From the NCBI GenBank assembly GCA_905236065.1, contig CAJONZ010000065.1, positions 12,285 to 76,284 of the forward strand: a DNA stretch of 64,000 bases. Direction: 5' to 3'. How positions within the stretch are numbered: position 1 is the first letter of the stretch; every line of letters starts with the position of its first letter. The translations under genes were made by a program, and so were the position numbers. Below, in pieces: positions 1 through 64,000 of the stretch. The notes below the pieces were generated by a model. That model did no database searches, had not been told where the DNA came from, and was given only the letters and a program-made list of their open reading frames with translations. Source of the stretch: an uncultured Bacteroidaceae bacterium. Its GTDB lineage: Bacteria > Bacteroidota > Bacteroidia > Bacteroidales > Bacteroidaceae.

Positions 1-2076
1 ATAGGAGTCGAGCACCGTTTCCTTCTGCATAAACGCCATGACAAACATGCCGTCGAAATAGCTCTGATGGTTCGGGGCCATGATGAAGGGGCCTTTGGCC
101 GGAATGTTCTCCAAGCCTTTTCCCTCCAGAGAGAAATACCAACGGCTGAACGTCCGGGCAAGACTTACAATCGTCCAAGCCGTCCACCACGTCTTTGGCA
201 GCTCAACCTGGCTGGTGTCTGCCTTCAGGATGGCCTTCCAATCCGTCTTCTCCACCTCGATGCGGGTTTTATAGTCGCTGATATATTCGGCCATTTCCTG
301 CACCGTCTTGAAAGTGGCCACCCGTTCAGCCGTCATCTTCAGGCCGAACGTCAACTCCACAAACGACTGCAAGCCCACCTTGTCCAGCGAGTCCAACGCC
401 AAGTCCGTCTCCAGACTGTCGGTCGGTTTCACGGTCACATGCTTCTCCTCCTCCAAGTAGCGCTTCAGAATCTTGTATTCCTCAAACGTCGGCTCCACAT
501 AGTCTTTCTTCTTCTGCTCGGTGTGAACCTCCTGCTTCAGCAACTCCGCCAACTTGTAGCGTTGCAGCTTCTCCATTCGTGTACGGGGCAAATCGCCGTA
601 ATAGACAAAGAGTTCCAAAACACGCTTATAGGATTCCGTCGATTCGTTGTAAGGCTCAATCACCTCGCGTTTGAGCAGGGACTCCACTTCGTCCTCGGCC
701 TTTCCCCGTGCCCACAAAGCGTCGGGCACAATCACGGCACAGAGCTTGTCGCCATGCTGGCAAACGCCCACTTCCTTCACCTGCTCCTTGAACTTCTCCA
801 ACTTAAACTCAATCTCCGTCGGGTTGATATTCTTTCCATTCGACAGTACGATGATTTCCTTCGTGCGACCCGTAATGAAGATGTGTCCTTCGGAATCAAC
901 GTGGCCCAAGTCGCCCGTATGGATGAATCCGTCTGCATCCACCACGTCAGCCGTCTCCTCTGGACGGTTATAGTAGCCAATCATCAGGTTGGGACCTTTG
1001 GCGCAAAGCTCGCCGTTGACAAACTTCACCTGCACCGAAGGCATCGCCTTGCCCACGCTTCCGGGCACCAATTCCCCAGGGCGCGTGAACGAAATCATCG
1101 GTGCCATCTCCGTCATGCCATAGCCGTCCAGCAAATCCAGTCCCAGCGTCTTCATGCCCTCGGCAACCTCTTTAGGCAACGCCGCACCACCATTCACACA
1201 GAATTGCAGATGGCCGCCCAACTTCTCGTGTACGGCCTTGAATACGGTCCTTGACAGTTTTTGGCTCCCCGCCTTCTTGCAGACCCAAAACAAGAACCGG
1301 GCCACCGGCGAAGCGTCAATCTTAGCCTTGATGCCGTTATAAATCGTCTGCCACAGGCGAGGTACACCGATAATCAGATGCACGTCGCCTTCCTGCAACG
1401 TCTTCATGATGTCCGGCCCCGTCATTGACGGACAGATGGTCACACCCGCCCCATTCATCATGGGAGCAATCAGCGAGCCCATCAGCGGCAATACATGATG
1501 TAATGGCAACAGAATCAACGTTCTGACCTGTTCTCCATAAATCTTTACTTCCTCTGATACTGAACGCACATTTGCAAAGAGATTCCTGAACGAAAGCATG
1601 ACGCCCTTTGGCGTTCCCGTCGTGCCCGAAGTATAGACAATCAGCGCCATCCGCTCCTCGTCGTCCGTAAACAGACGCTCCAGCCCCTCCACACGCAGGC
1701 TTTCCTTCGGCACCTGTGACTCCCACTCATCCATCAGCATCACCTTCAAATCCACACCTGACAGACGAACGGCTGCATTCAGTACATCAAGCCGTTTCCT
1801 CGACACCCACACGCAGTCCGGGTGACAGTCGTTCAGGATGTAGGCCACATCCTCCGCCGTTGACATGGCATCCACGGGGACGGCCACGCCGCCATTCAGC
1901 CACACAGAGAACAGGGCATAGACCCAGCCTTCCCTGTTCTCGCTGAAGATGACCGTTTTTCCGTCACGCTGCTGCTTGGCAGCCTCGGCAAAACAGGCCA
2001 CACGTCCCAACATATCAGAAAAAGAGACCTTCCGTTCGCCGGCAATAATCGCAATTCGTTCGTAATCCTTAATCAT
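1..2076 (-). CDS. AMP-dependent acyl synthetase/ligase fused to a carrier-protein-like linker and an LPLAT (PlsC-type) acyltransferase; 3' end leaves the window
   Basis: Absent from the ORF track because there is no stop inside the window. Hand translation of the minus strand from ATG 2076..2074 stays open to nt 1 (692 codons), starting MIKDYERIAIIAG. It contains the AMP-binding core LIVYTSGTTGTPKGVMLS (about nt 1600-1650), GYGMTE and TGDLG motifs, then TDLALDSLDKVGLQSF (carrier-like DSL serine, about nt 370-410), then PNHQSYFDG (HX4D acyltransferase motif, nt 49-75). Confidence 0.8.
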   Translation of the reverse strand, partial: MIKDYERIAIIAGERKVSFSDMLGRVACFAEAAKQQRDGKTVIFSENREGWVYALFSVWLNGGVAVPVDAMSTAEDVAYILNDCHPDCVWVSRKRLDVLNAAVRLSGVDLKVMLMDEWESQVPKESLRVEGLERLFTDDEERMALIVYTSGTTGTPKGVMLSFRNLFANVRSVSEEVKIYGEQVRTLILLPLHHVLPLMGSLIAPMMNGAGVTICPSMTGPDIMKTLQEGDVHLIIGVPRLWQTIYNGIKAKIDASPVARFLFWVCKKAGSQKLSRTVFKAVHEKLGGHLQFCVNGGAALPKEVAEGMKTLGLDLLDGYGMTEMAPMISFTRPGELVPGSVGKAMPSVQVKFVNGELCAKGPNLMIGYYNRPEETADVVDADGFIHTGDLGHVDSEGHIFITGRTKEIIVLSNGKNINPTEIEFKLEKFKEQVKEVGVCQHGDKLCAVIVPDALWARGKAEDEVESLLKREVIEPYNESTESYKRVLELFVYYGDLPRTRMEKLQRYKLAELLKQEVHTEQKKKDYVEPTFEEYKILKRYLEEEKHVTVKPTDSLETDLALDSLDKVGLQSFVELTFGLKMTAERVATFKTVQEMAEYISDYKTRIEVEKTDWKAILKADTSQVELPKTWWTAWTIVSLARTFSRWYFSLEGKGLENIPAKGPFIMAPNHQSYFDGMFVMAFMQKETVLDSY

Positions 2077-2178
2077 AAGACTCTAAAAAAAACAGATACA
2101 GCCGCAAATATACGGATTTAAAACGAACGAACACAGAAAAAATCGCCTTTTTACTCCCGGCGTTCCGAAAAAAGTGTA

Positions 2179-2186
2179 TATATTTG
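2179..2186 (+). promoter_or_regulatory. Bacteroidota -7 box TATATTTG (nhaC)
   Basis: Exact TAnnTTTG match 26 nt upstream of ATG 2212. Confidence 0.5.
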
Positions 2187-2211
2187 CACATATTTATAAT
2201 AGCCACAAGAC

Positions 2212-3660
2212 ATGAAGACACCTCATCCGCTCGTTGCCCTCATTCCACTCATAGCCCTTATTCTCTTCCTTGCCACTGCCATTCTCCTCTTTGGCAGCGA
2301 CTCGCTCAACGGTGGCAGCCAGACCGCCCTCATCCTCGGCATGGCCGTCTGCATCATCATTTCCATGACCTGCTACAAGACACCGTGGAAGACTTTTGAA
2401 CGTCAAATCAACCGCACCCTTGGCGACATATCCATCACCATCCTCATCCTGTTGGCCGTCGGCATGATTTCCGGCTCCTGGATGCTCAGTGGCGTCGTCC
2501 CCACCCTCATCTGCTATGGCATCCAAATCATGTCGCCCCAGTTCTTCCTCGTCTCCTCCTGCCTCATCTGTGCCATCGTCTCCCTGCTCTCAGGCAGTTC
2601 ATGGACTACCATCGCCACCATCGGCGTGGCCCTCATGGGCATCGGTACGGCCCTCGGAATCTCTGAGGCATGGACTGCCGGTACCATCATCTCCGGAGCT
2701 TACTTCGGCGACAAGATGTCCCCACTCAGCGACACCACTATCCTCGCATCCTCTGCCGTCGGCACCGACCTCTTCACCCACATCCGCTACATGACGCTCA
2801 CCACCACACCCACCTTCCTCATCACGCTCACCATCTTCCTCATCGCCGGACTGGGCAACACCGACCTTTCTCCCCTGCAAATCAACCAATATACAGAAGG
2901 ACTTACCAGCACCTTCCACATCACTCCGCTCACACTCATCGTCCCCCTCCTCACTGGCATCCTCATCGCCCTAAGGCTGCCTTCCCTCATTACCCTCTTC
3001 TCATCCGCCATCCTCGCAGGCATCACCGCCCTCATCCTCCAGCCCCACATCCTCACTCAGGTAAGTCTCGATGCTACCAGCCTTCCCGACAGCTATCCGG
3101 CATGGACACACCTCGTCAGCGGACTGGCCGTCACCTTTTACGGGGCCACCCACATCGATACCGGCACACCCAGCCTGAACGAACTCATCTCCACGGGCGG
3201 CATGGCGGGAATGCTCAACACCATCTGGCTCATCCTCACCGCCATGTGCTTCGGAGCCGTCATGGTGGCCAGCCGCATGATTGAGAGCGTCACCAACCTC
3301 ATTCTCAGCTTTGCCCGTGGCCGCCTCAGCCTCGTCACCACCACTGCCGGCACGGGGCTCTTCCTGAACCTCACCACCGGCGACCAATTCATCTCCATCG
3401 TCCTGACCGCCGACATGTACCGCGAGGCATACCGCCAGCAAGGGTTCGAACCGCGCTTGCTCAGTCGCACGGCAGAGGATGCCGCCACCGTCACCTCCGT
3501 CCTTATTCCTTGGAACACCTGCGGCATGACGCAATCCACCGTGCTTGGCGTTCCCACCCTCGTCTATCTGCCCTATTGCTTCTTCAACTATCTCAGTCCG
3601 CTCATGACCATCCTCGTCGCCGCAATCGGTTGGAAAATCAAACAGCATAAACCTTTGTAA
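2212..3660 (+). CDS. nhaC: Na+/H+ antiporter, NhaC family
   Basis: 482-aa polytopic membrane ORF. The overall pattern and the region GAYFGDKMSPLSDTTILAS are typical of the NhaC family. The ATG lies 26 nt downstream of a TATATTTG -7 box. Confidence 0.8.
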   Translation: MKTPHPLVALIPLIALILFLATAILLFGSDSLNGGSQTALILGMAVCIIISMTCYKTPWKTFERQINRTLGDISITILILLAVGMISGSWMLSGVVPTLICYGIQIMSPQFFLVSSCLICAIVSLLSGSSWTTIATIGVALMGIGTALGISEAWTAGTIISGAYFGDKMSPLSDTTILASSAVGTDLFTHIRYMTLTTTPTFLITLTIFLIAGLGNTDLSPLQINQYTEGLTSTFHITPLTLIVPLLTGILIALRLPSLITLFSSAILAGITALILQPHILTQVSLDATSLPDSYPAWTHLVSGLAVTFYGATHIDTGTPSLNELISTGGMAGMLNTIWLILTAMCFGAVMVASRMIESVTNLILSFARGRLSLVTTTAGTGLFLNLTTGDQFISIVLTADMYREAYRQQGFEPRLLSRTAEDAATVTSVLIPWNTCGMTQSTVLGVPTLVYLPYCFFNYLSPLMTILVAAIGWKIKQHKPL

Positions 3661-3667
3661 GGCTGCG

Positions 3668-3698
3668 AAAAAAAGGCCCTCTTGCGGAGAGCCTTTTT
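3668..3698. terminator. Bidirectional hairpin terminator between convergent nhaC and the M6 protease gene
   Basis: aaaaaaaGGCCCTCttgcgGAGAGCCttttt: A-run, 7-bp stem with one mismatch, T-run. Confidence 0.55.
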
Positions 3699-3718
3699 GC
3701 ATTCTTTCTGATTATGTC

Positions 3719-5854
3719 TTACTTCTGAAGGTCTTCTATCTTCTTCGTGATGTCGGAAATCTTCACGTCCGTCTGACTACCGTCCAAGTATGTCGTGATG
3801 AGCGTGGTAATGTCCTCTACCGTCACGGCCTTCGGGAACTCCATCACCAGCACTTCGTCCAGGAAGAAACGCTTGGCAGCCGTAAAGGTCACCTTCACGT
3901 TGCCCGTGGCCGTAATGACCTCCGTGTAGTCCGTGAACTCACCCCGCTTCATGGTCAGGGAGGTGTTGCTGATTTCTCCGCCGCTGACCGAAAGCCTCAG
4001 CGTCGTGCCGTCTTTCGGACTGTTCCAGGCACCAGCCCTGAATGTCAGAATCACTGTGCCATTCACAGGGAATGCGGGGGTCGTACATTCGCCATTTTGC
4101 TTGCTTGTGCCAAACTTGGCACAGCCAGCAGCACCAAAAGCCTTGTCGGCAACCCAGCCGGAATTGTCCGTCAGGAAATCGCCGTTGGCAACTGAGCCGC
4201 TCCAGGCACCGTCGTTGCCACCTTTTTCGTCGCACTGATCGAATGACTCGTAGAACAGCGCACCCTCAATCGACGGCTTTACGTAGGGATCCTCGCCTTG
4301 TCCGCCGCCCGTGTGGTCGGCCACAAAGTTGAAGCTCACCGTGCCGTCGGCATTCTGCGTGATAGCTTCCACCGAAGAGTTCATAAAATAGGTGCCATCT
4401 GAGTTTTTGTTATAGAATTTCGCCGCCGGCTTTGTGTCTTTGTTGAAGGCGTTGTTATTCTTATAGGGATAGGGGTCTGTCTTGAGTCCCTCATCCGTAT
4501 AATACTTTGAACCGTCGTACCATTCATACTGATAGGCATTGTCAGCCGGAATCCACGTCATGCGCTGGTGATTGGGGTCGTCGTTCGGCGTATTTTCTTC
4601 CCAAATTTTTGCATCATAATCCACGTGGAGAATCAGCAGACCCTTACCAGGCAGCGAAGCGTCCCAACCCGTCAACTGACGGTTCTCCAGCATGAAGAAC
4701 TCGTTGCGCTGGCGCTTGTTGTAAATCACGTAGCTATCACCGTCCTCCTGCAACGATTTCATATTCTCGACCTTCACGTCCTCATCCTCCAACACGATGG
4801 GTTCCATCCATCCGGCCATCCATCGCTCGTAGCTGGTATAGCCCGCCGGCTGGTAGCCATCGCCATTATAGCTACCGCTACACATCAAATCCCAGGACTC
4901 CATGCCCTGACCACCGGAGTAGTCCGTGTCGTAGTAATCAGGAAAGCCCAGGCAATGGCTGAACTCATGGCACATCGTACCGATGCCATCAATCATCCCA
5001 GCCCCGTTCAACTCAGAACCGCAAGCATATAAGTTTGCCTTCAGACCCGGAGCCACCGTCACTGCGCCCGTTCCATCCCCATACTGCACTGCTTCCGACA
5101 AAGCCCACGAATGGGGCCAAATCGTGTTCTCAACACCCGAATCAGCCTCACCCTGTCCAGCATAAATCAAATAAATCTGATCGACCTCTCCGTCGTTGTC
5201 CCAGTCATATTGCCCCCAGTCGCTGACCAGAGACTTTGCCAACCCGATGGCTGTACTCACCATCTCGCCCGGATGTTTGTCGTTATCATCACTGTCGTTG
5301 GCTCCATAATAGGCCACCCCCTTCGGAAGTGTAACAGGGCCGACTACATCAAAATCAAGCTCAAACAGTCCACGACTCTGTGCCTTGAAGTAGTCGCACA
5401 TAGACCCCTTGAAATTTCCCTCCGAGAAGCCCTCCTCGTTGGCGATGCGCTCATACAAGGCTTTGTTGTTCGCCGTCTTAAACTTCTGGTCACTAAAATT
5501 CACTAACAGAATCAATCCCTTCTTCTTTCCCAAGTAGGTTCCAATAGAGCCCTCTTTGCGAGACGTCAGCAATCGCTTTGTGCGCTTTGCATTCACACGT
5601 TGGCGACGCTCACGGGCCTTCTTGACCAACGCCTCCCCGTCTGCCACCTCATAGTAATCGGCACCAGACGCTTTCACATAGACCACACCTTCTGCTGTGC
5701 GCCAGTAATGTCCATGCTCGTCGCCCATCAACTGCGCACGTACCTCCGTGCCGTCGCTCAAGGGCAACATCTTCCACACACCACGTTTGGCCGGAACAGC
5801 CATCGCCGTCATCGTCATCATCACGAACGACAGCATCAAAAACACTTTTCTCAT
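3719..5854 (-). CDS. Secreted M6-family (immune inhibitor A-like) zinc metalloprotease
   Basis: 711 aa. Signal peptide MRKVFLMLSFVMMTMTAMA. HExxH zinc site in GTMCHEFSHCLGFPDYYD. Domain order resembles M6 peptidases. C-terminal beta-rich region plus a helical tail. Confidence 0.75.
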   Translation of the reverse strand: MRKVFLMLSFVMMTMTAMAVPAKRGVWKMLPLSDGTEVRAQLMGDEHGHYWRTAEGVVYVKASGADYYEVADGEALVKKARERRQRVNAKRTKRLLTSRKEGSIGTYLGKKKGLILLVNFSDQKFKTANNKALYERIANEEGFSEGNFKGSMCDYFKAQSRGLFELDFDVVGPVTLPKGVAYYGANDSDDNDKHPGEMVSTAIGLAKSLVSDWGQYDWDNDGEVDQIYLIYAGQGEADSGVENTIWPHSWALSEAVQYGDGTGAVTVAPGLKANLYACGSELNGAGMIDGIGTMCHEFSHCLGFPDYYDTDYSGGQGMESWDLMCSGSYNGDGYQPAGYTSYERWMAGWMEPIVLEDEDVKVENMKSLQEDGDSYVIYNKRQRNEFFMLENRQLTGWDASLPGKGLLILHVDYDAKIWEENTPNDDPNHQRMTWIPADNAYQYEWYDGSKYYTDEGLKTDPYPYKNNNAFNKDTKPAAKFYNKNSDGTYFMNSSVEAITQNADGTVSFNFVADHTGGGQGEDPYVKPSIEGALFYESFDQCDEKGGNDGAWSGSVANGDFLTDNSGWVADKAFGAAGCAKFGTSKQNGECTTPAFPVNGTVILTFRAGAWNSPKDGTTLRLSVSGGEISNTSLTMKRGEFTDYTEVITATGNVKVTFTAAKRFFLDEVLVMEFPKAVTVEDITTLITTYLDGSQTDVKISDITKKIEDLQK

Positions 5855-5885
5855 CTGCTTGTTGTTAATATTAGTTTTGAGGGTG

Positions 5886-5893
5886 CAAAGTTA
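5886..5893 (-). promoter_or_regulatory. -7 box TAACTTTG (M6 protease)
   Basis: CAAAGTTA on the plus strand, 32 nt upstream of start 5854. Confidence 0.5.
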
Positions 5894-6028
5894 CGAATTA
5901 AAAACGAGGTACAGACAAAAAGTCTTAGGAAAAATCTCTACTCTTTGATTTTAAACGGTGAAGGCTCCTTCAAGCTGTAAGCCGGAAGGAGCCTTTGTTG
6001 GATTTTCAGACAAGCCGTGGGGGCAGAA

Positions 6029-7540
6029 TCAGATTTGAAGCTGCAGGACGAAGCGGGTGCCACGGGTGAAGGTGGGGTCGATGGTGAGGTCGCCGTCCAT
6101 CTTCTGTGCCATCAATCGGCAAATGGGCAGGCCGAGACCGTCGCCCGTGGTGAGGTCGCGGATTTCGGCAAAGGGCTTGAAAAGGCCGTCACGCTTCTCC
6201 TCCGGGATGACCTGACCTGTGTTGGACACGAGGAACTGGCAGGTGTGTACGTTGCGCTTCTTGAATTCCAGCACGATGGTGCCGCCCTCGGAGGCGAAAC
6301 ACGATGCGTTTTGCAAGAGGTGGAGCAGGATGTGCGAAACGTATTCCTTGTTTATCTTGGCACTTACCTTGGGGGCATTGACAGTCAGGGTGACATTGCC
6401 TGGCACGTTGCCACGTATTTCGTTCATCAAACCTTCGCAGAAGGATTGAACGGAGGTTTCCTCTGTCTCAACCTTCGTGACGAGGGTGTTCTCCAGTTCA
6501 GCGAGTGTCTGTACGTGCTGGGAGAAGTCGAGCAACGCTTTCACTTCGGGAGTGCGGGTGTCGAGCTTGCGCAACGAGGGTTCGAGCTGGGCAGAGATGT
6601 TTCCGATAAACTTGGCTTTCAGGGCGTTGTTATCGTTCACCATCTGGATGGTCTTCTTCTGCTTGCGGTTCAGGACAATGTAATACATCAATGCAAAGCC
6701 GCCCAGAATCAATGCGGCAGCCAAGATGATGGCCACGATGCTGAGGGTGATGATGACGGCCTGACGGGAGGTCAGCTTGCTGTCCTTCTCCGAAATGACG
6801 GCCTCGTTCTCGGCAATCTGCTGTTTCAGGGCATTCACCTTGTCGGCGACTTTCAGGGCGTTGACCGAGTCCTTCCAAACAATGTAGTTGCTGTAGGACT
6901 GCGCCACCATGTTGGCATTGCCCGATTTGCGGGCATTCCCAATCAGGGTCTGATAGACCCCGTCCACCTTGTCATACTCCTTCTTGCCGGTCAGTTTGCC
7001 GACCATCTCCTTGAAGACGGCGTTGCCCTGTGCGTTCAGTCCGAAGGAATAGTAGTAGATGGCCTTGTTGTAGAGCAGGTCGTTTTTCAGGTCTTCGTTG
7101 CCTGCCGCATTGGCATGGCCCTCCATGATGTCGAGCTGGTCCTTGACGTTGGAGCCCTTCCGCATCTTCATATACATATCCATCCGCACCTTGGTCACTT
7201 CGTAGTGCTGGGCGGCTGCGGCACTTGGCGACTGCTTCGCGGCATTGATGGCCTGGTCAACACGACGAAGGAGGTCGAAAGCCTCCTTGTAGTAATTTTC
7301 TTTGTGGTACATGGCCGCTGCCTTTACGGCACACTCCACACCTTCCTTCATCTGCCCCTTGGCTGCATAATCCTCAAAGGCACGAATGTACTGATAGCGG
7401 GCAGCGCCAATACTGCCACCGCTTTGGCTTGCAGCCTCTGCACGCTGCTGAAATTCGCTCTTCTGAGTCTCTTGTGCGCTGGCAGAGACACAGAAGAGTA
7501 ACATGTTCAAGAGTAATACAAAAATCGGTTTTCTCATCAT
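6029..7540 (-). CDS. TPR-like sensor with a histidine-kinase-type ATPase domain (atypical H-box)
   Basis: I place the start at the internal MM (7540) because MMRKPIFVLLLNMLLFCVSASAQ is a signal peptide. The 59 upstream codons overlap the promoter of the divergent MATE gene. There is one TM helix (VIITLSIVAIILAAALILGGFALMYYIV). The C-terminal HATPase_c has HLLQNA and TGDGLGLPICR. The DHp-like segment reads FIGNISAQLEPSL, with no His at the canonical position. Confidence 0.65.
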   Translation of the reverse strand: MMRKPIFVLLLNMLLFCVSASAQETQKSEFQQRAEAASQSGGSIGAARYQYIRAFEDYAAKGQMKEGVECAVKAAAMYHKENYYKEAFDLLRRVDQAINAAKQSPSAAAAQHYEVTKVRMDMYMKMRKGSNVKDQLDIMEGHANAAGNEDLKNDLLYNKAIYYYSFGLNAQGNAVFKEMVGKLTGKKEYDKVDGVYQTLIGNARKSGNANMVAQSYSNYIVWKDSVNALKVADKVNALKQQIAENEAVISEKDSKLTSRQAVIITLSIVAIILAAALILGGFALMYYIVLNRKQKKTIQMVNDNNALKAKFIGNISAQLEPSLRKLDTRTPEVKALLDFSQHVQTLAELENTLVTKVETEETSVQSFCEGLMNEIRGNVPGNVTLTVNAPKVSAKINKEYVSHILLHLLQNASCFASEGGTIVLEFKKRNVHTCQFLVSNTGQVIPEEKRDGLFKPFAEIRDLTTGDGLGLPICRLMAQKMDGDLTIDPTFTRGTRFVLQLQI

Positions 7541-7588
7541 ACAAATTATTTGTTTTAGTTGTAAACAGTCTGATTTGTTTTCGTAGTA

Positions 7589-7596
7589 CAAAGGTA
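7589..7596 (-). promoter_or_regulatory. -7 box TACCTTTG (sensor kinase-like gene)
   Basis: CAAAGGTA on the plus strand, 49 nt upstream of the preferred start 7540. Confidence 0.45.
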
Positions 7597-7681
7597 CGAA
7601 GTTTTTCCAAAGCGGTACACTCATTCGTGGAGAAAATGAAAAAACTTGGAAGAAAAAACATGGCATACGGCAAAAAGTCCG

Positions 7682-7689
7682 TAACTTTG
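7682..7689 (+). promoter_or_regulatory. -7 box TAACTTTG (MATE transporter)
   Basis: Exact match 23 nt upstream of ATG 7712. Confidence 0.5.
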
Positions 7690-7711
7690 CAGGTGAAAAC
7701 ACAGAAATAAC

Positions 7712-9127
7712 ATGCAAGATAACAGGACAAAAGAGTTAGGCACGGCACCTATCGGACAGTTGCTGATGAAATATGCAGTGCCGGCGGTGGTGGCAATGAC
7801 GGCCTCATCGCTTTACAACATCGTTGACCGCATCTTCATCGGAAACATCCCCGAGGTGGGTACGCTGTCGCTGGGTGGACTGGCCGTCACGTTCCCCATC
7901 ATGAACCTGAGTGCCGCTTTCGGTGCCATGGTGGGCGTGGGCAGTTCGACGATGATTTCAATCAAGTTGGGACAGAAGGACTACCAGAGCGCCGAGCGGG
8001 TTTTGGGCAATCTCGTTTCGCTCAACGTCATCATCGGCATCATCATCGGTGCGCTGGGTCTCATCTTCATCGACCCGCTGCTACTCTTCTTCGGAGCCTC
8101 GGAAAACACCCTGCAATATGCCCACGACTACATGTTCATCATCCTCCTGGGCAATGTGGTGACGCACCTCTACCTGGGACTGAACAGTGCCCTGCGCAGT
8201 ACGGGACACCCCCACGTAGCCATGTCGGCCACCATCGCCACGGTGGCCATCAATGCCATCCTCGACCCGCTGTTCATCTTCTCGCTGGGCATGGGCATCA
8301 AGGGTGCCGCCTACGCCACCGTCCTGGCACAGATTGCAGCACTATGTTATGTCATCACCGTGCTTTCCAACAAACGAGACCTCATCCACTTGCACAGCGG
8401 CATCTACGGACTACGCCGACAGGTTGTGAAGAACATTCTCGGCATTGGTCTTTCCCCGTTCTCCATGCAACTCTGTGCCTGCCTGGTCGTCATCCTCATC
8501 AACAAGGGACTGACACGTCACGGCGGCGACCTGGCAATTGCGGCCTACGGCATTATCAACGGCGTGACGTTCCTGGCCGTCATGGTGGTTTTGGGCATCT
8601 GTCAGGGTATGCAACCCATTGCGGGCTACAACTTCGGGGCACAACAGCCCGACCGTGTGAACGAGGTGCTCAGAAAAGCTATCTGGCTGGCCACCATCAT
8701 CATGACATTGGACTTTGTCGTGTGCGTCTTTTTCCCGCAGTACCTGGTGTTCATCTTCACGAGCGACCCCACCCTCTCGGCACTGGCTGAAAGGGGAATG
8801 CGCATCATCTGTAGCCTTTCGCCCGTCGTGGGATTCCAAATCGTGACGGGCAATTTCTTCCAAAGCATCGGTATGGCGAAGAAGAGCATCTTTATGTCCG
8901 TAAGCCGCCAGTTGGTGTTCCTGGTGCCTTTCCTGCTCGTCTTTCCTGAAATATGGGGCACCGATGGCGTATGGATTAGCATTGCCACTGCCGACGGCGT
9001 GGCCGCCATCACCGCAGCCATCATGCTGTGGCAGTTCTACCACCAGAAGGAAACTCTCCGCATACCGAAAATCCGTATGGAGAGTACCCTGAAACGTGTG
9101 TTCTTCCATAACCGCGTAACACCATAA
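7712..9127 (+). CDS. MATE family efflux transporter
   Basis: 471 aa with 12 predicted TM helices. The N-terminus [31 protein letters not shown] is typical of MATE/NorM proteins. Confidence 0.8.
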
Positions 9128-9131
9128 AAAC

Positions 9132-9902
9132 ATGCGCTTTTTCATCTACCTCTCCTACGACGGTACACGCTATCACGGTTGGCAGATTCAGCCCAACGGC
9201 ATCAGTGTGCAGGAAGTGCTCAACAAGGCACTCTCCACGCTGTTGCATGAGCCGATTGAAGTGACAGGGGCTGGACGGACGGATGCCGGAGTGAACGCAA
9301 GCATGATGGTGGCACACTTTGACACAGGACGTGAGGCTGACGAACAATTGGTTTATCGTCTCAACAAGTACCTGCCCCAAGACATCGCCATCCAGAAGAT
9401 TGTGCCAGTGACGTCCGAGGCCCATGCACGCTTCTCTGCCACCTCGCGCACGTACTATTATTATATAATCACGGAGAAAACGCCCTTTGAGCCATACGCC
9501 TACCGCTTCCCCCAACCACTCGATTTCGACAAGATGAACGAGGCGGCACAGACGCTTTTCGACTACACGGACTTCACCTCCTTCTCAAAACTCCATACTG
9601 ATGTGAAGACCAACAACTGCCGTATCATGCATGCCTGTTGGACACAGGTCGCTCCCCACAAATGGCAGTTCACCATCACCGCCGACCGCTTCCTCCGCAA
9701 CATGGTACGCGCCATTGTCGGAACACTCCTTGACGTGGGCCGAGGCACACTGAGCATTGAACAGTTCCGTGGAATCATCGAACAGAAAGACCGATGCTCC
9801 GCTGGCACTTCCGTCCCAGGCAACGCCCTGTTCCTTAGCAACATTACCTATCCAGAGGACATATTTAATCAAAACGTAAATTCTCCTTTCCCATGTGGTT
9901 AA
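9132..9902 (+). CDS. truA: tRNA pseudouridine(38-40) synthase
   Basis: [23 protein letters not shown] and [11 protein letters not shown] (catalytic Asp motif). Confidence 0.9.
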
Positions 9903-10810
9903 TCCTCGCATTCCTGTCGGCTTGTCTGCTTGGCTTCTACGACGTATTCAAAAAGAAATCGCTGAAAGGCAACGCCGTCATACCCGTCCTGCTGCTCAAC
10001 ACCCTGTTCTCCTCCCTCATCTTCCTGCCCTTCATCATCGGCTCACGGCAAGGACTCATCAGTGAGGACTCCCTCTTCTACACCCATCAGTACGGTTGGG
10101 CTGAACATCGCTACATCCTGCTGAAATCCTGCATCGTGCTCAGTAGTTGGCTCTTTGCCTACTTCGGACTGAAAAACCTGCCCATCACCATCGTCGGCCC
10201 TATCAACGCCACCCGCCCCGTCATGGTGCTCATCGGTGCGCTCACCTTCTTCGGCGAGCGGCTCAACCTGTGGCAGTGGCTGGGTGTCATTATCGCCATG
10301 GTCGGCCTCTGGATGCTATCCCGCTCCAGCAAGAAAGAAGGCATAGACTTTCGCCACAACAAATGGATTGTCTTTGTGGTGCTGGCCAACGTGCTCGGCG
10401 CCGTCAGTGGCCTGTACGACAAGTTCCTGATGGCCAGTCCCGCCAACCACGGCGTGGGCCTCGACAAGATGGCCGTACAGTCGTGGTACAACATCTACCA
10501 ATTTTTCATGATGCTGGCCATGCTCTTCCTGCTGTGGTGGCCCACCCACAAGAAGACCACTCCCTTCCACTGGGACTGGTGCATCATCCTCATCAGCATC
10601 TTCCTCTCTGCTGCCGATTTTGCCTATTTCTACGCCCTCGGTCTCGACGGAGCCATGATTTCCATCGTTTCCATGGTGCGCCGTGGCAGCGTCCTCGTCA
10701 GTTTCCTCTTCGGGGCCATTATCTTCCGGGAGAAGAACCTGAAAGCCAAAGTCGTTGACCTACTGCTTGTACTACTTTCCATGCTCTTCCTCTTCATTGG
10801 GTCAAAATAA
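9893..10810 (+). CDS. EamA/DMT family transporter
   Basis: 305 aa, about 10 TM helices in two repeated halves. The start overlaps the truA stop by 10 nt. Confidence 0.65.
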
Positions 10811-10827
10811 CAAAATTACACTAAATC

Positions 10828-11445
10828 ATGATTGAGATAAAAGGAACGTTGGTTTCGTTGGACATCTTTTCAGAATGTTTTTGCTGCGACCTCACGAAGT
10901 GTCACGGTATGTGTTGTGTGGAGGGTGACGAAGGTGCGCCTGTGGCAATGGACGAAGTGGAGGAACTGGAGAACGCTTACGAGGTCGTAGGTGCAGAGCT
11001 TCCCGCAAAGGCACGGGCCGAAATAGAACGGAACGGTGTGGTCTATCCCGACCGTGAAGGAGAACTGGCCACGTCAATTATCAATGGGAAAGATTGCGTT
11101 TTCGTGAAATACGGAAACCTGTCTGCCGACGGCGGAAAGACACGAGGACCACGATGCGCCTTCTGCGCCATCGACAGTGCTTTCCGGGAAGGGCGTTTAC
11201 GTTGGCAAAAGCCCATCAGCTGCGCACTCTACCCCATTCGCATCAGTTCGATAGGCGGCGTTCCGGCATTGAACTATCACCGATGGAGCGTATGTAAACC
11301 TGCGGTCGAGCTGGGCAGGAAACTCGGCCTGCCACTCTATCAGTTTTTGAAAGAGCCTTTAATCCGACGCTTCGGACAAGAATGGTGGGACGAATGCCAC
11401 CTTGCCTACGGGGAATTGAAGCAAGCGGGATACATCAAAGAATGA
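10828..11445 (+). CDS. DUF3109 family Cys-rich protein
   Basis: The N-terminal CCDLTKCHGMCCVEGDEGAP cluster and overall length match my recollection of the Bacteroidota DUF3109 family. Confidence 0.55.
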   Translation: MIEIKGTLVSLDIFSECFCCDLTKCHGMCCVEGDEGAPVAMDEVEELENAYEVVGAELPAKARAEIERNGVVYPDREGELATSIINGKDCVFVKYGNLSADGGKTRGPRCAFCAIDSAFREGRLRWQKPISCALYPIRISSIGGVPALNYHRWSVCKPAVELGRKLGLPLYQFLKEPLIRRFGQEWWDECHLAYGELKQAGYIKE

Positions 11446-11564
11446 TAGGTGTCGGAGCGGCCTGTGGGCATAAAACTCCAATGATTATTGCACACTTCAT
11501 GGGGGGATTGTGTACCTACACACATTTTTTCTATTCTTCGTTTGGAAGAATTAATAATTATTTG

Positions 11565-11572
11565 TACTTTTG
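11565..11572 (+). promoter_or_regulatory. -7 box TACTTTTG (fabD)
   Basis: Exact match 84 nt upstream of ATG 11656. Confidence 0.45.
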
Positions 11573-11655
11573 CATACGTTATTTTGCTTTTCTTCTGGAA
11601 AAAGAGGGGCAATTTGATTTTCAGAAAATAAACGTTGATTATAAAACAGAAAGAA

Positions 11656-12543
11656 ATGAAAGCATTCGTGTTCCCAGGTCAGGGTGCCCAGTTCTCAGGT
11701 ATGGGCAAAGACTTGTATGAGACTAATCCTAAGGCAAAAGAGTTGTTCGACAAAGCCAACGAGATTCTGGGCTTTGACATCACCAAGATAATGTTTGAAG
11801 GCACAGCAGAGGAATTGAAGCAGACGAAAGTGACACAGCCGGCAGTGTTCCTGCATTCGGTCATCAGTGCCATTTGCATGGGCGAGGCATTCCAGCCCGA
11901 CATGGTAGGTGGCCACTCGCTGGGTGAGTTCTCGGCATTGGTAGCCGCCGGTGCGCTGTCGTTCGAGGACGGCCTGAAGCTGGTGTCAAAACGTGCTCAG
12001 GCTATGCAGAAGGCTTGCGAGGCTGCCCCATCGACCATGGCCGCCATCATCGGTCTGCCAGACGAGAAAATCGAGGAGATTTGCGCAGGCATCAACAAGC
12101 CAGGCTATGTGGTTGTTCCTGCAAATTATAATAACCCAGGACAGCTGGTTATCTCGGGAAATGTAGATGCCATCAACGAGGCTTGCGAGGCCATGAAGGC
12201 CGCAGGTGCCAAACGTGCGCTTCCGCTTCCTGTGGGCGGTGCGTTTCACTCTCCGCTGATGCAGCCGGCCAAGGACGAATTGCAGGCAGCCATCGAGGCC
12301 ACGGAATTCTCTGTACCCAAATGTCCTGTGTATCAGAACGTGGACGCGAAGGCTCACACGAACCCGGAGGAAATTAAGCAGAATCTGATCGCCCAGCTGA
12401 CAGCTCCCGTGAAGTGGACATACGAGGTGCAGGCCATGATTGCAGCAGGTGCCACAGACTTCACTGAGTGCGGACCGGGCAAGGCACTACAGGGCATGAT
12501 TGCCAAGATTGACAAGAATGTCACGGCGCACGGAATCGGATAA
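11656..12543 (+). CDS. fabD: Malonyl-CoA:ACP transacylase
   Basis: MKAFVFPGQGAQFSGMGKDLY and active-site GHSLGEFSALVAAG. Start moved to ATG 11656. A TACTTTTG -7 box lies at 11565. Confidence 0.9.
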   Translation: MKAFVFPGQGAQFSGMGKDLYETNPKAKELFDKANEILGFDITKIMFEGTAEELKQTKVTQPAVFLHSVISAICMGEAFQPDMVGGHSLGEFSALVAAGALSFEDGLKLVSKRAQAMQKACEAAPSTMAAIIGLPDEKIEEICAGINKPGYVVVPANYNNPGQLVISGNVDAINEACEAMKAAGAKRALPLPVGGAFHSPLMQPAKDELQAAIEATEFSVPKCPVYQNVDAKAHTNPEEIKQNLIAQLTAPVKWTYEVQAMIAAGATDFTECGPGKALQGMIAKIDKNVTAHGIG

Positions 12544-12626
12544 ATTAAAAGCTAAAAGCTAAAAGTTTTACGTTAGCGATTTTAACTTCTAATTTTCAAC
12601 ACGTAAATCACAACATTATTCATACC

Positions 12627-14318
12627 ATGGAGAAATTAGTTATTTACCAAGTCTTCACCCGCTTGTTTGGCGCAAACTCCGTAAAGTGTGTGCCGAACGG
12701 CTCGAAGAAAGAAAACGGCTGTGGACATCTGGCAGACTTCACAGGAGCGGCCCTTGCTGAGATTAAGGGACTTGGTGCCACGCACATCTGGTACACGGGC
12801 ATCATCGAACATGCCACGAAGACGGACTACTCGGAATATGGCATCCGCCGCGACCACCCGGCCATCGTGAAGGGCAATGCCGGCTCGCCATACGCCATCA
12901 AGGACTACTACGACGTGGATCCCGACTTGGCTACAAAAGTGCCCGACCGTTTCAAGGAGTTTGAAAACCTGGTGAACCGTACACACAAGGCGGGGCTGAA
13001 GGCCATCATCGACTTTGTGCCGAACCATGTGGCTCGCCAGTATCATTCCGATGCCAAGCCGGAGTTGGTGCGCGACCTGGGTGAGGACGACGAACCCTCA
13101 TGGGCTTTCTCCATGCAAAACAACTTCTACTACCTACCAGGCTCAAAGTTCTCGCCGAATTTCGACTTGAAGGATCCGGAACTGGGCACTTACAAGGAGA
13201 AACCTTGCAAGGCGACAGGCAACGACTGTTTTACGCCCTGGGTGAGCCGAAACGACTGGTATGAGACGGTGAAGCTAAACTACGGCGTTGACTATCAAGG
13301 AAACCACCAGATGGTTTTCTCGCCCTCCACGCCCAGCACGTGGACAAAGATGCGTGACATCCTGCTGTTCTGGGCAGAGACAGGCGTCGATGGATTCCGC
13401 TGCGACATGGCCGAGATGGTACCCGTAGATTTCTGGGGATGGGTGATACCAATTGTGAAGAAGAAGTTCCCGAACGTCATTTTCATTGCCGAAATCTATA
13501 ATCCGCACGAATACCGCAATTACATCATGCGCGGAAAATTCGACTATCTCTACGACAAGGTGGGCCTGTACGACACACTGCGCTCAGTTGTCGGCGGACA
13601 GTCGGCCAGTCTGATTACCGGTTGCTGGCAGTCGGTGGAGGACATTCAGGACAAGATGGTCAATTTCCTTGAGAATCATGATGAGCAACGCATTGCCAGC
13701 CGTTTCTTCGCAGGTAATGCTGAGAAGGGAAAGCCGGCTTTGCTCGTCTCAGCTCTGATGAATACGAACCCCATGATGGTGTATTTCGGCCAGGAATTTG
13801 GCGAGCCGGGCATGGACGCAGAAGGATTCTCTGGCGAGGACGGACGGACTACCATCTTTGACTATTGGACGATTGACAAAATCCGCAGATGGAGAAATGG
13901 TGGCAAGTTCGATGGTGCCCTGTTGACTGCGGAGGAGAAGAAGCTGCGCCACTACTACGACAAGGTACTGGGCATGTGCAACAAAGACAAGGCCATCAGG
14001 GAGGGACGCTTCTTCGACATCATGTATGCAAACTACGACAACGAGTTGATGGACACCAACAAGCTGTATGCTTTCCTGCGCAAGTCCGGCAAGGAGCTTA
14101 TCCTTGTGGTGGCAAACTTCAGCGACGAGTTGCAACGCACTTGGGTGAAGATTCCTGCTCATGCTTTCGAAACGCTGGACATTCCAGCCTTCACGGAGAA
14201 GACCTCCTGCAAGGAGCTACTCACCCACTCCACCGAAAAGCACATTCTGGTACCCGACGGCACAACCTATCTGGAGGTGCCCGCAAACGGCGGAAAGGTG
14301 CTTAAATTCAAATTGTAG
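12627..14318 (+). CDS. GH13 alpha-amylase family glycoside hydrolase
   Basis: The four GH13 regions are present: [31 protein letters not shown] and [10 protein letters not shown]. No signal peptide, so probably cytoplasmic. Confidence 0.8.
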
Positions 14319-14360
14319 AGGTAAGAAACACACTATTTTTACGCAAAAAAACAATAAAAA

Positions 14361-14403
14361 AGCGCTTGGCACGAAGAAAAAGTCGCAGCCAAGCGCTTTT
14401 TTT
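14361..14403 (+). terminator. Rho-independent terminator after the GH13 gene
   Basis: AGCGCTTGGC (14361..14370) pairs perfectly with GCCAAGCGCT (14388..14397) and is followed by a T7 run. Confidence 0.7.
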
Positions 14404-14416
14404 GATGGAAAAGTCG

Positions 14417-14424
14417 TAACTTTG
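14417..14424 (+). promoter_or_regulatory. -7 box TAACTTTG (rpsP) followed by a structured leader
   Basis: Exact match 106 nt upstream of ATG 14530. The leader holds the hairpins GTCGTCAcgagcTGACGAC (about 14457..14475) and GAAAGGacaaaaaCCTTTC (about 14492..14510). Confidence 0.45.
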
Positions 14425-14529
14425 CAACCGCTTTCACGTGTTGGAAGCATCAGTTCACGTCGTCACGAGCTGACGACACATTCAATAACCCCAAGAAAGG
14501 ACAAAAACCTTTCTGCAAAAACATTTATT

Positions 14530-15075
14530 ATGAAAAAGGGATCTACAAGAATCAGACTTCAGCGTCACGGTCGTAAAAACTACGCATTCTACAGCATTGT
14601 CATTGCAAACGCAAATGCAAAGCGTGACGGACGATTCATCGAGAAACTGGGTACTTACAACCCTAACACTGACCCTGCAACGATTGATCTGAACTTTGAG
14701 CGTGCACTCTACTGGGTAGAGACAGGTGCTCAACCAACGGACACCGTTCGCAACATCCTTTCAGAAGAGGGTGTCTATCTGATGAAGCACCTGAAAGGTG
14801 GTGTCAAGAAGGGCGCATTCGACGAGGCTACTGCAGAGGCTAAGTTCACTGCATGGAAATCAGAGAAGGCACAGAAGGCTGCCAAGGCTGCTGAGGCTGT
14901 GGCAAAGTCACAGAAAGAGAATGCCAAGGCTCGTCTTGAGGCAGAAAAGAAGGCAAACGCTGCTCTCGCTGCCAAGATTGCAGAGAAGAAGGCTGCCGCT
15001 GCTGCCGCAAAGGCTGAGGCCGAAGCCGCTGAGGCTCCAGCAGAAGCTGCTGAGGAACCAGCCGCAGAAGCATAA
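14530..15075 (+). CDS. rpsP: 30S ribosomal protein S16 with an Ala/Lys/Glu-rich C-terminal extension
   Basis: [45 protein letters not shown]. The track ORF starting at 14161 is an artefactual upstream extension. ATG 14530 is in frame. Confidence 0.85.
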
Positions 15076-15100
15076 GGCAAATCAAGCAAAAAGGCAAATG

Positions 15101-15129
15101 AGACCGCACTTGAAAGTGTGGTCTTTTTT
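15101..15129 (+). terminator. Rho-independent terminator after rpsP
   Basis: AGACCGCAC ttgaaa GTGTGGTCT (one G-U pair) followed by TTTTT. Confidence 0.7.
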
Positions 15130-15213
15130 ATGTACCTATACAAAAACAGGGCACCATAGTATGAGCCAATCGACACTGTGGTGCCCACGTCTTTTGAGTA
15201 AAGCCGTTGAAAT

Positions 15214-18200
15214 TTACTTCTTCATATAGGCTTGTATCAGTAAAGTAATATCGGCAGTCGTCAAGATGCCGTCACCGTCCAAATCGACCGTAGCGGGAGA
15301 TTCCGCCGTGGCGGCAAGGTACATGCTGATGAGGTCAACGACATCGGCAAGGTCAAAGGCTCCGTCAGCATTGATGTCGTAGCGTTGCTGCTCGTCCAAG
15401 CGACCGGCTTTGTAGTCCTCGGCCAGTTCAATCAGGTGAGCGGCATAGTTGGTTATCAGCTTGGCCGTGGTCAAAGTTGTCGTGGCACGGTGCGAAAATT
15501 CATACTCAGCGACATGGATGCTGTCGGCGTATGCATTGTAGGAATTGATTGTCACGCTGTCCCTGTATTCGTCCAGAAGGTCGTATGCCTGCTGAATAGT
15601 CTTTGCCAGTGTGACGTATGCGGGGTCGAGCGACAAACTGGGATAAGCCCGAAACTGCTTTTTCAGCTTTGAATCGTAAAAGTAGCCACGAAGACCTTCT
15701 ACAACGGTCGCTTCGGTGATGGGCACGAATTTCTGCAGTTCGTCATCGTTGAGCAACTGGGCACCTACGGGGATGGTTGTCGAGGCAAATATGCCGACCA
15801 CTGCCGTGTCTGCATTCTCCAGTGGAGCAGCCAGCACTGATACGGACGTACCCTCATTGATGGCCGTCAGTTGGCGGTTGCGATAGGCGGACGACATGAC
15901 GAGGTAGGTATGGCCGGCCTCCAGCGTATCAACGTCGGTTACGGAACTAACCGTAATACCCGTGCTCTTGTGGCTGTCAATGCGGCGGGCAATGATTCCA
16001 TCAGGCACAGATGCCTCAAACGGCGTGGTCAGCAAATACCAACGGGCTATCTCCGAGCCAATGGTTAGGCTTCCTTGCTGGGCAGAGAACGCAGCCTTGG
16101 GCTGGAAATCGTAATCCGCATCCAGTTGCAGGTTGCCACAGACGCCATTCTCGTTCACCACATTGGGCGATTGGAAAATCTGCTGGCCAGCAACATAAAT
16201 CAATGCATTCTGCGAAGGGAGCATCGTGTTGTCAATGTCGTCGGACAAAGCCTCCACCTGCGTCAGGTCGTAGGCAATGGCCGAATTATAGGCCGCACGT
16301 TTCACAAAAGTCTCAAAGGCATAACGATCCCAATGGCCTGTGAAACTCAGGATGCCATCCTCAAAGGTATTAATGGCAAAGTCGCTCTCGCCAGTCACTA
16401 CAAAGTAAGCCTTCTGGGAAATCGCCTTTGAAGTGTCAATGCTGTCAGATGCAACCAGACTCTTCCACGGGCTGTTGATTTCCGCACAATAGCGTTTTCC
16501 GGCAGCGATGGGGCAAGTGGAAACGTTCGACACATTGAAGACAAGGTCTCTGTTCTCATGGGCGGGAATTACAGTGTTACTCAGACTTTTCGTCCCGTTC
16601 AGCACCCATTCTCCCAGCACTTCATCATACACTAAGATGTTTATCTTGGCCGTTCCCTCATAATCAATGGCACCCTCATTGGCCACATTCACCGTCACCA
16701 TGGCCCTGTTGTTGTAGAACTTCGCATAGCTGATGCCGTCTATCTCCTCCACGTCCGCCGAGCCGTTGGCTACAATCGAGTGCATGGCAAGCTCTGCCGA
16801 CGCAACCTCTGGCACAACCTCAATCTGATTAAGCACATTCAGGTCGGCATCGGTCACGGTAATATACCATGGCTTCGTGTTAGTAGGCTTACAAGTCAAT
16901 TCAAATGTAGCCGACTTTCCCTGGGCAATCACGGTCTCTGTCTCCGAAGACTTCGCACTGGTCAATGAGGAAGGATTATTCTTGTTCGTTGCGGCAAACA
17001 GGTAGAAACCGCTTTGAGGTAAAGTGGAGGCATTCTCCACAACCACCTCAAACGTGTTGGTACGTTGTGCATAGACTTTATTCGGCGCATTGATTTTTGC
17101 GGTCATGTTCCATTTCCGTGGATAAGCCCCTATTAAGGCTGACTGATAACCATTGAAGCCGTTCATACCCGTCTCCGTGTCCACCGTGTAGTAGCCGTCA
17201 TAGCCATTGCCGGCTCCCCAACCGAAATTGAAGTAGAACAAATCGTTCGTTGCCTGATAGCCATGCACCACCACGGCATGTCCGCCACTTTCGCTGTGGA
17301 CACCCGTGTACATCACGGGGCGACCGGCCTGCAGTTCCTTGTACAGCAACTGCACCCAATACTCCTGGGTGTAGGAGTCACGGTAGTAAACCGCGCCGCC
17401 TCTCATGCCGAAATACCCACTGAAGGTATTCGGTATCTTCTCAATATTACCCGAAGTACTGCTTCCGTAAGTCAGCCACGTCGCAGCACCGGTGGCAAAG
17501 ACGAACTCTGCTACAGCCGCCCTTGAGGCTGTTGATTCTCCACCCGAATAGCTGTCACGCATCAAATCCCAACGCATCTCCGTACCCTTTGGCACACTCT
17601 CCGTCACAGGGGCATCTCCGTAGCCATACGTTGGGGTCGTCGCCTGCAATGTAGAGGGCAAGTCCTTGCGCCAGTAATACAAAATCTGACTGGCCGCCGT
17701 GGCCACACAACCCGTCACGGCACGGTTGGTGGTTCCTGTCAAGAAAGGACATTGGTCGTTGTAGGGGCTGTTTTGGTGCCAATGACTTGTCATCAAAGGG
17801 GCAATGCTGGTACGCCCCGATGAGGCCGCTCGCCGCTTCGCCTCCATGACAGGCTGGTTCGTTCCGGCTATCTGGGCGTCCTCCACCTGTTGCGTCCACA
17901 CGGTGAGCATGTCCTGCAAGGCTGGCGGCACAGTGGCCTCGTCAAAGTCTCCGGCATCCGTATAGCCGAGAATCTGTGGCATACAGTCGTCGCCGGCCAC
18001 GATGACAAATCCCTGTCCCTCGCCACGGCTATATATATAATAAGGTGAAGTGGCTGCAACCCTTGCAGACAATTTCCTTGCCTTTGCGGCATTGCGGGTA
18101 GCCCGTTTCACCAGCGTCAAGTCGTGGCCTAGCACCTGGAACGCTTCCGCAATCTGCTTGGCACGCACGGCATCAATCGGGTCGGCCATGGCCTGCCCCA

Positions 18201-18240
18201 CAACCAACGCCGTGATAAAAAAAGCAAATAATCGTCTCAT
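15214..18240 (-). CDS. Secreted C10-family (streptopain-like) cysteine peptidase with an N-terminal inhibitor-like prodomain and a C-terminal dockerin-like module
   Basis: 1008 aa. Signal peptide MRRLFAFFITALVVGQAMA. Prodomain-like DPIDAVRAKQIAEAF. Catalytic Cys region NRAVTGCVATAASQILYYW and His region GGHAVVVHGY. Last 60 aa: DINADGAFDLADVVDLISMYL...DLDGDGILTTADITLLIQAYMKK. Confidence 0.8.
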   Translation of the reverse strand: MRRLFAFFITALVVGQAMADPIDAVRAKQIAEAFQVLGHDLTLVKRATRNAAKARKLSARVAATSPYYIYSRGEGQGFVIVAGDDCMPQILGYTDAGDFDEATVPPALQDMLTVWTQQVEDAQIAGTNQPVMEAKRRAASSGRTSIAPLMTSHWHQNSPYNDQCPFLTGTTNRAVTGCVATAASQILYYWRKDLPSTLQATTPTYGYGDAPVTESVPKGTEMRWDLMRDSYSGGESTASRAAVAEFVFATGAATWLTYGSSTSGNIEKIPNTFSGYFGMRGGAVYYRDSYTQEYWVQLLYKELQAGRPVMYTGVHSESGGHAVVVHGYQATNDLFYFNFGWGAGNGYDGYYTVDTETGMNGFNGYQSALIGAYPRKWNMTAKINAPNKVYAQRTNTFEVVVENASTLPQSGFYLFAATNKNNPSSLTSAKSSETETVIAQGKSATFELTCKPTNTKPWYITVTDADLNVLNQIEVVPEVASAELAMHSIVANGSADVEEIDGISYAKFYNNRAMVTVNVANEGAIDYEGTAKINILVYDEVLGEWVLNGTKSLSNTVIPAHENRDLVFNVSNVSTCPIAAGKRYCAEINSPWKSLVASDSIDTSKAISQKAYFVVTGESDFAINTFEDGILSFTGHWDRYAFETFVKRAAYNSAIAYDLTQVEALSDDIDNTMLPSQNALIYVAGQQIFQSPNVVNENGVCGNLQLDADYDFQPKAAFSAQQGSLTIGSEIARWYLLTTPFEASVPDGIIARRIDSHKSTGITVSSVTDVDTLEAGHTYLVMSSAYRNRQLTAINEGTSVSVLAAPLENADTAVVGIFASTTIPVGAQLLNDDELQKFVPITEATVVEGLRGYFYDSKLKKQFRAYPSLSLDPAYVTLAKTIQQAYDLLDEYRDSVTINSYNAYADSIHVAEYEFSHRATTTLTTAKLITNYAAHLIELAEDYKAGRLDEQQRYDINADGAFDLADVVDLISMYLAATAESPATVDLDGDGILTTADITLLIQAYMKK

Positions 18241-18267
18241 AAGTTAAGGTATTATTAAAGTTACATA

Positions 18268-20085
18268 TTAATCATCATCCAGCTTCAGCACCGCCAGGAA
18301 AGCCTTCTGCGGCACAGACACATTGCCGATCTGCTTCATGCGCTTCTTTCCGCGTTTCTGTTTCTCAAGCAGCTTCCGCTTTCGAGTCACGTCACCGCCA
18401 TAACACTTTGCCAACACGTCCTTCCGAACCTGCTTCACCGTCTCGCGGGCAACAATCTTGCCGCCAATGGCCGCCTGAATGGCAATGTCAAACTGCTGAC
18501 GGGGCAGCAACTCTTTCAAGCGTTCACACATACGGCGACCCAACGTCACGGCATTATCTACATGCGTCAGCGTTGACAAGGCATCCACCGACTCGCCGTT
18601 CAGCAAGATGTCGAGCTTCACCAGTTTCGAGGGACGGAAGCCAGCGGGATGGTAGTCGAAACTGGCATAGCCACGGCTCACGCTCTTCAACTTATCGTAA
18701 AAGTCGATGACAATTTCGCCCAGCGGCATCAGATACTCAATCTCAACACGGTTGCCCGCAATGAAATCCTGCTTCACCAACTCAGCCCGCTTCCCCAGAC
18801 AAAGCGTCATGATGGGGCCGATGTAGTTCGCCGTCGTGATGACCGTTGCACGGATGTAGGGCTCCTCCACATGCTCAATCAGCGTGGGGTCTGGCATTCC
18901 CGAAGGGTTGTGTACCTCCTCCGCCTCGCCATGTTTGTCATAGACCATGTACGACACGTTCGGCACCGTCGTGATGACATCCATGTTGAATTCCCGGTCG
19001 AGACGTTCCTGCACAATCTCCATGTGCAACAGGCCGAGGAATCCACAGCGGAAGCCGAAGCCCAAGGCCGCCGACGACTCATGCTGGAACGTCAGCGAGG
19101 CATCGTTCAACTGCAACTTCTCCAGACTGGTACGCAGATTCTCATAGTCCTCCGTCTCAATGGGATAGATGCCCGCAAACACCATCGGCTTCACCTCTTG
19201 GAAGCCTTGTATGGCCTCATCCGTCGGATTAGCCACCGTCGTGATGGTGTCGCCCACCTTCACCTCGACGGCATTCTTGATGCCCGTCACGATGTAGCCC
19301 ACGTCGCCCGTGCGCAACTCCTTCTTCGGCACCATGTCCATGCGGAGCGTACCGATTTCCTCGGCCAGGTACTCCTTCTTGGTATTGATGAAACGCACCT
19401 TCTCGCCCGGACGCATCACACCGTTGATAATCTTGAAGTAGGCTATGATGCCTCGGTACGAGTTGAATACCGAGTCGAAAATCAGCGCCTGCAACGGAGC
19501 CTGCTCGTCGCCCACGGGATGGGGCACACGCTCCACGACCGCCCGCAACACGTCATCGACCCCCTCGCCCGTCTTGCCCGAAGCATAGATAATGTCTTCT
19601 GGGTCGCAGCCAATCAGGTCAACAATCTCGTCGGCCACCTCCTCCGGCATCGCGTTCGGCATGTCGATTTTGTTAATCACAGGAATAATCTCCAAGTCGT
19701 GGTCAATGGCCATATACAGGTTACTGATGGTCTGCGCCTGCACACCCTGCGTGGCATCCACCACCAGCAATGCCCCCTCGCAGGCAGCAATCGAACGGCT
19801 CACCTCGTAGGAGAAATCCACGTGCCCCGGAGTATCAATCAAGTTCAGCACATACTTACCAGCCTCCAGTCCCCGTGCCGAGTCACCGACGGGCGTGTAG
19901 TCATACTCCATCTGGATGGCATGGCTCTTGATGGTAATGCCACGCTCCTGCTCCAGGTCCATGTCGTCCAACATCTGGCCCTGCGTAATCTGGATGGTCT
20001 TGGTACGCTCCAACAAGCGGTCGGCCAACGTAGATTTTCCGTGGTCAATATGTGCAATAATGCAAAAGTTTCGTATATTCTTCAT
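18268..20085 (-). CDS. lepA: Translation elongation factor 4
   Basis: [25 protein letters not shown]; 605 aa with full-length LepA architecture. Confidence 0.95.
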
Positions 20086-20105
20086 CTGTCTTTTACGCTT
20101 CGTTG

Positions 20106-20141
20106 TTCACTGTTCATCGTTCATTCTTCACTGTTCATCGT
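20106..20141. repeat. 21-bp tandem duplication (15-nt perfect core TTCACTGTTCATCGT x2)
   Basis: Copies at 20106..20120 and 20127..20141. The second copy encodes the last residues of the HU-like ORF. The first lies in the 35-nt gap before the lepA start. Confidence 0.8.
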
Positions 20142-20756
20142 CCCTAACACCATGTGACGCGAAGGCCCGACACGGAACCCATATTCTGGGTTACGCTTCA
20201 GCATGTCCATCTCCTTCTGCGCCGTGGACCACTTCAAATCGTGCAGACGGGCATAGCCAGCAACAGTGATGAATCCCTGCTCGCGCACGTAGTCACGGGT
20301 CAGGGCCACACGTTCCTCAAACGTCCGTTCCGAACGGGTCTCATAGTTGAAGCCCACCTTCTCGCAACGGGTAAGCTCACGCAGGTTCTGACGCCAAGCC
20401 GGGTCAATGCGGAAGGAAACCGTGTCCATCGACACTGGCTTGTAATTGAATGCCTTTTCCACCTGCTCGTTGCTCCCCTGCTCCACCGTGCCAATGCCCT
20501 TCTCGTCAAAGGCCAGCACCGGAGAGAAGATGCCCAGTCCGTCAATCTTCACGGAATGGCCCATACTCAGATACTTACTCATCCGTTGAACCAACGCCGA
20601 CACGGCAAACCCCAACTCGCCCACGTGGCCGAATTCCCGGCTGTTGAGGATTGTTTCCGTGTCAATGGTGCGAATCGAATCGGTACGTGGATAGAAGTGA
20701 CGCTTTCCGTCGCCGTACATACTTGTGTTCTCTTGCAAAATGTAATTCAGTGGCAT
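20121..20756 (-). CDS. HU-like DNA-binding domain protein (Bacteroidales type)
   Basis: 211 aa. The segment KYLSMGHSVKIDGLGIFSPVL resembles the HU/IHF beta-arm region of Bacteroidales HU-domain proteins. A CAAAGATA -7 box (minus strand) lies at 20828. Confidence 0.45.
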   Translation of the reverse strand: MPLNYILQENTSMYGDGKRHFYPRTDSIRTIDTETILNSREFGHVGELGFAVSALVQRMSKYLSMGHSVKIDGLGIFSPVLAFDEKGIGTVEQGSNEQVEKAFNYKPVSMDTVSFRIDPAWRQNLRELTRCEKVGFNYETRSERTFEERVALTRDYVREQGFITVAGYARLHDLKWSTAQKEMDMLKRNPEYGFRVGPSRHMVLGTMNSEE

Positions 20757-20827
20757 AGTCTATGGATTTTAGTGTTAATTCGCTGATTTTTTTTTATTGA
20801 CATGCAATTTGTTTTCTAAAACAGGGG

Positions 20828-20835
20828 CAAAGATA
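20828..20835 (-). promoter_or_regulatory. -7 box TATCTTTG (HU-like gene)
   Basis: CAAAGATA on the plus strand, 72 nt upstream of start 20756. Confidence 0.4.
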
Positions 20836-20858
20836 ACAAAAAAGTTAAGAGCAAACAA

Positions 20859-20900
20859 ATATTCCCGCCGAGAATATTTTTATTCCCGCCGAGAATAAAC
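20859..20900. repeat. Tandem operator-like repeat TATTCCCGCCGAGAATA x2
   Basis: Identical 17-mers start at 20860 and 20881 (21-nt period). Each is an imperfect dyad, ATTCCCG-C-CGAGAAT. Confidence 0.8.
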
Positions 20901-20962
20901 TCTCACACCGAAGCATTCCGGGATTTTCAGTTAAAGTAAAAAATGGGAAGTGGGAGGTAGCA

Positions 20963-22288
20963 TCAAAAGAAGATTTTCCAGAAACTGCTGATGCTGTAGC
21001 GGTTTCGGAAAAGGGCATTGAAGGTGTGGCTGTAGTCGCCCGTGATGCCTACGAGGTAGTTATGGCTGGAAAGAAGTTCGATGTCAAGGCCGCACCCCAA
21101 TTCGGGACGGGTTTGGGAAGGAAGGTGGAAGGATGAAGGGTGAGGGGGGAGGGGGGAGAAGGTACAAGATGTTGTATGGCGAACGCCGAAAAAGGTACGG
21201 AATCCCATACGAACGGTGGGACTGAGCGGCATGGAGAAATGGGCTGCCACGTCGGCATGGTAGATGCCGATTTTATCGCCTTCATAAACAGGGACAGAAG
21301 ACTGCAGAGGATCGGGAGCGACACCATTGACCGAGGCCAGCTTAACGCTGGATGTGGCCGCACGAAACATCGCATCAATGGAAAACATGGGATTCAGATA
21401 GAAGTTGAAGTCAATGCCCGTGGAAAAGGCGGCAGAGGTGACGATTTGCGCCTCGGCACCCTCGGTGTAGAGGTCGGCATTGCGGTTGCCCACCTCGGTG
21501 CCAGAAAGAATTTTCAGACCTGTCGGATTGTCCATAAAACGGATGGTGCGCAGAATGTCATGTCGGCGAAGCTCTATCTTGTTGATACCGTCAACACCGT
21601 AAATCTGGTCGGTCAGGAAATAGGAAAAGTTGGTGGTAAGAATGCCAATGCCAGCACCCATGAATACGTCGTTCAGCCAGTGTTTGTCGTGTTGAATGCG
21701 CAGCATTTGCGTCGTCGTGGCACAAGCATAGCCTCCGACAGAAACCCAGGGAGAGTAATGGCCATACTCACGGCTCAAAATGGTGGCGGAGGCAAAGGCA
21801 AGGGCGGCATGGCTCGAGACAAACGAGGAAGAGGAAGATTCGTCGGGGCTGCTTTCGTTGACCATTGCGTTGAGTGAACAGGTCAGGCCGGCAGTCAATG
21901 CCATGGAAAAAGCGGAAGAGGTAGCCATACGCCGCAGGGTGCTGCGTGACTCGATGCCAGACAATCGCAACGCCCATGCCGCCACCAAGGGGGTGGCAGC
22001 TGGCACATAGTCAATCAGGTTGACGTGAGCATCGGAAGGACGAAAAACGGCGGGCCTTTCCCGGTAACCCCGCTCGGTAAAATAAAGGGTGATGCCTCTC
22101 ATCAGGGACTGCGTACCCTCGTATGACATTTGCATCTCTTCGCGGAGTCGAAGGGTTTCGTACCGTTGGATGAGCGTTTGCGCCATTTGCTGCACCTGCA
22201 TCACGGAGTCGAGCGAAGACAAATAGGTAGAATCAACACCCTGTGCCTTTACCGACAGAGAAAGGAGGAAGGTTAGGAGGAGGAACAC
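20963..22288 (-). CDS. PAP2-family phosphatase fused to a C-terminal outer-membrane beta-barrel-like domain
   Basis: PAP2 motifs FVSSHAALAFASAT and LRIQHDKHWLNDVFMGAG. The C-terminal half alternates beta-strand-like segments and ends in ISSFWKIFF (aromatic terminus). The track start 22390 is a GTG overlapping the upstream stop. I prefer GTG 22288, which gives [17 protein letters not shown] as a signal peptide. The start is uncertain. Confidence 0.6.
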   Translation of the reverse strand: MFLLLTFLLSLSVKAQGVDSTYLSSLDSVMQVQQMAQTLIQRYETLRLREEMQMSYEGTQSLMRGITLYFTERGYRERPAVFRPSDAHVNLIDYVPAATPLVAAWALRLSGIESRSTLRRMATSSAFSMALTAGLTCSLNAMVNESSPDESSSSSFVSSHAALAFASATILSREYGHYSPWVSVGGYACATTTQMLRIQHDKHWLNDVFMGAGIGILTTNFSYFLTDQIYGVDGINKIELRRHDILRTIRFMDNPTGLKILSGTEVGNRNADLYTEGAEAQIVTSAAFSTGIDFNFYLNPMFSIDAMFRAATSSVKLASVNGVAPDPLQSSVPVYEGDKIGIYHADVAAHFSMPLSPTVRMGFRTFFGVRHTTSCTFSPLPPHPSSFHLPSQTRPELGCGLDIELLSSHNYLVGITGDYSHTFNALFRNRYSISSFWKIFF

Positions 22289-22335
22289 TCCCCTCCTAAC
22301 CTCCCTCCATAGGGAAAGAACGCCATCCGAATGGC
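22264..22335. repeat. REP-like dispersed intergenic element, copy A
   Basis: GGAAGGTTAGGAGGAGG...CCCCTCCTAACCTCCCTCCATAGGGAAAGAACGCCATCCGAATGG. It is homologous to the reverse complement of copy B (shared CCTCCTAACCTCC and ACGCCATCCG blocks). Confidence 0.7.
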
Positions 22336-22386
22336 CTTTCCCCCACCCAATAAAAGGAGAGGGGACAGGGAAATAGAGGCTGTTTT

Positions 22387-23604
22387 TCACTTTGAAGGAT
22401 TGTAATACTTCTTATAGGCTTTTGCCTTGTCCAGCTGGTTTGAATTGTTATAAAGAATATAGAGAGACTCGCCCCAGAGTGATGGATCTTCAGGAGCAGC
22501 AGCCTCAACCTCTTTGAACAAATCGATGGTGTGGTTCATGGCAGCCTTGTCGCTGGAATTGCGGTTGGCGTACATCCATGAAGAACGTGCGGCCATGACC
22601 AAACAGTTGGTGTTGTCGGGAAACTGTGCCCTGGCCTCTGTGAAAGCAGTCTCAGCCTCCTTAAACTTCTCCTGTTCAAAGAGAATCTGCCCCTTCATGA
22701 GGTAGGCATAATCGTCGTCAGGATAGAGTTCCTTCAGCTTCTCGATGGTAACCAGTGCGCCAGCCTTGTCGCCTTCCTGGTTCTGTGCGGCAAGGAGCCA
22801 CTTGCCAAACTGTGGAAGGTCGGGATAGTTGGCAAAGCCGAGGTCGATGTATTTACGGGCATTGGCCTTGTCGCCCTTGTGCTGATAGTACTGTGCCAGC
22901 TCACCGCAGGCATATTTGCCATACTGCTTGGAAGCGAGAGCTTTGTCAAGAGCTGGGAGCGAACTGATGGTGTCGCCCTTTGTCTTGTAGGCTGTTGCCA
23001 AATAGTAATACACGTCGCCCATAGTGGAGTCGTTCTCAATCTTCACGTCGTCCATACCCTGGAAGATGGTGAAGGATGCAGACTCAATGTAGAAGTTGAT
23101 ATAGAAAATAGACTTATCAGGATTGGTGTTGGCAAGCATACCGCCCGCATTGCGCAAATTGCCACGGCAGTTCTTTGCAATGGGCTGAATGGATGGGCGG
23201 TACTCCTCCTTTGGCATCTTGCCTTTGGCATCGGGAGTATGCTCCAAACGGTCGCACTCTGAGAAGTATTTCACAATCTTGTACTGGTTATCGAAAAATG
23301 CCTCAAAGTCCATTTTACCGTCGTTTGCTGCACGGTCGGCCAGCATTTTGTTCATATAGAGCGACTGAATGCTACCGGCAATGAACCAGGTCTTTGACAT
23401 ATCCTTGGCTACACCTTCCTTCATACAGGACTCTATCAACTCCTGCGCCTCGGCAAGTTTCTCGTAGTTGATGTTCTTAGGGTCGGACTTGGAAGCTGTC
23501 AAAGCAGCGTCAGCTTTGTTCATGACACCCTTGTTGTTGAGTGGCTTTTGTGCGTTTGCTGTCATGGCAGCAAAAAGCGTACATACTAAAAGAATTTTTT
23601 TCAT
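22387..23604 (-). CDS. Secreted TPR-like repeat protein
   Basis: 405 aa. Signal peptide MKKILLVCTLFAAMTANAQ. Helical-repeat composition with several TPR-like Y/A/L spacings. Confidence 0.55.
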   Translation of the reverse strand: MKKILLVCTLFAAMTANAQKPLNNKGVMNKADAALTASKSDPKNINYEKLAEAQELIESCMKEGVAKDMSKTWFIAGSIQSLYMNKMLADRAANDGKMDFEAFFDNQYKIVKYFSECDRLEHTPDAKGKMPKEEYRPSIQPIAKNCRGNLRNAGGMLANTNPDKSIFYINFYIESASFTIFQGMDDVKIENDSTMGDVYYYLATAYKTKGDTISSLPALDKALASKQYGKYACGELAQYYQHKGDKANARKYIDLGFANYPDLPQFGKWLLAAQNQEGDKAGALVTIEKLKELYPDDDYAYLMKGQILFEQEKFKEAETAFTEARAQFPDNTNCLVMAARSSWMYANRNSSDKAAMNHTIDLFKEVEAAAPEDPSLWGESLYILYNNSNQLDKAKAYKKYYNPSK

Positions 23605-23711
23605 GACTTTCTTTGATATAAAAAGGTTAATACTGATTTTTTAAGGATATGAAAATTCATCCCGCCCCAAAGAAACTATTTCTTGTTTCAATGGGACGGA
23701 ACGAAAAATAG

Positions 23712-26342
23712 TTACATATTGGTAGGCTCACTCATGGCAGCACCTTCCTCAGCAGGGATGATGGGATTTCCATTCTCATCTACTTCAGTCTCAGGCTCAT
23801 CCTCATGTTCAACTACACAAACGCTTGAAATAACATCGTTACGCTTCTGTATGTCGATAATCTTCACGCCTTGCGTCAATCGGCCAGAGAGTTTGATGTC
23901 TGAGACAGCCACGCGAATCGTGATGCCGGACTTGTTGATAATCATAATATCCTGGTCGAGTGTCACCTTCTTGATGGCAACCAGTTTACCCGTCTTCGGC
24001 GTAACGGCGATGGTCTTAACACCCTTTCCGTTGCGGTTCGTAATGCGGTAGGTGTCCAAGGCCGAACGCTTTCCGATACCTTTCTCGGAGAGCACAAGGA
24101 TGGTTGGCATTTCAGGCCATTCAGCCAATTTGGCATCCAAAGCGGCCTGACGCTCTTCCTCATTCTCAATGGCGTCAATCTCATCCATTACCTCGTCGAA
24201 GCCTTCAGGTTTGCGGATTGAAATCATGCCAACAACCTCATCGTCTTCCTCGTCGTCAAGTCGGATGGCACGGACACCCGTAGCGTTACGTCCCATGTTG
24301 CGCACCGTTTCCTCATTGAAGCGGATGGCACGACCGCCACGGTTGGCAATGATGATTTCGTCCGAGCCGTTAGTAAGAAGCACCTCTATCACTCGGTCGC
24401 CCTCGTTGATATTGATGGCATTCAAACCGTTCGAGCGTGGACGTGAGTAATCCTGCAAGCTCGTCTTCTTGATGATACCATTCTTCGTACAGAAGACAAT
24501 GTTGCGGGAAGCCACGTAGTCTGCATCGTTAAACTTCTGAACACACAAGATGGCGGTCACTTTATCATCCGACTCTATGTTCAACAGGTTCTGGATGGCA
24601 CGTCCTTTGAACGTCTTTCCACCTTCCGGAATCTCATAGCCTTTCATCCAGAAGCAACGACCTTTCTGCGTGAAGAAGAGCAAGGTGTTGTGCGTATAGG
24701 CAGGATAAATGTTCTCGATGAAGTCGCTTTCGCGGGCAGAACCACCTTTCACGCCGATGCCACCACGTCCCTGGGCACGGAATTCCGTCAGCGGCGTACG
24801 CTTGATGTAACCCAAGTGGCTTACTGTAATGACCACAGGCACATTGGGATAGAAGTCCTCTGGATTGAAGTTTTCGCTCGCCGTGTAATCAATATAGGTG
24901 CGACGCTCGTCGTTGAATTTTTCTTTCACTTCCAGCAACTCATCCTTCATCACCTTCTTGCAAAGTTCTGGGTCGTCCAAAATCTGCTGCAAGTACTGAA
25001 TGAGTTTCAAAAGTTCATCGTACTCAGCGTGAAGTTCATCCACACGAAGCCCCGTCAACTGGCTCAGACGCATATCCACGATGGCCTTCGACTGCAACTC
25101 ATCCAGATTGAAGCGGACTTCCAAGGCACGCTGTGCGTCGCTCGGAGTACGTGAGGCACGGATAATGTGTACCACCTCGTCAATGTTGTCGCAGGCAATA
25201 ATCAAACCTTCCAAGATGTGGGCACGAGCTTCAGCCTTGTGCTTTTCAAACTGTGTGCGTCGAATCGTCACGTCGTGACGGTGGTCGATGAAACACTTGA
25301 TGCAATCGCGCAACGAAAGCTGCTTCGGACGCTTGTTGACAATGGCAATGCAGTTCACCGAGAAGCTCGACTGCAACTCCGTGAGCTTATACAACTTATT
25401 CAGGATGACATTGGCATTGGCATCACGCTTCACGTCAATCACGATGCGCATACCTTCGCGGTCCGACTCATCGTTCACGTTGCTAATGCCGTCAATCTTC
25501 TTTTCGTTCACCAAGTCGGCAATCTTCTTAATCAGTTCCGCCTTGTTGACGTTGTAGGGTATCTCATTGACAATAATCTTGTCGTGCTGTCCATCGTTCT
25601 CAATCTCCGTCTTGCTGCGCACCACGATACGTCCACGTCCGGTCTCGTAAGCTTCCTTCACGCCGTCAATGCCACAAATGATGCCGCCCGTCGGAAAGTC
25701 CGGTGCCTTCACATATTGCATCAGCTCAAAGCTGGTCATCTCCGGATTGTCGATATAAGCCACGCAGCCGTCAATCACTTCGCCAAGATTGTGCGTCGGG
25801 ATGTTCGTCGCCATACCCACGGCAATACCCGTAGCGCCGTTGACCAAAAGGTTTGGAATGCGCGTCGGCAACACGGTGGGCTCCTTCTGAGAGTTGTCGA
25901 AGTTGTCCTCCATATCGACCGTTTCCTTGTCAATGTCCTGAAGCATGGCCTCGCCAATCTTCGACAAGCGGGCCTCCGTATAACGCATCGCAGCGGCACC
26001 ATCGCCATCCACCGAGCCGAAGTTTCCCTGGCCGTCAACCAGCGTGTAGCGCATGGCCCACGGCTGTGCCAAACGTACCAACGCACCATAGACCGAGGAG
26101 TCGCCGTGTGGGTGCAAGTGACCGAGCACGTCACCCACGATACGCGCACACTTACGGGTTGGTTTGTCTGAGGTTATGCCGTTCTCGTCCATGCTGAACA
26201 AGATACGGCGATGTACAGGCTTGAAGCCATCGCGGACATCAGGGAGCGCACGAGCCACAATCACCGACATTGAGTAGTCAATGTACGACTGCTTCATGGT
26301 CTCATTGATATCGACTTTAATAATTCTGTCTTGATCTTCCAT
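23712..26342 (-). CDS. gyrA: DNA gyrase subunit A
   Basis: [29 protein letters not shown] and [10 protein letters not shown] (catalytic Tyr); 876 aa. Confidence 0.95.
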
Positions 26343-26413
26343 TTATATTTAGTTATGATGATACATTATTATATTATAGAAGCCACGGACACCCATCCGT
26401 TGCGTTTACGTGG

Positions 26414-26421
26414 CAAAGTTA
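26414..26421 (-). promoter_or_regulatory. -7 box TAACTTTG (gyrA)
   Basis: CAAAGTTA on the plus strand, 72 nt upstream of start 26342. Confidence 0.5.
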
Positions 26422-26477
26422 CGAAAAATCTCCGAGAGACACAACACCCACACCCTCCAACAACCCCTCCGAAATGC

Positions 26478-26520
26478 TAAAAAATGCGAAAACGCCCTCA
26501 AAAAGGCTTATTTTCGCATT
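26478..26520 (-). terminator. Rho-independent terminator after kdsB
   Basis: AATGCGAAAA (26483..26492) pairs with TTTTCGCATT (26511..26520). On the minus strand the hairpin is followed by TTTTTT. Confidence 0.6.
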
Positions 26521-26645
26521 TTCAATTCATTTCCGAGGGGGTATCGTGCCCAACACCCTCATTCGCCACAAGGCTTTTTTAAGGCAAAATAAGGCTTCAG
26601 TCCGTTATTTACAGGAAAAAGCAAGCCTCCGGATGTTTGGCATGG

Positions 26646-27398
26646 CTACCTGCTCTTCAGGAACGCCTCGGCACGGGCGAGGTCTTCGGGCGTGTCAATG
26701 CCAATGGTCTCCACGTCGGTGAGAGCGACCTTGATTTTGTAACCATTCTCCAACCAGCGGAGCTGTTCGAGCGACTCGGCCTTCTCCAATGTTCCTTGTG
26801 GCAGGGCGGTAATCCGGCGCAGCACGTCGGTACGATAGGCATAGAGGCCGATGTGCTTGTAATACGTATGGTTAGGCAACCATTCCTCACGGTCTTTTCC
26901 ACGCATGAAGGGAATGATGGAACGGGAAAAGTAAAGTGCCTCCATCCGATTGTTGACCACCACCTTGGGGCTGTTGGCATTCTCCAGGGCCGCATAGCCG
27001 TCGGCCACGGTGAAGGGTTTCACAAGCGTGGCGATGTCAACAGTCTCGTCGTCGAAGCAAGCACTGACGGCCTGCAATTGCTGAGGCTGGATGAAAGGCT
27101 CGTCGCCCTGAATGTTCACCACCACGTCGAAGCGGTCGGCACCCACCTTCGTCAGCGCCTCATAGCAACGGTCGGTGCCGCTGCGATGGCTGGTGCTCGT
27201 CATGACGACTTTTCCGCCAAACCGACGGACAGCCTCTTCTATGCGCTCGTCGTCGGTGGCTACGACCACGTCGTTCAACGTTCCTTCCACCTGGCGATAG
27301 ACCCGTTCAATGACCATCTTGCCACCAAGCATGGCCAGCGGTTTGGCCGGGAAGCGCGTGGAAGCATAGCGAGCAGGGATGATTCCTATGATTCTCAT
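26646..27398 (-). CDS. kdsB: 3-deoxy-manno-octulosonate cytidylyltransferase
   Basis: MRIIGIIPARYASTRFPAKPLAMLGGKMVIERVY; 250 aa. Confidence 0.9.
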   Translation of the reverse strand: MRIIGIIPARYASTRFPAKPLAMLGGKMVIERVYRQVEGTLNDVVVATDDERIEEAVRRFGGKVVMTSTSHRSGTDRCYEALTKVGADRFDVVVNIQGDEPFIQPQQLQAVSACFDDETVDIATLVKPFTVADGYAALENANSPKVVVNNRMEALYFSRSIIPFMRGKDREEWLPNHTYYKHIGLYAYRTDVLRRITALPQGTLEKAESLEQLRWLENGYKIKVALTDVETIGIDTPEDLARAEAFLKSR

Positions 27399-27463
27399 AT
27401 CGGTATAGTCTGTTTTTTGAAGTTTTCAAATCCTTTGGCGATGGGTCGGCTTTCCCTATTGGC

Positions 27464-29887
27464 CTATCTGAAATTGGCATCCAATTTGCTGGATTCCTTG
27501 CGGCGAGGACTTGGTTTCGGGTGCGTACCCTCCTCTTCGACCTCTGTAAGGTCGTCCAATTCACTGGAACAGATGGGGAAGTCCCTTGGTATGTCAAACG
27601 TATCTGCCTGCGTGATACCGAGTTTTGGGTTTGCATACACTTTGTTGATGAACTTTCCGTAGATGGGAAGAGCCGCACGTGCACCCTGTCCGTAGGCCAT
27701 ACTGCGGAAGTGGATGTCACGGTCTTCACCGCCCACCCAGCAACCCACGACCAGGTTGGGCGTCACACCCATGAACCAGCCGTCGGCATTGGAGTTCGTG
27801 GTACCCGTCTTGCCAATCATGTCTGCCGTAATATTATATTTTGAGCCTCTGAGCGACATACCCGTACCCGAATTGATGACGGCTCGGAGCATGTCAATCA
27901 TCTTGTAGCACGACTCCTGCGACATCACCTCGTTCATGCGGGGTGTGAACGTGTCGATGACGTTGCCGTCGGCATCCTCAATGCGTGTGACCAACAGCGG
28001 GGCAAAACGCACACCGTTGTTGGCAAAAGCCGTGTAGGCACTGACCATCTCGCCCACGCTCACGTCGCAAGGCCCAAGACAGAGCGGCAACGAGGGGTAG
28101 ATGTTCTGGTTCGTGATGCCGAAAAGATGCAGCAGGTCAATCAGGGCGTTCGGATTGAGCTGCGCCATGACGTAGGCGGCAATCCAGTTGTTCGACTGCG
28201 AAAGTCCCCATTTCAGCGTGACCATGTCGCCATAGCGGGCCTTGGAAGCGTTGCGAGGCGTCCAGGCCGTGGGGCCCGTGCCATAAGTGCGTTGCACATT
28301 GGGTGCCACATCGCACGGCGTGAAACCGTTTTCCATGGCCAATGTGTAGAGGAAGGGCTTCATCGTGGAGCCAATCTGACGGCGACCTCCGCCCAGCACA
28401 TTGTCATACTGGAAGTACTTGTAGTTCAGACCGCCGACGTAGGCTTTCACCTGGCCATTATGGGGATCCATCGCCATCATGGCCGTGCGCAGGAAGTGCT
28501 TGTAGTAGCGGATGGAGTCGAGCGGTGTCATCTCCACCTCCTCGCCTTCCTTGCCGTAGAGCGTCATGGGCACCTTGGTGTTGAAGGCTGTCTCAATCTC
28601 CTCCTCGGAGCGCCCGGCCTTCTTCATCATGATGTAACGCTCGCTTTGGCGCATGGCCCGGCGCAGAATCTTATCGACATCGGCACGGGTGAGATCCCAG
28701 TAAGGAGCCAGGGGATTGCCCGCTTGCTCGGCATCGAACGCCCCCTGCAAGTAGCCGGCCACATGCTCCTTCGTTGCCTGCTCGGCATACTCCTGCATGC
28801 GGCTGTCAATCGTGGTGTAGATTTTCAGGCCGTCCGTATAGATGTTGTAATGGCTTCCGTCTTTCTTCACGTTTTTGTTGCACCAGCCAAAAAGCGGGTC
28901 GGTGTCCCACAGCAGGCTGTCGTCGTAGAACTGCTGATACTGCCAGCTGGCATAGTTGTCGCGGTCGGGCTTCTTGGCCATCAGGATGCGACGCAGGTAC
29001 TCACGGAAATAAGGTGCAGAGCCCTCCTTGTGGTCTTGCACGTGGAAACGCCCCATGTTCAGGGGTTCGGCCTGTGCAGCCCGCATGTCCGCCTCGCTCA
29101 GGTAGCCCGCCCTGTGCATCTGCGAAAGCACGACGTTGCGGCGTTCCCGGCTGCGCTCCGTGAACCGGCGCGGATTGTAGAGCGACGGATTCTTGCACAT
29201 ACCCACCAGGGTGGCACACTCCGTCAGCGTCAGGTCTTTCACCCGGTCGCGTCCGAAATACGTCTTGGCGGCGTTTCGGATGCCGACGGCGTTGTTCAGG
29301 AAATCAAAGTAGTTGAGGTACATTGTCAGGATTTCCTCCTTTGTATAGAAGCGTTCAAGCTGCACTGCAACAAACCATTCTATTGGTTTCTGCAACAGTC
29401 GTTTACTCTCATCTTTTGCAACGTCCGAATAGAGTTGCTTGGCCAACTGCTGCGTAATGGTGGAGCCACCGCCGGCAGACTTCTGATGCATGATGCCACG
29501 CTTAATCACCGCGCGCAACAATGCCTTCATGTCGATGCCCGAATGGCTGTAGAAACGCTCGTCCTCCGTGGCAACAAGGGCGTTGACCAGGTTCTCCGGC
29601 AGGGAGTCGTAGCTCACCATCACACGGTTTTCCGAGGCATAGCTCCAGGTACCCAACAGGCTGTTGTCGGCGGTATAGACCCTCGACGCATATTTATTGA
29701 TGGGGTTCTCCAACTCCGACACAGGCGGCAACTGGCCGAGCCATCCTTGCGAGATGCCATAGACGGCCACGGCACCTAAAAGCAACAACAGGAACACGCC
29801 CGTCCACAAAAATGCCAGCACGACCTTTAGGTGAGTTTTCCGAGCGGCCTGCCCTACAGTTTTACCATTTGATGGGTTCTTTTCCAT
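27464..29887 (-). CDS. mrcA: Class A penicillin-binding protein (PBP1A; glycosyltransferase plus transpeptidase)
   Basis: GT51 motifs [12 protein letters not shown] and [11 protein letters not shown]. Transpeptidase motifs STMKP and KTGTT. The start overlaps the ung 3' end by 26 nt. Confidence 0.9.
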
Positions 29888-30524
29888 TTTTTATCAGATA
29901 GTCATTAGTTAGCGAAAAATGATGATTCCCGAAAAATCCGCGATAGGCGGACAGCGGGGACGGGTGGGCGGAGCGCAGGATGCAATGGCGGGAACCGTCG
30001 ATGAGCTGTGCCTTGCTCTGGGCATAGCTGCCCCACAGAATGAAGACAAGGTGCTCACGCTGACGGCTCAACGTACTGATGACCGAGTCGGTAAACTGTT
30101 CCCAGCCGTGTTTCTGATGCGACCCAGCCTGATGTTCCCGCACGGTCAGCGTGGCGTTGAGCAGCAGCACACCCTGGGTTGCCCAGCGGCTCAGGTTCCC
30201 CGTCACAGGAATGGGCACACCGAGGTCTGCCTTCAGCTCCGTGAAAATGTTCATCAGCGAGGGCGGAAAAGGCACCCCGTCGTTCACGGAGAAACAAAGG
30301 CCATGCGCCTGCCCAGGCTCATGATAGGGGTCTTGCCCAATGAGCACCACCTTCACCTGGTTGAACGGGCATGAGTTGAAAGCGTTAAAAATCAGGGGAC
30401 CCGGCGGATAGACCTTGTACGACCTGTACTCGCTTTTGACAAAAGCAATCAAGTCGGCAAAATAGGGTTTATCAAACTCAGGCTGCAAGACTTGCTTCCA
30501 ACTCTGTTCTATCTTTACATCCAT
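29862..30524 (-). CDS. ung: Uracil-DNA glycosylase
   Basis: [17 protein letters not shown] and HPSPLSA motifs; 220 aa. Confidence 0.9.
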
Positions 30525-30527
30525 GGC

Positions 30528-30791
30528 CTAAATGAGTCCTGCTTCTTTCCACTGAGCAACAAGTGTCTCGGCATCAGCCGTTGCCGTTGCCTCATCCACT
30601 TCGTACTCATCTAACAGGGCGCGGACAATGTCCTGCAACTCGAAATCCTTGTCCTTCACGGCATTCCATGCCAGGGCTGCCGACTCGTTCAGTGTAATCA
30701 ACTTCGTAAAATCGATGTTCTTCAAACCGTGGGCAACCACGATGTTCTCCCCACAGATGTTGCGCAATTCAAAACCTTCTTTAATTCTCAT
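30528..30791 (-). CDS. PqqD-family (RRE-like) small protein
   Basis: Start moved to ATG 30791 (MRIKEGFELRNICGENIVVAHGLKNIDFTKLITLNESAALAWNAV...), giving 87 aa. Length and pattern match PqqD-type peptide chaperones common in Bacteroidales. A CAAAATTA -7 box (minus strand) lies at 30822. Confidence 0.6.
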   Translation of the reverse strand: MRIKEGFELRNICGENIVVAHGLKNIDFTKLITLNESAALAWNAVKDKDFELQDIVRALLDEYEVDEATATADAETLVAQWKEAGLI

Positions 30792-30821
30792 AATATTCTT
30801 TTGAGTTTCTTTTATTTTTTG

Positions 30822-30829
30822 CAAAATTA
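30822..30829 (-). promoter_or_regulatory. -7 box TAATTTTG (PqqD-like/ung/PBP1A/kdsB string)
   Basis: CAAAATTA on the plus strand, 31 nt upstream of start 30791. Confidence 0.45.
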
Positions 30830-30923
30830 GCAACTTCCCCGTAAATCCGCAAAACTTTAAAGAAAAATCTTGGTTCACGTCCCTTTTCCCCACACCCACA
30901 CGCCTTTCACACATGCAAAAATG

Positions 30924-31001
30924 ACGCAGAACTCTATCGAAGACAACGCAGAACTCTTCTCGATTCCACGCAGAACTCTACAAACGAAAAGAGTTCTGCG
31001 T
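30924..31001. repeat. Array of four 12-mers ACGCAGAACTCT (three direct, one inverted)
   Basis: Perfect direct copies at 30924..30935, 30946..30957 and 30968..30979 (22-nt period). A perfect inverted copy AGAGTTCTGCGT lies at 30990..31001 and forms a 12-bp hairpin with copy 3. Confidence 0.85.
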
Positions 31002-31099
31002 GAAAATAGAAACAGATTTATTGGGGCTCAGAAGGGGTTATGCCAAAATTTCAACAAAAAAATTAAATATTTATTGCTTTCATTTCAGAATAAAGTTAG

Positions 31100-31107
31100 T
31101 ATATTTG
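31100..31107 (+). promoter_or_regulatory. -7 box TATATTTG (DUF2442 gene)
   Basis: Exact match 91 nt upstream of ATG 31198. Confidence 0.4.
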
Positions 31108-31197
31108 CACATTGGAAACGATTATAAAGAAAAGCTGCTCCACCAACGGAAATTCTTCAACTTCTGAGCATATAAAATAAAGAAAAATAAATAGCCT

Positions 31198-31464
31198 ATG
31201 TACAAAACAGAAGGATATTGGAATGTGGTGCCGAAGATAAAGCGGCTTTCGTTCCCCAAACGAGGAAAGTTTCAGGTCGATTTGCAAGATGGTCGTAGCA
31301 TCGTAATGCCCTTCTCTGCATTTCCTTCCCTGAAGCGTGTTCCCGTCAGTGAACGTCCAAAATGGTATCTCATGGGCGGAGGCGTAACATGGGATTCCTG
31401 TCCAGAAGTCATTCACATTGAACAGATTCTGGGCAACTATCAAAACTATGCCCATGAAGTATGA
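31198..31464 (+). CDS. DUF2442 family protein
   Basis: 88 aa. FQVDLQDGRSIVMPFSAFPSLKRVPVSERPKWYLMGGGVTWDSCPEVIHIEQIL fits the DUF2442 pattern. A TATATTTG -7 box lies at 31100. Confidence 0.55.
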   Translation: MYKTEGYWNVVPKIKRLSFPKRGKFQVDLQDGRSIVMPFSAFPSLKRVPVSERPKWYLMGGGVTWDSCPEVIHIEQILGNYQNYAHEV

Positions 31465-31741
31465 CGAACAACAATAAACTCAATATTAACAATTTAAAAA
31501 CATTTCATTAACCATGTGGCACTGAGCTGAATGACATATTAACATAATACTTGGACTTCGTGTCCTTGTTCTTGTTCATCTGAATTACCGCCAATTATTC
31601 ACGTATGAGGACAGGCATTGCAAGTTCACGTCCGTTGGGCGTGGATTGTTCTTGCTTTCTATACGTGAGGCGTACTTGGCGGTAAGCCCAGATGAACGGA
31701 AATGCATCAGAGCAGTTCCGCCTTTTTTATTTCTATTCACT

Positions 31742-32130
31742 ATGAAAAAGCTATTCCCTTCTATGGCTGCAGCCGTACTGACAACCAAGGCTTTGCCCAA
31801 AACGTAGTAGCGACCTTGAGCCACGGCAGTAAATTCACAACGTTCTATGGCGCACAGACCTTTGTCAATGCCCATGCTGATGCCCTGCATGGCGACGTGA
31901 TTACCTTGTCGGGGGGTTCTTTTGCTCCTGTCAACATCACCCAAGCAGTCACAATCCGTGGCAAAGGCATGAAGCCAAATACAAATAGTGGCGTGCCCAC
32001 AACCATTTTTGGATATTTCTCTGTGAGCATTCCTGATTCTATTGATGGCGCATTGACAATGGAAGGGCTATACCACAATTTTACCATAACCTTCCCCAAT
32101 TTACTATATGAATTGGAGGACAGCGTGTAG
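31742..32130 (+). pseudogene. Frameshifted, truncated remnant of a secreted beta-helix-type surface protein
   Basis: ATG 31742 encodes the signal-like peptide MKKLFPSMAAAVLTTKALPKT and then hits a stop. A different frame (track ORF 31702..32130) continues ATLSHGSKFTTFYGAQTFVNAHADALHGDVITLSGGSFAPVNITQAVTIRGKG, which resembles the N-terminus of large Bacteroidales surface proteins, and ends after about 140 aa. Confidence 0.5.
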
Positions 32131-32179
32131 TCTGAGGTGGATAAGAATTTATGGAATTATAAAAAATAATACGATAACA

Positions 32180-32503
32180 ATGATTAATTTAAAATTCCCT
32201 GTCAACGAAATTGACAATGACAAATTTCAGGTCATTGTAGATATGTCGTTATACGCAAAAGAATCTCTCGTAGCGGCGTGTTACAAGTTTACGGACCTCT
32301 TTTACATCCATCAACAATCAATAGATAATAACGTAGAAGTAGTCTTTGAATCCAAGGATGGCAATACTGTTACAAATACTACAATTAAACAGTTTTGCAA
32401 TGAACTCATAGACCAGCAGGTTCGCTATAATACGAATCTGCAATTTGGCCATATCCGTGATTTAATAGTTGAAGAAGCATTTACATGGCAAAGACATCAG
32501 TAA
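32180..32503 (+). CDS. HxsD-like small protein (His-Xaa-Ser system protein D family), orphan
   Basis: Start moved to ATG 32180 (MINLKFPV...). LYAKESLVAACYKFTDLFYI...FCNELIDQQVRYNTNLQFGHIRDLIVEEAF matches my memory of the HxsD pattern (aaY.ftd, F.NeL.dq.lR, iR.li...AF). No radical-SAM partners are present. Confidence 0.45.
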   Translation: MINLKFPVNEIDNDKFQVIVDMSLYAKESLVAACYKFTDLFYIHQQSIDNNVEVVFESKDGNTVTNTTIKQFCNELIDQQVRYNTNLQFGHIRDLIVEEAFTWQRHQ

Positions 32504-32582
32504 TCCGAAATTTTGTGTAAAAATGCAGTAAATTTCGAATTGAAATAAGCATGAGAAACGTGAAAGAGTGGAGAAAGAATCC

Positions 32583-33149
32583 CTACCCTCGCATGAAACG
32601 ACGGGGTAATTTATGCTGCCAAAGCAGGCGGTAAAGGGCTAAGAGATAGCGACGAAGGGGAAACAGGCGGGGCCAGAGGAAAGAATAGACTTTCCAGGCG
32701 GTGGAGGTGTCGAGGTTGTAAGGTTTGTTTTTCCGAATGACGGTAATGAGGCGGGCACGAACGTCTTGAAGCCGACATTGTTCTGTGCCTTGTACGTTGC
32801 CATCACCTCGCATCGTTAAGCGGTCGCCATCAAGACGTTCTACTCGATGGCAGACAAAAACACCCTTGGAGATTTCCGCCAGTACCACGTCCCCCACCCT
32901 GACACGGTCAACCTGCGCAAAGACCAGACGGTCGCGGTTGTGCTCAATGAAGGGCATCATGCTATAGCCACGGGCAATGATGGTGCCAGTAGCGCCTTCC
33001 TCGGCCATTTGTGCCAAAAAGAGCGGGATGAATTTTTCATTGGGAAAAAGCTTGACGGGGTACTCGGGTTCCTTCCTTGGGCGAGCCGACCCGAATCTCC
33101 GCAGACGGCGACATAGACGCAACAGTTTTGACCAAAGACGATGAATCAT
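32583..33149 (-). CDS. S24/S26-type (LexA/signal-peptidase-like) serine peptidase
   Basis: GTIIARGYSMMPFI (GxSMxP nucleophile motif) followed by a beta-rich core. Preferred start is ATG 33149, which forms an ATGA overlap with the stop of the upstream kinase-like gene. Confidence 0.6.
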   Translation of the reverse strand: MIHRLWSKLLRLCRRLRRFGSARPRKEPEYPVKLFPNEKFIPLFLAQMAEEGATGTIIARGYSMMPFIEHNRDRLVFAQVDRVRVGDVVLAEISKGVFVCHRVERLDGDRLTMRGDGNVQGTEQCRLQDVRARLITVIRKNKPYNLDTSTAWKVYSFLWPRLFPLRRYLLALYRLLWQHKLPRRFMRG

Positions 33150-34054
33150 ACGGCACGGATGGTTTCGTAGCTCAAGCGACAAGCTGCCTCATCGGGCAAA
33201 CATTCAAGAAGATAGGTCGGAACACGCTGCATGACGGCAGAAACGGTATCGCAGGTGCAAACGTAGTTGCGATCGTCCCATTTCATCACGGAACAAGAGG
33301 GCAAGATGGAGGCAAAAGACTCCACGACCGTTTGACGGCGGATTTTATTATAGGGAGCCTGCTGCAACTGCAAGAATGCGCCAATCGGTGCCTCCACATT
33401 ACGATAGCAGGGAGTCTTTCCACTCCACGGAGAGCCATAGACCGTCGCAATGCCTTCAGGCGTGAGACGCACGACGGGGTTGTCGTCGTTCATCAGGTCG
33501 GTGCCGGGAATGTGCTTGAGCCAGAGCCCTGTATGTGTGCTTTTTCCCGTACCACTCACACCGAGGCAGAGATACCCATAACCGTCCTTCCGAACAACAG
33601 AGGCATGAACAAGCAGGGTGTTCTGAAGGGAACCGGCAAAGGCGTACATCATCATGAGCGCATTGTTGAGTCCAAAGGTACACATGTCGTAATTACCATT
33701 AAGACAGACCTTTGCAGTGGAGAAGTTGGAAGGGAACTCCAATAGGCAGCACTGGCGGCCCTGAACGTCGGAAACCAGAATCTGATAAGTGCCATCAGGC
33801 AAACGATAGACACCATGATTGTTGCCACCACAGTCGAACTGGCCGATTTCCATGCCTTTGGATGCTGGACGCCATGCGTCGTCAACGGTCAACGTGAAAA
33901 GGTAGTTGCCATCAGCGGGCTCATCCACACGGAACGGCTCGCTGGAAGGCAGGAGACGAGAAGAGTTTTTCCCGTCGTTGAAACTGATTTTATAATGATG
34001 GCCGCCTACACGATAATAGGCGGTCGTCGCTTGAATGTCTTTTTCTTTTTCCAT
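33146..34054 (-). CDS. HPr-kinase C-terminal-domain-like P-loop protein (HprK-related kinase)
   Basis: 302 aa. LLVHASVVRKDGYGYLCLGVSGTGKSTHTGLWLKHIPGTDLMNDDNPVV parallels the HprK C-terminal core (HA..v...G.gvli.G.SG.GKS.....L......l..DD). The N-terminal 150 aa or so are unassigned. Confidence 0.55.
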   Translation of the reverse strand: MEKEKDIQATTAYYRVGGHHYKISFNDGKNSSRLLPSSEPFRVDEPADGNYLFTLTVDDAWRPASKGMEIGQFDCGGNNHGVYRLPDGTYQILVSDVQGRQCCLLEFPSNFSTAKVCLNGNYDMCTFGLNNALMMMYAFAGSLQNTLLVHASVVRKDGYGYLCLGVSGTGKSTHTGLWLKHIPGTDLMNDDNPVVRLTPEGIATVYGSPWSGKTPCYRNVEAPIGAFLQLQQAPYNKIRRQTVVESFASILPSCSVMKWDDRNYVCTCDTVSAVMQRVPTYLLECLPDEAACRLSYETIRAV

Positions 34055-34078
34055 ATCAAAGGAAGCGTGAGTGTGTCA

Positions 34079-35404
34079 TTAGTTCCCTGTCTCCGTGGTG
34101 TTGCGCTTGGTAGGCCAGACGGCCTTTGCCCAGTCGGTTTCGTAGTATCCGGTAGCAAACCATTTGTTTCTCAGGGCATATTTCTGAAGCGGTATGTACA
34201 TGGTCACTCCACTGTATTGCAGAGGGTCAACCCTATTGTCTGAGCGATTGTTAAATACGGAATACCAATGGTCGGTATGCGCCTGACTCAAGAACATGGT
34301 AGAGAACTGAGCGTTCCAGGTTTCAAAATCCTCCTCACTGAGAGCAGCCTTCATTACGCCCCGCATGTCATAATAATCGGAGTAAGGATTTCTGTAATAA
34401 TAATCCCATTTGAAATAGTTCAGCACATTGGAATAGTCCATATTGAGCAAGGTTTCCTTGTATTGCTCAAGGTATGGCTGCGTGATGCTTGCCACATACT
34501 CCAGTTTGGAACAATCCACAGCGGACAACAGGATTCCGTAGAGTTGGTCGGTGGCATAATAATTATAATAGGCATCGGTCATTCCCTCTACGTAGCCACT
34601 GTCTGAGAACATCGGGCCAATCATCTGATGGTATGGTGCCCCCTCTCCAGGCACTTCAGCCGGAGAAGCAATGATATAGCGTGTGCAGTTGCGAAGCTGA
34701 TAGAGCACCTCTATGTTCTGCATAAAACAAGCATCAAAAAGAATGAAATCAACTGGGCCGAAATTCAGCAAAGCACGGCGCATGTCGTCGATGGAAAGCT
34801 GCGAACCAGCATTGGCCACGGTATTCAGGCCATTATCATAGCCAAAAGCACGACGAGGTTTGGCACCCCATGACTCTGAATGATTGGCATCAGCTTCCGG
34901 TTGGGGAGGAAGCCAACCGGAGCCATGTGACCAGAACACCAAGCGATAGTTCTGCGAAGGATAGTTGCCTTTAATGTATTGCAAAACACTGTCCAACACC
35001 TCGTATGAACAAGAGTTGAGGTCTTGCTCATAGGTTTTTACAGGGGTAAGACTGTTGAAACTTTCATTTTGGCTTGCGGCGGTTATGTCATAGATTTTAG
35101 GCAGTCCCGTGTTGTCGGTGTAAAGAATCAGATGGTCTGTCTCGCCGACGTTTTTCATGCCTCCCAGCATTTCGTTGATGTCCTTGGACATATTTCCTGC
35201 CAAAGAATTTTCTGCCGCCATATAAACAATGACTACCTTCCCGATTTGGGGATTGGGTTCTTCCTCTTGTTCGTCATTCTTGCAGGAAACAGCCACGAAA
35301 ACCAGCAGCAAAAGACACAAGAAAAACTTCAGACTGGCAAAAACTTCCGTCGCAGCGTTGCGAAGAAGCGGCAAGGATGTCATATATTGATTTGTCTTAT
35401 TCAT
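34079..35404 (-). CDS. C11 (clostripain-family) cysteine peptidase, lipoprotein
   Basis: Lipobox FVAVSC. VIVYMAAENSL, catalytic His in VFWSHGSGWLP and Cys in ILFDACFMQNIEV. Confidence 0.75.
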   Translation of the reverse strand: MNKTNQYMTSLPLLRNAATEVFASLKFFLCLLLLVFVAVSCKNDEQEEEPNPQIGKVVIVYMAAENSLAGNMSKDINEMLGGMKNVGETDHLILYTDNTGLPKIYDITAASQNESFNSLTPVKTYEQDLNSCSYEVLDSVLQYIKGNYPSQNYRLVFWSHGSGWLPPQPEADANHSESWGAKPRRAFGYDNGLNTVANAGSQLSIDDMRRALLNFGPVDFILFDACFMQNIEVLYQLRNCTRYIIASPAEVPGEGAPYHQMIGPMFSDSGYVEGMTDAYYNYYATDQLYGILLSAVDCSKLEYVASITQPYLEQYKETLLNMDYSNVLNYFKWDYYYRNPYSDYYDMRGVMKAALSEEDFETWNAQFSTMFLSQAHTDHWYSVFNNRSDNRVDPLQYSGVTMYIPLQKYALRNKWFATGYYETDWAKAVWPTKRNTTETGN

Positions 35405-35452
35405 AAAGCATGGCTTATATCAAGATTGACCGATAGTAAACAACTGCGTGTG

Positions 35453-36040
35453 TTATTGTGCGGCCTCCACCTTGTCTTGATTCATCAAATCAAGCGGATG
35501 GATGAAATGAAACTGGTCGGTCGAAATGGTTGTGACAACGCTGTTGGGCTTGGATAGCAGACGGTGTTTAACTTTCGTCAAACGTTTCTGTAATTTCTTT
35601 TTGTTCGTATCAAAAAAGACGCTGGTCGTCTGCTTGACCAGGCCCAGTTTTCCTTCCGTATATTGCTGAAGCTGAATGCTGAAAAAAGAGCGAAACGGAA
35701 GGAACTTAGTCTTTTTCTGCAACGAGATGCTATCTACCTCATTGATGTCCGTTACATAAACTTCATCTTTCCCCAACGTGAGGGAAACGCCAAAGACATA
35801 GACTTTTCCGTTCGTCTTTTCCAGGGCGAACTCATTCACTGTCTCTTTGGAACTCTTGCCTTTCTTAACCTCTTGCTTTTGCGCCTTGGCTTTCTGCTTT
35901 TTTATCTTTTCGTTACCTTCCAGACTGTTTGGCATCCTTCCGTCAGGATTCGTCTGACCGGCAACCTGTGCCCGGAGCGGCAATAGCGTTACGAACAGCA
36001 TCAGGGCAAAAAGGGGCGATTTGTATTTTATATGCATCAT
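35453..36040 (-). CDS. Hypothetical secreted protein
   Basis: The track start 36064 is GTG. ATG 36040 gives MMHIKYKSPLFALMLFVTLLPLRAQ (signal peptide). A Lys-rich linker follows, then a conserved-looking C-terminal domain. No family recognised. Confidence 0.4.
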   Translation of the reverse strand: MMHIKYKSPLFALMLFVTLLPLRAQVAGQTNPDGRMPNSLEGNEKIKKQKAKAQKQEVKKGKSSKETVNEFALEKTNGKVYVFGVSLTLGKDEVYVTDINEVDSISLQKKTKFLPFRSFFSIQLQQYTEGKLGLVKQTTSVFFDTNKKKLQKRLTKVKHRLLSKPNSVVTTISTDQFHFIHPLDLMNQDKVEAAQ

Positions 36041-36160
36041 GATGTATTGTAAGAAACAGAACACTCGGTATTGTGTGTGAAAGTGTCTCTGTGGTTTATA
36101 TTTTCTTTTAAAAACAGGAAACGGGGGATTGGAATCCCCCGATTAGATGTAAAGCACAGC

Positions 36161-37021
36161 TTAACCCAAATAAGACTTGAGCAATTTACTCCGCGAATTA
36201 GCACGGAGACGGCGGATGGCTTTTTCCTTGATTTGTCTTACACGCTCACGGGTGAGATTGAAGCGGTCGCCAATCTCTTCGAGCGTTTTTTCTTGTTCGC
36301 CAATGCCGAAAAACATGCGGATGATATCCTTCTCACGAGGGGTCAGCGTGTCGAGTGTGCGGTCAATCTCCTTGGCCAGCGACTCGCTCACCAATGAGCG
36401 GTCGGCCATCGGTGAATCGTCGTTCACCAGCACATCCAACAGGCTGTTGTCCTCTCCCTCTACAAATGGTGCGTCAACACTGATGTGACGGCCACTGACC
36501 TTCATCGTGTCGGCCACCTTGTCAACCGGGAGTTCCAACTGCTCCGCCAGTTCCTCTGCAGAAGGACGTCGTTCGTTTTCCTGCTCAAACTTTGAAAATG
36601 CCTTGCTGATTTTGTTAAGAGAACCAACTTGATTCAAAGGAAGACGGACGATGCGGCTCTGCTCGGCCAAAGCCTGAAGGATGCTCTGGCGAATCCACCA
36701 AACCGCATAACTGATGAACTTAAAACCACGGGTTTCGTCGAATTTCTCGGCTGCCTTGATAAGACCCAGATTTCCCTCGTTGATGAGGTCGGGCAAACTC
36801 AAACCCTGATTCTGGTACTGTTTTGCTACAGAAACGACAAAACGCAAATTGGCTCTGGTCAGTTTTTCAAGCGCACGGCGATCTCCTTTACGGATACGAC
36901 CGGCAAGCTCTACTTCCTCTTCCACCGTAATCAAGTCTTCACGACCGATTTCCTGCAAATACTTATCAAGCGATGCACTCTCTCGATTCGTGATACTTTT
37001 CGTAATCTTTAATTGTCTCAT
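36161..37021 (-). CDS. rpoD: Primary RNA polymerase sigma factor (Bacteroidota sigma-A)
   Basis: Start moved to ATG 37021 ([26 protein letters not shown]), giving 286 aa. Region 2 [13 protein letters not shown]; region 4.2 [33 protein letters not shown] -7 box lies at 37083. Confidence 0.9.
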
Positions 37022-37082
37022 ACAAAAGATAAAATGATTTACATGTGGCGCATACGTATGTACACAACACACGTTTGAAGTA

Positions 37083-37090
37083 CAAAGGTA
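37083..37090 (-). promoter_or_regulatory. -7 box TACCTTTG (rpoD)
   Basis: CAAAGGTA on the plus strand, 62 nt upstream of start 37021. Confidence 0.5.
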
Positions 37091-37262
37091 CGAAAAAACA
37101 TCCATACCCGTGCATTCAAACGTGTATTTTTAAGATTTATTGTACAAAAAGCTGTCGGCATCAGACTTTGATTCCTGTTTACGGCTCAAATGAAGTACAA
37201 CAAATTGAATAAGTTCCTTCAGCTGACCCACGCTCAAACCTATAGGTCAGCATAGACAAATC

Positions 37263-37724
37263 TTACTTTTTCTCTTTCAAAAGGTCGCGGATTTCAGCAA
37301 GCAGCACTTCCTCATGGGATGGTTCGGGCTCGGGAGCCGCTTCTGCTACAGCTGCCTCTTTCTTCTTCTTGAGCTCCGTCAAACGGGTAATACCCTTAAT
37401 CATGAAGAAGATGGCCAATGCGATAATCAGGAAGTCAATGACATTCTGGATGAACATGCCATAGTTCAGCGTGACAGCCTCTGTAGCCGCAGCCACCTCG
37501 TTCCCTGCCTCATCAAGAACTGCAGGAGCAGCATCCTTCAGAACCATCTTCAAGTCCTTGAAGTCAACGCCACCTGTAAGAACTCCAATAGGAGGCATAA
37601 TCACGTCGTTCACCAACGAACTAACAATTTTTCCAAAAGCACCGCCGATGATAACACCGACAGCCATGTCAACCACATTGCCCTTCAGTGCAAATGCCTT
37701 GAAATCATCAATGAATTTTCCCAT
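37263..37724 (-). CDS. mscL: Large-conductance mechanosensitive channel
   Basis: [40 protein letters not shown]; 153 aa. Confidence 0.9.
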
Positions 37725-37851
37725 AATAAATTAAAGTCTTAAATTATAATAATGATAAATGTATTTTACGTTTTCCCGTTTGCAAGCCCCAAAGATGCTA
37801 AATTGTTTTAAGAGAAATATTTTTCTCACTAAAAAATTACCAAATCACTTG

Positions 37852-37859
37852 CAAAGTTA
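37852..37859 (-). promoter_or_regulatory. -7 box TAACTTTG (mscL)
   Basis: CAAAGTTA on the plus strand, 128 nt upstream of start 37724. It sits back-to-back with the plus-strand box at 37873. Confidence 0.4.
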
Positions 37860-37872
37860 AAATATTTATTTG

Positions 37873-37880
37873 TAACTTTG
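37873..37880 (+). promoter_or_regulatory. -7 box TAACTTTG (micro-ORF and gap)
   Basis: Exact match 20 nt upstream of the micro-ORF ATG 37900 and 255 nt upstream of gap. No other consensus box lies before gap. Confidence 0.45.
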
Positions 37881-37899
37881 TCGTTGAAATAGAAAAAAA

Positions 37900-37995
37900 A
37901 TGATGAAAACCCGCATTTTATTATATATAATAATATGTGTCACTTTAGCACTCATCGTTTCGTGCAAGACGGCTCACTATTGTAATTGCGGTTAA
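37900..37995 (+). CDS. Candidate 31-aa micro-lipoprotein (leader ORF of gap)
   Basis: Hand-found ORF, below the track cutoff: MMKTRILLYIIICVTLALIVSCKTAHYCNCG followed by a stop. It has a signal sequence plus the lipobox LIVSC. The ATG lies 20 nt after a consensus TAACTTTG -7 box (37873..37880). Confidence 0.35.
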   Translation: MMKTRILLYIIICVTLALIVSCKTAHYCNCG

Positions 37996-38119
37996 TTTCA
38001 GGTGTGTGCCCATAGCTCCACCAAACATCAGGTCAGTCAAGACCCAAAAAGAGAGTGAAAGCCTCCTTTCAGAGGATAAAGCTATTTATGAGATAAATAA
38101 CATATTTTTTAACCCTTAA

Positions 38120-39163
<1,044 letters not shown>

Positions 39164-39202
39164 TCTAAATAGTCAAACGATTTAAAACCGTTAATCATGA
39201 AT

Positions 39203-39239
39203 GGGGATGCATCATCACCGATGCATCCCCTCTTTTGTT
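39203..39239 (+). terminator. Terminator after gap, convergent with the end of the NRPS block
   Basis: GGGGATGCAT (39203..39212) pairs perfectly with ATGCATCCCC (39221..39230), followed by TCTTTTGTT. Confidence 0.7.
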
Positions 39240-39280
39240 ATTCTATACCCACCTGTATAACCAACGTTTTGTACACTAAT

Positions 39281-42200
39281 TTACACGGTAAAATAATCAA
39301 AGCCAACGATGGTGTGAACGAAACGACGGACGTAGTCGAACGCCGTGGGTGGCCATTGAAAGCCGAAACGGTAAAGAACCTGGGTGGTATAGTCATTGTC
39401 AGACTCAATCCAGCGCATGTCGTGGCTATTGCTGAGATTGTAGGCCATCAAGGGACGGAGGAGGGTAACAAGGTCGGGATTGGACATCATTTGTTCAAGA
39501 GCCTTCTGGAAATCCTCCTTCTCCACCCGAGGAAGCTTGATACCGGCAATGGCGAAACCCGTAAGGATGTCTGCCATATACTGACGGTGGACGTTGTAGG
39601 GATGAAAAACAGTACACTCACGAGGAGTGGTTGCGAGAAGCATGATGGCATGAGCCACCTCATCGACGGGCGAGAACTCGAATACCTGACTAAGCGCTTC
39701 GTAAGGCACCATGCCAATGATAACGTAGGCACGGAGCAGGGCCAAGAAATTGTTCGTGTTGAAATTAATCTGGAACTCGCCGTCCTTCTGGCGTGCAGAT
39801 AGGTTGCCAACGCGCATAATCTTGGCATTTAGGCCTTGGTTGGCGATGGCATCGAGGACTAACTCCTCTGCCTTGTATTTGGAATAGACATATTTATTCT
39901 CGTCAATGTTTTGGCCGAGCCAAAGGTCTTGCTCCGTGAGTTTGACATCAGGACCAGGGAAACCATCGACACTGAGACCGGCAATACTGGTTGTAGAGAT
40001 ATGGATAAGACGGGAACCTGTGCGCAAACAGAAAGTGATGAGATGGCGCACAGACTCGATGTTGACCATTTCGATGTCATTGCCGGCAGAGAAGTGCTTG
40101 ACATTAGCGACGCAGTTGACAACAGTCAATTGATTGTTGAGACTATCGAAGGCTTCGGGCTTGATAACCTCGGCAGCAAAGACTTGAACGCGATTATCGA
40201 AGTGACGGAAAGCTTCGGTCTTACCAAAATAGTAGAAGTACAAGGATTTGAGTCGGCTGAAAGTCTTTTCGTCGCTCTTTGCCCGGATAGGACAGAGGAT
40301 GCGGCACTCGTAATGCAATAGCAACTCATTGAGGATGTGCATACCGAGGTAACCTGTAGCGCCTGTAAGCAATACATCGCCAATGGGCTGACGCTCGCCA
40401 TTGCGGAAAGCATCAAGAGTATTGGCTGCCAGAACCTCCCTTACTCCACATGGAAGGGAAACGACTGTACCATCATTCGCAGCGGGCAGAACGGCGGCAG
40501 CTCCTTTCCCTTGAACCCTGTCCTTTTGGGAAAGGGATACAGATTGGGGCTGTAATTTCTCTTTTGCCAAAAAGACGGCGAGAGAACGGGGAGTCTTTTG
40601 GTTGAACAAGTCGTTAAAGACAATCTGCACACCATGCTTGCCGGCCTCCACAATTACTTTGATAGCATTGAGACTGGTGCCGCCAATCTCGAAGAAGTCG
40701 TCGAGGGCACCCACTTGCTCAATGCCGAGAACCTCAGCGAAGATGTTTGCAAAAAGCTGCTCCGTTTCGCCTTCGGGAGCGACGTATTCTGTGGCACGTT
40801 TCAATTCGGGCACAGGCAGCGCCTTGCGATTAATCTTGCCGTTGGGTGTCATGGGCATGGTTTCGAGACACATGTAGGCATCAGGCACCATGAACTCAGC
40901 CAATGACGATGCAGACAGAGCAGCACGAATAGAGTCCTCACTGAGAGAAAAGCCATCAGCCACAGTATAATAAAGTACGAGATGTTCGTTGCCCATAACC
41001 TTGCGAACTTCGGCTGCTGCCTGACGGATGCCGTCTATGTTCAGTGCCTTGCTCTCGATTTCGCCGAGTTCAATGCGGAAGCCACGCAATTTCACCTGGG
41101 TATCTATGCGCCCAAGGTACTCAATCTGTCCGTCGTCGTTCCAACGGCAAAGGTCGCCCGTGTGATACATCTGGACTGGGCGCCCCCAACGGTCAGCCTC
41201 AACGAAGGGACAATCGACAAACGACTTGGCCGTGCGTTCAGGCAGTCGCCAGTAACCCCATCCCACTTGTACTCCGGCAAAGCAGAGTTCACCAGCCACC
41301 CCCTGTGGCACAAGATGTCCTGCGGTATCGACGATGAAATTCCAGTTGTTGGCAACGCTTTGGCCAATGGGAATGTTTTCCACGCGGCATCCTGGAGCAA
41401 TCCTATAATAAGAAGTGTCGTCGGTACATTCGGTAGGCCCGTAAACGTTGATTATTTCGATGCGGTCGCTAAAAACACCGTCCATTTTCTCACCACCACC
41501 GGTAATAAAGCGGATGGGCAGGTCGTCGAAGGTGTTGAGCAACAAACAAGTCATGGCTGTCGAATAGCCACCACCAGTGATGCGGTGTTCAATGAGGAAC
41601 TGACGGATGGCATTAAGATCCTTGCGGATTTCCGTCGGCATGATATGGAACGAACCGCCAAGGGTGAGCACGGGATACATGTCCTCGATGTGGGCGTCGA
41701 ACGAGAACGAACGATGGCCACTGATGCGGTCTTCGGACGTCAAATGCTCCATATCGATGACCACGGCAATGAAATTCCTCAGACCAGCCTGATGGAGCAT
41801 GGCGCCTTTCGGCTTTCCTGTGGAACCACTGGTGTAAATCATGTAAGCGAGGCCGTCAGGCTTCGACAGGTCGATGGGGACGTCCGACGAAGAACCGTCG
41901 GAAACAGTACCCTCAGCCATGAAGTCATCAATGAAGAAAGTCTTGGCTAAAGCAGTATCAAAATTCCCTTCTGCTTTTTTTGCTTCAAGTACTTCATGCG
42001 TAGTAATCAAAACCTTCGACTCGGAGTTCTCCAACATATAACTCAGACGCTCATTGGGATATTCGAAGTCAAGAGGCGTATAAGCGGCGCCAGCTTTGTG
42101 GATGGCAAGGACGGAGAGTGGAAACTCTTTGGTGCGGTCAAGCATGACGCAGACGAAATCATCGGGCTTTACACCAAAGTCGATGAGCCGATGAGCCAGT

Positions 42201-43630
42201 GCATTAGCGTAACAATCCATTTCAGCGTAAGTCAGTTGACTGTCCTTATCCACGACGGCAGGGGTATCGGGAGTCCGTTGCACCTGTTCTGTAAAGAGGT
42301 TGGCGAAAGTCTTGCTCAGATCCACGTCAATATCCTTACCCTTACCTATATGATTGATAAGATGTGCCGCTTCGTTGTCACTGACGATACTGATACTATC
42401 AATAGCATCGTCAGCATGTGCCATCATCTGCTCCATCGTGGCCTTCATTGCATCGGCCATCATGCGCATGGTTTTTCGGCTGTTCATGGCCAGGCTCGAT
42501 TCCATGCGGATGTCATAATTATCGCCCACTATGAATCTATGAGCCAGCATGTCGTAGAATACGTCGCCACGATCCTGCTGCACGAACTTACAGTGCGTAT
42601 CACCAAAGTGGTATTCCTCTTCCCAGCCGGGCAGAGCCGTAAAATTAAACGAGATTCCAGGCTGCACACCTAAGTCACGGCAGAAGTGAGAGAAGGGATA
42701 GGCCAATTGCGACAACGTGGCCTTCATTTCTGTATGGACTATAGCGATATACTCGCGCACGCTCTGCTCCTTCCGAATCTCCATCATAAAAGGAATCGTA
42801 CGCACGAACATGCCGTAAGCCTGCTTCACACGCGGATCACGACGACCATGAAAGATGGTCGTGTAGGCCACCTTCTCCTCGCGCAATAGTCGGGCAAGCA
42901 CATAGCTAAACGCTGCCTGGAATATCTGATACGGAGCAAAGCCATTTTCCTTGCACCAGTCATCCACCATTACCCGGTTGATGTAAGCAGACTCCTGCCC
43001 CATCTCGCCCACAGGATTCTCGGGCCGTACCGACAGCGTCGCCAAATCTACTCCCGCATATTTCTCTTGCATCACCGCCTTCGCCTGCTCATATTCCTTA
43101 TTGCCTAAGCAAGCAGACTCATCCTCGGCAGCCTCCAGCATTCCGTATTCCTGTACGGGAAGCGGTTTACCCTCGTATGCCAATGGCAGGTCTCGCTGTG
43201 GGAACAAGGTCAAGTAGCTTGTCCCATCGGTGACCATGTGATGAATATCGACCAACAGGTAACGCTTTTCAGGGGTGGTCACGAGCTCCACACGTATCAA
43301 CGGCTCGTCGCCCATGATATCGAATGGTCTGCAAAAGGCATGGTGGGCATAGTCTTGGAAGTCTGTCTCTGTCATCTCACGACGAACGATGGTAAGACGC
43401 TTTGTCTCATCCACATACTGCCGTGGTTCACCTTTTTCATCGATAAGGAAGCGCAAACTCAGTTCCTTGCGGGCGGCAAAAACGGTCTGCAAAGCAGCGT
43501 CCAAGCGGTTGAGGTCTATCTCGTCGTTCAATGGTACGATGCAGGGGACATTGTACTGCATGACGTGAGGAAACTTCAGACAATCGTAAAATACGCCAAG
43601 CTGAGATTGAAGCAAAGGAAAAGTAACCAT
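39281..43630 (-). CDS. Nonribosomal peptide synthetase, single module C-A-T-R
   Basis: 1449 aa.
- C domain: about nt 42326..43630, HHMVTDG at 43223..43243.
- A domain: about nt 40811..42310 (YTSGSTGKPKG, NVYGPTE, YHTGDL, GRIDTQVKLRGFRIELGEIE, NGKINRK).
- T domain: about nt 40565..40774, GGTS Ser codon at 40673..40675.
- R domain: about nt 39284..40384, TGATGYLG at 40343..40366 and YVYSK.
Motif coordinates were verified by back-translation. Confidence 0.9.
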   Translation of the reverse strand: MVTFPLLQSQLGVFYDCLKFPHVMQYNVPCIVPLNDEIDLNRLDAALQTVFAARKELSLRFLIDEKGEPRQYVDETKRLTIVRREMTETDFQDYAHHAFCRPFDIMGDEPLIRVELVTTPEKRYLLVDIHHMVTDGTSYLTLFPQRDLPLAYEGKPLPVQEYGMLEAAEDESACLGNKEYEQAKAVMQEKYAGVDLATLSVRPENPVGEMGQESAYINRVMVDDWCKENGFAPYQIFQAAFSYVLARLLREEKVAYTTIFHGRRDPRVKQAYGMFVRTIPFMMEIRKEQSVREYIAIVHTEMKATLSQLAYPFSHFCRDLGVQPGISFNFTALPGWEEEYHFGDTHCKFVQQDRGDVFYDMLAHRFIVGDNYDIRMESSLAMNSRKTMRMMADAMKATMEQMMAHADDAIDSISIVSDNEAAHLINHIGKGKDIDVDLSKTFANLFTEQVQRTPDTPAVVDKDSQLTYAEMDCYANALAHRLIDFGVKPDDFVCVMLDRTKEFPLSVLAIHKAGAAYTPLDFEYPNERLSYMLENSESKVLITTHEVLEAKKAEGNFDTALAKTFFIDDFMAEGTVSDGSSSDVPIDLSKPDGLAYMIYTSGSTGKPKGAMLHQAGLRNFIAVVIDMEHLTSEDRISGHRSFSFDAHIEDMYPVLTLGGSFHIMPTEIRKDLNAIRQFLIEHRITGGGYSTAMTCLLLNTFDDLPIRFITGGGEKMDGVFSDRIEIINVYGPTECTDDTSYYRIAPGCRVENIPIGQSVANNWNFIVDTAGHLVPQGVAGELCFAGVQVGWGYWRLPERTAKSFVDCPFVEADRWGRPVQMYHTGDLCRWNDDGQIEYLGRIDTQVKLRGFRIELGEIESKALNIDGIRQAAAEVRKVMGNEHLVLYYTVADGFSLSEDSIRAALSASSLAEFMVPDAYMCLETMPMTPNGKINRKALPVPELKRATEYVAPEGETEQLFANIFAEVLGIEQVGALDDFFEIGGTSLNAIKVIVEAGKHGVQIVFNDLFNQKTPRSLAVFLAKEKLQPQSVSLSQKDRVQGKGAAAVLPAANDGTVVSLPCGVREVLAANTLDAFRNGERQPIGDVLLTGATGYLGMHILNELLLHYECRILCPIRAKSDEKTFSRLKSLYFYYFGKTEAFRHFDNRVQVFAAEVIKPEAFDSLNNQLTVVNCVANVKHFSAGNDIEMVNIESVRHLITFCLRTGSRLIHISTTSIAGLSVDGFPGPDVKLTEQDLWLGQNIDENKYVYSKYKAEELVLDAIANQGLNAKIMRVGNLSARQKDGEFQINFNTNNFLALLRAYVIIGMVPYEALSQVFEFSPVDEVAHAIMLLATTPRECTVFHPYNVHRQYMADILTGFAIAGIKLPRVEKEDFQKALEQMMSNPDLVTLLRPLMAYNLSNSHDMRWIESDNDYTTQVLYRFGFQWPPTAFDYVRRFVHTIVGFDYFTV

Positions 43631-43651
43631 AAGCGAATCATTATTGCAATA

Positions 43652-46600
43652 TTATTCAAAGAAACCAAATCCACCAATCGCTTTCAGCATACGCTCCACA
43701 TAGTCCCAAGAGGTGGGTGAAAATGCAAAGCCAAGGCGATAAAGCACCTGCGTGGTATAGTCATTATCCCTATCCACATCGGTTGTCTTCTGTCCGTGAG
43801 CCATATCCTGATAGGCTAAAAGCGAAGCCAACTGGCGTGCTTTCTGCGGATTGTCCTTAGCGGCTTCCATCGCTTGGGCAAATTCTTCCTGTTCTACGAA
43901 CTGAATGCCATTACCCACAGTGGAAAGCCCCATGAGCACATCGCCTAGGAACTGGCTGTGAATGTTGTAGGGATGGAAGACCGTGCAGTTGGATGGCGTG
44001 GTGGCCAAAAGCACGATGGAATGGCTCACCTCATTGATGGGCGAGAACTCCACCCGCTTGTTGCGCATTGCGTATGGGCAACAACCCAGCATGTTGTAAA
44101 CCCGGATGCGCCCCATGAATGAATTGGTAGAGAAGTTGGCCTGGAACTCACCGTCGGAGGAACGGGCTGCAAGATTGCCCACACGCATAATCTTGGCTTT
44201 CAGTCCGTGATTGATAATCGCATCAAGGATGAGTCGCTCGGCCATGAACTTTGAGTAAATGTACTTGTTTCCAAGATATTGCCCCATGTATAGCCGCTGT
44301 TCGGTGAAGACTGGAGATTGGAGAGTGGCTGCACATGAATTCATCTTCGATTTTCCATCTTCAATCCACAGGCCGCGCGTACTGGCCGTAGAGATATGGA
44401 CAAGCGTGGCACCTGTCTTGATACAGAAATCCACACAGCGCTGTGCGCCGCCAATGTTCACATCCTCTATCTCCGTACCCTCAGAAAAGTGCTTGACAAT
44501 CGCAGCACAATTAAAGACCGTGGATAACGGATAGTCGATATCTGCCAACTTCTCCGTCAGGTCTTCGGTCACGTCACCAAGGATGACGTGGATGCGAGTA
44601 CCAAAAAGGGACTTGAAGGAGTCGGCAAAGTAGTAGAAGAGGAGGGTGCGCAGACGGCTCTCGGCCTTTTCCTTTGTCTTGCCACGCACCAGACAGTAGA
44701 TATGCTCTGCATCGGAATTGATCAATTCGTGCAGAATGTGAATACCCAGATATCCCGTGGCACCCGTCAGGAGCACATTACCTAACTTGCGGAGCTCACC
44801 TTTACGGAAGTTGTCGAGCGTATTCTGTTGGAGAAGGTCGTTAATGGCAGTATAGTCGAAGTCCTTCTCCGAAGGAACTGCGGACGTGGAAGACTCAGAG
44901 GGTACAGACTCGCCAGTGATGAGTTGGGCAAGCTGACGTGGAGTCGGATTGGCAAAGACATCGCCGTAGGCCACATGCAGTCCGGCTTTGTCGGCTTCAA
45001 TGATGACACGGGTTACGACCAACGAGGTACCACCCAACTCAAAGAAGTTGTCGGTAGCCCCTACCCTTTCCATCTGCAAGATGTCGGCAAAGATGTCACA
45101 GAAAGCCCGTTCGGTATCATTGCCCGGAGCCACGTATGCCGATGTGACGGCCAATTGCGGTTCGGGCAAAGCCTTCACGTCTGTCTTGCCGTTGGGGGTC
45201 ATAGGCATTTCCTTCAATTGCAAATAAGCCGTTGGCACCATGTACTGTGTCAGACTCTTGGAGATTTCAGCCTTCAATGCGTCCGGCGCAATCTCACGGT
45301 CGGCTGTGTAATAGGCACAGAGATGTTCCTTACCACCCAGTTTGCGGATGAGAATCACCACTTTCTTCATGCCTTCCACCTTCAGCATCACATTCTCTAT
45401 TTCACCCAATTCGATACGCAGGCCACGAAGTTTAATCTGATGGTCGGTACGTCCGAGTATCATGACATCTCCATCTGGCAACCACTTCGCATAGTCGCCT
45501 GACTTATAGACACGCACACCATGATAATCCACAAAGCGTTCACGGGTCATCTGGTCAAGATTATTGTAGCCACGAGCCACGCCACGGCCACCAATGTACA
45601 ATTCACCTACCACTCCTGCAGGCAACTCGTTGCCGTCGCTGTCAACCACAAACTCCTTCACGTTGAGCTGGGGCTTGCCCACAGTAACCAACTTCGCATG
45701 GGTCAGTTCCTTGTTGTTCGAGGCCACGGTAATCTCCGTCGGACCATAGCAATTGAAGATGCGGGCCTGGGTGACACTGCGCATTTTTTCCAACAGGCTT
45801 TCGCTGAACTTCTCACCACCAGCACGACATATCTTGACCTGGGAGATGGCATTGCAGAAGTCATCACTGGTGAGCCACGTCTGCCAACGGGAAGGCGTAC
45901 CCGACACCATGTTGATATGCTGTTCTTGAATGAGATGGGCCAGGTCAATCGGGTTGTTGGCTTGTTCCTCTGTAGCTACGATGAGCGTCTTGCCATTAAA
46001 ATAGGCCATACCAATGTCCTGCAAAGCTGCATCAAACGAAATGGTGGTTACGCTGAGTATGCGGTCGGCATCGGTCAGCACCCCATGGGCAAAAACGTTG
46101 GCCGGATGCCCATAGAGATAGTTGCAAATACCTTCGTGACGCAACATCACACCTTTCGGACGTCCTGTGGAGCCACTGGTATAGATTAAGTATGCGAGGT
46201 CATCGGGGGTCAGGTTCACAGAGGGTTCTGAGGACGTAGAAGAAGAAGCCAGGAGGTCTTCGACGTTGAGTACTTTCTCAGCATCGAAACCAGTGGCCTT
46301 CTCCGAGTTCTCTGTAGTGATAATATAACGTGCCTCGCTATCCTCCAAGATGAGTTTGACACGGTCTGCCGGGTATTCCGGGTCACAAGGAATATAGGCA
46401 GCCCCCGCCTTCAGCACACCGAAGAGTGCCAGGATGAGGCGGCTAGTACGCGGCAGGAGCAGGGCCACCCGGTCGCACTCCTTCACACCACGCTGATGCA
46501 GGGCGGCAGCGATGCGGTCGGTCAGTTCATCCATTTCCTGATAGGTGTATCGACCATCAATGGCCACAAGTGCCTCATGATTGGGCTGTATCTTGGCAAA

Positions 46601-49600
46601 ATGGCCGATACATTCATGGAAGAACTTGAAAGGTGCCTCACCCGTGGCCGTCTGGCGCAGGCGAGACAATTCCTCTTCCTGCTGCTTGCTTACGATAGAA
46701 AGCTGACGCACCTTGCCCTCCGGCTGTGCCATCATCCGATGGGCCACAGCCACAATACTCTCGGCCAGCGATTGTGCCAACCGTTTCGAGTACAGGGCAT
46801 CGTCGTATTGTACGACTACTCCACAAGACTCTATCTTAATGTTAATCTTGAACTTCGGTACGTTTAGTTCCAGTAATTCTTGACCTATAGGTTTCCCACC
46901 TACGGTATATTCCGACAGGACACCCACCTGATAAGCGTATGCGATGGCAGGACGGAAACCATAGTCGGAGGCAATGCGTGCAAAGGGATAGTCCTCGTGG
47001 CGCAGGGTCTCATCAAAAGTTTCACTGGTCTTCTGCAAGAACGCCCCAACCGTCACGTCCTCTACATTCAGGCCCAGGGCCAGTGTATTGACGAACATGC
47101 CCACCGTATCGGCTATCTTCAGGTTCGAGCGCCCACTGCTGACGGTGCAAAGATACACCTCGCGGTTGTTGACATAACGCGACACCACGTAGGCTGTGGC
47201 GGCAAGGAACAAGTGGGCAGGCGTTATCTCATGCTGACGGCAGAAAGCCGTAGCCTGTTCATAGTCGGGCAGACAGACTGCCTCGCCAATAAATCCCTGT
47301 TGCTCGCTTTTGGGAAGGTCTGCAGGAATCTCGCTGGCTCCTTCACACGTTTGCAACATTTCGGCAAAGAACTGCTGCGAGGCACGGAATGCTTCCCCTT
47401 CTTCAGCCCGCCGCTGGTCGGTCACGAAATCGAGGTAAGTATAGCTTTCTTTCTCCAGGGAACGGCCTTCCAGCAAATCACCAATCTGACGAATGAGCAA
47501 GTCGGCAGAACCACCGTCGAAAACCAGATGATGAACATCCATCAGCAAATGTACGCTGCACTCTGTCTTTACGACTTCAAAGCGGTAAAGTGGTGGTTGA
47601 TGCAAATTGAAGGGACGCACAAACTCGTTCTTGTAGGAGGACAATTCCTCATCCTTCATCTCCGTAACAGGTACCTCCACAGCCGTGTCGAGGGCCACCT
47701 TCTGCACGATGCCGTCGCCCTGTGTCGTGAAATACACACGCAACTCAGGATGAGCCTCCACTACACGTTTCACGGCATCAACCAGCTTGCTGGCATCCGT
47801 ACCGTCTGGATAGGACAAGAGATAAGGAATATTGTATATCGTAGAGGTAGGATTCTTCAAGCAGTCGAAATACACTCCCGTCTGAGCGTAGGAAAGCGGC
47901 GCCTCCTCTACGCTGTCCGAAGAGTCTTGACGGCTTTGTTCTTTCTTTTCCTTGATAGAGCCAAAGGAACCATCCATCATCTTTTTCAGAATTTCGTTTT
48001 CGATGCTTTGCAACGTTCCCGTCTTTACAAACGTCTTTGAATCCAGCGCCACGCCATAGCGCTTATTCACCTGCACAGCTAACTTAATGGCAGAGATGGA
48101 GGTAAGTCCGACGTAGCCCAGGACGGTCGTAATGCCGAAATCCGTGTTGCCGACAATGGCGGCGACCATGTCCTTCAGTTCCTGCTCCAACACATTCAGC
48201 GGGGCGGCAAATTCTTCACGATTCTCTCTCCCCTTCTCACTTCTTACAGGCTTCGGCAGTGCCCGCTTATTTACCTTTTGGTTCTGGTTCAGGGGGATGG
48301 CCTCAATCTGCATGGTCACGGCAGGCACCATGTAGGGCGGTTTCCTGTCAAGAATAAATTGATTGAGTTCTTCGACGTCTATCTGCTTGTCGCTGACGAT
48401 ATAGGCAGCGATGAACTTTCCGCCATTCTCCTCATCAAATGCCTGCACCGTGGCATCCTTGATGTCCGGGAACTCACGGATGACACTCTCCACTTCCTTC
48501 AGTTCGATGCGGAAGCCACGAATCTTCACCTGTCCGTCACGACGACCCACAAACTGGATGTTCCCGTCGGGCAGATAGCGCACGATGTCACCAGAACGAT
48601 AGACACGACGGTATTTTTCATTCTCCGTAAACGGATTGGTGATATACACCTCTGCCGTCTTCTCTGGACGGTTCAGATAGCCACGGCTCACCTGCGGGCC
48701 ACTAATCCAAAGTTCACCTGCTGCACCCACGGGCTGACGATGGCCCTGCGGGTCAACCACATACAGACGCATGTTGTCAAGCGGCTTGCCAATAGGAATT
48801 TCTTTCATCTTCTCCTTGACGAGGTAGGTCGTCGTAAAGATGGTACACTCCGTCGGGCCATAGCCATTGTAGAAGTTGTATTCCTTGGGAGGTGTCAGCG
48901 AAGCCAGCTTCTCACCGCCCGTGGAGAGGTGCAACAGCGAATGGTTCTCAATGCCAGTGGCAAACTGGTAAGCCACCTGCGTCGTCATGAACGAATGAGT
49001 AATACCGTTTTGCTCAAAATAATCGTTCAGAGCCACCAAGTCGAGGCGCAACTCCTCGGGAACGATGTAAAGCGTGGCACCAGACGTAAGGGCAGGATAC
49101 ATGTCCATCATACAGGCATCAAAGCCATAGCTGGCGTATGCAGCGACCCGATGCTCAGGTCTCAGGTCATAGCGACGCTGATACCAGTGGCAGAAAGCCA
49201 CCAGGTTTCCATGCGTCAGCTGACAGCCCTTCGGCACCCCTGTCGAACCAGAAGTGTAGAGAAGGATGAAAAGATTCTCCGGCTTCGGTTCCGTAGGTTG
49301 CTGTGCCACGGCAACACAACCTTCAATATCCTTCGTCAGCAAGACCTCCCCCTTGTACTCATCCACGATGGGGCGCAGTTCTTCATCCGCAATCAACAGT
49401 TTTGCTCCTGCATCCTGCATCATAAAGTTCAGGCGCTCTTTCGGATAGGTAGGGTCAAGCGGTTGGTAGGCACAACCGGCCTTGAGCACTCCGAGCGACG
49501 CAATGGCCATCCACTCACAGCGGGGAATAAGTACCGAAACTACGTCTTCGGCTCCAAGCCCCTTACCGGCAATGTAGCTTGCGATGCGGTCACTAAGGTC

Positions 49601-50992
49601 GTCCACGTCGGCGTATGTATAATGCCTATCCTTATAGACCACGGCTACGTTCTGAGCTGTAGCCTTGGCTTGGCGGCGGAACAACGAAACGATGGTCTGT
49701 GTATCGTCGTAAGGAACATCCGTCTGGTTAAACGCATCGAGTTTCTCCACCTGCGACGCCGTGGAAAGCTCCACATCACGCAAATATTCCTGGGTGAGGA
49801 AATCGTTCAGCACGGCCTCGTAACTCTCCAGGAACTGTTCAATCAGGTGTTGGGAATACTCATTGCTGTTGTATTCTGCCTTTACATGATATTTGCCACC
49901 CAAGATGAAAGTTTTGATATAAAGCGAGGCGGCCAGCGTACTGTTACAAAGGCGCACGGTCTTCATCGGTTTTCCGCACAGTTGTTCCTGGGAAAACAGA
50001 ATGCCGTGCCAAGCAAACATGGAATTGCTTTGCAGGCCAAGGTCGTTGACGACATCGCTGAAAGAATATACTTCATGTTTCCGGCAACCGCTCATCTGCT
50101 CTTGCCCCGCCTTCAGAAAGTCAATCACTTTCGTGTCACTATCGAACTTGGCATAGACGGGCAGCGTCTTCACGGTCATTCCGACGGAATGGAGGAAACG
50201 CTTGTCTGAACGTCCATTGTAAACCGTCGTGAAAAGCGACTCCTGCTCGTTATTGTATTTTGCAAGCAGATAGGCGTATGCCATTGTGAAGAAATTGCTC
50301 TTGAAAACGCCTTTCTCCTTGCAAAACGCTTCCACCTGCTCCATTGCGACATGCAACGTGCGTAGCATACTGTCCTCCGCGTGTTCTTCAATCTCCAAGT
50401 CGGGCATCAGTTGTGTGAACGTATCGCCACAGTCAAAGTTCTGGGCATACCATGCCTTGCCCTCGTCGAAAGCCTCCGTCTTGCGCAGTTCTGCCTCTGT
50501 CAGGGCTACCTCAGCCATCGTAAGGGACTCTGGGGAAAGAGTCTCACCACGATAAGCGGCATCCACGTCAGCCAGTATCACTTTCAGCGTCGTACCGTCA
50601 GCAATGATGTGGTGGGGATCCAGAAAGAAATAGAAATGTTCCTTGTCACGCAGCAGACGAATATGAAACAGGCGGTCGCCATAGATATTGAAAGGGACTA
50701 TCAGCTGCTGTTTCACTTTCTCTATGTCGTCTATCTCCTCCACTGCCAATGTAAACGTCTCGGTGTCGTCAATCGTCTGCATGGGTTCACCCTCGTCGTT
50801 CAGTTCAATTCTCGTAAACAACGTGGGATGAGCCTGAACGGCAGTTTCAATAGCCATTCGCAGCCGTTCCGCATCAAGACTTCCGTCCAATATATATAAA
50901 TAAGGTACATTATAACAAGGTTCCCCTGCATGTGCTACACACTCTACATAGAGACCATATTGCGATTTTGATAAAGGTGTTGCCGTCTTCAT
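43652..50992 (-). CDS. Nonribosomal peptide synthetase, two modules C-A-T-C-A-T-R
   Basis: 2446 aa.
- C1: about nt 49703..50992, HHIIADG at 50594..50614.
- A1: about nt 48248..49687 (YTSGSTGVPKG, NGYGPTE).
- T1: about nt 47978..48190, atypical GLTSIS with Ser codon at 48098..48100.
- C2: about nt 46628..47905, HHLVFDG at 47513..47533.
- A2: about nt 45158..46621 (YTSGSTGRPKG, NCYGPTE, NGKTDVK).
- T2: about nt 44909..45121, GGTS Ser codon at 45023..45025.
- R: nt 43655..44785, TGATGYLG at 44744..44767 and YIYSK. Confidence 0.9.
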   Translation of the reverse strand: MKTATPLSKSQYGLYVECVAHAGEPCYNVPYLYILDGSLDAERLRMAIETAVQAHPTLFTRIELNDEGEPMQTIDDTETFTLAVEEIDDIEKVKQQLIVPFNIYGDRLFHIRLLRDKEHFYFFLDPHHIIADGTTLKVILADVDAAYRGETLSPESLTMAEVALTEAELRKTEAFDEGKAWYAQNFDCGDTFTQLMPDLEIEEHAEDSMLRTLHVAMEQVEAFCKEKGVFKSNFFTMAYAYLLAKYNNEQESLFTTVYNGRSDKRFLHSVGMTVKTLPVYAKFDSDTKVIDFLKAGQEQMSGCRKHEVYSFSDVVNDLGLQSNSMFAWHGILFSQEQLCGKPMKTVRLCNSTLAASLYIKTFILGGKYHVKAEYNSNEYSQHLIEQFLESYEAVLNDFLTQEYLRDVELSTASQVEKLDAFNQTDVPYDDTQTIVSLFRRQAKATAQNVAVVYKDRHYTYADVDDLSDRIASYIAGKGLGAEDVVSVLIPRCEWMAIASLGVLKAGCAYQPLDPTYPKERLNFMMQDAGAKLLIADEELRPIVDEYKGEVLLTKDIEGCVAVAQQPTEPKPENLFILLYTSGSTGVPKGCQLTHGNLVAFCHWYQRRYDLRPEHRVAAYASYGFDACMMDMYPALTSGATLYIVPEELRLDLVALNDYFEQNGITHSFMTTQVAYQFATGIENHSLLHLSTGGEKLASLTPPKEYNFYNGYGPTECTIFTTTYLVKEKMKEIPIGKPLDNMRLYVVDPQGHRQPVGAAGELWISGPQVSRGYLNRPEKTAEVYITNPFTENEKYRRVYRSGDIVRYLPDGNIQFVGRRDGQVKIRGFRIELKEVESVIREFPDIKDATVQAFDEENGGKFIAAYIVSDKQIDVEELNQFILDRKPPYMVPAVTMQIEAIPLNQNQKVNKRALPKPVRSEKGRENREEFAAPLNVLEQELKDMVAAIVGNTDFGITTVLGYVGLTSISAIKLAVQVNKRYGVALDSKTFVKTGTLQSIENEILKKMMDGSFGSIKEKKEQSRQDSSDSVEEAPLSYAQTGVYFDCLKNPTSTIYNIPYLLSYPDGTDASKLVDAVKRVVEAHPELRVYFTTQGDGIVQKVALDTAVEVPVTEMKDEELSSYKNEFVRPFNLHQPPLYRFEVVKTECSVHLLMDVHHLVFDGGSADLLIRQIGDLLEGRSLEKESYTYLDFVTDQRRAEEGEAFRASQQFFAEMLQTCEGASEIPADLPKSEQQGFIGEAVCLPDYEQATAFCRQHEITPAHLFLAATAYVVSRYVNNREVYLCTVSSGRSNLKIADTVGMFVNTLALGLNVEDVTVGAFLQKTSETFDETLRHEDYPFARIASDYGFRPAIAYAYQVGVLSEYTVGGKPIGQELLELNVPKFKINIKIESCGVVVQYDDALYSKRLAQSLAESIVAVAHRMMAQPEGKVRQLSIVSKQQEEELSRLRQTATGEAPFKFFHECIGHFAKIQPNHEALVAIDGRYTYQEMDELTDRIAAALHQRGVKECDRVALLLPRTSRLILALFGVLKAGAAYIPCDPEYPADRVKLILEDSEARYIITTENSEKATGFDAEKVLNVEDLLASSSTSSEPSVNLTPDDLAYLIYTSGSTGRPKGVMLRHEGICNYLYGHPANVFAHGVLTDADRILSVTTISFDAALQDIGMAYFNGKTLIVATEEQANNPIDLAHLIQEQHINMVSGTPSRWQTWLTSDDFCNAISQVKICRAGGEKFSESLLEKMRSVTQARIFNCYGPTEITVASNNKELTHAKLVTVGKPQLNVKEFVVDSDGNELPAGVVGELYIGGRGVARGYNNLDQMTRERFVDYHGVRVYKSGDYAKWLPDGDVMILGRTDHQIKLRGLRIELGEIENVMLKVEGMKKVVILIRKLGGKEHLCAYYTADREIAPDALKAEISKSLTQYMVPTAYLQLKEMPMTPNGKTDVKALPEPQLAVTSAYVAPGNDTERAFCDIFADILQMERVGATDNFFELGGTSLVVTRVIIEADKAGLHVAYGDVFANPTPRQLAQLITGESVPSESSTSAVPSEKDFDYTAINDLLQQNTLDNFRKGELRKLGNVLLTGATGYLGIHILHELINSDAEHIYCLVRGKTKEKAESRLRTLLFYYFADSFKSLFGTRIHVILGDVTEDLTEKLADIDYPLSTVFNCAAIVKHFSEGTEIEDVNIGGAQRCVDFCIKTGATLVHISTASTRGLWIEDGKSKMNSCAATLQSPVFTEQRLYMGQYLGNKYIYSKFMAERLILDAIINHGLKAKIMRVGNLAARSSDGEFQANFSTNSFMGRIRVYNMLGCCPYAMRNKRVEFSPINEVSHSIVLLATTPSNCTVFHPYNIHSQFLGDVLMGLSTVGNGIQFVEQEEFAQAMEAAKDNPQKARQLASLLAYQDMAHGQKTTDVDRDNDYTTQVLYRLGFAFSPTSWDYVERMLKAIGGFGFFE

Positions 50993-51051
50993 GGTTTTTC
51001 CGATTTTATGATTTTGCGTTTATAGGTTCAAATTATAAATGATACCTGTTT

Positions 51052-52428
51052 TTACCATTTCGTTGAAAAGATTTTAGGAGAGAAGTTCACAGAGAACCAT
51101 CCCCATCGAAGGTTACCGTCACCACGATCACGTTTCAGTCTTTCCATGGATTCGGAACCTGTCATATAAGTGAAACCCGCCGAGAAACTAACCAGGTCTT
51201 GCAGTTTATAAGATGCCGTCACCTCTATCTCATGGCCAAGCGTCATGTCCATGTCTTCAAGTTTCGTTGCCATGGCCAGATAATGGTAGGCCACACCGAT
51301 ATGCAGATTCTTGACAGGCTTGACGAAAGCACCGACAAAGGCATTCTGCAAACCCGGAGAGAAAGTATTGACGAAATTGCTGAGGTAGAAAAAGTCCATG
51401 GCACCATAGAACTTATGCTGAGAACCATAGACTGGCAGGAAATATTTTATTTTTTCATGCTTGGGCATTCCTAACGTTCCCGGTTTGGGCACAGGCATGT
51501 AGTCGTCACCACTCAGGTAGTCAAAACCCACTTGGAAACCAAACATGTCCCGGGGGGTCCAGGTAGCCAGGCCGCTGGCCATCCAAGCATCAATTTCAGC
51601 CCCTTCCTCGTTCCGGCCCATCTGCCGATAGTAGGAACCCTCTACCGACCAACGCTTGGGACGGAAGGAAATATATCCACCCACCACCTGCTGGTATTCT
51701 ATATGGGGAGCATAATCATTCTTTCCGCCTTCATAGCCCGCTTGCATACCCACATTCATTCCAAGCAACGACACACCCAGAGGCACCTTGGGCACATCGT
51801 AGTGATACCAAAGCGTATGCATCGTCTTGTAAGGCTGCACCCCGTTTTCCTTATTATAATAGGTACCGCCATCGACATTATTCGAATTTTGGTTATAGGC
51901 CAGAATGGCGTGAGCCTTATGGCCATGTCCCTCATAGCCCAGTTTGAACACATCGTGCGCAAGGGCGGTCATGGCCCAGTCGTTGGGGCCAATGATGCGC
52001 TCGTCGTCGTAGGCCAGAGCCTGACGACCCATTTGCATGAAAAGGCCCGTCTTGTCCGAAAGCTTTGCCCAAGCCTCAGAAAGGCTGAGGGCATTGTTTC
52101 CTTTCATGCCCCAGACACCCAAACTCTGTGCCACGACTTTGGCCTCCACGGCAAAACGGTTCAACGGTTTCTCCGCCGAAGCGAAATTCTTCCGAAAGTC
52201 CACGGTCAATCGTGCACGGTTCATCAAGAACTTAGCCTCGTTCTCCTTTTCCGAATCCCCATCACCTTCCCTGATCATTCCGCCGTTCCGAAGCTCACCG
52301 TGAGTCAGCATTTGCAAACCAATGTCAAATTGGTTTTCCTTATCTGCCTGCTGTCCCCACGCCGTAATTGGTAAAAGCAATACAACGGCCAAGCAACAGG
52401 GACGTATAAAAAACCTGTTGTGTTTCAT
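51052..52428 (-). CDS. Alginate-export (AlgE-like) family outer-membrane beta-barrel
   Basis: 458 aa with a signal peptide (LLLPITAWGQQ). MGRQALAYDDERIIGPNDWAMTALAHDVFKL resembles the GRQ...RliG..dW...r.fDg signature of the alginate-export family. Amphipathic strands throughout; aromatic C-terminus STKW. Confidence 0.6.
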   Translation of the reverse strand: MKHNRFFIRPCCLAVVLLLPITAWGQQADKENQFDIGLQMLTHGELRNGGMIREGDGDSEKENEAKFLMNRARLTVDFRKNFASAEKPLNRFAVEAKVVAQSLGVWGMKGNNALSLSEAWAKLSDKTGLFMQMGRQALAYDDERIIGPNDWAMTALAHDVFKLGYEGHGHKAHAILAYNQNSNNVDGGTYYNKENGVQPYKTMHTLWYHYDVPKVPLGVSLLGMNVGMQAGYEGGKNDYAPHIEYQQVVGGYISFRPKRWSVEGSYYRQMGRNEEGAEIDAWMASGLATWTPRDMFGFQVGFDYLSGDDYMPVPKPGTLGMPKHEKIKYFLPVYGSQHKFYGAMDFFYLSNFVNTFSPGLQNAFVGAFVKPVKNLHIGVAYHYLAMATKLEDMDMTLGHEIEVTASYKLQDLVSFSAGFTYMTGSESMERLKRDRGDGNLRWGWFSVNFSPKIFSTKW

Positions 52429-52456
52429 GGTAAATGGTATGTGTTTTCATTCAGAC

Positions 52457-52759
52457 CTATTCAAAATCAAACAGACTAATAAATCCTGTCAGTTTGAACA
52501 CGTCCTTGATGTCATCGTTCAGGTTGCGCATCACCACCCGGCTGCCTCCAGCCTTGGCACCCTTCATAATGCTGATTAAAATACGCAAACCGTTAGAAGC
52601 AATGTATTCCAGCTTCTCACAGTCAATAATGACATCCTTACCATCGGTCTTGTAAAGAGGCTGTAAAGTCTTCTCTGCCTCCAAAGCAGCCACCGTGTCC
52701 ATTTCTCCCTCAAGGCTGACAAAAAATTTGCCTTCTCTTTCTTCAATCGTTGTTTTCAT
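52457..52759 (-). CDS. STAS-domain anti-sigma-factor antagonist-like protein (RsbV/SpoIIAA type)
   Basis: 100 aa. VIIDCEKLEYIASNGLRILISI carries the conserved phosphorylatable Ser context (SNGL). Confidence 0.8.
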   Translation of the reverse strand: MKTTIEEREGKFFVSLEGEMDTVAALEAEKTLQPLYKTDGKDVIIDCEKLEYIASNGLRILISIMKGAKAGGSRVVMRNLNDDIKDVFKLTGFISLFDFE

Positions 52760-52802
52760 AATATATTATAAATTAAAAGTTTTCACAGTTCCCGCTCCAA
52801 AA

Positions 52803-52869
52803 TCCGGATGGCGTCCCTCCCCTAAGGGGGGAGGTTAGGAGGGGGCTTTCATTCTTCACTCTTCATTCT
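52803..52869. repeat. REP-like dispersed intergenic element, copy B, with a GAATGAAGA-type tail
   Basis: TCCGGATGGCGTCCCTCCCCTAAGGGGGGAGGTTAGGAGGGGG followed by CTTTCATTCTTCACTCTTCATTCTTCATTC. It contains the internal palindrome CCTCCCCTAAGGGGGGAGG. Confidence 0.7.
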
Positions 52870-55074
52870 TCATTCTCCAATCCTCTTCCTCAACGTCAAT
52901 ATATTCTTACCATCCACCCGCTCATAATTGATGCTGTCCATCAAATTCCTGACAAGGTGAATGCCTAATCCTCCTATCGGTCTCTCTTCCACAGACAATG
53001 TAGTATCTACCTGAAGCGCCTTCGTCGGGTCGAAAGGCACACCCGAATCAACAATGATAAACTTCAGCCAATGCCTGTCAGACTTGGCAAAGAGGGTGAT
53101 ACTGCCTTCCACTCCGATGGGATAGGCATAGTTCATCACATTGACCACAGCCTCTTCCACTGCCAATCGGACATTGCCCGCCAACTTTGCCTCCATATCC
53201 AGTTGAGTGGTCACATCCTTGATAAAGGTGTTCAACTGCTCTATCTTACGCAGGTCGTTCGTCAACGTCAGCGTCTCCGACAGCACATCCTGCTCCGTTT
53301 CCGGCGAGTAGAGTATGGCCAGCATGGTCAAGTCGTCACTTTGCTCTGCGTTTTCCACAAACGAATCCACAGCACCAGTCATCGTCTGCAACAGAAGATG
53401 AGGACGATTTTCAGGACTGCATGGCTGTAGCACCCCCTTGACCCTTTCCTCTCCAAACTGCTTATGCTGAAGATTCTTTGCCTCCGTCAGTCCGTCGGTG
53501 TATAAAAACAGCAGTGAGCCTGGCCGAAGCATGTATTCTTGCGCCTCATATTTCACATCCTCAAAGATGCCGACAGGCAGGTTGGGCTTTGCATCCAACA
53601 CTTCAGCCGTTCCCTTGCCCTGGGACATCCAGTCGCGGACAATCAACGGACGGTCATGACCGGCATTGCAATAGCGCAGTCGTCCCGTAGGCAAGTCGAG
53701 CACACCTAAGAAGAGCGTGACAAACATATTCGACTCGTTGCCATGACAGGAAGTCGCATTGATATCCTGCATCATGCGGGCAGGATTGTTTTCATGGGCC
53801 GAGGCAGAACGGAACAAAGAATGCGTTACCGCCATCAGCATGGCCGACGGAACACCTTTGCCACTCACGTCGCCGATGCAGAAAAACAGTTTCTCGTCGC
53901 GCAGGAAGAAGTCGAAAAGGTCGCCACCTACCTCACGGGCAGGCACCAACGAACCGGCCACACCGACGTCGCTCCGCATGATACTGTTCTCCCGTGGCAA
54001 CATCTGCGTCTGGATATCCTTTGCAATGCGTAGTTCGCTGCTAATCCGCTCCTGCTCCATCTCCGTCTCCTGCAACCGGCGCTGACTCCGTGCAAACAAC
54101 TGGATAATGAAGCCTAACACCACAAGGCCCGCCAAGGCCATCAACATGATATTGCCCCGCATCTGGTCCAGCTTGCCGAACGCTTCGTCGTCATAGCACA
54201 CGACCACCATCAGCCAACGGGGACTCTTCTTCTTCACAGCATAATACACATGGCCCGCATCCCCTCTCTCATCAACGAACGGAAAGCCTGTCACACGCCC
54301 ATTAACCCTTTCCTCCTTCACCACCGTGCTGTCATTCACCATGTTGACAATCTGCTGAACCAACTGCGGACTGGCCAAACTGTCTGCCGGACCGGCAATC
54401 AACTCGCCCGAATCTCCCATGACCAACGTGAAGGAAGAAGGGTAACGATGGTTCATGTTCACCACCTCGCCAATCCAGTCAATGTCGAGGTCAACAGCCA
54501 GCACGGCCACGGGCGTACCGCTTTCATCCTTTATGGGCATAGCATACGTGGTGACGACAGTCTGTGCGCCCTCTGCATCCAAATAGGCCGGCGACCAGTT
54601 GGTGATTTCGCCTTTCATGGCCAACTGATAGGGAAGCATTTGTGTATAGTCGTGCTTCTCTGAACCGATTTGCACCAAACAGGCATCATCCTCCGTCTGA
54701 CGGGCGTAGGGTTCATAAAGCCGCCCTTTCAATGGGTAATAATAAGGTTTGAAAGCAAGGGCAGCCCCGATGATGTTGTCGTGCTCATCCTTCACCATGT
54801 TGTAAAGCAACTGGTTCAAGTGTTCAGGGTCATCCAAGTTGGCCTCCACATGCCACTGTTGGTTACAGACAGCCACTTCTGCCATCGACATGATTTCCTG
54901 GATGCGAAGCGCCGAGGTAACCAACTCGAAAAAAGCACTCTTTTCCAGTTCCCTCTCCATCAGCTCCCGCGTATATTGGTAGCGGACGAGAGAGATAACC
55001 TCCAACAGCACAGCTGCCAGGATGACGATAACGAGCATGGCTCGTTTCCTTAACCACTCGAAAAGCTTTTTCAT
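52870..55074 (-). CDS. Membrane sensor: Cache-like extracytoplasmic domain, PP2C (SpoIIE/RsbU) phosphatase and RsbW-like HATPase kinase, fused
   Basis: 734 aa. Two TM helices flank a domain of about 270 aa with Cache-like features. PP2C motifs FCIGDVSGKGVPSAMLMA, LFLYTDGLTEA and SDDLTMLAI. The C-terminal 130 aa carry AVEEAVVNVMNYAY (N box), IVDSGVPFDP and IGGLGIHLVRNLMD (G boxes). A CAAAGGTA -7 box lies at 55095. Confidence 0.8.
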   Translation of the reverse strand: MKKLFEWLRKRAMLVIVILAAVLLEVISLVRYQYTRELMERELEKSAFFELVTSALRIQEIMSMAEVAVCNQQWHVEANLDDPEHLNQLLYNMVKDEHDNIIGAALAFKPYYYPLKGRLYEPYARQTEDDACLVQIGSEKHDYTQMLPYQLAMKGEITNWSPAYLDAEGAQTVVTTYAMPIKDESGTPVAVLAVDLDIDWIGEVVNMNHRYPSSFTLVMGDSGELIAGPADSLASPQLVQQIVNMVNDSTVVKEERVNGRVTGFPFVDERGDAGHVYYAVKKKSPRWLMVVVCYDDEAFGKLDQMRGNIMLMALAGLVVLGFIIQLFARSQRRLQETEMEQERISSELRIAKDIQTQMLPRENSIMRSDVGVAGSLVPAREVGGDLFDFFLRDEKLFFCIGDVSGKGVPSAMLMAVTHSLFRSASAHENNPARMMQDINATSCHGNESNMFVTLFLGVLDLPTGRLRYCNAGHDRPLIVRDWMSQGKGTAEVLDAKPNLPVGIFEDVKYEAQEYMLRPGSLLFLYTDGLTEAKNLQHKQFGEERVKGVLQPCSPENRPHLLLQTMTGAVDSFVENAEQSDDLTMLAILYSPETEQDVLSETLTLTNDLRKIEQLNTFIKDVTTQLDMEAKLAGNVRLAVEEAVVNVMNYAYPIGVEGSITLFAKSDRHWLKFIIVDSGVPFDPTKALQVDTTLSVEERPIGGLGIHLVRNLMDSINYERVDGKNILTLRKRIGE

Positions 55075-55094
55075 GTATCAAATTTATATGGGCA

Positions 55095-55102
55095 CAAAGG
55101 TA
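55095..55102 (-). promoter_or_regulatory. -7 box TACCTTTG at the head of the sensor/STAS/barrel/NRPS block
   Basis: CAAAGGTA on the plus strand, 21 nt upstream of start 55074. Confidence 0.5.
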
Positions 55103-55158
55103 GCGGAAAAAATCATTTTCCCCAACAAAAAACAATATTTTTTTGATATACAGCCTCC

Positions 55159-55632
55159 TTAATGCTTCATCGCCCGGTCCATCTCGCGGCGGTCTTCCTT
55201 CGCCTTCAACGTCTGCCGCTTGTCATACTCCTTCTTGCCCTTCGCATACGCAATGTCCAGTTTGGCCAACCCGTTCTCGTTAATATACAACTGTACAGGC
55301 ACAATCGTAAAGCCCGGTGCCTTTGAGTCCGATTCCAGATTGCGCAGTTCCTTCTTGTTCAACAGCAGCTTACGCTCCCTGCGTTCCAGATGGTTATTGT
55401 ACGAACCCGCCAGATACTGCGCCACATACATATTCTTCACCCACAACTCCCCATTGACAAAATAGCAATATGTATCCACCAGGCTCGCCTTGCCCGCACG
55501 GATGCTCTTCACCTCCGTACCCGTCAAGACAATCCCCGCCGTATAGGTATCAATAAACTCAAAATCAAAAGCCGCCCGCTTGTTCTTAATCAGCACGGCA
55601 GCATTCTTTATCGTGTCCTTCTTCTTTGCCAT
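55159..55632 (-). CDS. smpB: SsrA-binding protein
   Basis: Start moved to ATG 55632 ([45 protein letters not shown]). Confidence 0.9.
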
Positions 55633-55701
55633 TTTTCGCTTTTCACTTTTTTTACAATCATCCGCAATCATCCGACAACGCCCCAAAGGGGCAATGAGCC
55701 A

Positions 55702-56220
55702 TCAACCCTGGGCATCGCCCTGGGGAACTATAAACCTCTCTTTGTGTTCCACTACATATTGCGCCACGGCTGGAGTCGTTTCCTCCTGGAAATCATCCAG
55801 AAAGTCATCCCCCAACTCGTTCAGCTCCTCCAGCTGCTCATAAAGCGCCATGAACTCCTCGTCGCTCATTTCAGCCTCCAGCACCTCGCGATTCCGATGA
55901 TACTCCGACTTCACGCTGTAAATCAGCTTCGAAAGTTCCTTCATCCCCCACTCCTTCTTCAACACATACGGGAACGGCCCTTCCAGCACATATCCCGCAT
56001 ACCCATTCAGAATCAGCTGGATGAAACCACCCTCCATCACCTCCTCCAACAGATACCTGTATGCCAGCAGCGTATGCTGGTCGGTGTTCAGCATACCCAT
56101 GTTCTCTGCCGTCAGCCCACCGCCGACAGATACCAAATAAGCATCCGTTACATACACAATAAAGTCCGCAGCGGACAACTCCTCATATTTTTGCAGGATG
56201 TCAGACTCGCTCAATGCCAT
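55702..56220 (-). CDS. DMP19/DUF4375-like protein
   Basis: Start moved to ATG 56220 (MALSESDIL...). YRYLLEEVMEGGFIQLILNGYAG matches the NGGF.Q core of the family. A CAAAGTTA -7 box lies at 56251. Confidence 0.5.
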   Translation of the reverse strand: MALSESDILQKYEELSAADFIVYVTDAYLVSVGGGLTAENMGMLNTDQHTLLAYRYLLEEVMEGGFIQLILNGYAGYVLEGPFPYVLKKEWGMKELSKLIYSVKSEYHRNREVLEAEMSDEEFMALYEQLEELNELGDDFLDDFQEETTPAVAQYVVEHKERFIVPQGDAQG

Positions 56221-56250
56221 AATTTTCTCTTTTTTTTCAATATCTCCGTG

Positions 56251-56258
56251 CAAAGTTA
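56251..56258 (-). promoter_or_regulatory. -7 box TAACTTTG (DMP19-like gene / smpB)
   Basis: CAAAGTTA on the plus strand, 31 nt upstream of start 56220. Confidence 0.45.
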
Positions 56259-56333
56259 CAAATTTAAAACATTACGACAGAAGAAGTTTACGGAAAAAGA
56301 ACAAAATAAGAGCAGAAGATTTTTTGTTCCGAA

Positions 56334-56501
56334 CTCAAAATCTTCCCACGCCGAACTGAAAAAGTTTATTCTCGTCGCCATATTTTTTATTCTCGACGAT
56401 AATATTAAATATGACGGCGATATATTTTTTATTCCCGTCGAGAATAAACTTTTTCAGCCCAGCGTCGGAACATTTTATGTCAAGCGTGAGAAGATTTTGA
56501 G
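56334..56501. repeat. Imperfect palindromic element of about 170 bp carrying TTATTCYCGWCG motifs
   Basis: The outer arm CTCAAAATCTTCCCACG pairs with CGTGAGAAGATTTTGAG. The inner arm TGAAAAAGTTTATTCTCGTCG pairs with CGTCGAGAATAAACTTTTTCA. Three copies of the TTATTC(T/C)CG(T/A)CG motif lie inside. Confidence 0.75.
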
Positions 56502-56640
56502 CAGGGCATGGGGAAACATTTTCCGCTCGATTGCATCTAAAATAGGAAATAATGTGTAGCTTTCTTTTAATGAAAAAAGTCTGAATCATCCCATCATCGG
56601 GACGATGCACATTCGTTGCGCATCGCCTCCGATATCTTTA

Positions 56641-56737
56641 GCCCCCTCCTAACTTTCCGAAGTTCCCAGCCCCCAAAATGGGAGAGGGATGACTTTCGTA
56701 TCAGCACCCCCTTTGGGGGTTGGGGCCTAAATGGAAA
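56641..56737. repeat. REP-like dispersed intergenic element, diverged copy C
   Basis: It begins GCCCCCTCCTAAC as in copies A and B and contains the hairpin CCCCCTTTGGGGG. Confidence 0.5.
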
Positions 56738-56843
56738 AAAATGAGAGGCGGGGCTTTGTGCTTTGCGGGTTTATTCGTAACTTCGCCCACGAAATTCTAA
56801 AAGTTAATAGTTAGAAGTTAAAAATTAAAATAAAGAGGGAACT

Positions 56844-57488
56844 ATGAGACGTTTTTTAGCAATGATGGGACTGTGCTGCCTGACGATACAGGCGACATGG
56901 GCACAGAAGTACACGAATGAGTATGCGAAGGATTTACAGAAGCTGGCGGCGAAGTGGGTGAAGCGGGGCGAATGGAAGAACGGCTTCACAAAGGCTGTGC
57001 CGGCAGAGCAGGTGAACCTTGTGGAGTTTTACATCCAGTACCAGCGCAACCCGGAGGAGTGGAAGGCACTGTTCCGGTGGTTACAGGAGAACGACCTGCT
57101 GAGTGTGCCCGGCGGACGCATCCCCATTCCAGGTACGGAACTAACGGTGAGCGTGGAAGACGGCGAGAACTGGTGTTCGGAGGCAGACCTGCGAGCCGGC
57201 AAGGGCAGCGAGAGCCACGAAAAGAAGATTGACTTTATGTACGTGGTGAAGGGCACGGAGGGTTTCTGCCGTCTGGACCACGAAACTTCAACCGTCAACA
57301 CGCCTTACAACCGAGAGAAGGATCGCATGGACTATAAGTTTGAGTCCGACCGTCTGGAGCGGTTCAACTCAGTGCCAGGCACATTCAATATCATGTTCCC
57401 ATGCGACTGGCACGTGGCAAAGGTAAAGACGCAGGAGGAGAGCCAGAAGCTGCGTGTGTTGGTGATTAAGGTGAATTACAAGTTATGA
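56844..57488 (+). CDS. YhcH/YjgK/YiaL (DUF386) family protein, secreted
   Basis: 214 aa with a signal peptide. SESHEKKIDFMYVVKGTEG and FNIMFPCDWHVAKV fit the DUF386 cupin-like pattern. Confidence 0.6.
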   Translation: MRRFLAMMGLCCLTIQATWAQKYTNEYAKDLQKLAAKWVKRGEWKNGFTKAVPAEQVNLVEFYIQYQRNPEEWKALFRWLQENDLLSVPGGRIPIPGTELTVSVEDGENWCSEADLRAGKGSESHEKKIDFMYVVKGTEGFCRLDHETSTVNTPYNREKDRMDYKFESDRLERFNSVPGTFNIMFPCDWHVAKVKTQEESQKLRVLVIKVNYKL

Positions 57489-59641
57489 ACGCGATTTTTT
57501 CAAAACTAATAGCCGCAGCCACAGGTGTGAGCGAGCGGCAAGTGACAGCCACGGTGGGGTTGCTTGAGGAAGGATGTACCATCCCGTTCATTGCCCGCTA
57601 CCGCAAGGAGGTGACGGGTACGCTGGACGAAGTGAAGGTGGCTGCCGTGAGCGACAGTCTGGAGAAACTGAAAGAGGTGGAGGCCCGGAAGCAAACTATC
57701 TTGAAGACCATCGAGGAGCAAGGCAAGCTGACACCCGAACTAAAGAAACGCATTGAGGACTCATGGGACAGTACGGAGCTGGAAGACATCTACCTGCCGT
57801 ACAAGCCGAAGCGGAAGACGAGGGCGGAGGTGGCCCGGCAGAAGGGACTGGAGCCGTTGGCCACGTTCCTGATGCTACAGAATCCGCAGGCCGACATCGA
57901 CAAGAAAGTGAGGGAATTCATCGACGCGGAAAAGGGCGTGAAGTCTGCCGAGGAGGCCATTCAGGGAGCGCAGGACATCATTGCCGAGCAGGTGAGCGAG
58001 ACGGAGGAGGCCCGCAACATTGTGCGTTTCAACTTCAAGCGCGATGCCGTCATCACGAGTAAGGTTGTCAAGCCGAAGGAGGAGACGGAGGAATGGGAGC
58101 AAAAGTCGCAAAAGTTCCGCGACTACTTCGATTTCTCGGAAAAGCTGGCCCGCTGTGCCAGTCACCGCCTGCTGGCCATGCGACGCGGCGAGGCGGAGGG
58201 GGTGCTGCGCATCAGCATCAATGGCGACGATGAGCGTTGCCTGGACCGGCTCGACCGACTGTTCCTGCGCAACTCGTCGAAGAGTGCCGAACTGGTGTGG
58301 GAGGCCGTGGAGGACGGTTTCAAACGGCTCATCAAGCCCAGCATCGAGACGGAGTTTGCCAACCAAAGCAAGGAGAAGGCTGACCAGGAGGCCATCCGCA
58401 TCTTCGTGAAGAACCTGGAACAACTGCTCATGGCAGCGCCGTTGGGACAGAAGCGCGTACTGGCACTCGACCCGGGTTTCCGCACGGGCTGCAAGCTGGT
58501 CATCCTCGATGCCGAGGGCAACCTGCTGCACAACGAGGCCATCTACCCCCATCCACCGAAGGCGGAACGGAAGGCAGCTGGCGACAAGATATGGACGCTG
58601 TGCAAGCAATACAAGATTGAGGCCATTTCCATCGGCAACGGCACGGCCAGCCGCGAGACGGAAGAGTTCGTAAGGAACCTCGGACTGCCCAGCACGATTC
58701 AGGTGTTCGTAGTGAGCGAGGACGGTGCCAGCATCTACTCGGCATCGAAGGTGGCACGGGAGGAGTTTCCAGACTACGACGTGACAGTGCGCGGAGCCGT
58801 TTCCATCGGTCGGCGACTGATGGATCCGCTGGCCGAGTTGGTGAAGATTGACCCCAGCAGCATCGGCGTGGGCCAGTACCAGAAGGATGTGGACCAGAAG
58901 GCCCTGAAGCATTCGCTGGACCAAACGGTGGAAATGTGCGTGAACAAGGTGGGCGTGAATGTGAACACGGCCTCGAAACATCTGCTGACGTACATTTCGG
59001 GCCTGGGCCCTGCCATTGCACAGAACATCGTAAACTACCGGGCCGAGAACGGGGCGTTCAGTTCAAGAAAGGAATTGCTGAAAGTGCCGAAGCTGGGGCC
59101 GAAAGCCTTTCAGCAGGCAGCGGGTTTCCTGCGTGTCAGCGGTGGCAAGCAGCCATTGGACAACAGTGCGGTACACCCGGAGAGCTATGCCATCGTGGAG
59201 AAGATGGCCAAGGACCAGAAATGCACGGTCGGCGACCTGATGTCCGACAAGGAACTCCGCTCGAAGATTGACATCAACCAGTACGTGACCGACACCGTGG
59301 GACTGCCCACCCTGCAAGACATCATGCAGGAATTGGACAAGCCCGGTCGTGACCCGCGTCAGCAGTTGGAGACGTTCAGCTTCAGCAAGGACGTGAAGGA
59401 ACTGGAGGATGTACAGCCAGGAATGCTCCTGCCCGGCATCATCACCAACGTAACGGATTTCGGCTGCTTCGTCGATGTGGGTGTCCACACGAAAGGGCTT
59501 GTCCACATCAGCGAACTGGCCGACCATTTTGTGAAAGACCCTGCCAGCGAGGTGCAGCTGCATCAGCACGTCACCGTCCGCGTCCTGAGCGTGGACCTGA
59601 AAAGGGGCAGGATGAGTTTGTCGATGAAGGGAATAGAATGA
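57485..59641 (+). CDS. tex: Tex-like RNA-binding transcription accessory protein
   Basis: EEGCTIPFIARYRKEVTG at the N-terminus, a YqgF-like core and a C-terminal S1 domain (GIITNVTDFGCFVDVGVHTKGLVHISEL). Confidence 0.9.
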   Translation: MNAIFSKLIAAATGVSERQVTATVGLLEEGCTIPFIARYRKEVTGTLDEVKVAAVSDSLEKLKEVEARKQTILKTIEEQGKLTPELKKRIEDSWDSTELEDIYLPYKPKRKTRAEVARQKGLEPLATFLMLQNPQADIDKKVREFIDAEKGVKSAEEAIQGAQDIIAEQVSETEEARNIVRFNFKRDAVITSKVVKPKEETEEWEQKSQKFRDYFDFSEKLARCASHRLLAMRRGEAEGVLRISINGDDERCLDRLDRLFLRNSSKSAELVWEAVEDGFKRLIKPSIETEFANQSKEKADQEAIRIFVKNLEQLLMAAPLGQKRVLALDPGFRTGCKLVILDAEGNLLHNEAIYPHPPKAERKAAGDKIWTLCKQYKIEAISIGNGTASRETEEFVRNLGLPSTIQVFVVSEDGASIYSASKVAREEFPDYDVTVRGAVSIGRRLMDPLAELVKIDPSSIGVGQYQKDVDQKALKHSLDQTVEMCVNKVGVNVNTASKHLLTYISGLGPAIAQNIVNYRAENGAFSSRKELLKVPKLGPKAFQQAAGFLRVSGGKQPLDNSAVHPESYAIVEKMAKDQKCTVGDLMSDKELRSKIDINQYVTDTVGLPTLQDIMQELDKPGRDPRQQLETFSFSKDVKELEDVQPGMLLPGIITNVTDFGCFVDVGVHTKGLVHISELADHFVKDPASEVQLHQHVTVRVLSVDLKRGRMSLSMKGIE

Positions 59642-59994
59642 GAGGAAAAAGGGGAAACGAACCGCAAATGAAAGTCATTCTCACCAGACATTTTCCGTTT
59701 GGCAAACGCTATGCCGCCATCAACCTGTTCGGCTTGGTGTTTGCAAAGTATCAATTGTCGCGGCAGGAACTGAACCATGAGTACATCCACACGCTGCAAC
59801 AGCGGGAATTGCTGTTCGTGGGCTTCTACATTATATATATTATAGAGTGGCTGGTGCGCCTCGCCCAATACCGCAACGCCTACAAGGCTTACCTGAACAT
59901 TAGCTTTGAATGCGAAGCCTACAACAGGATGAATGACCTAAACTATGCAAGAAAAAGAAAAATCTTTGCGTGGAGAAAGTATATTTTCACTTAA
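59638..59994 (+). CDS. Small hypothetical protein with HExxH (also readable as Rx4HxY) and one hydrophobic helix
   Basis: 118 aa. SRQELNHEYIHTLQQRELLFVGFYIIYIIEWLV. ATG 59638 overlaps the tex stop (ATGA). An alternative start at MKVILTRH (59668) is possible. Confidence 0.4.
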   Translation: MRGKRGNEPQMKVILTRHFPFGKRYAAINLFGLVFAKYQLSRQELNHEYIHTLQQRELLFVGFYIIYIIEWLVRLAQYRNAYKAYLNISFECEAYNRMNDLNYARKRKIFAWRKYIFT

Positions 59995-60035
59995 AAATAA
60001 ATGTTAATCTAACATGGTAAGTCGCAAAATATCCT

Positions 60036-60043
60036 TACCTTTG
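60036..60043 (+). promoter_or_regulatory. -7 box TACCTTTG (nucleotidyltransferase / flavodiiron pair)
   Basis: Exact match 15 nt upstream of ATG 60058. Confidence 0.45.
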
Positions 60044-60057
60044 CACACAAAAGCAAA

Positions 60058-60375
60058 ATGAGAAGAACGAAAATAGTAAATATGATTTCAGAGACCATGC
60101 ACCAGAAACATCCTGATGCTGAGGTGGTGTTGTATGGTTCTGAAGCCAGAGGTGATGCACGATTGGATTCCGACTTCGATTTGCTGGTACTGGTAAACAG
60201 CACTGGCAACCAATTCAGAAACGAGCAGAAACAAATAGCTGACAGCATCTTAGGTATAGAGCTGGAGACCGGCTACAATATCAGCCCCTACATCGTACCC
60301 CGTGAATGGTGGGAGAATCAGCCATTCACCACTCCCTTCTATAATAATGTTGTTCGAGACGGTATTAGAATATGA
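60058..60375 (+). CDS. MntA-type minimal nucleotidyltransferase domain protein
   Basis: 105 aa. VVLYGSEARGDARLDSDFDLLVLV (GSxxRG...DxD). A TACCTTTG -7 box lies at 60036. Confidence 0.7.
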   Translation: MRRTKIVNMISETMHQKHPDAEVVLYGSEARGDARLDSDFDLLVLVNSTGNQFRNEQKQIADSILGIELETGYNISPYIVPREWWENQPFTTPFYNNVVRDGIRI

Positions 60376-61613
60376 AAGAAGTCAACGATACAAACTTTCA
60401 AAATATCAATATAACAATGGAAATAGCAAAAAACATTCAGTATATCGGTGTGGACGACACCGACATTGACCTGTTTGAAGGACAGTATGACGTGCCGGAA
60501 GGCATTTCGTATAACTCTTATCTGATTGACGACGAGAAAATCGCCATTCTGGACACAGTGGATGCCCGCAAGACCAACGAATGGGTGGAAAAACTGGAGG
60601 CTGCCCTGAATGGCCGCACACCAGACTACCTCATCATTCACCACATGGAGCCAGACCACGCCAGCAATGTGAAGATGATTCTGGAGAAATATCCCGACTG
60701 CGTGGGTGTTTGCTCGCAGAAAGCTGTGGCCATGGTGAAACGTTTCTTCGACGTGGATTTTGGCGCACGATTGCAGGTGGTAAAAGAGGGTGAAACGCTC
60801 TCGTTGGGACAGCACACCCTGACCTTCATCATGGCTCCGATGGTACACTGGCCAGAAGTGATGATGAGCTACGAAAGCACGGAAGGTATTCTGTTTGCCG
60901 CCGACGGATTCGGCAAATTCGGCGCACTCGCCCACCCCAACAGTGAGGGAATGGCTGCCGACAAACTGCACGGTACCGTGGAAGGCTGGGCATGTGAAGC
61001 CCGCCGCTATTATTTTAATATTGTGGGAAAATACGGTGCCATGGTACAGACCGTACTGAAGAAGGCTGCCAAGCTGGACATCAAGGTCATCGCCCCACTC
61101 CATGGCCCAATTCTCGACAAGGACTTGGACTACTATCTCAACATCTACAACACGTGGTCCAGCTATCAGCCAGAGGACAAGGGCATCTTCATTGCCTACT
61201 GCTCACTGCACGGCAACACCGAGGAGGCCGCACTGAAATTGGCCGAAATCATCAAGGACGACAGCGATGTGAAGGTTAGTGTCAGCGACTTGGCACGCGA
61301 CGATATGGCCGAGGCCATTGAGGATGCATTCCGCTACGACCGCCTTGTAGTAGCCGCACCGACTTACGACGGTGGTGTCATGCCCTTCATGCAAGACTTC
61401 CTGCATCACCTCAGCATCAAGGCTTTCCAGAACCGCACTGTCGGCATCATCGAAAACGGCTCTTGGGCACCAGCTGCCGGAAAGAAGATGCGCGAGGCTT
61501 TTGAACAGATGAAAAACATCACCATCATCGAGCCAATGGTCAGCGTGGAATCTACGGTCAAGGAAAAAACGGTTGAGGACTTGAAGGCGCTGGCCGCAGC
61601 ACTGATTGGGTAA
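60372..61613 (+). CDS. Flavodiiron protein (FprA-type; metallo-beta-lactamase-like plus flavodoxin-like domains)
   Basis: YLIIHHMEPDHASN (HxExDH diiron motif) and a C-terminal flavodoxin-like domain. ATG 60372 overlaps the upstream stop. The internal start MEIAKNIQYIG (60417) is also possible. Confidence 0.8.
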   Translation: MKEVNDTNFQNINITMEIAKNIQYIGVDDTDIDLFEGQYDVPEGISYNSYLIDDEKIAILDTVDARKTNEWVEKLEAALNGRTPDYLIIHHMEPDHASNVKMILEKYPDCVGVCSQKAVAMVKRFFDVDFGARLQVVKEGETLSLGQHTLTFIMAPMVHWPEVMMSYESTEGILFAADGFGKFGALAHPNSEGMAADKLHGTVEGWACEARRYYFNIVGKYGAMVQTVLKKAAKLDIKVIAPLHGPILDKDLDYYLNIYNTWSSYQPEDKGIFIAYCSLHGNTEEAALKLAEIIKDDSDVKVSVSDLARDDMAEAIEDAFRYDRLVVAAPTYDGGVMPFMQDFLHHLSIKAFQNRTVGIIENGSWAPAAGKKMREAFEQMKNITIIEPMVSVESTVKEKTVEDLKALAAALIG

Positions 61614-61618
61614 AAATC

Positions 61619-62767
61619 ATGAAACATCTATTCTCTCTTATATTCACTGCACTCACGTCGTTGGCAGCATACGCCAACGACGGCGTGTTTTTTGTGAACG
61701 GGAACCACCTGGTACCCATTCAAGAAACAGAAATCGCACTCACCAAGGAGGTACTGACCATCAGCCTCTGCGACGATGGCTACGCCAAGGTCGATGTGCT
61801 GTATGAACTCACCAACCGGGGAAAGGCAAAGACGGTGACAATGGGATTCGAGGCCAACGCTCCCTACAACGACGACGTAGCATTCAACAGACAAGGCATT
61901 CACCCCTACATTCAAGACTTCACCGTAGAAATGAACGGAAAGCCACTGACATACATGAATGCTGTCGTAAAATCAGAATTTCACACCGAGTGCGACTTCG
62001 TGCCGCTCGACTTGGAAAAATGGAAATCCTACGGCGAAGTAAAGATGCCAGACGGTGAGGATCTGCCCCACAACGCCCTGCTCTATGATGCCGAACTCGA
62101 CAGCCTCATCGATTTTTCATACGCCTACTATTTCATCGCCCGATTCCAGCCCGGAGTCAACACCGTGCATCACACCTACCGTTACCGCATGAGCTACGGC
62201 GTGGGGCGCACCTTTGAGGTTCCCTACTGGCTCTTGCCTGCCATGCGTTGGGCAAACAGGCAGATTGACGACTTCACCCTGCGCATCCAGACTCCAGGAA
62301 CGGCCAAAAACTTTTTTGTGCCCGACTCCATCTTCTCTGCCTCAACGTTTGTCGTCACCAAAGGTACTGGCAAAATACGCAAAGCCAAACAGTACGACGA
62401 GGTTTGCACAGAATTTTCGCTGAGAGACGGTATCGTGGAATGGCACACCACAGCCTTCAGGCCCAAAGACAATATGACAATTCAGTCTGCCGAACGGCTG
62501 CACTACGATGATTTCAAACTCGGTACCTTCTACGACCGCAGCGAAGGCTATCTGCCAGGCAGCTTTATTCTTGAAGCCCAAAAGGACAAGACCACAAGAC
62601 GCATCCTGCGCAACCTGCCCTACGCTCACCGAGGCTATGTCTTCAAAGACAAGAAACTGCAAAAATACTTCAACCAGTTTTGGTGGTACATGCCCGACCC
62701 ATCGTGGCAAGAATCAACCGACGACTTCACACCCCGCGAGTGGAAACTCATCAACCAAGGCGAATAA
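61619..62767 (+). CDS. YARHG domain-containing secreted protein
   Basis: Signal peptide. C-terminal LRNLPYAHRGYVFKDKKLQKYFNQFWWY is a YARHG motif. Confidence 0.65.
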   Translation: MKHLFSLIFTALTSLAAYANDGVFFVNGNHLVPIQETEIALTKEVLTISLCDDGYAKVDVLYELTNRGKAKTVTMGFEANAPYNDDVAFNRQGIHPYIQDFTVEMNGKPLTYMNAVVKSEFHTECDFVPLDLEKWKSYGEVKMPDGEDLPHNALLYDAELDSLIDFSYAYYFIARFQPGVNTVHHTYRYRMSYGVGRTFEVPYWLLPAMRWANRQIDDFTLRIQTPGTAKNFFVPDSIFSASTFVVTKGTGKIRKAKQYDEVCTEFSLRDGIVEWHTTAFRPKDNMTIQSAERLHYDDFKLGTFYDRSEGYLPGSFILEAQKDKTTRRILRNLPYAHRGYVFKDKKLQKYFNQFWWYMPDPSWQESTDDFTPREWKLINQGE

Positions 62768-62774
62768 CGACATC

Positions 62775-63707
62775 ATGCGGTCTCTCCTCTTCATACTATT
62801 CATCCTGTGTTTCTGTCCAAGGACGGAGGCACAGGATTATTTTTCCATCATGGCATGGAATGTGGAGAACCTGTTCGACACCCAGCACGACGAGGGAAAA
62901 CGGGACGAGGAGTTCCTGCCGGAAGGCGACCACCGATGGTCACGTTATCGTTTCTTCAAGAAACTGAAGGAAATCGGCAAAACCATCGTGGCGGTCGATA
63001 GCATGAAACCCGTGGAAGTCATTGGGCTGTGTGAAGTGGAGAACGACAGCGTACTGACCTGTCTCACCGAGCGAACACCCCTGCGGCAATTGGGCTACCA
63101 GTACGTCATGACCCACAGTGCCGACGAACGTGGCATTGACGTGGCTTTGCTTTATGCACCCCTGCGCTTCCACCTCATCGCTTACGAAAGTCTCCGCACG
63201 CCAACCCGCCAACCTGTCCGTGACGTGCTTCATGCCACGGGTAGTATTCCTTCGGGCGACACCCTCGACATCTACCTGCTCCATCTTCCCTCAAAACTCG
63301 GCGGTGCCCAGGCTGAGACGCACCGAAAGGCCGTCGTCAACCATATTCTCACTCATACAGACTCCGTTAGCAATGCCCGTCAACACCCAAACATCATCGT
63401 CATGGGCGACTTCAACGATGAGTTTAACGGCAAACGAATGCAACCTTTCCAAAAACGTGGCTTCGTGGATGTCATTACTCGGCAAAAACCAGGCACTTAC
63501 AAATATCAGGGTCTGTGGTCCATCCTTGACCACATACTTGTGAAATCGACCCGTCTCCACTACTCCGCCGGCATCTCCGCCCTCCCATTCCTCCTCGAAC
63601 CCGACAAAACCCACCAAGGGCAGAAACCCTTCCGCACCTACCTCGGTCCCCGCTACAATGGCGGCATCAGCGACCACCTTCCCGTTTGGATGCGAATAAA
63701 AATGTAG
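62775..63707 (+). CDS. Endonuclease/exonuclease/phosphatase (EEP) family protein, secreted
   Basis: Start moved to ATG 62775 (MRSLLFILFILCFCPRTEAQ). AWNVENLFD, MGDFNDE and SDHLPVW motifs. Confidence 0.75.
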   Translation: MRSLLFILFILCFCPRTEAQDYFSIMAWNVENLFDTQHDEGKRDEEFLPEGDHRWSRYRFFKKLKEIGKTIVAVDSMKPVEVIGLCEVENDSVLTCLTERTPLRQLGYQYVMTHSADERGIDVALLYAPLRFHLIAYESLRTPTRQPVRDVLHATGSIPSGDTLDIYLLHLPSKLGGAQAETHRKAVVNHILTHTDSVSNARQHPNIIVMGDFNDEFNGKRMQPFQKRGFVDVITRQKPGTYKYQGLWSILDHILVKSTRLHYSAGISALPFLLEPDKTHQGQKPFRTYLGPRYNGGISDHLPVWMRIKM

Positions 63708-63757
63708 GTATCAACTCATTTTTTCACTCATCATTTTGCAAAAGAAAAAATAAGTAC

Positions 63758-63765
63758 TAACTTTG
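63758..63765 (+). promoter_or_regulatory. -7 box TAACTTTG (NTP transferase gene)
   Basis: Exact match 71 nt upstream of ATG 63836. Confidence 0.45.
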
Positions 63766-63835
63766 CGGCCAACTAATGAAAAACGCCAACTAATCAAAGA
63801 AACCCAAAAACATATTCACAAAATCAAAAATCATT

Positions 63836-64000
63836 ATGAAACCAACATTATTCCTCCTTGCTGCAGGTATGGGAAGCCGCTACGGTGGTTTGAAGCAGCT
63901 TGACGGTCTGGGACCAAACGGTGAAACAATCATGGACTACTCCATCTACGATGCCATCCAGGCAGGCTTCGGCAAAATCGTATGGGTCATCCGCAAAGAC
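63836..64000 (+). CDS. Sugar-phosphate nucleotidyltransferase family protein (5' fragment, runs off the window)
   Basis: MKPTLFLLAAGMGSRYGGLKQLD (the GxGxR(x)nK motif of NTP transferases). A TAACTTTG -7 box lies at 63758. Confidence 0.6.
   Translation, partial: MKPTLFLLAAGMGSRYGGLKQLDGLGPNGETIMDYSIYDAIQAGFGKIVWVIRKD

Follow-up and report, generated by a model that had tools for sequence, protein, structure and literature searches.

Gene content of the locus

The window analysed is a 64,000-nucleotide (64-kb) stretch of DNA from an uncultured Bacteroidaceae bacterium. The genes and features under study are listed below.

30528..30791, minus strand: B, stand-alone PqqD-family RiPP recognition element (RRE) of 87 aa (PF05402 match)
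30792..32582: AT-rich islet of 1.79 kb between S and PqqD, classed as an insertion
30822..30853, minus strand: Bacteroidetes-type promoter-like motif TTTG-N20-TAATTTTG (consensus match only)
30924..31001: four identical copies of ACGCAGAACTCT with a spacing of 22 nt, the fourth inverted
31198-31464, plus strand: DUF2442 gene in the islet (family match)
31646-32130, plus strand: frameshifted gene remnant in the islet
32108-32503, plus strand: HxsD-like gene in the islet (family match)
32583..33149, minus strand: S, SpI/S24-like peptidase (GYSMMP)
33146..34054, minus strand: K, ScmC/HprK-like P-loop protein (GVSGTGKST and NDDNP)
34079..35404, minus strand: C11 peptidase (PF03415 match)
35453..36040, minus strand: hyp203, 195 aa, with homologs upstream of K in related loci

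The first-pass annotation had grouped the C11 peptidase, K, S and the PqqD-family protein as a four-gene peptide-maturation set. All four ORFs were present on the minus strand where it had placed them. The 24-nt gap between the C11 stop and the K start, the K/S overlap at 33146..33149 (ATG of S over TGA of K), the motifs of K and S given above and the location of the PqqD gene about 1.8 kb past S (1,791 nt after the S stop) were also confirmed. Pfam scans of all large ORFs of the window revealed no lasso cyclase or radical-SAM enzyme, as had been claimed, and no B2 protease or ABC transporter. No NTP transferase was found in the 64 kb, and known defence systems gave no match. The conserved upstream gene hyp203 and the HxsD-like gene of the islet had gone unmentioned.

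Conservation of the gene order

A conserved unit consisting of rpoD, hyp203, K, S and B was identified in 84 related loci. K, S and B are co-linear in these 84 loci, which represent about 80 Prevotellaceae species, and because the run recurs in so many species the K-S-PqqD arrangement is far beyond chance. In the 83 other loci the median gap from the S stop to the PqqD start is 24 nt (maximum 537 nt), 16 of them showing a 4-nt S/B overlap, and in every locus without the AT-rich islet the three genes adjoin one another. The adjacency of rpoD is near-universal and syntenic across Prevotellaceae; some loci lack the rpoD link. It had been suggested that the PqqD gene might instead travel with ung or PBP1A. 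This was not the case, since PqqD keeps with K and S, and ung/PBP1A comes after it in only 7 of the 84 loci.

The C11 peptidase (187 bits on PF03415) was rejected as a core member. It lies between hyp203 and K only in the nine closest loci (L001-L009) and in L096, is absent at this position in 75 of the 84 loci, which makes it a lineage-specific insertion, and occurs in none of the ABC-type cassettes described below. The four-gene set thus holds for K, S and PqqD, but not for C11. The N-terminus of this protein contains a signal sequence, then a lipobox-like ...VAVSC and an acidic stretch; because of the lipoprotein signal and the acidic stretch, C11 is probably an exported cell-surface lipoprotein, while K, S and B are presumably proteins of the cytoplasm. 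This location, together with the distribution, makes it very improbable that C11 is an additional processing peptidase of a single four-gene maturation system, even though it shares their strand, is separated from its neighbours by only 24 and 48 nt and keeps its arrangement in the nine closest loci and an independent assembly.

The AT-rich islet and the promoter-like motif

The islet has a GC content of 0.35-0.47. Locus L004 aligned with the window as far as the K stop (33146), and the alignment resumed at the PqqD start; nothing matched in between, the S gene itself also lacking a blastn match in this comparison. This alignment and the short S-to-PqqD gaps of the other loci lead us to regard the islet as inserted between S and B. 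The islet end recurs in L096, an independent assembly, with 98.5% identity. The ACGCAGAACTCT copies, for which 0.29 matches were expected by chance, lie at the edge of the islet that faces PqqD and were not found in 109 other loci.

The motif TTTG-N20-TAATTTTG is located 30 nt 5' of the PqqD ATG and is the sole same-strand match in positions 30500-37300; at least one match appeared in 7.6% of the shuffles of this 6.8-kb region and in 2.8% of those of the local 600 nt. Seven matches are present in the window, five of them (that of PqqD included) just 5' of gene starts. This putative promoter probably drives PqqD-ung-PBP1A-kdsB apart from K-S.

Since the islet lies between S and B, coupling may be impaired in this genome. 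One might even see the module as being in decay here, put out of action by the inserted islet and the loss of an exporter: the insertion splits two genes that are tightly coupled elsewhere, a broken gene lies inside it, and a decayed cassette exists at another locus (L101). However, the K, S and B ORFs are intact and retain every invariant residue, a promoter-like motif stands directly 5' of PqqD, and the second assembly has the same configuration, so that we consider this explanation extremely improbable.

Properties of S, K and B

Linear polyphosphorylated peptides (LPP) are a family of RiPPs. In the LPP clusters of Paenibacillus alginolyticus (lppA-K-B-S-D-N) an HprK-like kinase adds several phosphates to a Ser, and an RRE-presented YxxP leader is cut off by an SpI-like peptidase (Popov et al., Nat Commun 2026, PMC13381572). 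S was compared with the LppS peptidase of this system. BLASTP gave an E value of 4e-9, with S63 aligned to the catalytic S29 and H101 to the catalytic H68, and hhalign gave a probability of 97.2% (E 3e-11). Asp93 of LppS pairs with a variable position of S (Thr122), whereas the neighbouring Glu123 and the Asp116 of the GDGN motif are invariant, as are S63 and H101. A peptidase from Dehalobacter (SSN cluster 4) showed 28% identity to S (E 1e-16). S lacks an N-terminal membrane anchor and a signal segment, and ends in a conserved helix (W..L.P.RRYLL..YR). By its sequence it is classed as an SpI-like, archaeal/SipW-type S26B, 'S24-like' peptidase, and by analogy with LppS it is predicted to be an RRE-dependent leader peptidase.

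K belongs to PF27840 ('ScmC') in precomputed Pfam. Its invariant features are H150, GxSGTGKST (K171), NDDNP (D190/D191) and WSGKTxCY, and no signal or membrane segments are present in the sequence. Foldseek searches with the AF2 model (pLDDT 95) retrieved ATP-PEPCK (E 4e-8) and HprK/P 1knx (E 6e-5), and the modelled fold resembles that of PEPCK/HprK. Motifs and model together lead us to predict that K is an ATP-dependent peptide Ser kinase. In many relatives K and S form a single polypeptide (PF27840 plus PF00717); selection for such fusions fits the poor cleavage of the unphosphorylated precursor by the LPP peptidase (PMC13381572). One record contains an LpxB-K fusion protein, which may be a gene-calling artefact.

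The profile searches proposed in the first-pass annotation gave a mixed outcome. B matched PF05402 with 56 bits (cut-off 23.4) and C11 matched PF03415, but S remained just under the PF00717 cut-off (22.4 against 23.3 bits), K gave no match to Hpr_kinase_C, and its scores on TIGR04352, TIGR04355 and TIGR04249 (15-22 bits) were far below the cut-offs of 125-200. When the B family profile was searched against the PDB, the lasso RREs TfuB1 (E 2e-6), PbaB1 (0.027) and TbiB1 (0.07) preceded LppB (E 0.29; 0.006 in the pairwise comparison with B), which makes B more similar to the generic lasso B1 group than to LppB. B is 38% identical (E 3e-19) to the RRE that accompanies an SpI-like peptidase in Dehalobacter.

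The hyp203 protein

As the first gene of the unit, hyp203 is specific to Prevotellaceae. In 79 of the 84 loci a homolog lies directly 5' of K, which it often overlaps by 4 nt; lppA has this position in lpp clusters. The protein consists of a signal-peptide-like N-terminus (present in 75 of 80 homologs), a Lys-rich linker and a conserved alpha/beta domain of about 110 aa, and contains a conserved Lys/Arg-rich helix. No Pfam or NCBIfam match was obtained, and the core, although modelled by AF2 with pLDDT >90, had no Foldseek match in the PDB.

This is probably the host protein of 'AMP_c423', reported in a preprint (10.1101/2025.01.13.632881) as an uncharacterised signal-peptide protein of human and pig gut microbiomes with PqqD and Peptidase_S24 on its flanks, an arrangement like that of hyp203-K-S-B except that the kinase-like gene is not mentioned there. 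Its authors take the S24 protein for a signal peptidase whose substrate is the protein encoded next to it, and reported antimicrobial activity for AMP_c423 peptides, only synthetic peptides having been assayed (10.1101/2025.01.13.632881).

One question is whether hyp203 is the substrate, K, S and B modifying or cleaving it so that a cationic 'encrypted' antimicrobial peptide is set free, with Sec replacing the ABC exporter; this is essentially the AMP-SEMiner proposal of that preprint (10.1101/2025.01.13.632881). Gene position, the cationic helix and the activity of the synthetic peptides speak for it, as do the length of LPP precursors, which reach 200 aa (PMC13381572), and the finding that either type of cassette has hyp203 or the ABC exporter but not both. 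The pattern of conservation, however, is the reverse of that of a RiPP precursor, with a variable N-terminus and a conserved, confidently folded C-terminal domain, and YxxP was found in only 1 of 80 homologs. S and K, having no signal or membrane segments, would have to act on hyp203 before Sec export. Moreover, the RREs of hyp203-type and ABC-type cassettes are 40-47% identical, which points to ligands of one kind, yet the ABC-type cassettes have no hyp203; the identity with AMP_c423 is itself a probable match only. We therefore consider hyp203 an unlikely substrate.

Cassettes of other Bacteroidales and candidate precursors

Outside Prevotellaceae, K(S)-PqqD followed by an MsbA-like ABC exporter was found in six independent, non-syntenic contexts, K and S often being one fused protein in these Bacteroidales; once (L093) an NTP_transf_5 gene precedes the cassette. 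Peptides of 42-47 aa, forming a family in which the leader (MKKKQYQKPTM.VV.LQ...LLQ[AS]SG) is conserved and the core, acidic and rich in Trp/Tyr, is hypervariable, are encoded beside the L093 cassette, directly before NTP_transf_5 in L100, and in L101 ahead of a decayed cassette that includes PqqD. Their leader is similar to the [Y/W]xxP type known from LPP and lasso precursors. No precursor candidate was present in the 64-kb window, in agreement with the earlier statement that it contains no obvious precursor ORF, and in 80 Prevotellaceae loci none lay closer to the module than about 8 kb.

A proposed maturation module

Taken together, the conserved gene order, the fusions of K with S, the homology of S to LppS and the folds and motifs of the kinase and RRE make it somewhat probable that K-S-B is a RiPP-type maturation module, a Bacteroidales relative of LPP whose peptide is encoded elsewhere. 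The first-pass annotation had called both substrate and chemistry unknown. No substrate was found in the window here either; the chemistry can in part be predicted, as the parts list matches that of the characterised LPP. We infer that in the cytoplasm the RRE would bind the leader of a ribosomal precursor and hand it to K, which with ATP would phosphorylate a Ser near the leader-core junction. The RRE would also present the precursor to S, whose Ser63/His101 centre would remove the leader. In most non-Prevotellaceae Bacteroidales the product would be exported by the adjacent ABC exporter, sometimes after decoration by the NTP_transf_5 enzyme. The Prevotellaceae version would have lost the linked exporter and NTP transferase, settled next to rpoD, gained the co-transcribed hyp203 and taken its precursor from elsewhere in the genome. 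In the lineage of this window the C11 gene would have been inserted after hyp203 and the islet between S and B, B appearing to have its own promoter.

Several observations weigh against a relative of LPP: K misses every curated HprK-type threshold, precursor, exporter and NTP transferase are absent from the window, the RRE is closer by sequence to lasso B1, and LppS Asp93 falls on Thr122. In addition, the vertical conservation beside rpoD, unlike that of LPP, could indicate a housekeeping role. Instead of maturing a secreted peptide, the Prevotellaceae module might have been domesticated for housekeeping or regulation, for example to control, through phosphorylation and proteolysis, a protein of the envelope or one related to sigma factors. 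The lack of exporter and linked precursor, the envelope genes PBP1A and kdsB downstream in this lineage, the LpxB-K record and the absence of matches to defence systems are consistent with this. Nevertheless, we judge it quite unlikely: the ung, PBP1A and kdsB linkage is limited to 7 loci, the LpxB fusion is the single doubtful record mentioned above, some loci are detached from rpoD, all ABC-type cassettes lie in unrelated contexts, and the component set, the exporter and the YxxP peptide of the sister cassettes point to peptide maturation.

Comparison with known systems

The ScmC (TIGR04249/PF27840) and HPr-rel-A/GAK (TIGR04352, TIGR04355) systems likewise have a PEPCK/HprK P-loop core beside a PqqD-family protein; K scores far below their models, and the radical-SAM/SPASM (ScmE/F), ATP-grasp and CofD-like partners of SynChlorMet/HPr-rel systems are missing here. 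Phosphorylated lasso peptides of the paeninodin type share an RRE-guided HprK-superfamily kinase, an optional nucleotidyltransferase, an ABC exporter and a stand-alone lasso-type RRE, and antiSMASH reportedly labels the Prevotella-type locus 'RRE-containing' via Stand_Alone_Lasso_RRE. They differ in that neither the window nor the cassettes seen contain a lasso cyclase (Asn-synthase-like) or a B2 cysteine protease, in place of which a serine SpI-like peptidase is found.

The closest published sequences are the SpI-like peptidase and RRE pairs of SSN cluster 4 (Dehalobacter, Anaerocolumna), Bacillota proteins listed, but left uncharacterised and without a recorded precursor, in Supplementary Data 1 of PMC13381572. 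Their RRE shares the MKIKEGF.LR start with B, and their peptidase the W..L.P.R....YR tail with S.

The LPP core set comprises an HprK-like kinase, a discrete RRE, an SpI-like peptidase, an MsbA-like pump and an NTP transferase, and its patchy, horizontally transferred clusters lie within capsule loci and are reported as restricted to Bacillota (PMC13381572). The module described here differs from it in its order (K-S-B instead of K-B-S, with K and S often fused), in the weak similarity of B to LppB and the unconserved Asp93 position and, in Prevotellaceae, in the missing exporter, NTP transferase and linked precursor, the linked signal-peptide protein and the vertical, family-wide conservation by rpoD. 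What it shares with LPP is the combination of an HprK-superfamily kinase, a stand-alone PqqD-type RRE and a cytoplasmic SpI-like peptidase homologous to LppS in its catalytic Ser/His and C-terminal hydrophobic helix, joined by the MsbA-like exporter and NTP_transf_5 in the sister Bacteroidales cassettes only, and by YxxP-leader precursors in one branch of these. An LPP-type parts list is found outside Bacillota, in Bacteroidota.

Gene content of the module and conservation of gene order

The four ORFs named in the first-pass annotation (a C11 peptidase, a P-loop protein, a GYSMMP peptidase and a PqqD protein) are all present on the minus strand. They follow the gene of hyp203, a protein with a signal-peptide-like N-terminus to which that annotation had not drawn attention:

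35453..36040, minus strand: hyp203, 195 aa
34079..35404, minus strand: C11 peptidase (PF03415, 187 bits against a cut-off of 25.8)
33146..34054, minus strand: P-loop protein (K; GVSGTGKST...NDDNP), starting 24 nt past the C11 stop codon
32583..33149, minus strand: GYSMMP peptidase (S), whose ATG overlaps the TGA of K (ATGA)
30528..30791, minus strand: PqqD protein (B), a stand-alone RRE of 87 aa (PF05402, 56 bits)

The C11 protein, which scores above the PF03415 gathering threshold, is a peptidase of family C11 (clostripain family), and the PqqD label also held, whereas the other two family labels were weaker than had been implied, since the Hpr_kinase_C and PF00717 thresholds were missed.

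At 50% identity the K family falls into 7,061 clusters when E values up to 1e-3 are admitted, and into 682 at a limit of 1e-30. The source names of its members are all 'hypothetical protein', and the precomputed Pfam assignment of K is PF27840 'ScmC', some matches being marked as weak. At least 593 relatives of K were confirmed in GTDB species genomes, and the best 80 of these (at least 593) relatives have Prevotellaceae-type names or synteny. Among these best 80, loci L042, L052, L054 and L065 derive from bins labelled Flexilinea, Clostridia, Lachnospiraceae or Paratractidigestivibacter and nonetheless show Prevotellaceae synteny; these labels are probably binning or labelling errors.

ORFs were called in 84 loci and matched to the proteins of the window. 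The run rpoD, hyp203, K, S, PqqD was kept across these loci. The ung gene follows PqqD in only 7 of the 84, and the gene-order survey therefore ties PqqD to the kinase and peptidase genes and not to ung or PBP1A, the partners that would have spoken against the gene set. A C11 gene between hyp203 and K is confined to L001-L009, the nine closest loci, and to L096, an independent assembly that is 98.5% identical, and there was none at this position in 75 of the 84. This removes a tempting but wrong grouping of the module with the C11 peptidase, and it is very improbable that the C11 peptidase, adjacent as it is in the window, is a genuine module member. The peptide-maturation gene set that had been proposed is thus retained for K, S and PqqD, without C11. 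A housekeeping or regulatory role would be another reading of so constant a run of genes, and we consider it quite unlikely.

In 83 loci the S stop codon lies a median of 24 nt (maximum 537 nt) from the PqqD start, and the two genes overlap by 4 nt in 16 of them; the corresponding distance in the window is 1,791 nt. Alignment with L004, the nearest relative lacking the intervening stretch, reached the K stop codon at 33146 and resumed at the PqqD start. Nothing matching was found between these two points, and the S gene had no blastn match. The survey of distances, together with this alignment, indicates that the AT-rich stretch of the window (30792..32582, hereafter the islet) is an insertion.

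The islet and other local features of the window

The islet and the remainder of the window contain the following features:

32108-32503, plus strand: HxsD-like gene in the islet, convergent with the module (TIGR03976, 79.5 bits against a cut-off of 50)
31646-32130, plus strand: remnant of a frameshifted signal-peptide protein in the islet (MKKLFPSMAAAVL..., which goes on in another frame)
31198-31464, plus strand: DUF2442 gene in the islet
30924-31001: four exact copies of ACGCAGAACTCT repeating every 22 nt, of which three are in direct orientation and one is inverted
39281-43630 and 43652-50992, minus strand: two NRPS genes, 4 kb upstream of rpoD
15214-18240, minus strand: C10 (streptopain-family) cysteine peptidase of 1,008 aa with an N-terminal Spi inhibitor prodomain
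3719-5854, minus strand: M6 peptidase

The HxsD-like gene is an orphan, because the window holds no radical-SAM gene and hence neither of the HxsB/HxsC partners of the His-Xaa-Ser system. The ACGCAGAACTCT copies lie at the PqqD-proximal margin of the islet, shortly before a promoter-like motif of PqqD, and the inverted copy allows hairpins to form. This 12-mer is unique in the window (0.29 occurrences expected by chance) and was absent from 109 other loci, and searches of plasmid and phage collections found nothing similar to the islet. The motif, of the Bacteroidetes type (TTTG-N20-TAATTTTG), stops 30 nt short of the PqqD start, and five of its seven matches in the window, this one included, precede gene starts. 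Its position suggests that PqqD-ung-PBP1A-kdsB is now probably transcribed separately from K-S. It is scarcely probable that the module of this genome is a decaying remnant.

A terminator-like hairpin was seen 3' of rpoD. One of the NRPS genes encodes a C-A-T-reductase protein and the other a longer multi-module protein with a terminal reductase domain; the pair is a separate small-molecule cluster, unlinked to the module in relatives. Exported proteases are abundant in the window.

K, the kinase-like protein

K gave no match to Hpr_kinase_C (PF07475) at E values up to 0.1, and its relatives P0331 and P0359 reached 29-31 bits against a cut-off of 33.3. With the HprK-related models TIGR04352 and TIGR04355 the scores of K were 21.8 and 14.7 bits (cut-offs of 200), and with TIGR04249, the ScmC equivalog model, 21.5 bits (cut-off of 125). 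Its identification as an HPr-rel-A/GAK kinase was rejected on the sub-threshold TIGR04352 and TIGR04355 scores, and a SynChlorMet cassette was rejected on the TIGR04249 score and the absence of a radical-SAM/SPASM partner (ScmE/F) from the window.

The AF2 model of K (pLDDT 95, pTM 0.91) was compared with known structures using Foldseek, which returned ATP-PEPCK (E 4e-8) and HprK/P 1knx (E 6e-5). As judged from this predicted structure, K belongs to the PEPCK/HprK superfamily, the 1knx match showing superfamily membership only. The K profile produced only P-loop-level matches when searched against PDB sequences (PEPCK, E 0.015; HprK/P, E 0.9). Invariant in K are H150, the P-loop GxSGTGKST and the motifs NDDNP and WSGKTxCY, and the HAS...GxSGTGK stretch aligns with PEPCK. 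From what is known of PEPCK and HprK/P, we take H150, the P-loop Lys and the Asp-Asp pair to be the catalytic positions; because all of them are kept, K is likely to be an active phosphotransferase.

P0331 and P0359 contain a tandem duplication of the ScmC-like domain in which one copy has degenerate motifs, an arrangement that suggests a dimeric enzyme. In a single record (P0256) LpxB is fused to a ScmC-like domain, which may be a gene-calling artefact.

The S peptidase, the B protein and the sister cassettes

The residues kept in S are G61-x-S63-M, H101-R, G115-D-G-N118 and E123, together with a conserved C-terminal helix (W..L.P.RRYLL..YR), and the protein has no N-terminal membrane anchor. 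Its score on PF00717 (Peptidase S24, LexA-like) was 22.4 bits against a cut-off of 23.3, its best NCBIfam match was the archaeal-type signal peptidase I (TIGR02228, E 0.008), and the S profile matched LexA structures with E values of 0.1-0.3 only. His101 presumably occupies the position of the general-base Lys of LexA (VTVKRL in LexA, FVCHRV in S); the HMMER alignment of S to LexA ends just before this position. On these residues and matches, S fits the S26B/SipW type better than the S24 LexA-like type.

When the B family profile was compared with the PDB, the matches were the lasso RREs TfuB1 (E 2e-6), PbaB1 (0.027) and TbiB1 (0.07), and LppB (0.29). A lasso cluster was rejected, given that the Asn-synthase-like macrolactam cyclase (C) and the transglutaminase-like protease (B2) are missing: neither domain occurs among the window's large ORFs or the genes called in related cassettes. 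Scanning all large ORFs of the 64 kb with Pfam confirmed the earlier report that radical-SAM enzymes and a lasso cyclase are absent, and detected no B2 protease and no ABC transporter.

In many relatives K and S form a single protein of 430-545 aa (PF27840 plus PF00717). These natural fusions are direct genomic evidence that K and S act together, and they lend independent genetic support to the coupling of phosphorylation and leader cleavage that was found biochemically. In more distant Bacteroidales, K(S)-PqqD is followed by an ABC exporter of 525-555 aa in all six unrelated contexts examined, which include bins labelled Phocaeicola sp., Candidatus Egerieousia and Prevotella sp. Among NCBIfam families this exporter, present in the sister cassettes L085-L095, most resembles type-I-secretion, MsbA and bacteriocin exporters. 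An NTP_transf_5 gene (PF14907) lies directly 5' of the cassette in L093, and PF14907 was also found in L100. Since the flanking genes change in every context, the cassette itself is the unit. Domain scans revealed no ABC transporter beside the module in Prevotellaceae loci and no NTP transferase in the window. An identity as a defence system was rejected, as none of the module proteins had a PADLOC match to known defence systems.

Search for a substrate

When 12,291 small ORFs from the surroundings of the module in 90 loci were clustered all against all, no conserved precursor next to it came to light, the clusters being only shadow ORFs of conserved genes and PqqD itself; the L085 cassette leaves no space beside it for a small ORF. 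No credible candidate came from scans of the window and of loci L001-L092 with YxxP regular expressions and a leader HMM. The absence of an obvious substrate gene from the window, already pointed out in the first-pass annotation, was borne out.

The protein hyp203 deserves separate consideration. A signal-peptide-like N-terminus is present in 75 of 80 homologs, and is followed by a variable Lys-rich linker and a conserved domain of ~110 aa. This domain was modelled with an AF2 pLDDT above 90; the hyp203 model found no match below E 0.6 in the PDB (Foldseek), and the protein belongs to no Pfam or NCBIfam family. Hyp203 might itself be the substrate of the module: its position fits such a role, hyp203 and the ABC exporter are mutually exclusive, and a 2025 preprint (10.1101/2025.01.13.632881) places an 'encrypted AMP' within a signal-peptide protein whose gene neighbours are PqqD and Peptidase_S24. 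However, a precursor would show the opposite pattern of conservation, and hyp203 has no leader motif, the single YxxP of the hyp203 of the window being found in only 1 of 80 homologs. We therefore regard this possibility as rather unlikely. If true, the RRE-guided modification would act on a secreted protein in place of the classical RiPP precursor, and bacteria that dominate the gut, mouth and rumen would secrete a phospho-molecule of a new kind.

Precursor-like peptides were found outside the Prevotellaceae-type loci. In L093 the NTP_transf_5 gene is preceded, at a distance of 460 nt, by a 47-aa ORF (MNKKQYQKPTMQVIELQHNPQLLQSSGDQWLNYAPGQPGTEEYNAKA), and a metagenome scan with a 52-aa query retrieved 13 further loci with peptides of this type. 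They share the leader MKKKQYQKPTM.VV.LQ...LLQ[AS]SG, followed by hypervariable, acidic, Trp/Tyr-rich cores. In L100 the peptide is directly followed by NTP_transf_5, and in L101 by a decayed cassette and PqqD. Others occur in 2-3 copies near lipoprotein genes, with no cassette on those mostly short contigs, which indicates that precursors can be unlinked. In L097, L104, L106 and L107 there are 2-3 paralogous YxxP-leader peptides per contig, placed before a lipoprotein gene of ~440-540 aa or after a very large surface-protein gene. The YxxP-like leader supports a RiPP-type function at least for the L093 branch.

Comparison with linear polyphosphorylated peptide pathways

Linear Polyphosphorylated Peptides (LPP) were defined by Popov et al. 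2026 (PMC13381572) as a family restricted to Bacillota, whose biological role is unknown. The core of the pathway consists of the SpI-like peptidase LppS, the discrete RRE LppB, the HprK-like kinase LppK, the uncharacterised NTP transferase LppN and the MsbA-like pump LppD (PMC13381572). The precursors, of 35-200 aa, have a YxxP leader and a variable C-terminus; LppK adds several phosphates to Ser3 of the core, and LppS (S29/H68/D93) cuts off the leader only if it is presented by LppB, the unphosphorylated precursor being a poor substrate (PMC13381572).

The window S protein aligned with LppS (Supplementary Data 1 of that study) by BLASTP with an E value of 4e-9, S63 corresponding to S29 and H101 to H68; both residues are invariant in the S family, and the S family profile matched LppS with an hhalign probability of 97.2%. 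The Ser and His of the LPP catalytic triad are thus matched in S, and the Asp only partly: D93 of LppS aligns with the variable T122, beside the invariant E123, and D116 of S aligns with D87. The discrete RRE beside the peptidase has its counterpart as well, although in the window it has been moved 1,791 nt away by the islet; its similarity to LppB is weak (E 0.006; profile 0.29) and gives no support to membership of the LppB clade. The candidate for the HprK-like kinase is K, which has the PEPCK/HprK fold in its model and the His, P-loop and Asp-Asp motifs, but falls below every curated HprK-type threshold. No counterpart of LppD is present in the window or beside the Prevotellaceae modules, whereas one is found in L085-L095; LppN is likewise lacking in the window, and PF14907 is encoded in L093 and L100. 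An adjacent YxxP precursor, absent from the window and L001-L092, is present in L093, L100 and L101, where the leader resembles those of LPP precursors, e.g. MKKLTYKAPEVLNHKPITFET/SQSW... (PMC13381572).

The module is of the LPP type, located outside Bacillota, conserved family-wide and without a linked substrate. The observation of the first-pass annotation was confirmed, and its interpretation is partly supported. We cautiously favour the explanation that K, S and B together are an LPP-like module acting on a precursor encoded elsewhere, in which the RRE would guide Ser phosphorylation and leader removal; the Prevotellaceae version would have lost the linked exporter and NTP transferase and gained hyp203. 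It is a more speculative and rather doubtful proposal that the Prevotellaceae have domesticated an LPP-type trio, inherited vertically throughout the family, whose product may be either a conserved phosphopeptide, the precursor of which is encoded at an unlinked site, or hyp203 itself, co-transcribed with the trio and exported by Sec, after phosphorylation or processing. A homologous Bacteroidales module would extend the LPP class to gut, oral and rumen bacteria that are among the most abundant. Cultured strains, such as Prevotella veroralis DSM 19559, Hoylesella marshii DSM 16973, Hallella multisaccharivorax DSM 17128 and Segatella hominis, carry the Prevotellaceae-wide version and could serve as tractable models for finding the product and its function.

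Supplementary Data 1 of the LPP study also lists Bacteroidota (Paludibacter, Porphyromonadaceae) in SSN cluster 8, with the SpI-like peptidase fused to an ABC transporter and an adjoining RRE (PMC13381572); this fusion adds a third arrangement of the same basic scheme. The window RRE (38% identical, E 3e-19) and the window peptidase (28% identical, E 1e-16) are both closer to SSN cluster 4 (Dehalobacter, Anaerocolumna), an unstudied group in the dataset of that paper (PMC13381572). Taken as a whole, the Bacteroidales cassette has the parts list of the LPP pathway, with a peptidase homologous to that of LPP, and differs from it as a distinct branch with the gene order K-S-B and frequent K-S fusion.

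Follow-up and report, generated by a model that had tools for sequence, protein, structure and literature searches.

The first four genes of a five-gene block on the minus strand of the window (the whole stretch of 64,000 nucleotides that was analysed) probably represent the local copy of a biosynthetic cassette conserved in Prevotellaceae of the ruminant gut. Our best explanation as a whole is sensor-gated synthesis and export by this cassette; we favour it moderately, and this judgement applies to all its parts jointly. In its usual form, as judged from the encoded domains, the cassette appears to comprise a sensor, a STAS protein, a barrel of the AlgE/OprD fold, a C-A-T-C-A-T-R NRPS and a MatE exporter, often joined by an Sfp-type PPTase. 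The features of the window discussed here are the following.

39203..39230, no strand assigned, 11-bp hairpin rich in G+C, located between NRPS-B and GAPDH, whose genes converge; T-run on the plus strand only
39281..43630, minus strand, NRPS-B, 1449 aa, C-A-T-R (Pfam and motifs)
43652..50992, minus strand, NRPS-A, 2446 aa, C-A-T-C-A-T-R (Pfam and motifs)
51052..52428, minus strand, outer-membrane beta-barrel, 458 aa (Pfam Alginate_exp, AlphaFold2, Foldseek)
52457..52759, minus strand, single-domain STAS protein, 100 aa (Pfam STAS, 2.3e-14; TIGR00377)
52595..52597, minus strand, STAS Ser55 codon; the serine, within YIAS-N-GL, precedes the conserved Gly by two residues
52870..55074, minus strand, inner-membrane sensor, 734 aa (Pfam and sequence)
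52885..53262, minus strand, HATPase_c_2 (RsbW/SpoIIAB-like) kinase domain of the sensor (Pfam and conserved motifs)
53314..53898, minus strand, PP2C (SpoIIE-family) phosphatase domain of the sensor (Pfam and conserved motifs)
54160..54981, minus strand, periplasmic Cache/PDC ligand-binding region of the sensor (Pfam PF22673/PF02743)
55079..55086, minus strand, second TAnnTTTG match TAAATTTG, 4 nt before the sensor ATG
55095..55102, minus strand, -7 promoter box of the Bacteroidota type, TACCTTTG, 20 nt 5' of the sensor ATG

Synteny was anchored on the barrel, a relative of which is encoded by 401 species genomes; the best 80, all of them ruminant MAGs, were analysed. Sensor, STAS, barrel and NRPS genes follow each other in this order in 51 of these 80 species genomes, and MatE is also present in 39 of the 51. 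The flanking genes differ between the loci, and the recurrence of the first four genes in the same order between unrelated flanks indicates that their arrangement is more than chance. A PPTase gene follows MatE in 14 of the 36 loci with enough sequence to see. Sensor-STAS also neighbours related NRPSs in no fewer than eight further arrangements: sensor-STAS-MatE-NRPS (L129, L141), sensor-STAS-NRPS-MatE (L155, L174), NRPS-MatE-sensor-STAS (L130), NRPS-MatE-NRPS-sensor (L093), NRPS-NRPS-MatE with STAS-sensor on the opposite strand (L137), STAS-sensor on the opposite strand followed by an NRPS (L149), sensor-STAS-NRPSB-barrel (L172) and sensor-STAS-NRPSB (L167). The link of a sensor/STAS pair and a barrel to a reductase-terminated NRPS, claimed in the earlier note, is thus conserved over dozens of species in several gene orders. 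Since MatE is absent from the five-gene block and a PPTase gene from the whole 64-kb window, this copy either relies on genes encoded outside it or is possibly impaired.

The sensor is a two-pass membrane protein with an intact PP2C and an intact RsbW-type serine kinase on one cytoplasmic chain. TM1 (about aa 12-31) is followed by a periplasmic double-PDC/dCache region (about aa 32-305) and TM2 (about aa 306-330); PP2C (aa 393-587) and then the RsbW-type GHKL serine kinase (aa 605-730) form the cytoplasmic part. The Pfam matches were an MCP-like PDC/dCache, SpoIIE (2.7e-48) and HATPase_c_2 (3.4e-25). The PP2C motifs GGD, DxSGKG, TDG and DD and the N, G1 and G2 boxes of the kinase are 100% conserved across 65 sensor homologues. 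The most variable part is Cache (best PDB sequence match 3LIC), which shows 37% mean identity to relatives, compared with 58-60% for PP2C and the kinase.

The presumed substrate of both the kinase and the phosphatase is the STAS protein, which scored 69 bits (cut-off 53) with the NCBIfam model TIGR00377 'anti-sigma factor antagonist'. Its Ser55 is 100% conserved in 68 distinct homologues and occupies what we take to be the position of the phospho-serines SpoIIAA Ser58 and RsbV Ser56; the phosphorylatable serine appears to have been kept. The Bacillus systems RsbU/RsbV/RsbW and SpoIIE/SpoIIAA/SpoIIAB likewise consist of a PP2C, a GHKL serine kinase and a STAS protein with a conserved phospho-serine, whereas here the phosphatase and kinase are fused and membrane-anchored, and no cognate sigma factor was linked to the cassette in more than 60 loci. 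We know of no SigB/SigF-type sigma factors in Bacteroidota. By analogy, the closest working counterpart of the sensor/STAS pair would be SypE/SypA. SypE of Vibrio fischeri carries an RsbW-type serine kinase and a PP2C on one polypeptide and targets the single-domain STAS protein SypA, a sigma-independent downstream effector that acts below transcription (PMC10120452). The two pairs share the kinase and PP2C on one chain, the single-domain STAS protein (Ser56 in SypA, Ser55 here), the location of the genes within a locus for a secreted product and the lack of involvement of a sigma factor. However, SypE is cytoplasmic and has the order kinase-REC-PP2C with a central receiver, in contrast to the periplasmic Cache input and PP2C-kinase order of the sensor described here, and the product controlled is a polysaccharide in V. 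fischeri but, as predicted, an NRPS product in the cassette.

The barrel protein matched Pfam Alginate_exp with 34.3 bits (gathering cut-off 25.2), has a signal peptide probably cleaved before Gln26 and ends with a C-terminal Trp. When its AlphaFold2 model (pLDDT 71) was searched by Foldseek, AlgE was retrieved first (E 1.7e-14, TM 0.57-0.67), followed by the 18-strand OprD/Occ channels. The likeness to AlgE and OprD/Occ of Pseudomonas aeruginosa concerns the 18-strand monomeric barrel fold (E 1e-14 to 1e-11, TM 0.55-0.68), whereas sequence identity is only about 11%. Unlike in the AlgE system, alginate genes and an AlgK/AlgX-type partner are absent from the cassette.

NRPS-A matched Condensation, AMP-binding and PP-binding (two each) and NAD_binding_4 of Pfam, and every core motif of the C-A-T-C-A-T-R order is present: HHxxxDG (aa 127 and 1154), YGPTE (711 and 1749), GGTS of the T domain at 1987-1990, and GATGYLG at 2077 together with YxxxK in the R domain. 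With 68-81% identity to the NRPSs of 42 barrel-linked loci and of L174-L179, it is an orthologue of the NRPS that relatives carry in the cassette. The A2 code DAQLRGCVAK, read like the other A-domain specificity codes by alignment to a GrsA segment, is invariant in 109 of 110 NRPS-A orthologues. Each of the two NRPSs of the window has close orthologues in more than 100 clusters (at 90% identity). The view that NRPS loci are uncommon in Bacteroidales consequently fails for rumen Prevotellaceae, as also follows from the finding that 96% of the NRPS clusters of the rumen fall into three phyla, Bacteroidota being one of them (PMC8241843). The same study showed rumen expression of NRPS clusters from Prevotella.

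The linkage of sensor-STAS-barrel with the NRPS is not obligatory. Among the best 80 of the 401 genomes, 9-10 of the 80 loci have sensor-STAS-barrel but no NRPS, and in 14 of 80 the barrel is solitary. A paralogous bimodular NRPS was accompanied by MatE but by no sensor in 5 of its 6 well-flanked loci. The block might accordingly unite unrelated neighbours: an envelope sensing or uptake module (sensor-STAS-barrel) with its own output, and a separate, often adjacent NRPS(-MatE-PPTase) unit of unconnected regulation. The locus closest to the sensor-STAS-barrel set of the window (L010, 62% identity) has no NRPS, and the family of PP2C-kinase fusions is large and general, with 9175 representatives at E<=1e-30. 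Moreover, among 33 complete cassettes the distances of sensor, STAS and barrel correlate with one another (r=0.48-0.71), but their correlation with the NRPS is poor (r=0.23 for the sensor and r=0.07 for STAS, not significant), which fits two exchangeable sub-modules. We nevertheless consider such a fortuitous neighbourhood unlikely, since sensor-STAS adjoins these NRPSs even without the barrel, in the various orders and on both strands, and lies directly upstream of all three NRPS-A orthologues (79-81% identity) that were looked up. The L174 and L177 cassettes, placed at the same chromosomal site, are identical except that L174 is without the barrel. In L054 and L079, which have no NRPS, PPTase remnants located behind the barrel point to NRPS loss rather than to an ancestral NRPS-free state; L054 (sensor-STAS-barrel-PPTase) looks like what was left after the loss of NRPS-MatE. 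Finally, only about three stray sensor paralogues turned up in roughly 1 Mb of flanking sequence outside the cassettes, so chance adjacency should be rare (roughly estimated at <2% per NRPS). Domain-deficient sensors were commoner without an NRPS (4 of 11, against 2 of 50 with an NRPS; Fisher p=0.008), but this argument from sensor decay is weak because most 'truncated' sensors represent a naturally occurring form of about 590 aa that lacks the kinase and is also found as clusters of its own. The solitary barrels and the barrel-free L174 show that the barrel is not a strictly dedicated outer-membrane channel, as had been assumed in the earlier note. They leave some room, which we rate as limited, for the barrel being an OprD/Occ-type substrate-specific uptake channel for the sensor ligand, peptides or nutrients, the NRPS product leaving the cell otherwise. 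In fold, the model resembles the OprD/Occ uptake channels almost as closely as it does AlgE. The barrel shows stronger covariation with the sensor (r=0.60) than it does with the NRPS (r=0.37) and is retained with sensor-STAS where the NRPS is absent, and in L013, L022 and L039 stand-alone barrels have genes for M3 and S41 peptidases as neighbours. On the other hand, the barrel also adjoins NRPSs without a nearby sensor (L034, L073, L116, L119, L132) and co-varies with MatE (r=0.45).

NRPS-B (Condensation, AMP-binding, PP-binding and NAD_binding_4 in Pfam) is only 35% identical to module 2 plus R of NRPS-A. About 110 clusters (at 90% identity) show 76-82% identity to it, and in 10 of 11 well-flanked loci its orthologue (76-83% identity) is found by itself. 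Since, in addition, none of the 54 barrel-linked NRPS loci of relatives has a second NRPS, NRPS-B is best assigned to a separate, highly conserved and mostly stand-alone family outside the conserved cassette. It sits where relatives have MatE and PPTase, and would be co-transcribed with the cassette without belonging to it. The five genes had been proposed to form one unit; they are not conserved as such, which for the NRPS pair is in part the outcome that the earlier note had named as evidence against its proposal. NRPS-A and NRPS-B could still form a three-module line, in which the T2 dipeptidyl thioester is passed in trans to the NRPS-B C domain and released as a tripeptide aldehyde, with NRPS-A having an R domain that is idle or serves only as a bypass. 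Such a line has parallels in a fusion protein (P0358, 3493 aa; L180, L181) of NRPS-A modules 1-2 (68%) with an NRPS-B-like C-A-T-R (62%), in the split form of C-A-T-C-A-T without R followed by C-A-T-R (L135, L146, L153) and in bimodular NRPSs directly before an NRPS-B orthologue (L108 and L112, 16-nt gaps; also L090); in the window, NRPS-A and NRPS-B are 21 nt apart. NRPS-A has, however, a complete R domain and is 78-81% identical to orthologues without a second NRPS. The C domain of the solitary NRPS-B orthologues must have another donor, and docking elements were not identified in NRPS-A/NRPS-B. We therefore regard the three-module line as improbable. NRPS-B would instead be an independent one-module enzyme, most likely making its own (acyl)amino aldehyde, possibly from a basic amino acid, as its specificity pocket is acidic.

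In sensor-gated synthesis and export, the explanation that we prefer, a periplasmic ligand would shift the sensor between its kinase and phosphatase activities and thereby set the phosphorylation state of STAS Ser55. As no sigma factor is linked, the STAS protein probably acts as a downstream effector, as SypA does for SypE, and would switch production or export on via some further target. NRPS-A would build a dipeptide, probably N-acylated through the N-terminal C domain, with the second residue chosen by the strictly conserved A-domain pocket, and would release it as an aldehyde. In relatives, the product would cross the inner membrane via MatE and the outer membrane via the barrel. Small reactive peptides may be made under signal control in the dozens of uncultured Prevotella-like rumen species that share the cassette. 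A role tied to the M6, C10 and C11 peptidases of the window had also been considered but found no support: the three peptidases, which were confirmed, are encoded 4-47 kb from the block and are not conserved neighbours.

We infer an (acyl)peptide aldehyde as the product from the domain order and the intact motifs. C-A-T-C-A-T-R is the domain order of the N-acylated members of the gut aldehyde NRPSs. According to the summary in PMC12327764, dipeptide aldehydes or pyrazinones are the products of reductase-terminated NRPSs from gut bacteria (Guo 2017; Schneider and Balskus 2018), and the rup cluster of Ruminococcus bromii is that of ruminopeptin (Schneider and Balskus 2018). Compared by architecture, these gut clusters (Guo 2017 Cell; rup) share with the cassette a short two-module NRPS, a terminal thioester reductase, predicted release of a reactive aldehyde at the C-terminus and gut anaerobes as hosts. 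They differ in that the host here is a Gram-negative rumen member of Prevotellaceae and that the cassette adds the Cache-PP2C-kinase sensor, STAS protein, outer-membrane barrel, MatE and PPTase. A literature search found no published description of the sensor-STAS-barrel-NRPS arrangement, in line with the claim that no RsbU/V/W-type module wired to an NRPS and a barrel had been described. The best-scoring NCBIfam model for both NRPSs was NF047350 (AusA/aureusimine synthetase), but with 1145 (NRPS-A) and 616 bits (NRPS-B) both are far below the equivalog cut-off of 2500. AusA of Staphylococcus aureus also ends in T-R, and its product class is a dipeptide aldehyde cyclising to a pyrazinone, but its first domain is A, whereas both NRPSs described here begin with C.

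Recomputed ORFs confirmed five minus-strand genes lying head to tail with gaps of 110, 28, 59 and 21 nt, and a Pfam profile search of the five proteins bore out the domain content reported before. The co-directional run in fact comprises six genes, because smpB (55159-55686, minus strand) lies 84 nt upstream of the sensor gene; smpB was not seen as a conserved neighbour in the loci of relatives. The hairpin at 39203-39230, taken previously for a strong terminator after the last gene of the block, would as an intrinsic terminator better fit the convergent GAPDH gene (38135-39163, plus strand), since its T-run is present on the plus strand only. As for the single -7 box reported before the first gene, TACCTTTG is well placed, but TAAATTTG had not been listed. 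None of the four internal gaps contains TAnnTTTG, as stated earlier, and the remaining four matches on the minus strand of the block (53721, 47546, 47148 and 43043) are all intragenic. The motif is enriched in the 64-kb window as a whole, with 43 matches against 27 expected, a number reached in 0 of 100 shuffles.

The earlier note had described a head-to-tail block of minus-strand genes, and ORF calling placed all five ORFs where they had been noted, with gaps of 110, 28, 59 and 21 nt. All domain assignments made in that note were upheld by Pfam. The genes are the following:

52870-55074, minus strand: sensor, with an MCP-like PDC/dCache region, a SpoIIE-type PP2C domain and a HATPase_c_2 kinase domain (Pfam)
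52457-52759, minus strand: STAS protein
51052-52428, minus strand: outer-membrane barrel
43652-50992, minus strand: NRPS-A, Pfam architecture C-A-T-C-A-T-R
39281-43630, minus strand: NRPS-B, Pfam architecture C-A-T-R

The −7 box TACCTTTG was found at 55095-55102 ahead of the sensor gene, and TAnnTTTG is absent from all four internal gaps of the block. In the hairpin at 39203-39230, which the earlier note had read as the block's terminator, a T-run is present on the plus strand only; the hairpin therefore fits the convergent GAPDH gene (38135-39163). A second correction concerns smpB, which lies on the strand of the block, 84 nt upstream.

The linkage of the sensor, STAS and barrel genes to an NRPS gene proved to be real and conserved. 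More than 2000 homologues of the barrel were found, and a scan with one genome per species detected a barrel relative in 401 genomes. The best 80 of these 401 were all MAGs from the rumen, omasum, abomasum or reticulum of cattle, sheep, goat, yak, buffalo and deer, and they carry the label Prevotella, Prevotellaceae or Bacteroidaceae. Their 80 barrel loci (loci of relatives are denoted by L and clustered relative proteins by P) were annotated by tblastn and blastp with the proteins of the window; the relatives are MAGs throughout and the annotation is based on our own ORF calling and BLAST. The order sensor-STAS-barrel-NRPS was present in 51 of the 80 loci; a gene for a MatE exporter followed in 39 of these 51, and no MatE was found in the approximately 2.5 kb available downstream in another 3. 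Sensor-STAS-barrel without NRPS occurred in nine loci, sensor-barrel without STAS or NRPS in one (L079), the barrel alone in 14 and barrel-NRPS with no adjacent upstream sensor in three; the arrangement was not decidable in two. The cassette NRPSs are orthologous to NRPS-A, with identities of 68-79% in 42 loci and 53-57% in 7. As the flanks of the cassette differ between lineages, the block is conserved as a unit. In 14 of the 36 loci with enough sequence, a gene for an Sfp-type PPTase begins 6-244 nt after MatE in the same orientation. The barrel-locus survey and this count define the usual cassette as sensor, STAS, barrel, NRPS and MatE, often with PPTase. The PPTase gene was seen as the sixth gene, at about 19950-21160 of the respective locus, in L023, L025, L040, L041, L043, L048, L052, L063, L064, L067, L071, L081 and L082.

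The association was also found in the reverse direction, starting from NRPS-A, which has more than 100 clusters (90% identity) at 78-81% identity to it. All three of the orthologues looked up had sensor-STAS directly upstream: L177 carries sensor-STAS-barrel-NRPS-MatE, L174 carries sensor-STAS-NRPS-MatE at the same chromosomal site with the barrel absent, and L176 carries sensor-STAS-barrel-MatE-NRPS-MatE. Related bimodular NRPSs from the metagenome scan also have sensor-STAS beside them, with the genes in other orders and on one strand or the other (L093, L129, L130, L137, L141, L149 and L155). Adjacency that outlasts the reshuffling of gene order speaks for a functional link. The linkage is facultative: a paralogous bimodular NRPS subfamily has MatE but no sensor in 5 of 6 well-flanked loci, and two larger tri-/tetramodular relatives are accompanied by an MFS transporter and no sensor.

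NRPS-B had been counted as a member of a five-gene unit, but it has to be regarded as an add-on. In a metagenome scan anchored on NRPS-B, 11 orthologues had flanks of 3 kb or more on each side, and 10 of these lacked any neighbouring sensor, STAS, barrel, MatE or further NRPS; none of the 54 barrel-linked NRPS loci contained a second NRPS. In the window, NRPS-B occupies the usual place of MatE and PPTase. A cassette-type MatE is absent from the window, which encodes only a 24%-identical MatE (7712-9127), and no homologue of the cassette PPTase was found in the 64 kb (best tblastn E 0.4); a PPTase may be encoded elsewhere in the genome. The NRPS-B family comprises about 110 clusters at 76-82% identity, and it is kept at 76-83% identity in many MAGs from ruminants that carry the label Prevotella, Bacteroidaceae or Muribaculaceae (L091-L121, L164-L173). 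Its members also occur as sensor-STAS-NRPS-B-barrel (L172), sensor-STAS-NRPS-B (L167) and NRPS-B-barrel (L116), and a bimodular NRPS is followed directly by NRPS-B in L090, L108 and L112. The 449-aa gene between the NRPSs of L090 was considered as a barrel and rejected (hhalign probability 0.2%); it is not a MatE either and represents a weak AMP-binding relative. NRPS-B is only 35% identical to module 2 of NRPS-A with its R domain, and its origin by recent duplication of that module was therefore rejected.

Relatives that join NRPS-A-like and NRPS-B-like parts keep open the reading that the two synthetases of the window cooperate as one line. P0358 (3493 aa; L180/L181, 8001-18482) is a fused trimodular synthetase which matches NRPS-A modules 1-2 at 68% and continues with an NRPS-B-like C-A-T-R part at 62%, and the same line is split in L135, L146 and L153 into C-A-T-C-A-T (no R) and C-A-T-R. 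The R domain of NRPS-A in the window is, however, intact, and the NRPS-B orthologues mostly work alone. These trimodular synthetases, fused or split, were found with an MFS transporter and no sensor. NRPS-B itself comes to light as a one-module C-A-T-R synthetase with an invariant acidic pocket and about 80% identity across many ruminant MAGs.

All three C domains have the HHxxxDG motif, all three A domains have YGPTE, and the T-domain serines are present. The T1 domain of NRPS-A has an unusual GLTS for GGxS, and Pfam still gives two PP-binding stretches. Both R domains contain GATGYLG and YxxxK (YIYSK / YVYSK) and match PF07993 (5e-35 and 1.5e-29); NRPS-B also matches the thioester reductase model TIGR01746 (E 7.8e-41) with 140.5 bits, under the 213-bit cut-off. 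Both enzymes differ from the aureusimine synthetase AusA in that they score below its equivalog cut-off (NF047350; 1145 bits for NRPS-A and 616 for NRPS-B vs 2500). The PDB sequence matches of the N-terminal C domains are ordinary elongation domains, among them TycC6, Txo1/2 and LgrA, and the three C domains share about 25% identity in every pairing. The specificity codes of the A domains were read from an alignment to a GrsA segment. The code of NRPS-A A1 is DAMQSG[VGL][IV][FL]K (DAMQSGGIFK in the window), with three positions variable in the orthologues, that of A2 is DAQLRGCVAK (invariant in 109 of 110 orthologues) and that of NRPS-B is DAELTGVDDK (invariant in all 111 orthologues). The three acidic pocket residues of the last code suggest that the substrate of NRPS-B may be basic. 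From this domain organization, the product class is predicted to be a peptide aldehyde. What is known of the chemistry of short, reductase-terminated NRPSs from the gut is summarised in PMC12327764.

The Cache region of the sensor is bracketed by two hydrophobic segments and is therefore placed in the periplasm. The PP2C domain (PF07228, 2.7e-48) has the GGD, DxSGKG, TDG and DD motifs, and the kinase domain (PF13581, 3.4e-25) the N, G1 and G2 boxes (E..N, DxG, GGLG); these motifs and the core residues of the boxes are 100% conserved in 65 homologues. The RsbW equivalog models gave 42 bits vs the cut-off of 145, and the kinase domain is thus a relative of RsbW rather than its orthologue. The single-domain STAS protein passes TIGR00377 (69 bits vs cut-off 53), and its putative phosphorylation site Ser55, two residues ahead of a conserved Gly, is 100% conserved in 68 distinct homologues; its position is that of SpoIIAA Ser58 and RsbV Ser56. 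The Cache region is the most variable part of the sensor (37% identity vs 58-60% for the catalytic domains), and its sole clear relative in the PDB search was 3LIC, the sensor domain of a Shewanella kinase, with no ligand given there. PP2C-kinase fusions with several N-terminal sensor types form a family of 9175 representatives at E<=1e-30, one per cluster at 50% identity.

None of the loci examined has a cognate sigma factor in its cassette. The window has a sigma-70 gene (36161-37105, minus strand), which was rejected as the partner of the RsbW-like domain because it is unlinked in every relative. It lies 2 kb past NRPS-B on the same strand, encodes regions 1.2, 2, 3 and 4, adjoins mscL (37263-37724) and probably represents a housekeeping sigma factor.

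In Vibrio fischeri, the fused kinase/phosphatase SypE controls the phosphorylation of the STAS protein SypA, a downstream effector which acts below transcription within the syp biosynthetic locus (PMC10120452). The genes described here share with this system a fused kinase/phosphatase and a STAS protein inside a biosynthetic locus that lacks a sigma factor, and SypE/SypA is the best working analogue of the pair. We tentatively consider, as a rather unlikely possibility, that sensor and STAS form a non-transcriptional gate, in which a cue sensed in the periplasm would lead unphosphorylated STAS to bind the NRPS or its exporter directly and to switch the production or release of the peptide aldehyde on and off. 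A stronger form, in which the exported product re-enters via the barrel and serves as the Cache ligand (autoinduction), is argued against because the Cache region is highly variable and the A2 code invariant. Such a gate, if it exists, would add a new class of output to partner switching, and its NRPS would be the first of this signal-gated kind in Bacteroidota. The cassette offers a second, independent instance, after SypE/SypA, of a fused kinase/phosphatase with a STAS protein in a sigma-free biosynthetic locus, and its conserved neighbours narrow the search for the STAS target.

Correlations of distance matrices computed on 33 complete cassettes were highest for sensor-STAS (r=0.71), followed by sensor-barrel (0.60), STAS-barrel (0.48), barrel-MatE (0.45), NRPS-MatE (0.38), barrel-NRPS (0.37), sensor-NRPS (0.23), sensor-MatE (0.20) and STAS-MatE (0.18), and that for STAS-NRPS (0.07) was not significant. 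The cassette thus behaves as two linked sub-modules. At least some of the NRPS-less loci look like deletion remnants: L054 (sensor-STAS-barrel-PPTase, with the PPTase gene at 7558-8037 directly after the barrel) looks as if NRPS-MatE had been deleted, and the PPTase gene adjoins the barrel in L079 as well. Sensors missing a domain were found in 4 of 11 loci without NRPS vs 2 of 50 with NRPS (p=0.008), an excess given little weight because most of them represent a natural kinase-less form. This form (Cache-PP2C only, about 590 aa) makes up clusters of its own (P0399, P0402 and P0405); it is found in L031, L038, L079 and L087 and is over-represented in loci without NRPS.

The barrel passes PF13372 (Alginate_exp) weakly, with 34.3 bits vs the gathering threshold of 25.2. 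A search of its profile against PDB by sequence found nothing, and the informative search was that by fold. With the AlphaFold2 model (pLDDT 71, pTM 0.70), the best 15 Foldseek hits were AlgE entries (E 1.7e-14 to 4.5e-12, TM 0.57-0.67), and the 18-strand OprD/Occ uptake channels ranked close behind, so that the fold cannot separate an exporter from an uptake channel. Genes for alginate synthesis or AlgK-type partners were absent from the loci with Pfam-annotated neighbours; the other loci were compared with the cassette proteins only. The evidence on the partners of the barrel points both ways. The barrel co-varies more strongly with the sensor than with the NRPS, stays with sensor-STAS where the NRPS is absent and is missing from the otherwise complete cassette L174. 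It also co-varies with MatE and adjoins an NRPS without a sensor in L034, L073, L116, L119 and L132. We favour, with low confidence, export of the NRPS product as its role. The stand-alone barrels of L013, L022 and L039 are followed by conserved genes for an M3 oligopeptidase, DUF4847, a dCMP deaminase and an S41 peptidase, which hints at a role of some family members in general peptide traffic.

The earlier interpretation thus stands in part: sensor, STAS and barrel are linked to the NRPS, NRPS-B does not belong to the unit, and the window lacks the MatE and PPTase genes of the cassette. Its proposal of protease control, drawn from the peptidase genes of the window, gained no support from linkage: the M6, C10 and C11 genes show no conserved linkage to the cassette in relatives and were rejected as members of the system. 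The M6 peptidase is encoded at 3719-5854, and the C10 peptidase (15214-18240) has an N-terminal Spi-inhibitor (I69) domain. The C11 clostripain-family peptidase (34079-35404) lies between two ORFs with no Pfam match (33146-34054 and 35453-36064).

As the earlier note had supposed, no sensor-STAS-barrel-NRPS system was found described in our search of the literature on partner switching, STAS proteins or anti-sigma antagonists with NRPS, and on Prevotella with peptide aldehydes. Surveys of rumen BGCs count Prevotella NRPS clusters without describing them at gene level (PMC8241843; PMC12918008), and some of these clusters are differentially expressed with feed efficiency (PMC8241843). In a phylum-wide survey of Bacteroidetes, the BGC load of the free-living aerobic classes exceeded that of the anaerobic and pathogenic species (PMC9248904). 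Prevotellaceae dominate the rumen, and knowledge of their secondary metabolism is limited to antiSMASH counts. The cassette is a concrete and widespread unit, counted in at least 51 genomes at species level and in hundreds of clusters from metagenomes, and it pairs a small R-terminated NRPS with its own membrane sensor, phospho-switch, exporter, outer-membrane channel and PPTase. We class it as an NRPS cluster of the putative peptide-aldehyde type that has a phospho-switch resembling SypE/SypA. Should its product be a peptide aldehyde, like those of the gut Firmicutes systems, a major proteolytic group of the rumen would be making a candidate inhibitor of proteases on cue, with a bearing on ruminal protein breakdown and feed efficiency.

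Several minor observations concern the window itself. Rfam at gathering thresholds found no riboswitch or other RNA family in the whole window. The gap between sensor and STAS (52760-52872, minus strand) is unusually long; most relatives have 20-50 nt there. It contains four tandem copies of a GAATGAA-like heptamer spanning the sensor stop codon and, 3' of them, a 7-bp G+C hairpin (CCUCCCC/GGGGAGG) without a U-tail; folding of the 110-nt gap was not significant (z=−1.46). A 389-aa ORF without Pfam match (55390-56559, plus strand) overlaps the 5' part of the opposite-strand smpB by about 300 nt; probably either one start codon is wrong or the ORF is spurious. TAnnTTTG occurs 43 times in the whole window vs 27 expected, a number reached in none of 100 shuffles, as expected for a Bacteroidota genome. 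At 30-40 kb, the GC content is down to 0.44-0.48 from about 0.53.

Follow-up and report, generated by a model that had tools for sequence, protein, structure and literature searches.

A stand-alone C-A-T-R synthetase with an acidic adenylation pocket from an uncultured rumen Bacteroidales bacterium, a candidate N-acyl amino aldehyde or alcohol synthetase

Two NRPSs, each ending in a reductase (R) domain, lie one behind the other on the same strand of the DNA analysed here (64,000 nucleotides; hereafter the window). The smaller enzyme comprises a single module, and its presence raises the questions of which amino acid it activates, what it releases and whether it works alone or extends the product of its larger neighbour. 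The enzyme class is known, whilst the stand-alone gene and its wider gene family are uncharacterised. The gene and its domains are as follows.

39281..43630, minus strand: stand-alone C-A-T-R NRPS gene, 1449 aa (ORF list, translation, Pfam)
42359..43621, minus strand: N-terminal condensation (C) domain, aa 4-424 (Pfam PF00668 Condensation, E 5e-45)
43223-43243, minus strand: HHMVTDG, aa 130-136, the C domain active site HHxxxDG (motif position)
40808..42295, minus strand: adenylation (A) domain, aa 446-941 (Pfam PF00501 AMP-binding, aa 446-794, E 3e-67)
40577..40753, minus strand: thiolation (carrier, T) domain (Pfam PF00550 PP-binding, aa 960-1018, E 3e-9)
40670-40684, minus strand: GGTSL with the phosphopantetheine serine, Ser986 (motif position)
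39290..40375, minus strand: terminal thioester reductase (R) domain, aa 1086-1447 (Pfam PF07993 NAD_binding_4, aa 1088-1329, E 1.5e-29; Epimerase)
40343-40366, minus strand: TGATGYLG of the R domain, GxxGxxG (motif position)
39878-39892, minus strand: YVYSK of the R domain, YxxxK (motif position)

The C-A-T-R architecture proposed in the initial annotation was borne out by the Pfam matches and motif positions. The gene is intact, with every catalytic motif of C, A, T and R present; an HHxxxDG C domain, an A domain with Asp235 and Lys517, a T domain serine and an SDR-type R domain together make up a C-A-T-R termination module. The A domain additionally contains the core motif TSGSTGKPKG and scored 342.9 bits against TIGR01733, above the cut-off of 317.4, and the R domain matched TIGR01746 with an E value of 8e-41 and 140.5 bits, below the cut-off of 213.35. 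The closest solved T-R structure was 6VTJ, the PCP-R of Mru_0351 from a rumen methanogen (E 2e-68).

More than 110 homologues of the protein (76-82% identity) were found, all of them in ruminant-gut Bacteroidales MAGs. GGTS[IL] is kept in 109 of 110. Purifying selection is strong on all four domains, the C domain among them (dN 0.08-0.18, dS saturated); omega, given only where dS could be calculated, was 0.03-0.11 across the domains and 0.03-0.08 for C, A and R.

The specificity-conferring residues of the A domain were extracted against GrsA (1AMU) by pairwise MAFFT alignment, by motif-anchored alignment and by hmmalign against a profile of GrsA and 150 diverse A domains, the GrsA reference fragment being 100% identical to 1AMU residues 234-526. 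All three methods returned the ten residues previously assigned by hand, which form the code DAEGTGVDDK (GrsA numbering); the profile alignment, run as a check for other, non-acidic residues, gave the same acidic code.

41696-98, minus strand: codon of D235
41693-95, minus strand: codon of A236
41684-86, minus strand: codon of E239
41567-69, minus strand: codon of G278
41501-03, minus strand: codon of T299
41495-97, minus strand: codon of G301
41444-46, minus strand: codon of V322
41420-22, minus strand: codon of D330
41417-19, minus strand: codon of D331
40835-37, minus strand: codon of K517

The code is retained in 110 of 111 monomodular homologues. Its pocket-floor positions for a side-chain cation, E239, D330 and D331, are all acidic. 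Among the codes of PMC12283262 (Tables S9-S12 and S21), acidic residues occupy floor positions 239/278 for Lys and Arg and 330/331 for Dab and Dap; the D330-D331 pair is confined to Dab/Dap codes, and D330 without D331 occurs in one Lys code, that of ThaA. E239 predominates in characterised Lys, Arg and many Orn codes (PMC12283262, supplement). Since Lys/Arg/Orn codes typically carry E239 and Dab/Dap codes the D330-D331 pair, the substrate is likely, on this sequence evidence, to be a cationic amino acid. Three carboxylates at the pocket floor, together with Gly278 and Gly301, would suit a long cationic chain.

The earlier inference from acidic pocket to cationic substrate therefore stands as regards these residues, but is weakened at the level of the whole code. 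DAEGTGVDDK has no close counterpart in the same tables: its best match to the cationic or acidic/amide codes there was 6/10, none reaching 8/10 or more, and this score was shared by two Arg codes (DAESVGAVDK and DAEDLGFVDK), one Gln code (DAQDLGVVDK) and one Glu code (DAKDIGVVDK). The tie lends weight to a reading in which the acids form hydrogen bonds with a polar but uncharged side chain (Gln/Asn-like or hydroxylated) or accommodate an unusual amino acid, leaving no basic warhead; D331 alone is frequent in non-basic codes, Glu and Gln codes among them, and one Gln code, DAEYLGTVTK, has E239 (PMC12283262). Conversely, the distribution of E239 and D330 in characterised codes and the fit of the pocket to a long cation speak against it, as do the similarly acidic codes of the wider A-domain clade (DADGTGLDDK, DAEC[CV]GTVDK and DAEGTGENDK, the last more acidic still), and we consider a non-cationic substrate unlikely, if worth keeping in view. 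A cationic alpha-amino acid remains the preferred substrate, and the A domain, with its three acids and deep, Gly-lined pocket, would adenylate it and load it onto the T domain; Arg, Lys and Orn are the candidates, His or Dab being less likely. Using NAD(P)H, the R domain would then free the product in the form of an N-acyl amino aldehyde, which might be reduced further. Were the reduction to proceed through four electrons, the enzyme would make an N-acyl amino alcohol that is lipid-like or acts in signalling, in place of an electrophilic aldehyde, and no protease inhibitor would result. MxcG-type C-A-T-R enzymes make alcohols, as the myxochelin precedent illustrates, and the falcitidin NRPS of Bacteroidetes gives both aldehydes and alcohols. 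Which of the two is released is not readable from the sequence of an NRPS R domain, domains of either outcome being indistinguishable (PMC8024701). Related R-terminated NRPSs of gut commensals are, however, reported as aldehyde-releasing (PMC12327764), and release of the alcohol alone seems to us the less expected outcome by some distance. The product is thus probably the aldehyde or alcohol of an acylated, positively charged amino acid.

The acyl group would be added by the C domain, whose history differs from that of the remainder of the protein. The module that carries DAEGTGVDDK always directly precedes R, both in the stand-alone C-A-T-R proteins and in enzymes of two to four modules, where it is the terminal one. 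The A, T and R domains are 86%, 68-70% and 77% identical, respectively, to those of the terminal modules of the multimodular relatives, whereas the C domain has only 31-32% identity to the internal C domain that precedes the same A domain there. C domains of the stand-alone group are 81% identical to one another and approximately 30% identical to every other C domain in the family loci compared; by these identities, the stand-alone C domain is a lineage distinct from all others of the family. Against module 2 of three relatives (P0115, P0112 and P0117), identity over sliding 30-aa segments climbed from 10-40% to levels of 60-100% at residues 391-421, which places the junction as follows.

42371..42463, minus strand: approximate recombination breakpoint, aa 390-420, between the C domain and the A-T-R cassette (sliding 30-aa identity)

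The comparison indicates that the stand-alone enzyme arose when a C domain of the starter position was fused to an A-T-R cassette. Among the closest relatives of the C domain (35-45% identity), 25 of 26 match at the protein N-terminus, mostly in monomodular C-A-T(-R) proteins of ~1200-1450 aa; the single internal match, in P0162, comes after a fatty-acid-CoA-ligase-like domain and a carrier domain, which offers indirect support for a starter role. The ORF itself opens with the first C-domain core motif, without an upstream carrier domain in the protein, and its translation shows no docking extension at the N-terminus. The best solved-structure matches were elongation-type C domains (TycC, LgrA), with no classical lipo-starter C domain among them. 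The starter role is thus putative and rests on position and relatives. In such a role, the C domain would N-acylate the tethered amino acid from an acyl-CoA or acyl-ACP of primary metabolism; the island contains no acyl-activating gene, ACP or PPTase.

Upstream of the stand-alone gene, the following genes were identified.

43652..50992, minus strand: bimodular NRPS C-A-T-C-A-T-R, 2446 aa, codes DAMFSGGIFK and DAQSRGCVAK (Pfam, profile alignment)
51052..52428, minus strand: AlgE-like outer-membrane beta-barrel, 458 aa, candidate exporter (Pfam Alginate_exp, E 1.5e-8)
52870..55074, minus strand: dCache-SpoIIE (PP2C)-HATPase_c_2 sensor/regulator, 734 aa (Pfam)

The beta-barrel and the sensor/regulator both recur beside NRPSs of this family. 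In 7 of 82 loci, among them the stand-alone loci L003 and L026, an AlgE-like homologue adjoins a family NRPS, and homologues of the sensor/regulator occur in 13 of 82 loci and in L002; no neighbour is conserved among the stand-alone loci. The ORF coordinates confirmed the 21-nt gap (43631-43651) noted between the two synthetases. Their T-R parts, described as clear paralogues in the initial annotation, indeed share 44% identity across 507 aa (E 4e-150), with DNDYTTQVLYR(L/F)GF common to them. A more telling paralogy, by sequence comparison, is that of the A-T-R cassette common to the stand-alone enzyme and the multimodular terminal modules, with the C domain replaced.

Two reductive release events in one operon had also been proposed, and this holds in the window; it is nevertheless atypical, as 20 of the 23 stand-alone loci with a full 10-kb upstream flank have no NRPS within those 10 kb. 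The spacing of the genes on one strand does favour cooperation, in which the stand-alone C domain would accept an (acyl-)dipeptidyl or aminoacyl chain from a bimodular carrier and yield an (acyl-)tripeptide aldehyde whose last residue is the one selected by DAEGTGVDDK. Four trimodular relatives (L039, L050, L030 and L073) join a first module to DAQSRGCVAK, DAEGTGVDDK and R in one protein, modules 1-2 of L039 and L050 being 66-68% identical to those of the bimodular enzyme, and a multimodular NRPS lies directly upstream of the stand-alone gene in L020, L001 and L025 as well as in the window. Yet the bimodular enzyme has an R domain of its own, the stand-alone C domain is only ~31% identical to the C domain that makes the corresponding link in the trimodular proteins, from which the breakpoint separates it, and neither the N-terminus of the ORF nor the usual setting of the gene suggests a partner; transfer between the two enzymes is, in our judgement, improbable. 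The C domain might alternatively be vestigial, the enzyme acting as a minimal A-T-R whose free amino aldehyde cyclises or dimerises to a cyclic imine or pyrazine. Free basic amino aldehydes do cyclise readily. Pyrazine-making minimal A-T-R enzymes are known (PMC7586950). That the C domain is full length, carries HHxxxDG in 99 of 110 homologues and is conserved at the 81% given above with dN/dS of ~0.05-0.08 nevertheless makes its loss of function the most improbable of the readings considered.

Given the distinct C lineage, the N-terminal position of its relatives and the 20 of 23 loci without an upstream NRPS, the enzyme most likely works by itself to make N-acyl amino aldehydes or alcohols. 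It would be a self-sufficient NRPS with a single module, from an uncultured, Prevotellaceae-like member of the rumen Bacteroidales, and, in the window, most likely an independent second product line beside that of its bimodular neighbour. For the account as a whole, comprising a stand-alone enzyme, a cationic substrate, a starter C domain, reductive release and cassette fusion, we consider the balance to be even.

More tentatively, and on balance doubtfully, rumen Bacteroidales may possess a widespread family of leupeptin-like lipo-amino or lipo-peptide aldehydes with basic P1 residues, built around a mobile A-T-R cassette whose code would be without a characterised counterpart, that would modulate Arg/Lys-specific proteases. 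The cassette would follow either a dedicated starter C domain, giving molecules of the N-acyl argininal or lysinal type from a single gene, or one to three additional modules. If so, proteases of the clostripain, gingipain or trypsin type, and hence rumen protein breakdown, would be modulated.

Among known systems, the myxochelin synthetase MxcG resembles the stand-alone enzyme in its C-A-T-R order, in E239 of its Lys-activating code (DAEDIGTVVK) and in reductive release. The two codes agree at only 5/10 positions, however, and MxcG receives its donor from the aryl carrier protein belonging to a DHB pathway, for which the island has no genes; assignment to the MxcG equivalog (NF038078) was rejected at 369 bits against a cut-off of 2300. 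The best NCBIfam match of the protein was the aureusimine synthetase AusA, which differs in its order, A-T-C-A-T-R, and this equivalog (NF047350) was likewise rejected (616 bits; cut-off 2500). NpsB and TomB of pyrrolobenzodiazepine pathways share the C-A-T-R order and reductive release, and the TomB C domain was among the solved-structure matches of the stand-alone C domain (8qnf, E 1.5e-7). They activate a proline derivative and receive anthranilate from a separate A-T protein; no such A-T partner was found near the stand-alone gene. Closer in phylum is the falcitidin/pentapeptide-aldehyde NRPS of Chitinophaga, which likewise ends in a reductase and yields both aldehydes and alcohols. Its starter C domain attaches a short acyl chain, and it is encoded by a single-gene cluster without conserved tailoring genes; it differs in its five modules, Phe at P1 and soil Chitinophaga host.

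The dipeptide-aldehyde NRPSs of gut commensals are mainly clostridial and bimodular, and make hydrophobic or Glu-derived aldehydes. They are reportedly the subject of Guo et al. 2017 in Cell, and the ruminopeptin rup pathway is said to be that of Schneider & Balskus 2018. Like the stand-alone enzyme they are R-terminated and C-first and occur in anaerobic gut microbes, and their (N-acyl) peptide aldehydes are protease inhibitors (PMC12327764). Their C-A-T-C-A-T-R layout is that of the neighbouring 2446-aa gene; the stand-alone enzyme, compared by description, departs from them in its Bacteroidales origin, its restriction to the rumen, its single module and its acidic pocket. In gammaproteobacteria, separate ligases and a reductase make leupeptin (acetyl-Leu-Leu-argininal), which is not known to come from a C-A-T-R NRPS there. 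The likeness would lie in the proposed chemistry only: with Arg or Lys as substrate, the product would be a basic amino aldehyde bearing an N-acyl (peptidyl) group. In relatives with two or three modules, the residue selected by DAEGTGVDDK would take the P1 position after other residues, as in leupeptin-type molecules.

The stand-alone synthetase (C-A-T-R) and the bimodular enzyme that precedes it are encoded by two reverse-strand open reading frames:

39281-43630, (-): stand-alone NRPS, 1449 aa
43652-50992, (-): upstream bimodular NRPS, 2446 aa, with 21 nt between its end and the stand-alone ORF

Pfam resolved the stand-alone protein into C (residues 4-424), A (446-794), T (960-1018) and R (1088-1329) domains, and the upstream protein into the order C-A-T-C-A-T-R. 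The motifs HHMVTDG, TSGSTGKPKG, GGTSL, TGATGYLG and YVYSK were each found in the stand-alone protein, and the T-R segments of the two enzymes share 44% identity across 507 aa. The ORF list, Pfam, the motifs and this identity thus bear out the initial annotation in its description of the ORFs, their spacing, their domains and the T-R paralogy. Strong purifying selection acts on each of the four domains of the stand-alone enzyme: dN was 0.08-0.18 with dS saturated, and where dS was calculable, omega was 0.03-0.11 overall (C, A and R: 0.03-0.08).

Pocket residues were numbered against GrsA residues 234-526 (100% identical to 1AMU, with the same chain numbering). Pairwise MAFFT alignment to GrsA gave the code DAEGTGVDDK for the stand-alone A domain, as did motif-anchored extraction (FDxxxxD, GGE and YGPTE) and hmmalign with a profile of 150 diverse A domains plus GrsA. 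The three methods agree on the ten residues originally assigned; the profile alignment, a check set beforehand, did not place non-acidic residues at the pocket positions. By the same methods the upstream A domains read DAMFSGGIFK (first) and DAQSRGCVAK (second). Of 111 monomodular homologues, 110 carried exactly the stand-alone code, and a full-text literature search returned no match to any of the three codes.

A published set of codes from characterised A domains (PMC12283262 supplement) served for comparison. In it, Arg codes group as D[AV]ED[IVL]GA[VI][TD]K and Lys codes as DAE[DS]IGT..K (MxcG being DAEDIGTVVK), while E239 also occurs in many Orn codes (PMC12283262). Among the tables compared, the D330-D331 pair is confined to Dab/Dap codes (DIWELTADDK and relatives), and D330 is found without D331 in one Lys code, ThaA (PMC12283262). 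DAEGTGVDDK therefore has both E239, as in codes for long cationic substrates, and the DD pair, as in codes for short diamino acids; Gly278 and Gly301 should make the pocket deeper. The best overall match among the characterised codes compared was 6/10, a level at which Gln (DAQDLGVVDK) and Glu (DAKDIGVVDK) equal Arg (PMC12283262). Of the earlier proposal that the acidic pocket denotes a cationic substrate, E239 and the DD pair leave this as the most likely reading, and a rather probable one; the modest best match and the tie of Gln and Glu with Arg weigh against it. The surroundings of the stand-alone gene hold no conserved genes for precursor supply, which favours an amino acid from primary metabolism (Arg, Lys, Orn or His, for instance). 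In the bimodular enzyme's second A domain (aa about 1653-1945), Arg occupies pocket position 299 of DAQSRGCVAK. The charge logic is the reverse of that in the stand-alone pocket and may point to an acidic substrate, which recalls the ruminopeptin aldehyde derived from Glu.

In a large protein database, C-A-T-R proteins with 76-82% identity formed more than 110 clusters; those with a name came from MAGs of Prevotella, Muribaculaceae or Bacteroidaceae. A contig index gave no exact match to the window's protein. When one genome per species was scanned, 80 loci emerged, all in ruminant gastrointestinal MAGs (cattle, yak, buffalo, sheep, goat and deer) of Prevotellaceae, Bacteroidales or Sodaliphilus; none of the 80 was in an isolate genome. 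Every NRPS ORF in these loci was annotated for module order. The DAEGTGVDDK module was invariably final, immediately before R.

Settings of the DAEGTGVDDK module in the annotated loci.
Stand-alone C-A-T-R genes: n=39
Bimodular DVEFSAGI[LI]K - DAEGTGVDDK: n=22
Remaining settings: other bimodular combinations, several trimodular, one four-module

The module directly preceding DAEGTGVDDK in some trimodular proteins (at loci L030, L039, L050 and L073) is DAQSRGCVAK, and the window's bimodular enzyme is 66-68% identical to such proteins in its first two modules. At the start of the window, and running off it, an ORF of at least 692 aa (1-2076, (-)) matched A-domain queries (AMP-binding type), about 37 kb from the island described below.

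The stand-alone gene is usually found by itself: where 10 kb of upstream sequence was complete (23 stand-alone loci), 20 loci had no NRPS in it, and an arrangement like that of the window was seen only at L020 (bimodular) and, with a trimodular enzyme and one gene in between, at L001/L025. Neighbour-ORF clustering revealed no conserved accessory genes, with no neighbour family in more than 7 of 32 loci, and the families concerned stem from local synteny. Several candidates for conserved neighbours were rejected: PNPOx-like and PAP2 genes reflect local synteny within one subclade, an SMR exporter was seen in a single genome, and the GAPDH, MscL, sigma-70 and C11 peptidase genes downstream in the window, like the SmpB gene upstream, are either housekeeping genes or not conserved as neighbours. 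Two further genes recur with the family, including at the stand-alone loci L003 and L026:

51052-52428, (-): AlgE-like outer-membrane barrel (porin), recurring in 7/82 loci
52870-55074, (-): dCache-SpoIIE (PP2C)-HATPase_c_2 sensor, recurring in 13/82 loci

On the strength of this recurrence the island was delimited at about 39.3-55.1 kb, with the sensor and the barrel as its candidate regulator and exporter. No PPTase, ACP or acyl ligase was found within it.

Individual neighbourhoods held other genes. At L001/L025, the C-A-T-R gene is closely followed downstream by genes for a 4'-phosphopantetheinyl transferase (ACPS; 15343-15900, (-)) and a Zn-peptidase. The SMR-family (EmrE/Gdx-like) small exporter is encoded at L083/L084 (8723-9049, (+)), about 1 kb upstream of a stand-alone C-A-T-R gene in a Muribaculaceae-labelled MAG; it was found in no other genome. 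Exporters of this type carry lipophilic cations or guanidinium. In the window, a clostripain-family (C11) cysteine peptidase (34079-35404, (-)) is encoded some 4 kb away from the synthetase. Peptidases of the clostripain type are specific for Arg and sensitive to leupeptin; since this gene is not a conserved NRPS neighbour, its closeness is probably coincidence. A 128-aa ORF (30528-30914, (-)) matched PqqD (E 4e-15), a fold that is a frequent peptide-recognition element in RiPP pathways.

In BLAST, the full length of the stand-alone protein matched module 2 and R of bimodular relatives (64% identity). A simple split-off of that module was rejected because the C domain, taken separately, is only about 31% identical.

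Per-domain identity of the stand-alone enzyme to multimodular terminal modules, and within the stand-alone group.
C domain: 31-32%; 81%
A domain: 86%; 86.5%
T domain: 68-70%; 80%
R domain: 77%; 80%

By sliding identity the break falls where the C domain ends, at residues 390-420. Against every other C domain of the family, N-terminal or internal, the stand-alone C domain showed about 30% identity. An exhaustive search of representative proteins identified 26 closest relatives (35-45% identity), in 25 of which the matching C domain is at the protein N-terminus. The majority come from Prevotella or Bacteroidaceae MAGs, are monomodular (C-A-T(-R), 1200-1450 aa) and have related, likewise acidic codes, e.g. 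DAEC[CV]GTVDK. The sole internal case, the 1920-aa representative P0162, has a C domain 39% identical to the stand-alone one, directly preceded by a fatty-acid-CoA-ligase-like domain and a carrier domain and followed by an A domain with the code DAECVGTVDK. P0162 is possibly a fused lipo-initiation module, and its architecture hints at the donor type for the stand-alone C clade.

The best-supported reading is of an autonomous starter-C-A-T-R enzyme acting alone, in which the C domain would N-acylate a probably cationic tethered amino acid and the R domain would release the product reductively. Matches of the C domain to solved structures were elongation-type, with a classical lipo-starter absent, and so the putative starter role is argued from position and relatives rather than from a subtype model. 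Alternatively, the C domain might accept a chain in trans from the upstream bimodular enzyme. We consider this hand-over unlikely, since the C-domain type is wrong for such a junction, the bimodular enzyme has an R domain of its own and the stand-alone gene mostly occurs without a neighbouring NRPS. For the autonomous enzyme, an aldehyde and an alcohol product are not distinguishable from R-domain sequence (PMC8024701).

Bulk catalogues list thousands of NRPS clusters from the rumen, and expression of Prevotella NRPSs in the cattle rumen is documented (PMC8241843); our literature search found no characterised product of any Prevotella or rumen NRPS, those of rumen Bacteroidales included. At 4.3 kb and with no conserved accessory genes, the stand-alone gene offers a small, one-gene entry point. 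Were its product an N-acyl basic amino aldehyde, P1-basic inhibitors would join the known gut-microbial peptide aldehydes, and the compound would suggest that microbes control Arg/Lys-specific rumen proteolysis, a matter relevant to ruminant nitrogen use. Furthermore, the C-domain exchange before a conserved A-T-R cassette represents natural module recombination at the C-A linker, useful for NRPS engineering.

In its predicted way of working the stand-alone enzyme resembles the R-terminated peptide-aldehyde NRPSs of gut commensals and C-A-T-R enzymes such as MxcG; it scores below the curated equivalog thresholds for MxcG and AusA, and its code coincides with none of the characterised codes compared. 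The falcitidin synthetase of Bacteroidetes releases aldehyde and alcohol products. HamD of the fragin pathway was rejected as a C-A-T-R precedent, being A-T-R with a separate starter C. The chemistry class is already known; what is new is the code of the pocket, the spread of the family across the rumen and the clean recombination of a putative starter C with an A-T-R cassette.

Follow-up and report, generated by a model that had tools for sequence, protein, structure and literature searches.

The closest described systems to the locus analysed here are small, reductase-ended nonribosomal peptide synthetases (NRPSs) of gut and rumen microorganisms. Guo et al. (2017, Cell 168:517) reportedly described a gut-microbiome family of dipeptide-aldehyde NRPSs, and ruminopeptin from the rup pathway of Ruminococcus bromii is said to be N-acylated (Schneider and Balskus, 2018). 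Some members of this family of gut anaerobes carry an N-terminal condensation (C) domain and yield N-acyl dipeptide aldehydes, for which a protease-inhibitor function is presumed. Ruminopeptin was presented as a dipeptide aldehyde from an NRPS cluster of R. bromii (PMC12327764), and the gut NRPS products include aldehydes to which an N-acyl tail lends stability (PMC8210680). AusA, the aureusimine synthetase of S. aureus (NF047350), is a two-module enzyme with the order A-T-C-A-T-R (A, adenylation; T, carrier; R, thioester reductase) and an aldehyde-forming R domain, and since it has no N-terminal C domain, the dipeptide aldehyde that it releases is free and cyclises to a pyrazinone. In the archaeon Methanobrevibacter ruminantium M1, mru0068 consists of two C-A-T modules, with a C domain at the N-terminus, and genes for serine phosphatases, for an anti-sigma-factor antagonist and for a MatE pump stand around it, a layout already described in 2010 (PMC2812497), and structures of the PCP-R portion of Mru_0351 from the same organism are available (6VTJ and 6VTZ; PMC8024701).

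The locus studied here lies in a stretch of 64,000 nucleotides (64 kb; hereafter the window). The host would be a rumen Prevotellaceae bacterium (cattle rumen, Prevotella-type), and the synthetase gene, designated NRPS1, would be chromosomal. The features to which the analysis refers are as follows, in the direction of reading of the minus strand:

52870..55074, minus strand: membrane sensor, 734 aa, with two transmembrane segments, a Cache-like domain, a PP2C (SpoIIE) phosphatase and an RsbW-like HATPase_c_2 kinase (PF22673, PF02743, PF07228, PF13581)
52457..52759, minus strand: STAS anti-sigma-factor antagonist, 100 aa (TIGR00377, 69 bits in comparison to a cutoff of 53)
51052..52428, minus strand: outer-membrane beta-barrel, Alginate_exp-like, 458 aa (PF13372, 34.3 bits in comparison to a cutoff of 25.2)
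43652..50992, minus strand: NRPS1, 2446 aa, one unbroken open reading frame, C-A-T-C-A-T-R by Pfam domain order
49703..50992, minus strand: C1 condensation domain of NRPS1, aa 1-430, HHIIADG at 50594..50614
48248..49687, minus strand: A1 adenylation domain, aa ~436-915, matched by TIGR01733 and AMP-binding, code DAMFSGGIFK
47978..48205, minus strand: T1 carrier domain, GLTSIS, codon of Ser965 at 48098..48100, second PP-binding stretch
46667..47908, minus strand: C2 condensation domain, elongation, best Pfam Condensation stretch at aa 1029-1442, HHLVFDG at 47513..47533
45158..46621, minus strand: A2 adenylation domain, aa ~1458-1945, AMP-binding at 1466-1809, code DAQSRGCVAK with Arg at position 299
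44918..45106, minus strand: T2 carrier domain, PP-binding at aa 1963-2025, GGTSL, codon of Ser1990 at 45023..45025
43655..44776, minus strand: terminal R thioester reductase domain, aa ~2073-2446, TGATGYLG at 44744..44767 and YIYSK at 44249..44263
39281..43630, minus strand: NRPS2, 1449 aa, C-A-T-R by Pfam, with HHMVTDG, GGTSL, TGATG and YVYSK, code DAEGTGVDDK

A preliminary description of NRPS1 had proposed a bimodular, reductase-ended NRPS, and the order C-A-T-C-A-T-R was upheld by both the open reading frame and the Pfam domains. The Pfam search placed two Condensation domains (E 6e-111), two AMP-binding domains (E 1.9e-164) and two PP-binding domains in the protein and ended it with NAD_binding_4 (E 5e-35, 121 bits); TIGR01733 matched two stretches with 775.7 bits in comparison to a cutoff of 317.4, and YTSGSTG, a core motif of A domains, was found twice. 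These E-values and the open frame of 7.3 kb are far beyond chance. The nucleotide coordinates given earlier for HHIIADG, HHLVFDG, both carrier serines and TGATGYLG were identical to the recomputed values, which correspond to residues 127-133 for HHIIADG, 1154-1160 for HHLVFDG and 2076-2083 for TGATGYLG, with YIYSK at 2244-2248. The catalytic residues, which had been described as intact, were all present in NRPS1 and were kept in at least 70 of 72 aligned sequences, i.e., H127, H128 and D132 of C1 in 71, the HHxxxDG of C2 in 71, Ser965 in 71, Ser1990 in all 72, and the Tyr and the Lys of the R domain in 70 each. Among solved structures, the best match of C2 was the C domain of TycC (100 bits).

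The reading we favour, and regard as reasonably probable, is that NRPS1 is a functional two-module NRPS, that it makes an N-acyl dipeptide aldehyde for export, and that production of this aldehyde is controlled by the sensor and STAS proteins. C1 would take an acyl group from primary metabolism, supplied as acyl-CoA or acyl-ACP, and transfer it to a hydrophobic residue held by T1, C2 would couple the N-acyl residue to the residue held by T2, and the R domain would free the N-acyl dipeptide as a C-terminal aldehyde with NAD(P)H, the N-cap preventing cyclisation to a pyrazinone. Export would proceed via the co-transcribed outer-membrane barrel, and in most relatives also via a MATE pump, and production would be linked to the membrane Cache-PP2C/kinase sensor and its STAS partner acting as a partner-switching module. 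As peptide aldehydes, such products would likely be reversible covalent protease inhibitors, in which the C-terminal (P1) residue sets the target class.

AusA was the best-scoring curated model for NRPS1, and both enzymes have two modules and a terminal R domain; however, NRPS1 has an extra N-terminal C domain and scored 1144.6 bits in comparison to the NF047350 cutoff of 2500, and is thus outside the AusA equivalog. A relative of NRPS1 was encoded by 378 GTDB species representatives, and the best 80 of the 378 were nearly all from rumen Prevotellaceae/Bacteroidales metagenome-assembled genomes (MAGs). The identity to NRPS1 ranged from 49% to 80% over 70 orthologues (the outlier L063, with a wrong open reading frame, was set aside), and the exact NRPS1 protein was present on four metagenome contigs. 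Relatives with one, two, three and four modules exist, and the domain order of NRPS1 recurs in a 2409-aa protein from a Clostridia MAG, with a T1 motif of GL(T/S)S. As a reductase-ended synthetase in the range of one to three modules with gut and rumen MAG hosts, NRPS1 resembles the family of Guo et al. and of ruminopeptin in architecture and host, the characterised clusters being compared through their descriptions; the branch to which NRPS1 belongs differs from them in its Gram-negative hosts (rumen Prevotellaceae and Muribaculaceae), in its barrel gene and in pocket codes (with Arg299 in A2) that have no literature match. NRPS1 is thus an uncharacterised new member of a widespread gut and rumen synthetase family, which it extends to Gram-negative hosts, with no new principle involved. 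A literature search found no Prevotella NRPS product or peptide aldehyde.

Regarding the mode of release, the best solved match of the R domain was 6VTJ, the Mru_0351 PCP-R of M. ruminantium (237 bits), followed by AusA-R (4F6C, 107.6 bits), MxaA-R (58.4 bits) and Mtb-R (32.7 bits). Since the nearest relatives, among curated models and solved structures alike, are synthetases with reductive release, the N-capped dipeptide aldehyde proposed in the preliminary description is a reasonable prediction from the architecture, from AusA and from the Mru_0351 and AusA-R relatives, with the qualification that the choice between aldehyde and alcohol, i.e., between two- and four-electron reduction, cannot be predicted from an R-domain sequence (PMC8024701). 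The leading alternative is that the R domain performs a four-electron reduction and that the product is an N-acyl dipeptide alcohol rather than a reactive aldehyde. R domains of the same fold, Mtb-R and MxaA-R, make alcohols, with no sequence rule separating the two outcomes (PMC8024701), and MxaA-R is itself a significant match to the R domain of NRPS1 at 58 bits; on the other hand, the closest R domain of known product is the aldehyde-forming AusA-R, whose score is far above those of the two alcohol-forming domains, and related gut synthetases were reported to yield aldehydes (PMC8210680, PMC12327764), so that we consider release as an alcohol unlikely and retain the aldehyde as the predicted product. 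The analogy to pyrazinones that had been drawn earlier would not carry over to an N-capped product of NRPS1, because an N-cap blocks cyclisation and the analogy is thereby confined to uncapped members of the family.

The prediction of an N-cap depends on C1, which had been called a starter-type domain. The term holds for its position: C1 begins at about residue 5 of NRPS1, no carrier domain lies ahead of it, and its active site is intact, and in N-terminal place and intact HHxxxDG it is like the C1 of SrfA-A, the C1 of CDA-PS1 and the Cs of RzmA. The term does not hold for its sequence, which is nearer to LCL-like elongation C domains. A profile built from 32 C1 sequences and scored on C domains of solved structure gave 126 bits for the elongation C domain of TycC, 109 for bacitracin synthase 3 (BacC) and 78.9 for LgrA, in comparison to 65 for SrfA-A, 28.8 for RzmA Cs and 27.4 for CDA-C1, and the expected grouping of C1 with starter (lipo-initiation) C domains was thus not borne out by the profile scores. 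When 1.8 billion representatives were scanned, the stretch best matching C1 was often an internal C domain of related synthetases, and C1 is about 25% identical to C2 as well as to the C domain of NRPS2. A further difference from the lipo-initiation systems is that no acyl-ligase or ACP gene was found within the NRPS1 cassette. The likeness to elongation domains and the lack of an acyl-activating gene close by, together with the existence of four-module relatives (P0012 and P0073) that have no C domain at the N-terminus, would be in line with a vestigial or non-acylating C1, in which case a free dipeptide aldehyde would cyclise to a dihydropyrazinone or pyrazinone as in AusA. Yet HHxxxDG and 53 further positions of C1 were invariant over 32 sequences of only 57% to 76% identity, which argues that C1 is in use and would be unlikely in a dead domain, and N-terminal C domains are usually associated with N-acylated peptides (PMC2812497); a C1 without acylating function is accordingly judged very unlikely, and N-acylation by C1 is kept in the favoured reading.

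The unusual motif GLTSIS of T1, noted earlier in place of GG(H/D)SL, is real, but it is a hallmark of the family rather than a peculiarity of NRPS1. Of the 72 aligned sequences, 71 have G-L-T-S-I at T1; GL(T/S)S(I/V/L) also occurred in distant relatives including the Clostridia MAG protein, and GL(T/S)S in those of Muribaculaceae.

The substrate pockets were extracted with the FDxx, GGE, YGPTE and GK motifs as anchors, and this procedure reproduced the codes that had been aligned by hand, DAMFSGGIFK for A1 and DAQSRGCVAK for A2. The distance from D235 to position 278 is 43 residues in both A domains, matching the numbering of PheA, and there is thus no indel ahead of position 278; both domains keep Asp235 and Lys517 and hence each would activate an alpha-amino acid. 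The A1 code was DAMFSG[VG]IFK in 39 of 71 orthologues, and the A2 code was unchanged in 44 of 71 and read DAHSRGTVSK in 10 more. This repetition of the codes across orthologues argues for defined substrates. A literal full-text literature search with five pocket codes found no paper. By the chemistry of the pocket alone, A1 would be expected to take a hydrophobic residue, and since the A2 pocket is polar with Arg299, our best guess for its substrate is a polar or acidic residue such as Glu or Asp. The conserved features of the pockets (Arg299 in NRPS1 and the three acidic residues of NRPS2) yield clear substrate hypotheses.

Upstream of NRPS1, on the same strand, stand the genes for the sensor, the STAS protein and the barrel. 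The barrel gene stops 59 bp upstream of NRPS1 and its protein has a signal peptide and the C-terminus ...FSTKW, and the STAS protein holds a Ser within ...IASNGL.... The sensor gene was kept in 61 of 81 loci with strand and order unchanged, the STAS gene was beside NRPS1 in 70, phosphatase and STAS were both kept in 61, and an orthologue of the barrel was present in 54; a separate clustering of open reading frames placed the barrel directly upstream of NRPS1 in 53 loci with a median gap of about 40 bp. The full set of sensor, STAS, barrel and NRPS on one strand was found in 52 of 81 loci even though the housekeeping flanks vary, and the control of production could be approached through this conserved sensor/STAS module. 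The neighbourhood recalls mru0068, with which it has in common the rumen habitat and the phosphatase and antagonist genes, and NRPS1 orthologous loci also share the MatE gene. It differs in that the host of mru0068 and mru0351 is an archaeon and that of NRPS1 belongs to Bacteroidota, in that the M. ruminantium clusters have no outer-membrane barrel, in that phosphatase and kinase are fused in one Cache sensor protein in the NRPS1 cassette, and in that a second synthetase replaces the MatE gene in the window.

The NRPS1 gene is followed immediately by a MATE gene in 60 of 80 orthologous loci, and a PPTase gene stands after MATE, beside the cluster, in 15 loci. No MATE gene is next to NRPS1 in this genome, and the sole MATE gene that the window contains (7712..9127) is 35 kb away and shows 21% identity. 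A tblastn search with the ACPS gene of the NRPS1 family found no PPTase in the 64-kb window, and the PPTase serving NRPS1 may be encoded elsewhere in the same genome. NRPS2 shares the strand of NRPS1, begins 21 bp downstream of it and occupies the exact position of the MATE gene in the locus of a sister species (L023), and in this lineage only it would appear to stand in place of the MATE gene. It adjoins NRPS1 in this genome and in none of 80 other loci, and it represents a widespread family in its own right, with orthologues that occur alone or by other synthetases; NRPS2 was thus rejected as a conserved partner of NRPS1. Its code with three acidic residues was invariant in 110 of 111 relatives, and to judge from the chemistry of this acidic pocket, its product is probably an N-acyl basic amino-aldehyde that is made independently. 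MxcG, the myxochelin synthetase (NF038078), is likewise a single-module C-A-T-R enzyme, and the model covers almost all of NRPS2 (residues 4-1347); however, the score was 369 bits in comparison to a cutoff of 2300, and no aryl-acid activation genes are near NRPS2. That NRPS1 and NRPS2 form one pathway, e.g., with the released aldehydes or amines condensing or with one enzyme feeding the N-terminal C domain of the other, would fit the short distance between the genes on one strand, the 47% identity between their R domains and the complementary charges of their pockets (Arg299 in A2 of NRPS1 and three acids in NRPS2), but is improbable given their separate occurrence, a release domain in each enzyme and the MATE gene at the position of NRPS2 in the sister locus, which together point to a cassette swap rather than a co-evolved pair. 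The cassette, the missing MATE gene and the neighbouring NRPS2 were not among the points of the preliminary description.

A wider and rather doubtful proposal, made here tentatively, is that dominant rumen Prevotellaceae secrete N-acyl peptide aldehydes from combinatorial reductase-ended synthetases, that a charged P1 residue picks the protease class (acidic with the Arg299 pocket of NRPS1, basic with the three-acid pocket of NRPS2), that control is by partner switching and involves no transcription factor, and that the MATE gene was traded for a second warhead. If this is true, the molecules of NRPS1 and NRPS2 could directly regulate rumen proteolysis and competition among microbes. Prevotellaceae belong to the most abundant bacteria of the rumen. 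Should the products be peptide aldehydes that inhibit proteases, they could affect how ruminants break down protein and use nitrogen. In a survey of steers, Prevotella NRPS clusters were expressed more highly in less feed-efficient animals (PMC8241843).

The Rfam scan of the whole 64-kb window returned no RNA family. Promoters of Bacteroidota depart from the sigma-70 consensus. The flanking genes for GAPDH, sigma-70, Tex, SmpB and the C10 and C11 proteases were considered as members of the cluster and rejected, as they are not conserved beside NRPS1. A recent foreign insertion of the cluster was likewise rejected, as its GC content of 0.50 to 0.52 is like that of the remainder of the window.

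NRPS1, the synthetase under study, belongs to a known class of gut and rumen synthetases that end in a reductase, and is a typical and highly conserved example. The gene occupies an uninterrupted minus-strand frame of 2446 codons (43652..50992), and its Pfam matches (Condensation twice, AMP-binding twice with AMP-binding_C, PP-binding twice, and NAD_binding_4; best E-value 1.9e-164) give the domain sequence C-A-T-C-A-T-R, that is, two modules of condensation, adenylation and carrier domains (C1, A1, T1 and C2, A2, T2) followed by a terminal reductase (R). The motifs were recomputed as follows:

50594..50614 (-), HHIIADG, residues 127-133
48098..48100 (-), T1 carrier Ser, residue 965
47513..47533 (-), HHLVFDG, residues 1154-1160
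45023..45025 (-), T2 carrier Ser, residue 1990
44744..44767 (-), TGATGYLG, residues 2076-2083
44249..44263 (-), YIYSK, residues 2244-2248

Every motif coordinate in the preliminary description was identical on recomputation, and the pocket codes, DAMFSGGIFK for A1 and DAQSRGCVAK for A2, were the same when the ten residues were re-extracted with the FDxx, GGE, YGPTE and GK motifs as anchors; the 235-to-278 distance in the A domains is 43 residues, equal to that of PheA numbering. The original observation on NRPS1 is confirmed.

For the orthologues, 72 full-length sequences were aligned, namely the window protein and one per locus from 71 loci. At L063 the wrong ORF had been picked (19% identical); it was the single outlier in most columns and was left out of the code counts, and the other 70 were 49% to 80% identical to the window protein. 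Each catalytic feature (HHxxxDG in C1 and in C2, the carrier Ser in T1 and in T2, the Rossmann motif, and Tyr and Lys in R) was retained by 70 or more of the 72 sequences, which bears out the claim of intact catalytic motifs. The GLTSIS of T1, previously listed as unusual, is indeed present but is not peculiar to NRPS1: G-L-T-S-I was found in 71 of the 72 sequences, and remoter proteins of the same length (about 30% identity in C1), including a Clostridia MAG protein and proteins of Sodaliphilus and Muribaculaceae, carry GL(T/S)S(I/V/L) in T1 and GGTSL in T2, so that the motif is a family signature. The A2 code was unchanged in 44 of 71 orthologues and read DAHSRGTVSK in another 10, the kept features of the pocket being Arg299, Gln/His239 and Ser278, while DAMFSG[V/G]IFK was the A1 code in 39 of 71.

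C1 is N-terminal and keeps its catalytic motif; beyond this, another 53 positions do not vary among 32 sequences whose mutual identity is only 57% to 76%. The domain is very probably in use. A profile built from these 32 sequences was scored against solved C-domain structures, and the elongation domains of TycC (126 bits), bacitracin synthase 3 (109 bits) and LgrA (78.9 bits) all scored above the starter domains of SrfA-A (65 bits), RzmA Cs (28.8 bits) and CDA C1 (27.4 bits); C1 is thus not recognisable as a domain of the lipo-initiation type. TycC was also the top solved match for C2 and for the C domain of NRPS2, the synthetase downstream, and the three domains share about 25% identity in each pair. 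When 1.8 billion representatives were scanned exhaustively, the best match to C1 within many related synthetases was an internal C domain (for example residues 1016-1450 in a protein of 3486 aa and residues 1041-1470 in one of 2453 aa), and in the Clostridia relative both C domains resembled C1 about equally (second, 220 bits; first, 181 bits). From the profile scores and the internal matches, the term "starter-type", as first applied to C1, therefore holds for its position but is without clade support.

[quoted passage not shown] It was followed by AusA-R (107.6 bits), MxaA-R (58 bits) and Mtb-R (33 bits). AusA-R is, to our knowledge, the sole aldehyde-forming NRPS R-domain structure, and among curated NCBIfam models AusA also matched full-length NRPS1 best (1144.6 bits, far under the 2500-bit equivalog cutoff). 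In the less likely alternative, alcohol release, R would act like MxaA-R and Mtb-R, which are alcohol-forming (PMC8024701) and score lower. An aldehyde is the better guess, and a guess only, because how R domains stop reduction at the aldehyde is not understood (PMC8024701).

Judged by sequence, each of the two NRPS1 modules activates an alpha-amino acid, both C domains and the R domain are competent, and both carrier serines are present. In the most likely mechanism, C1 would N-acylate a hydrophobic first residue, the donor probably being an acyl-CoA or acyl-ACP of primary metabolism, C2 would form the peptide bond to a polar or acidic second residue, and R would set free an N-acyl dipeptide aldehyde. 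The N-cap would stop pyrazinone formation and keep the aldehyde stable (PMC8210680); if C1 were silent, the product would form a pyrazinone, a reading to be set against the intact motif and invariant positions of C1. The nearest characterised analogue in logic to this capped aldehyde is ruminopeptin of R. bromii. Ruminopeptin is reportedly (work of Schneider and Balskus, 2018) N-acylated with a Glu-type P1 residue. It is a dipeptide aldehyde (PMC12327764).

Three genes lie upstream of NRPS1 on the same strand with short gaps between:

52870..55074 (-), membrane sensor with two TM segments, a Cache-like domain, a PP2C/SpoIIE phosphatase and an RsbW-like HATPase_c_2 kinase
52457..52759 (-), STAS anti-sigma-factor antagonist, TIGR00377 over cutoff
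51052..52428 (-), Alginate_exp-like outer-membrane barrel with signal peptide and C-terminal aromatic residue

Of 81 loci, 61 had the phosphatase next to NRPS1, 70 the STAS gene and 54 the barrel; 52 had the full set, usually in the same order and always on the same strand; housekeeping flanks were not conserved, nor was any sigma factor near the cassette across loci. When every flanking ORF was clustered without bias, a MATE exporter (about 443 aa) emerged as the immediate downstream neighbour of NRPS1 at 60 of 80 loci, followed by an ACPS-type PPTase in 15 (examples of these two genes: L002:17272-18600, L023:17341-18666, L004:17178-17513); neither was found within the 64-kb window. Output may be governed by the sensor/STAS pair, a putative partner-switching module, and the product may leave via the barrel, plus MATE in the relatives. 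The cluster type is already known from mru0068 of M. ruminantium, where a serine phosphatase, an anti-sigma-factor antagonist and MatE surround an NRPS (Leahy et al. 2010; PMC2812497). Both clusters combine phosphatase and antagonist with a two-module NRPS having an N-terminal C domain, with MatE in the NRPS1 relatives, whereas the barrel is a Gram-negative addition. The window also encodes three proteases, none conserved beside NRPS1:

15214..18240 (-), C10 cysteine protease with Spi-inhibitor prodomain
34079..35404 (-), C11 (clostripain-family) protease
3719..5854 (-), M6 metalloprotease

The exact NRPS1 protein occurs in four metagenome-derived contigs, and a protein search gave hundreds of full-length relatives at 78% to 81% identity, the named ones being Prevotella MAG proteins. 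With one genome per GTDB species, a relative was encoded in 378 species, the best 80 being nearly all rumen or ruminant-gut MAGs (cattle, yak, goat, sheep, buffalo, deer) labelled Prevotella, Prevotellaceae, Bacteroidales or Muribaculaceae. Elsewhere the window looks like any Bacteroidota chromosome (GyrA, LepA, PBP1, FabD, GAPDH, Tex, SmpB), and the GC content of the cluster is not unusual. Our literature search found no product described from any Prevotella NRPS and no paper containing the NRPS1 or NRPS2 pocket codes. In a rumen survey with thousands of NRPS clusters, those of Prevotella were more expressed in inefficient steers (PMC8241843).

A gap of 21 bp separates NRPS1 from the second synthetase, downstream:

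39281..43630 (-), NRPS2, 1449 aa, C-A-T-R

Its motifs (HHMVTDG, GGTSL, TGATG, YVYSK) are intact, and it is 36% identical to module 2 plus R of NRPS1, the R domains alone sharing 47%. A joint product of the two enzymes would fit their adjacency but is unlikely: NRPS2 stands beside NRPS1 in the window genome only (0 of 80 other loci), and its widespread relatives (76% to 82% identity, Prevotella and Muribaculaceae MAGs) occur alone or adjoining other synthetases. The sister locus L023 has SmpB and GAPDH flanks in common with the window (GAPDH 98.8% identical) and carries its MATE gene at the exact place of NRPS2, and the exporter has therefore been exchanged for a second synthetase in the window lineage. 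The NRPS2 pocket code DAEGTGVDDK (residues within 40837..41698, minus strand) recurs unchanged in 110 of 111 relatives and is also the A2 code of two NRPS1 orthologues; with its three acidic residues and this constancy, it suggests a basic substrate (Arg, Lys or Orn). The value of NRPS1 lies in its abundance, its clear substrate predictions and the local MATE-to-NRPS2 swap, with no new mechanism demonstrated.

The wider family is combinatorial: members that begin with a C domain have one, two or three modules (three: P0011, P0105), those with four modules (P0012, P0073) lack this domain, and closely related modules recur among these reductase-terminated synthetases, two or three of which stand in tandem at some loci (L082:1-8615). 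The NRPS2 and GAPDH genes converge on a gap of 117 bp, which holds a G+C-rich inverted repeat (GGGGATGCATC...GATGCATCCCC, about 39200..39235), probably a bidirectional terminator.
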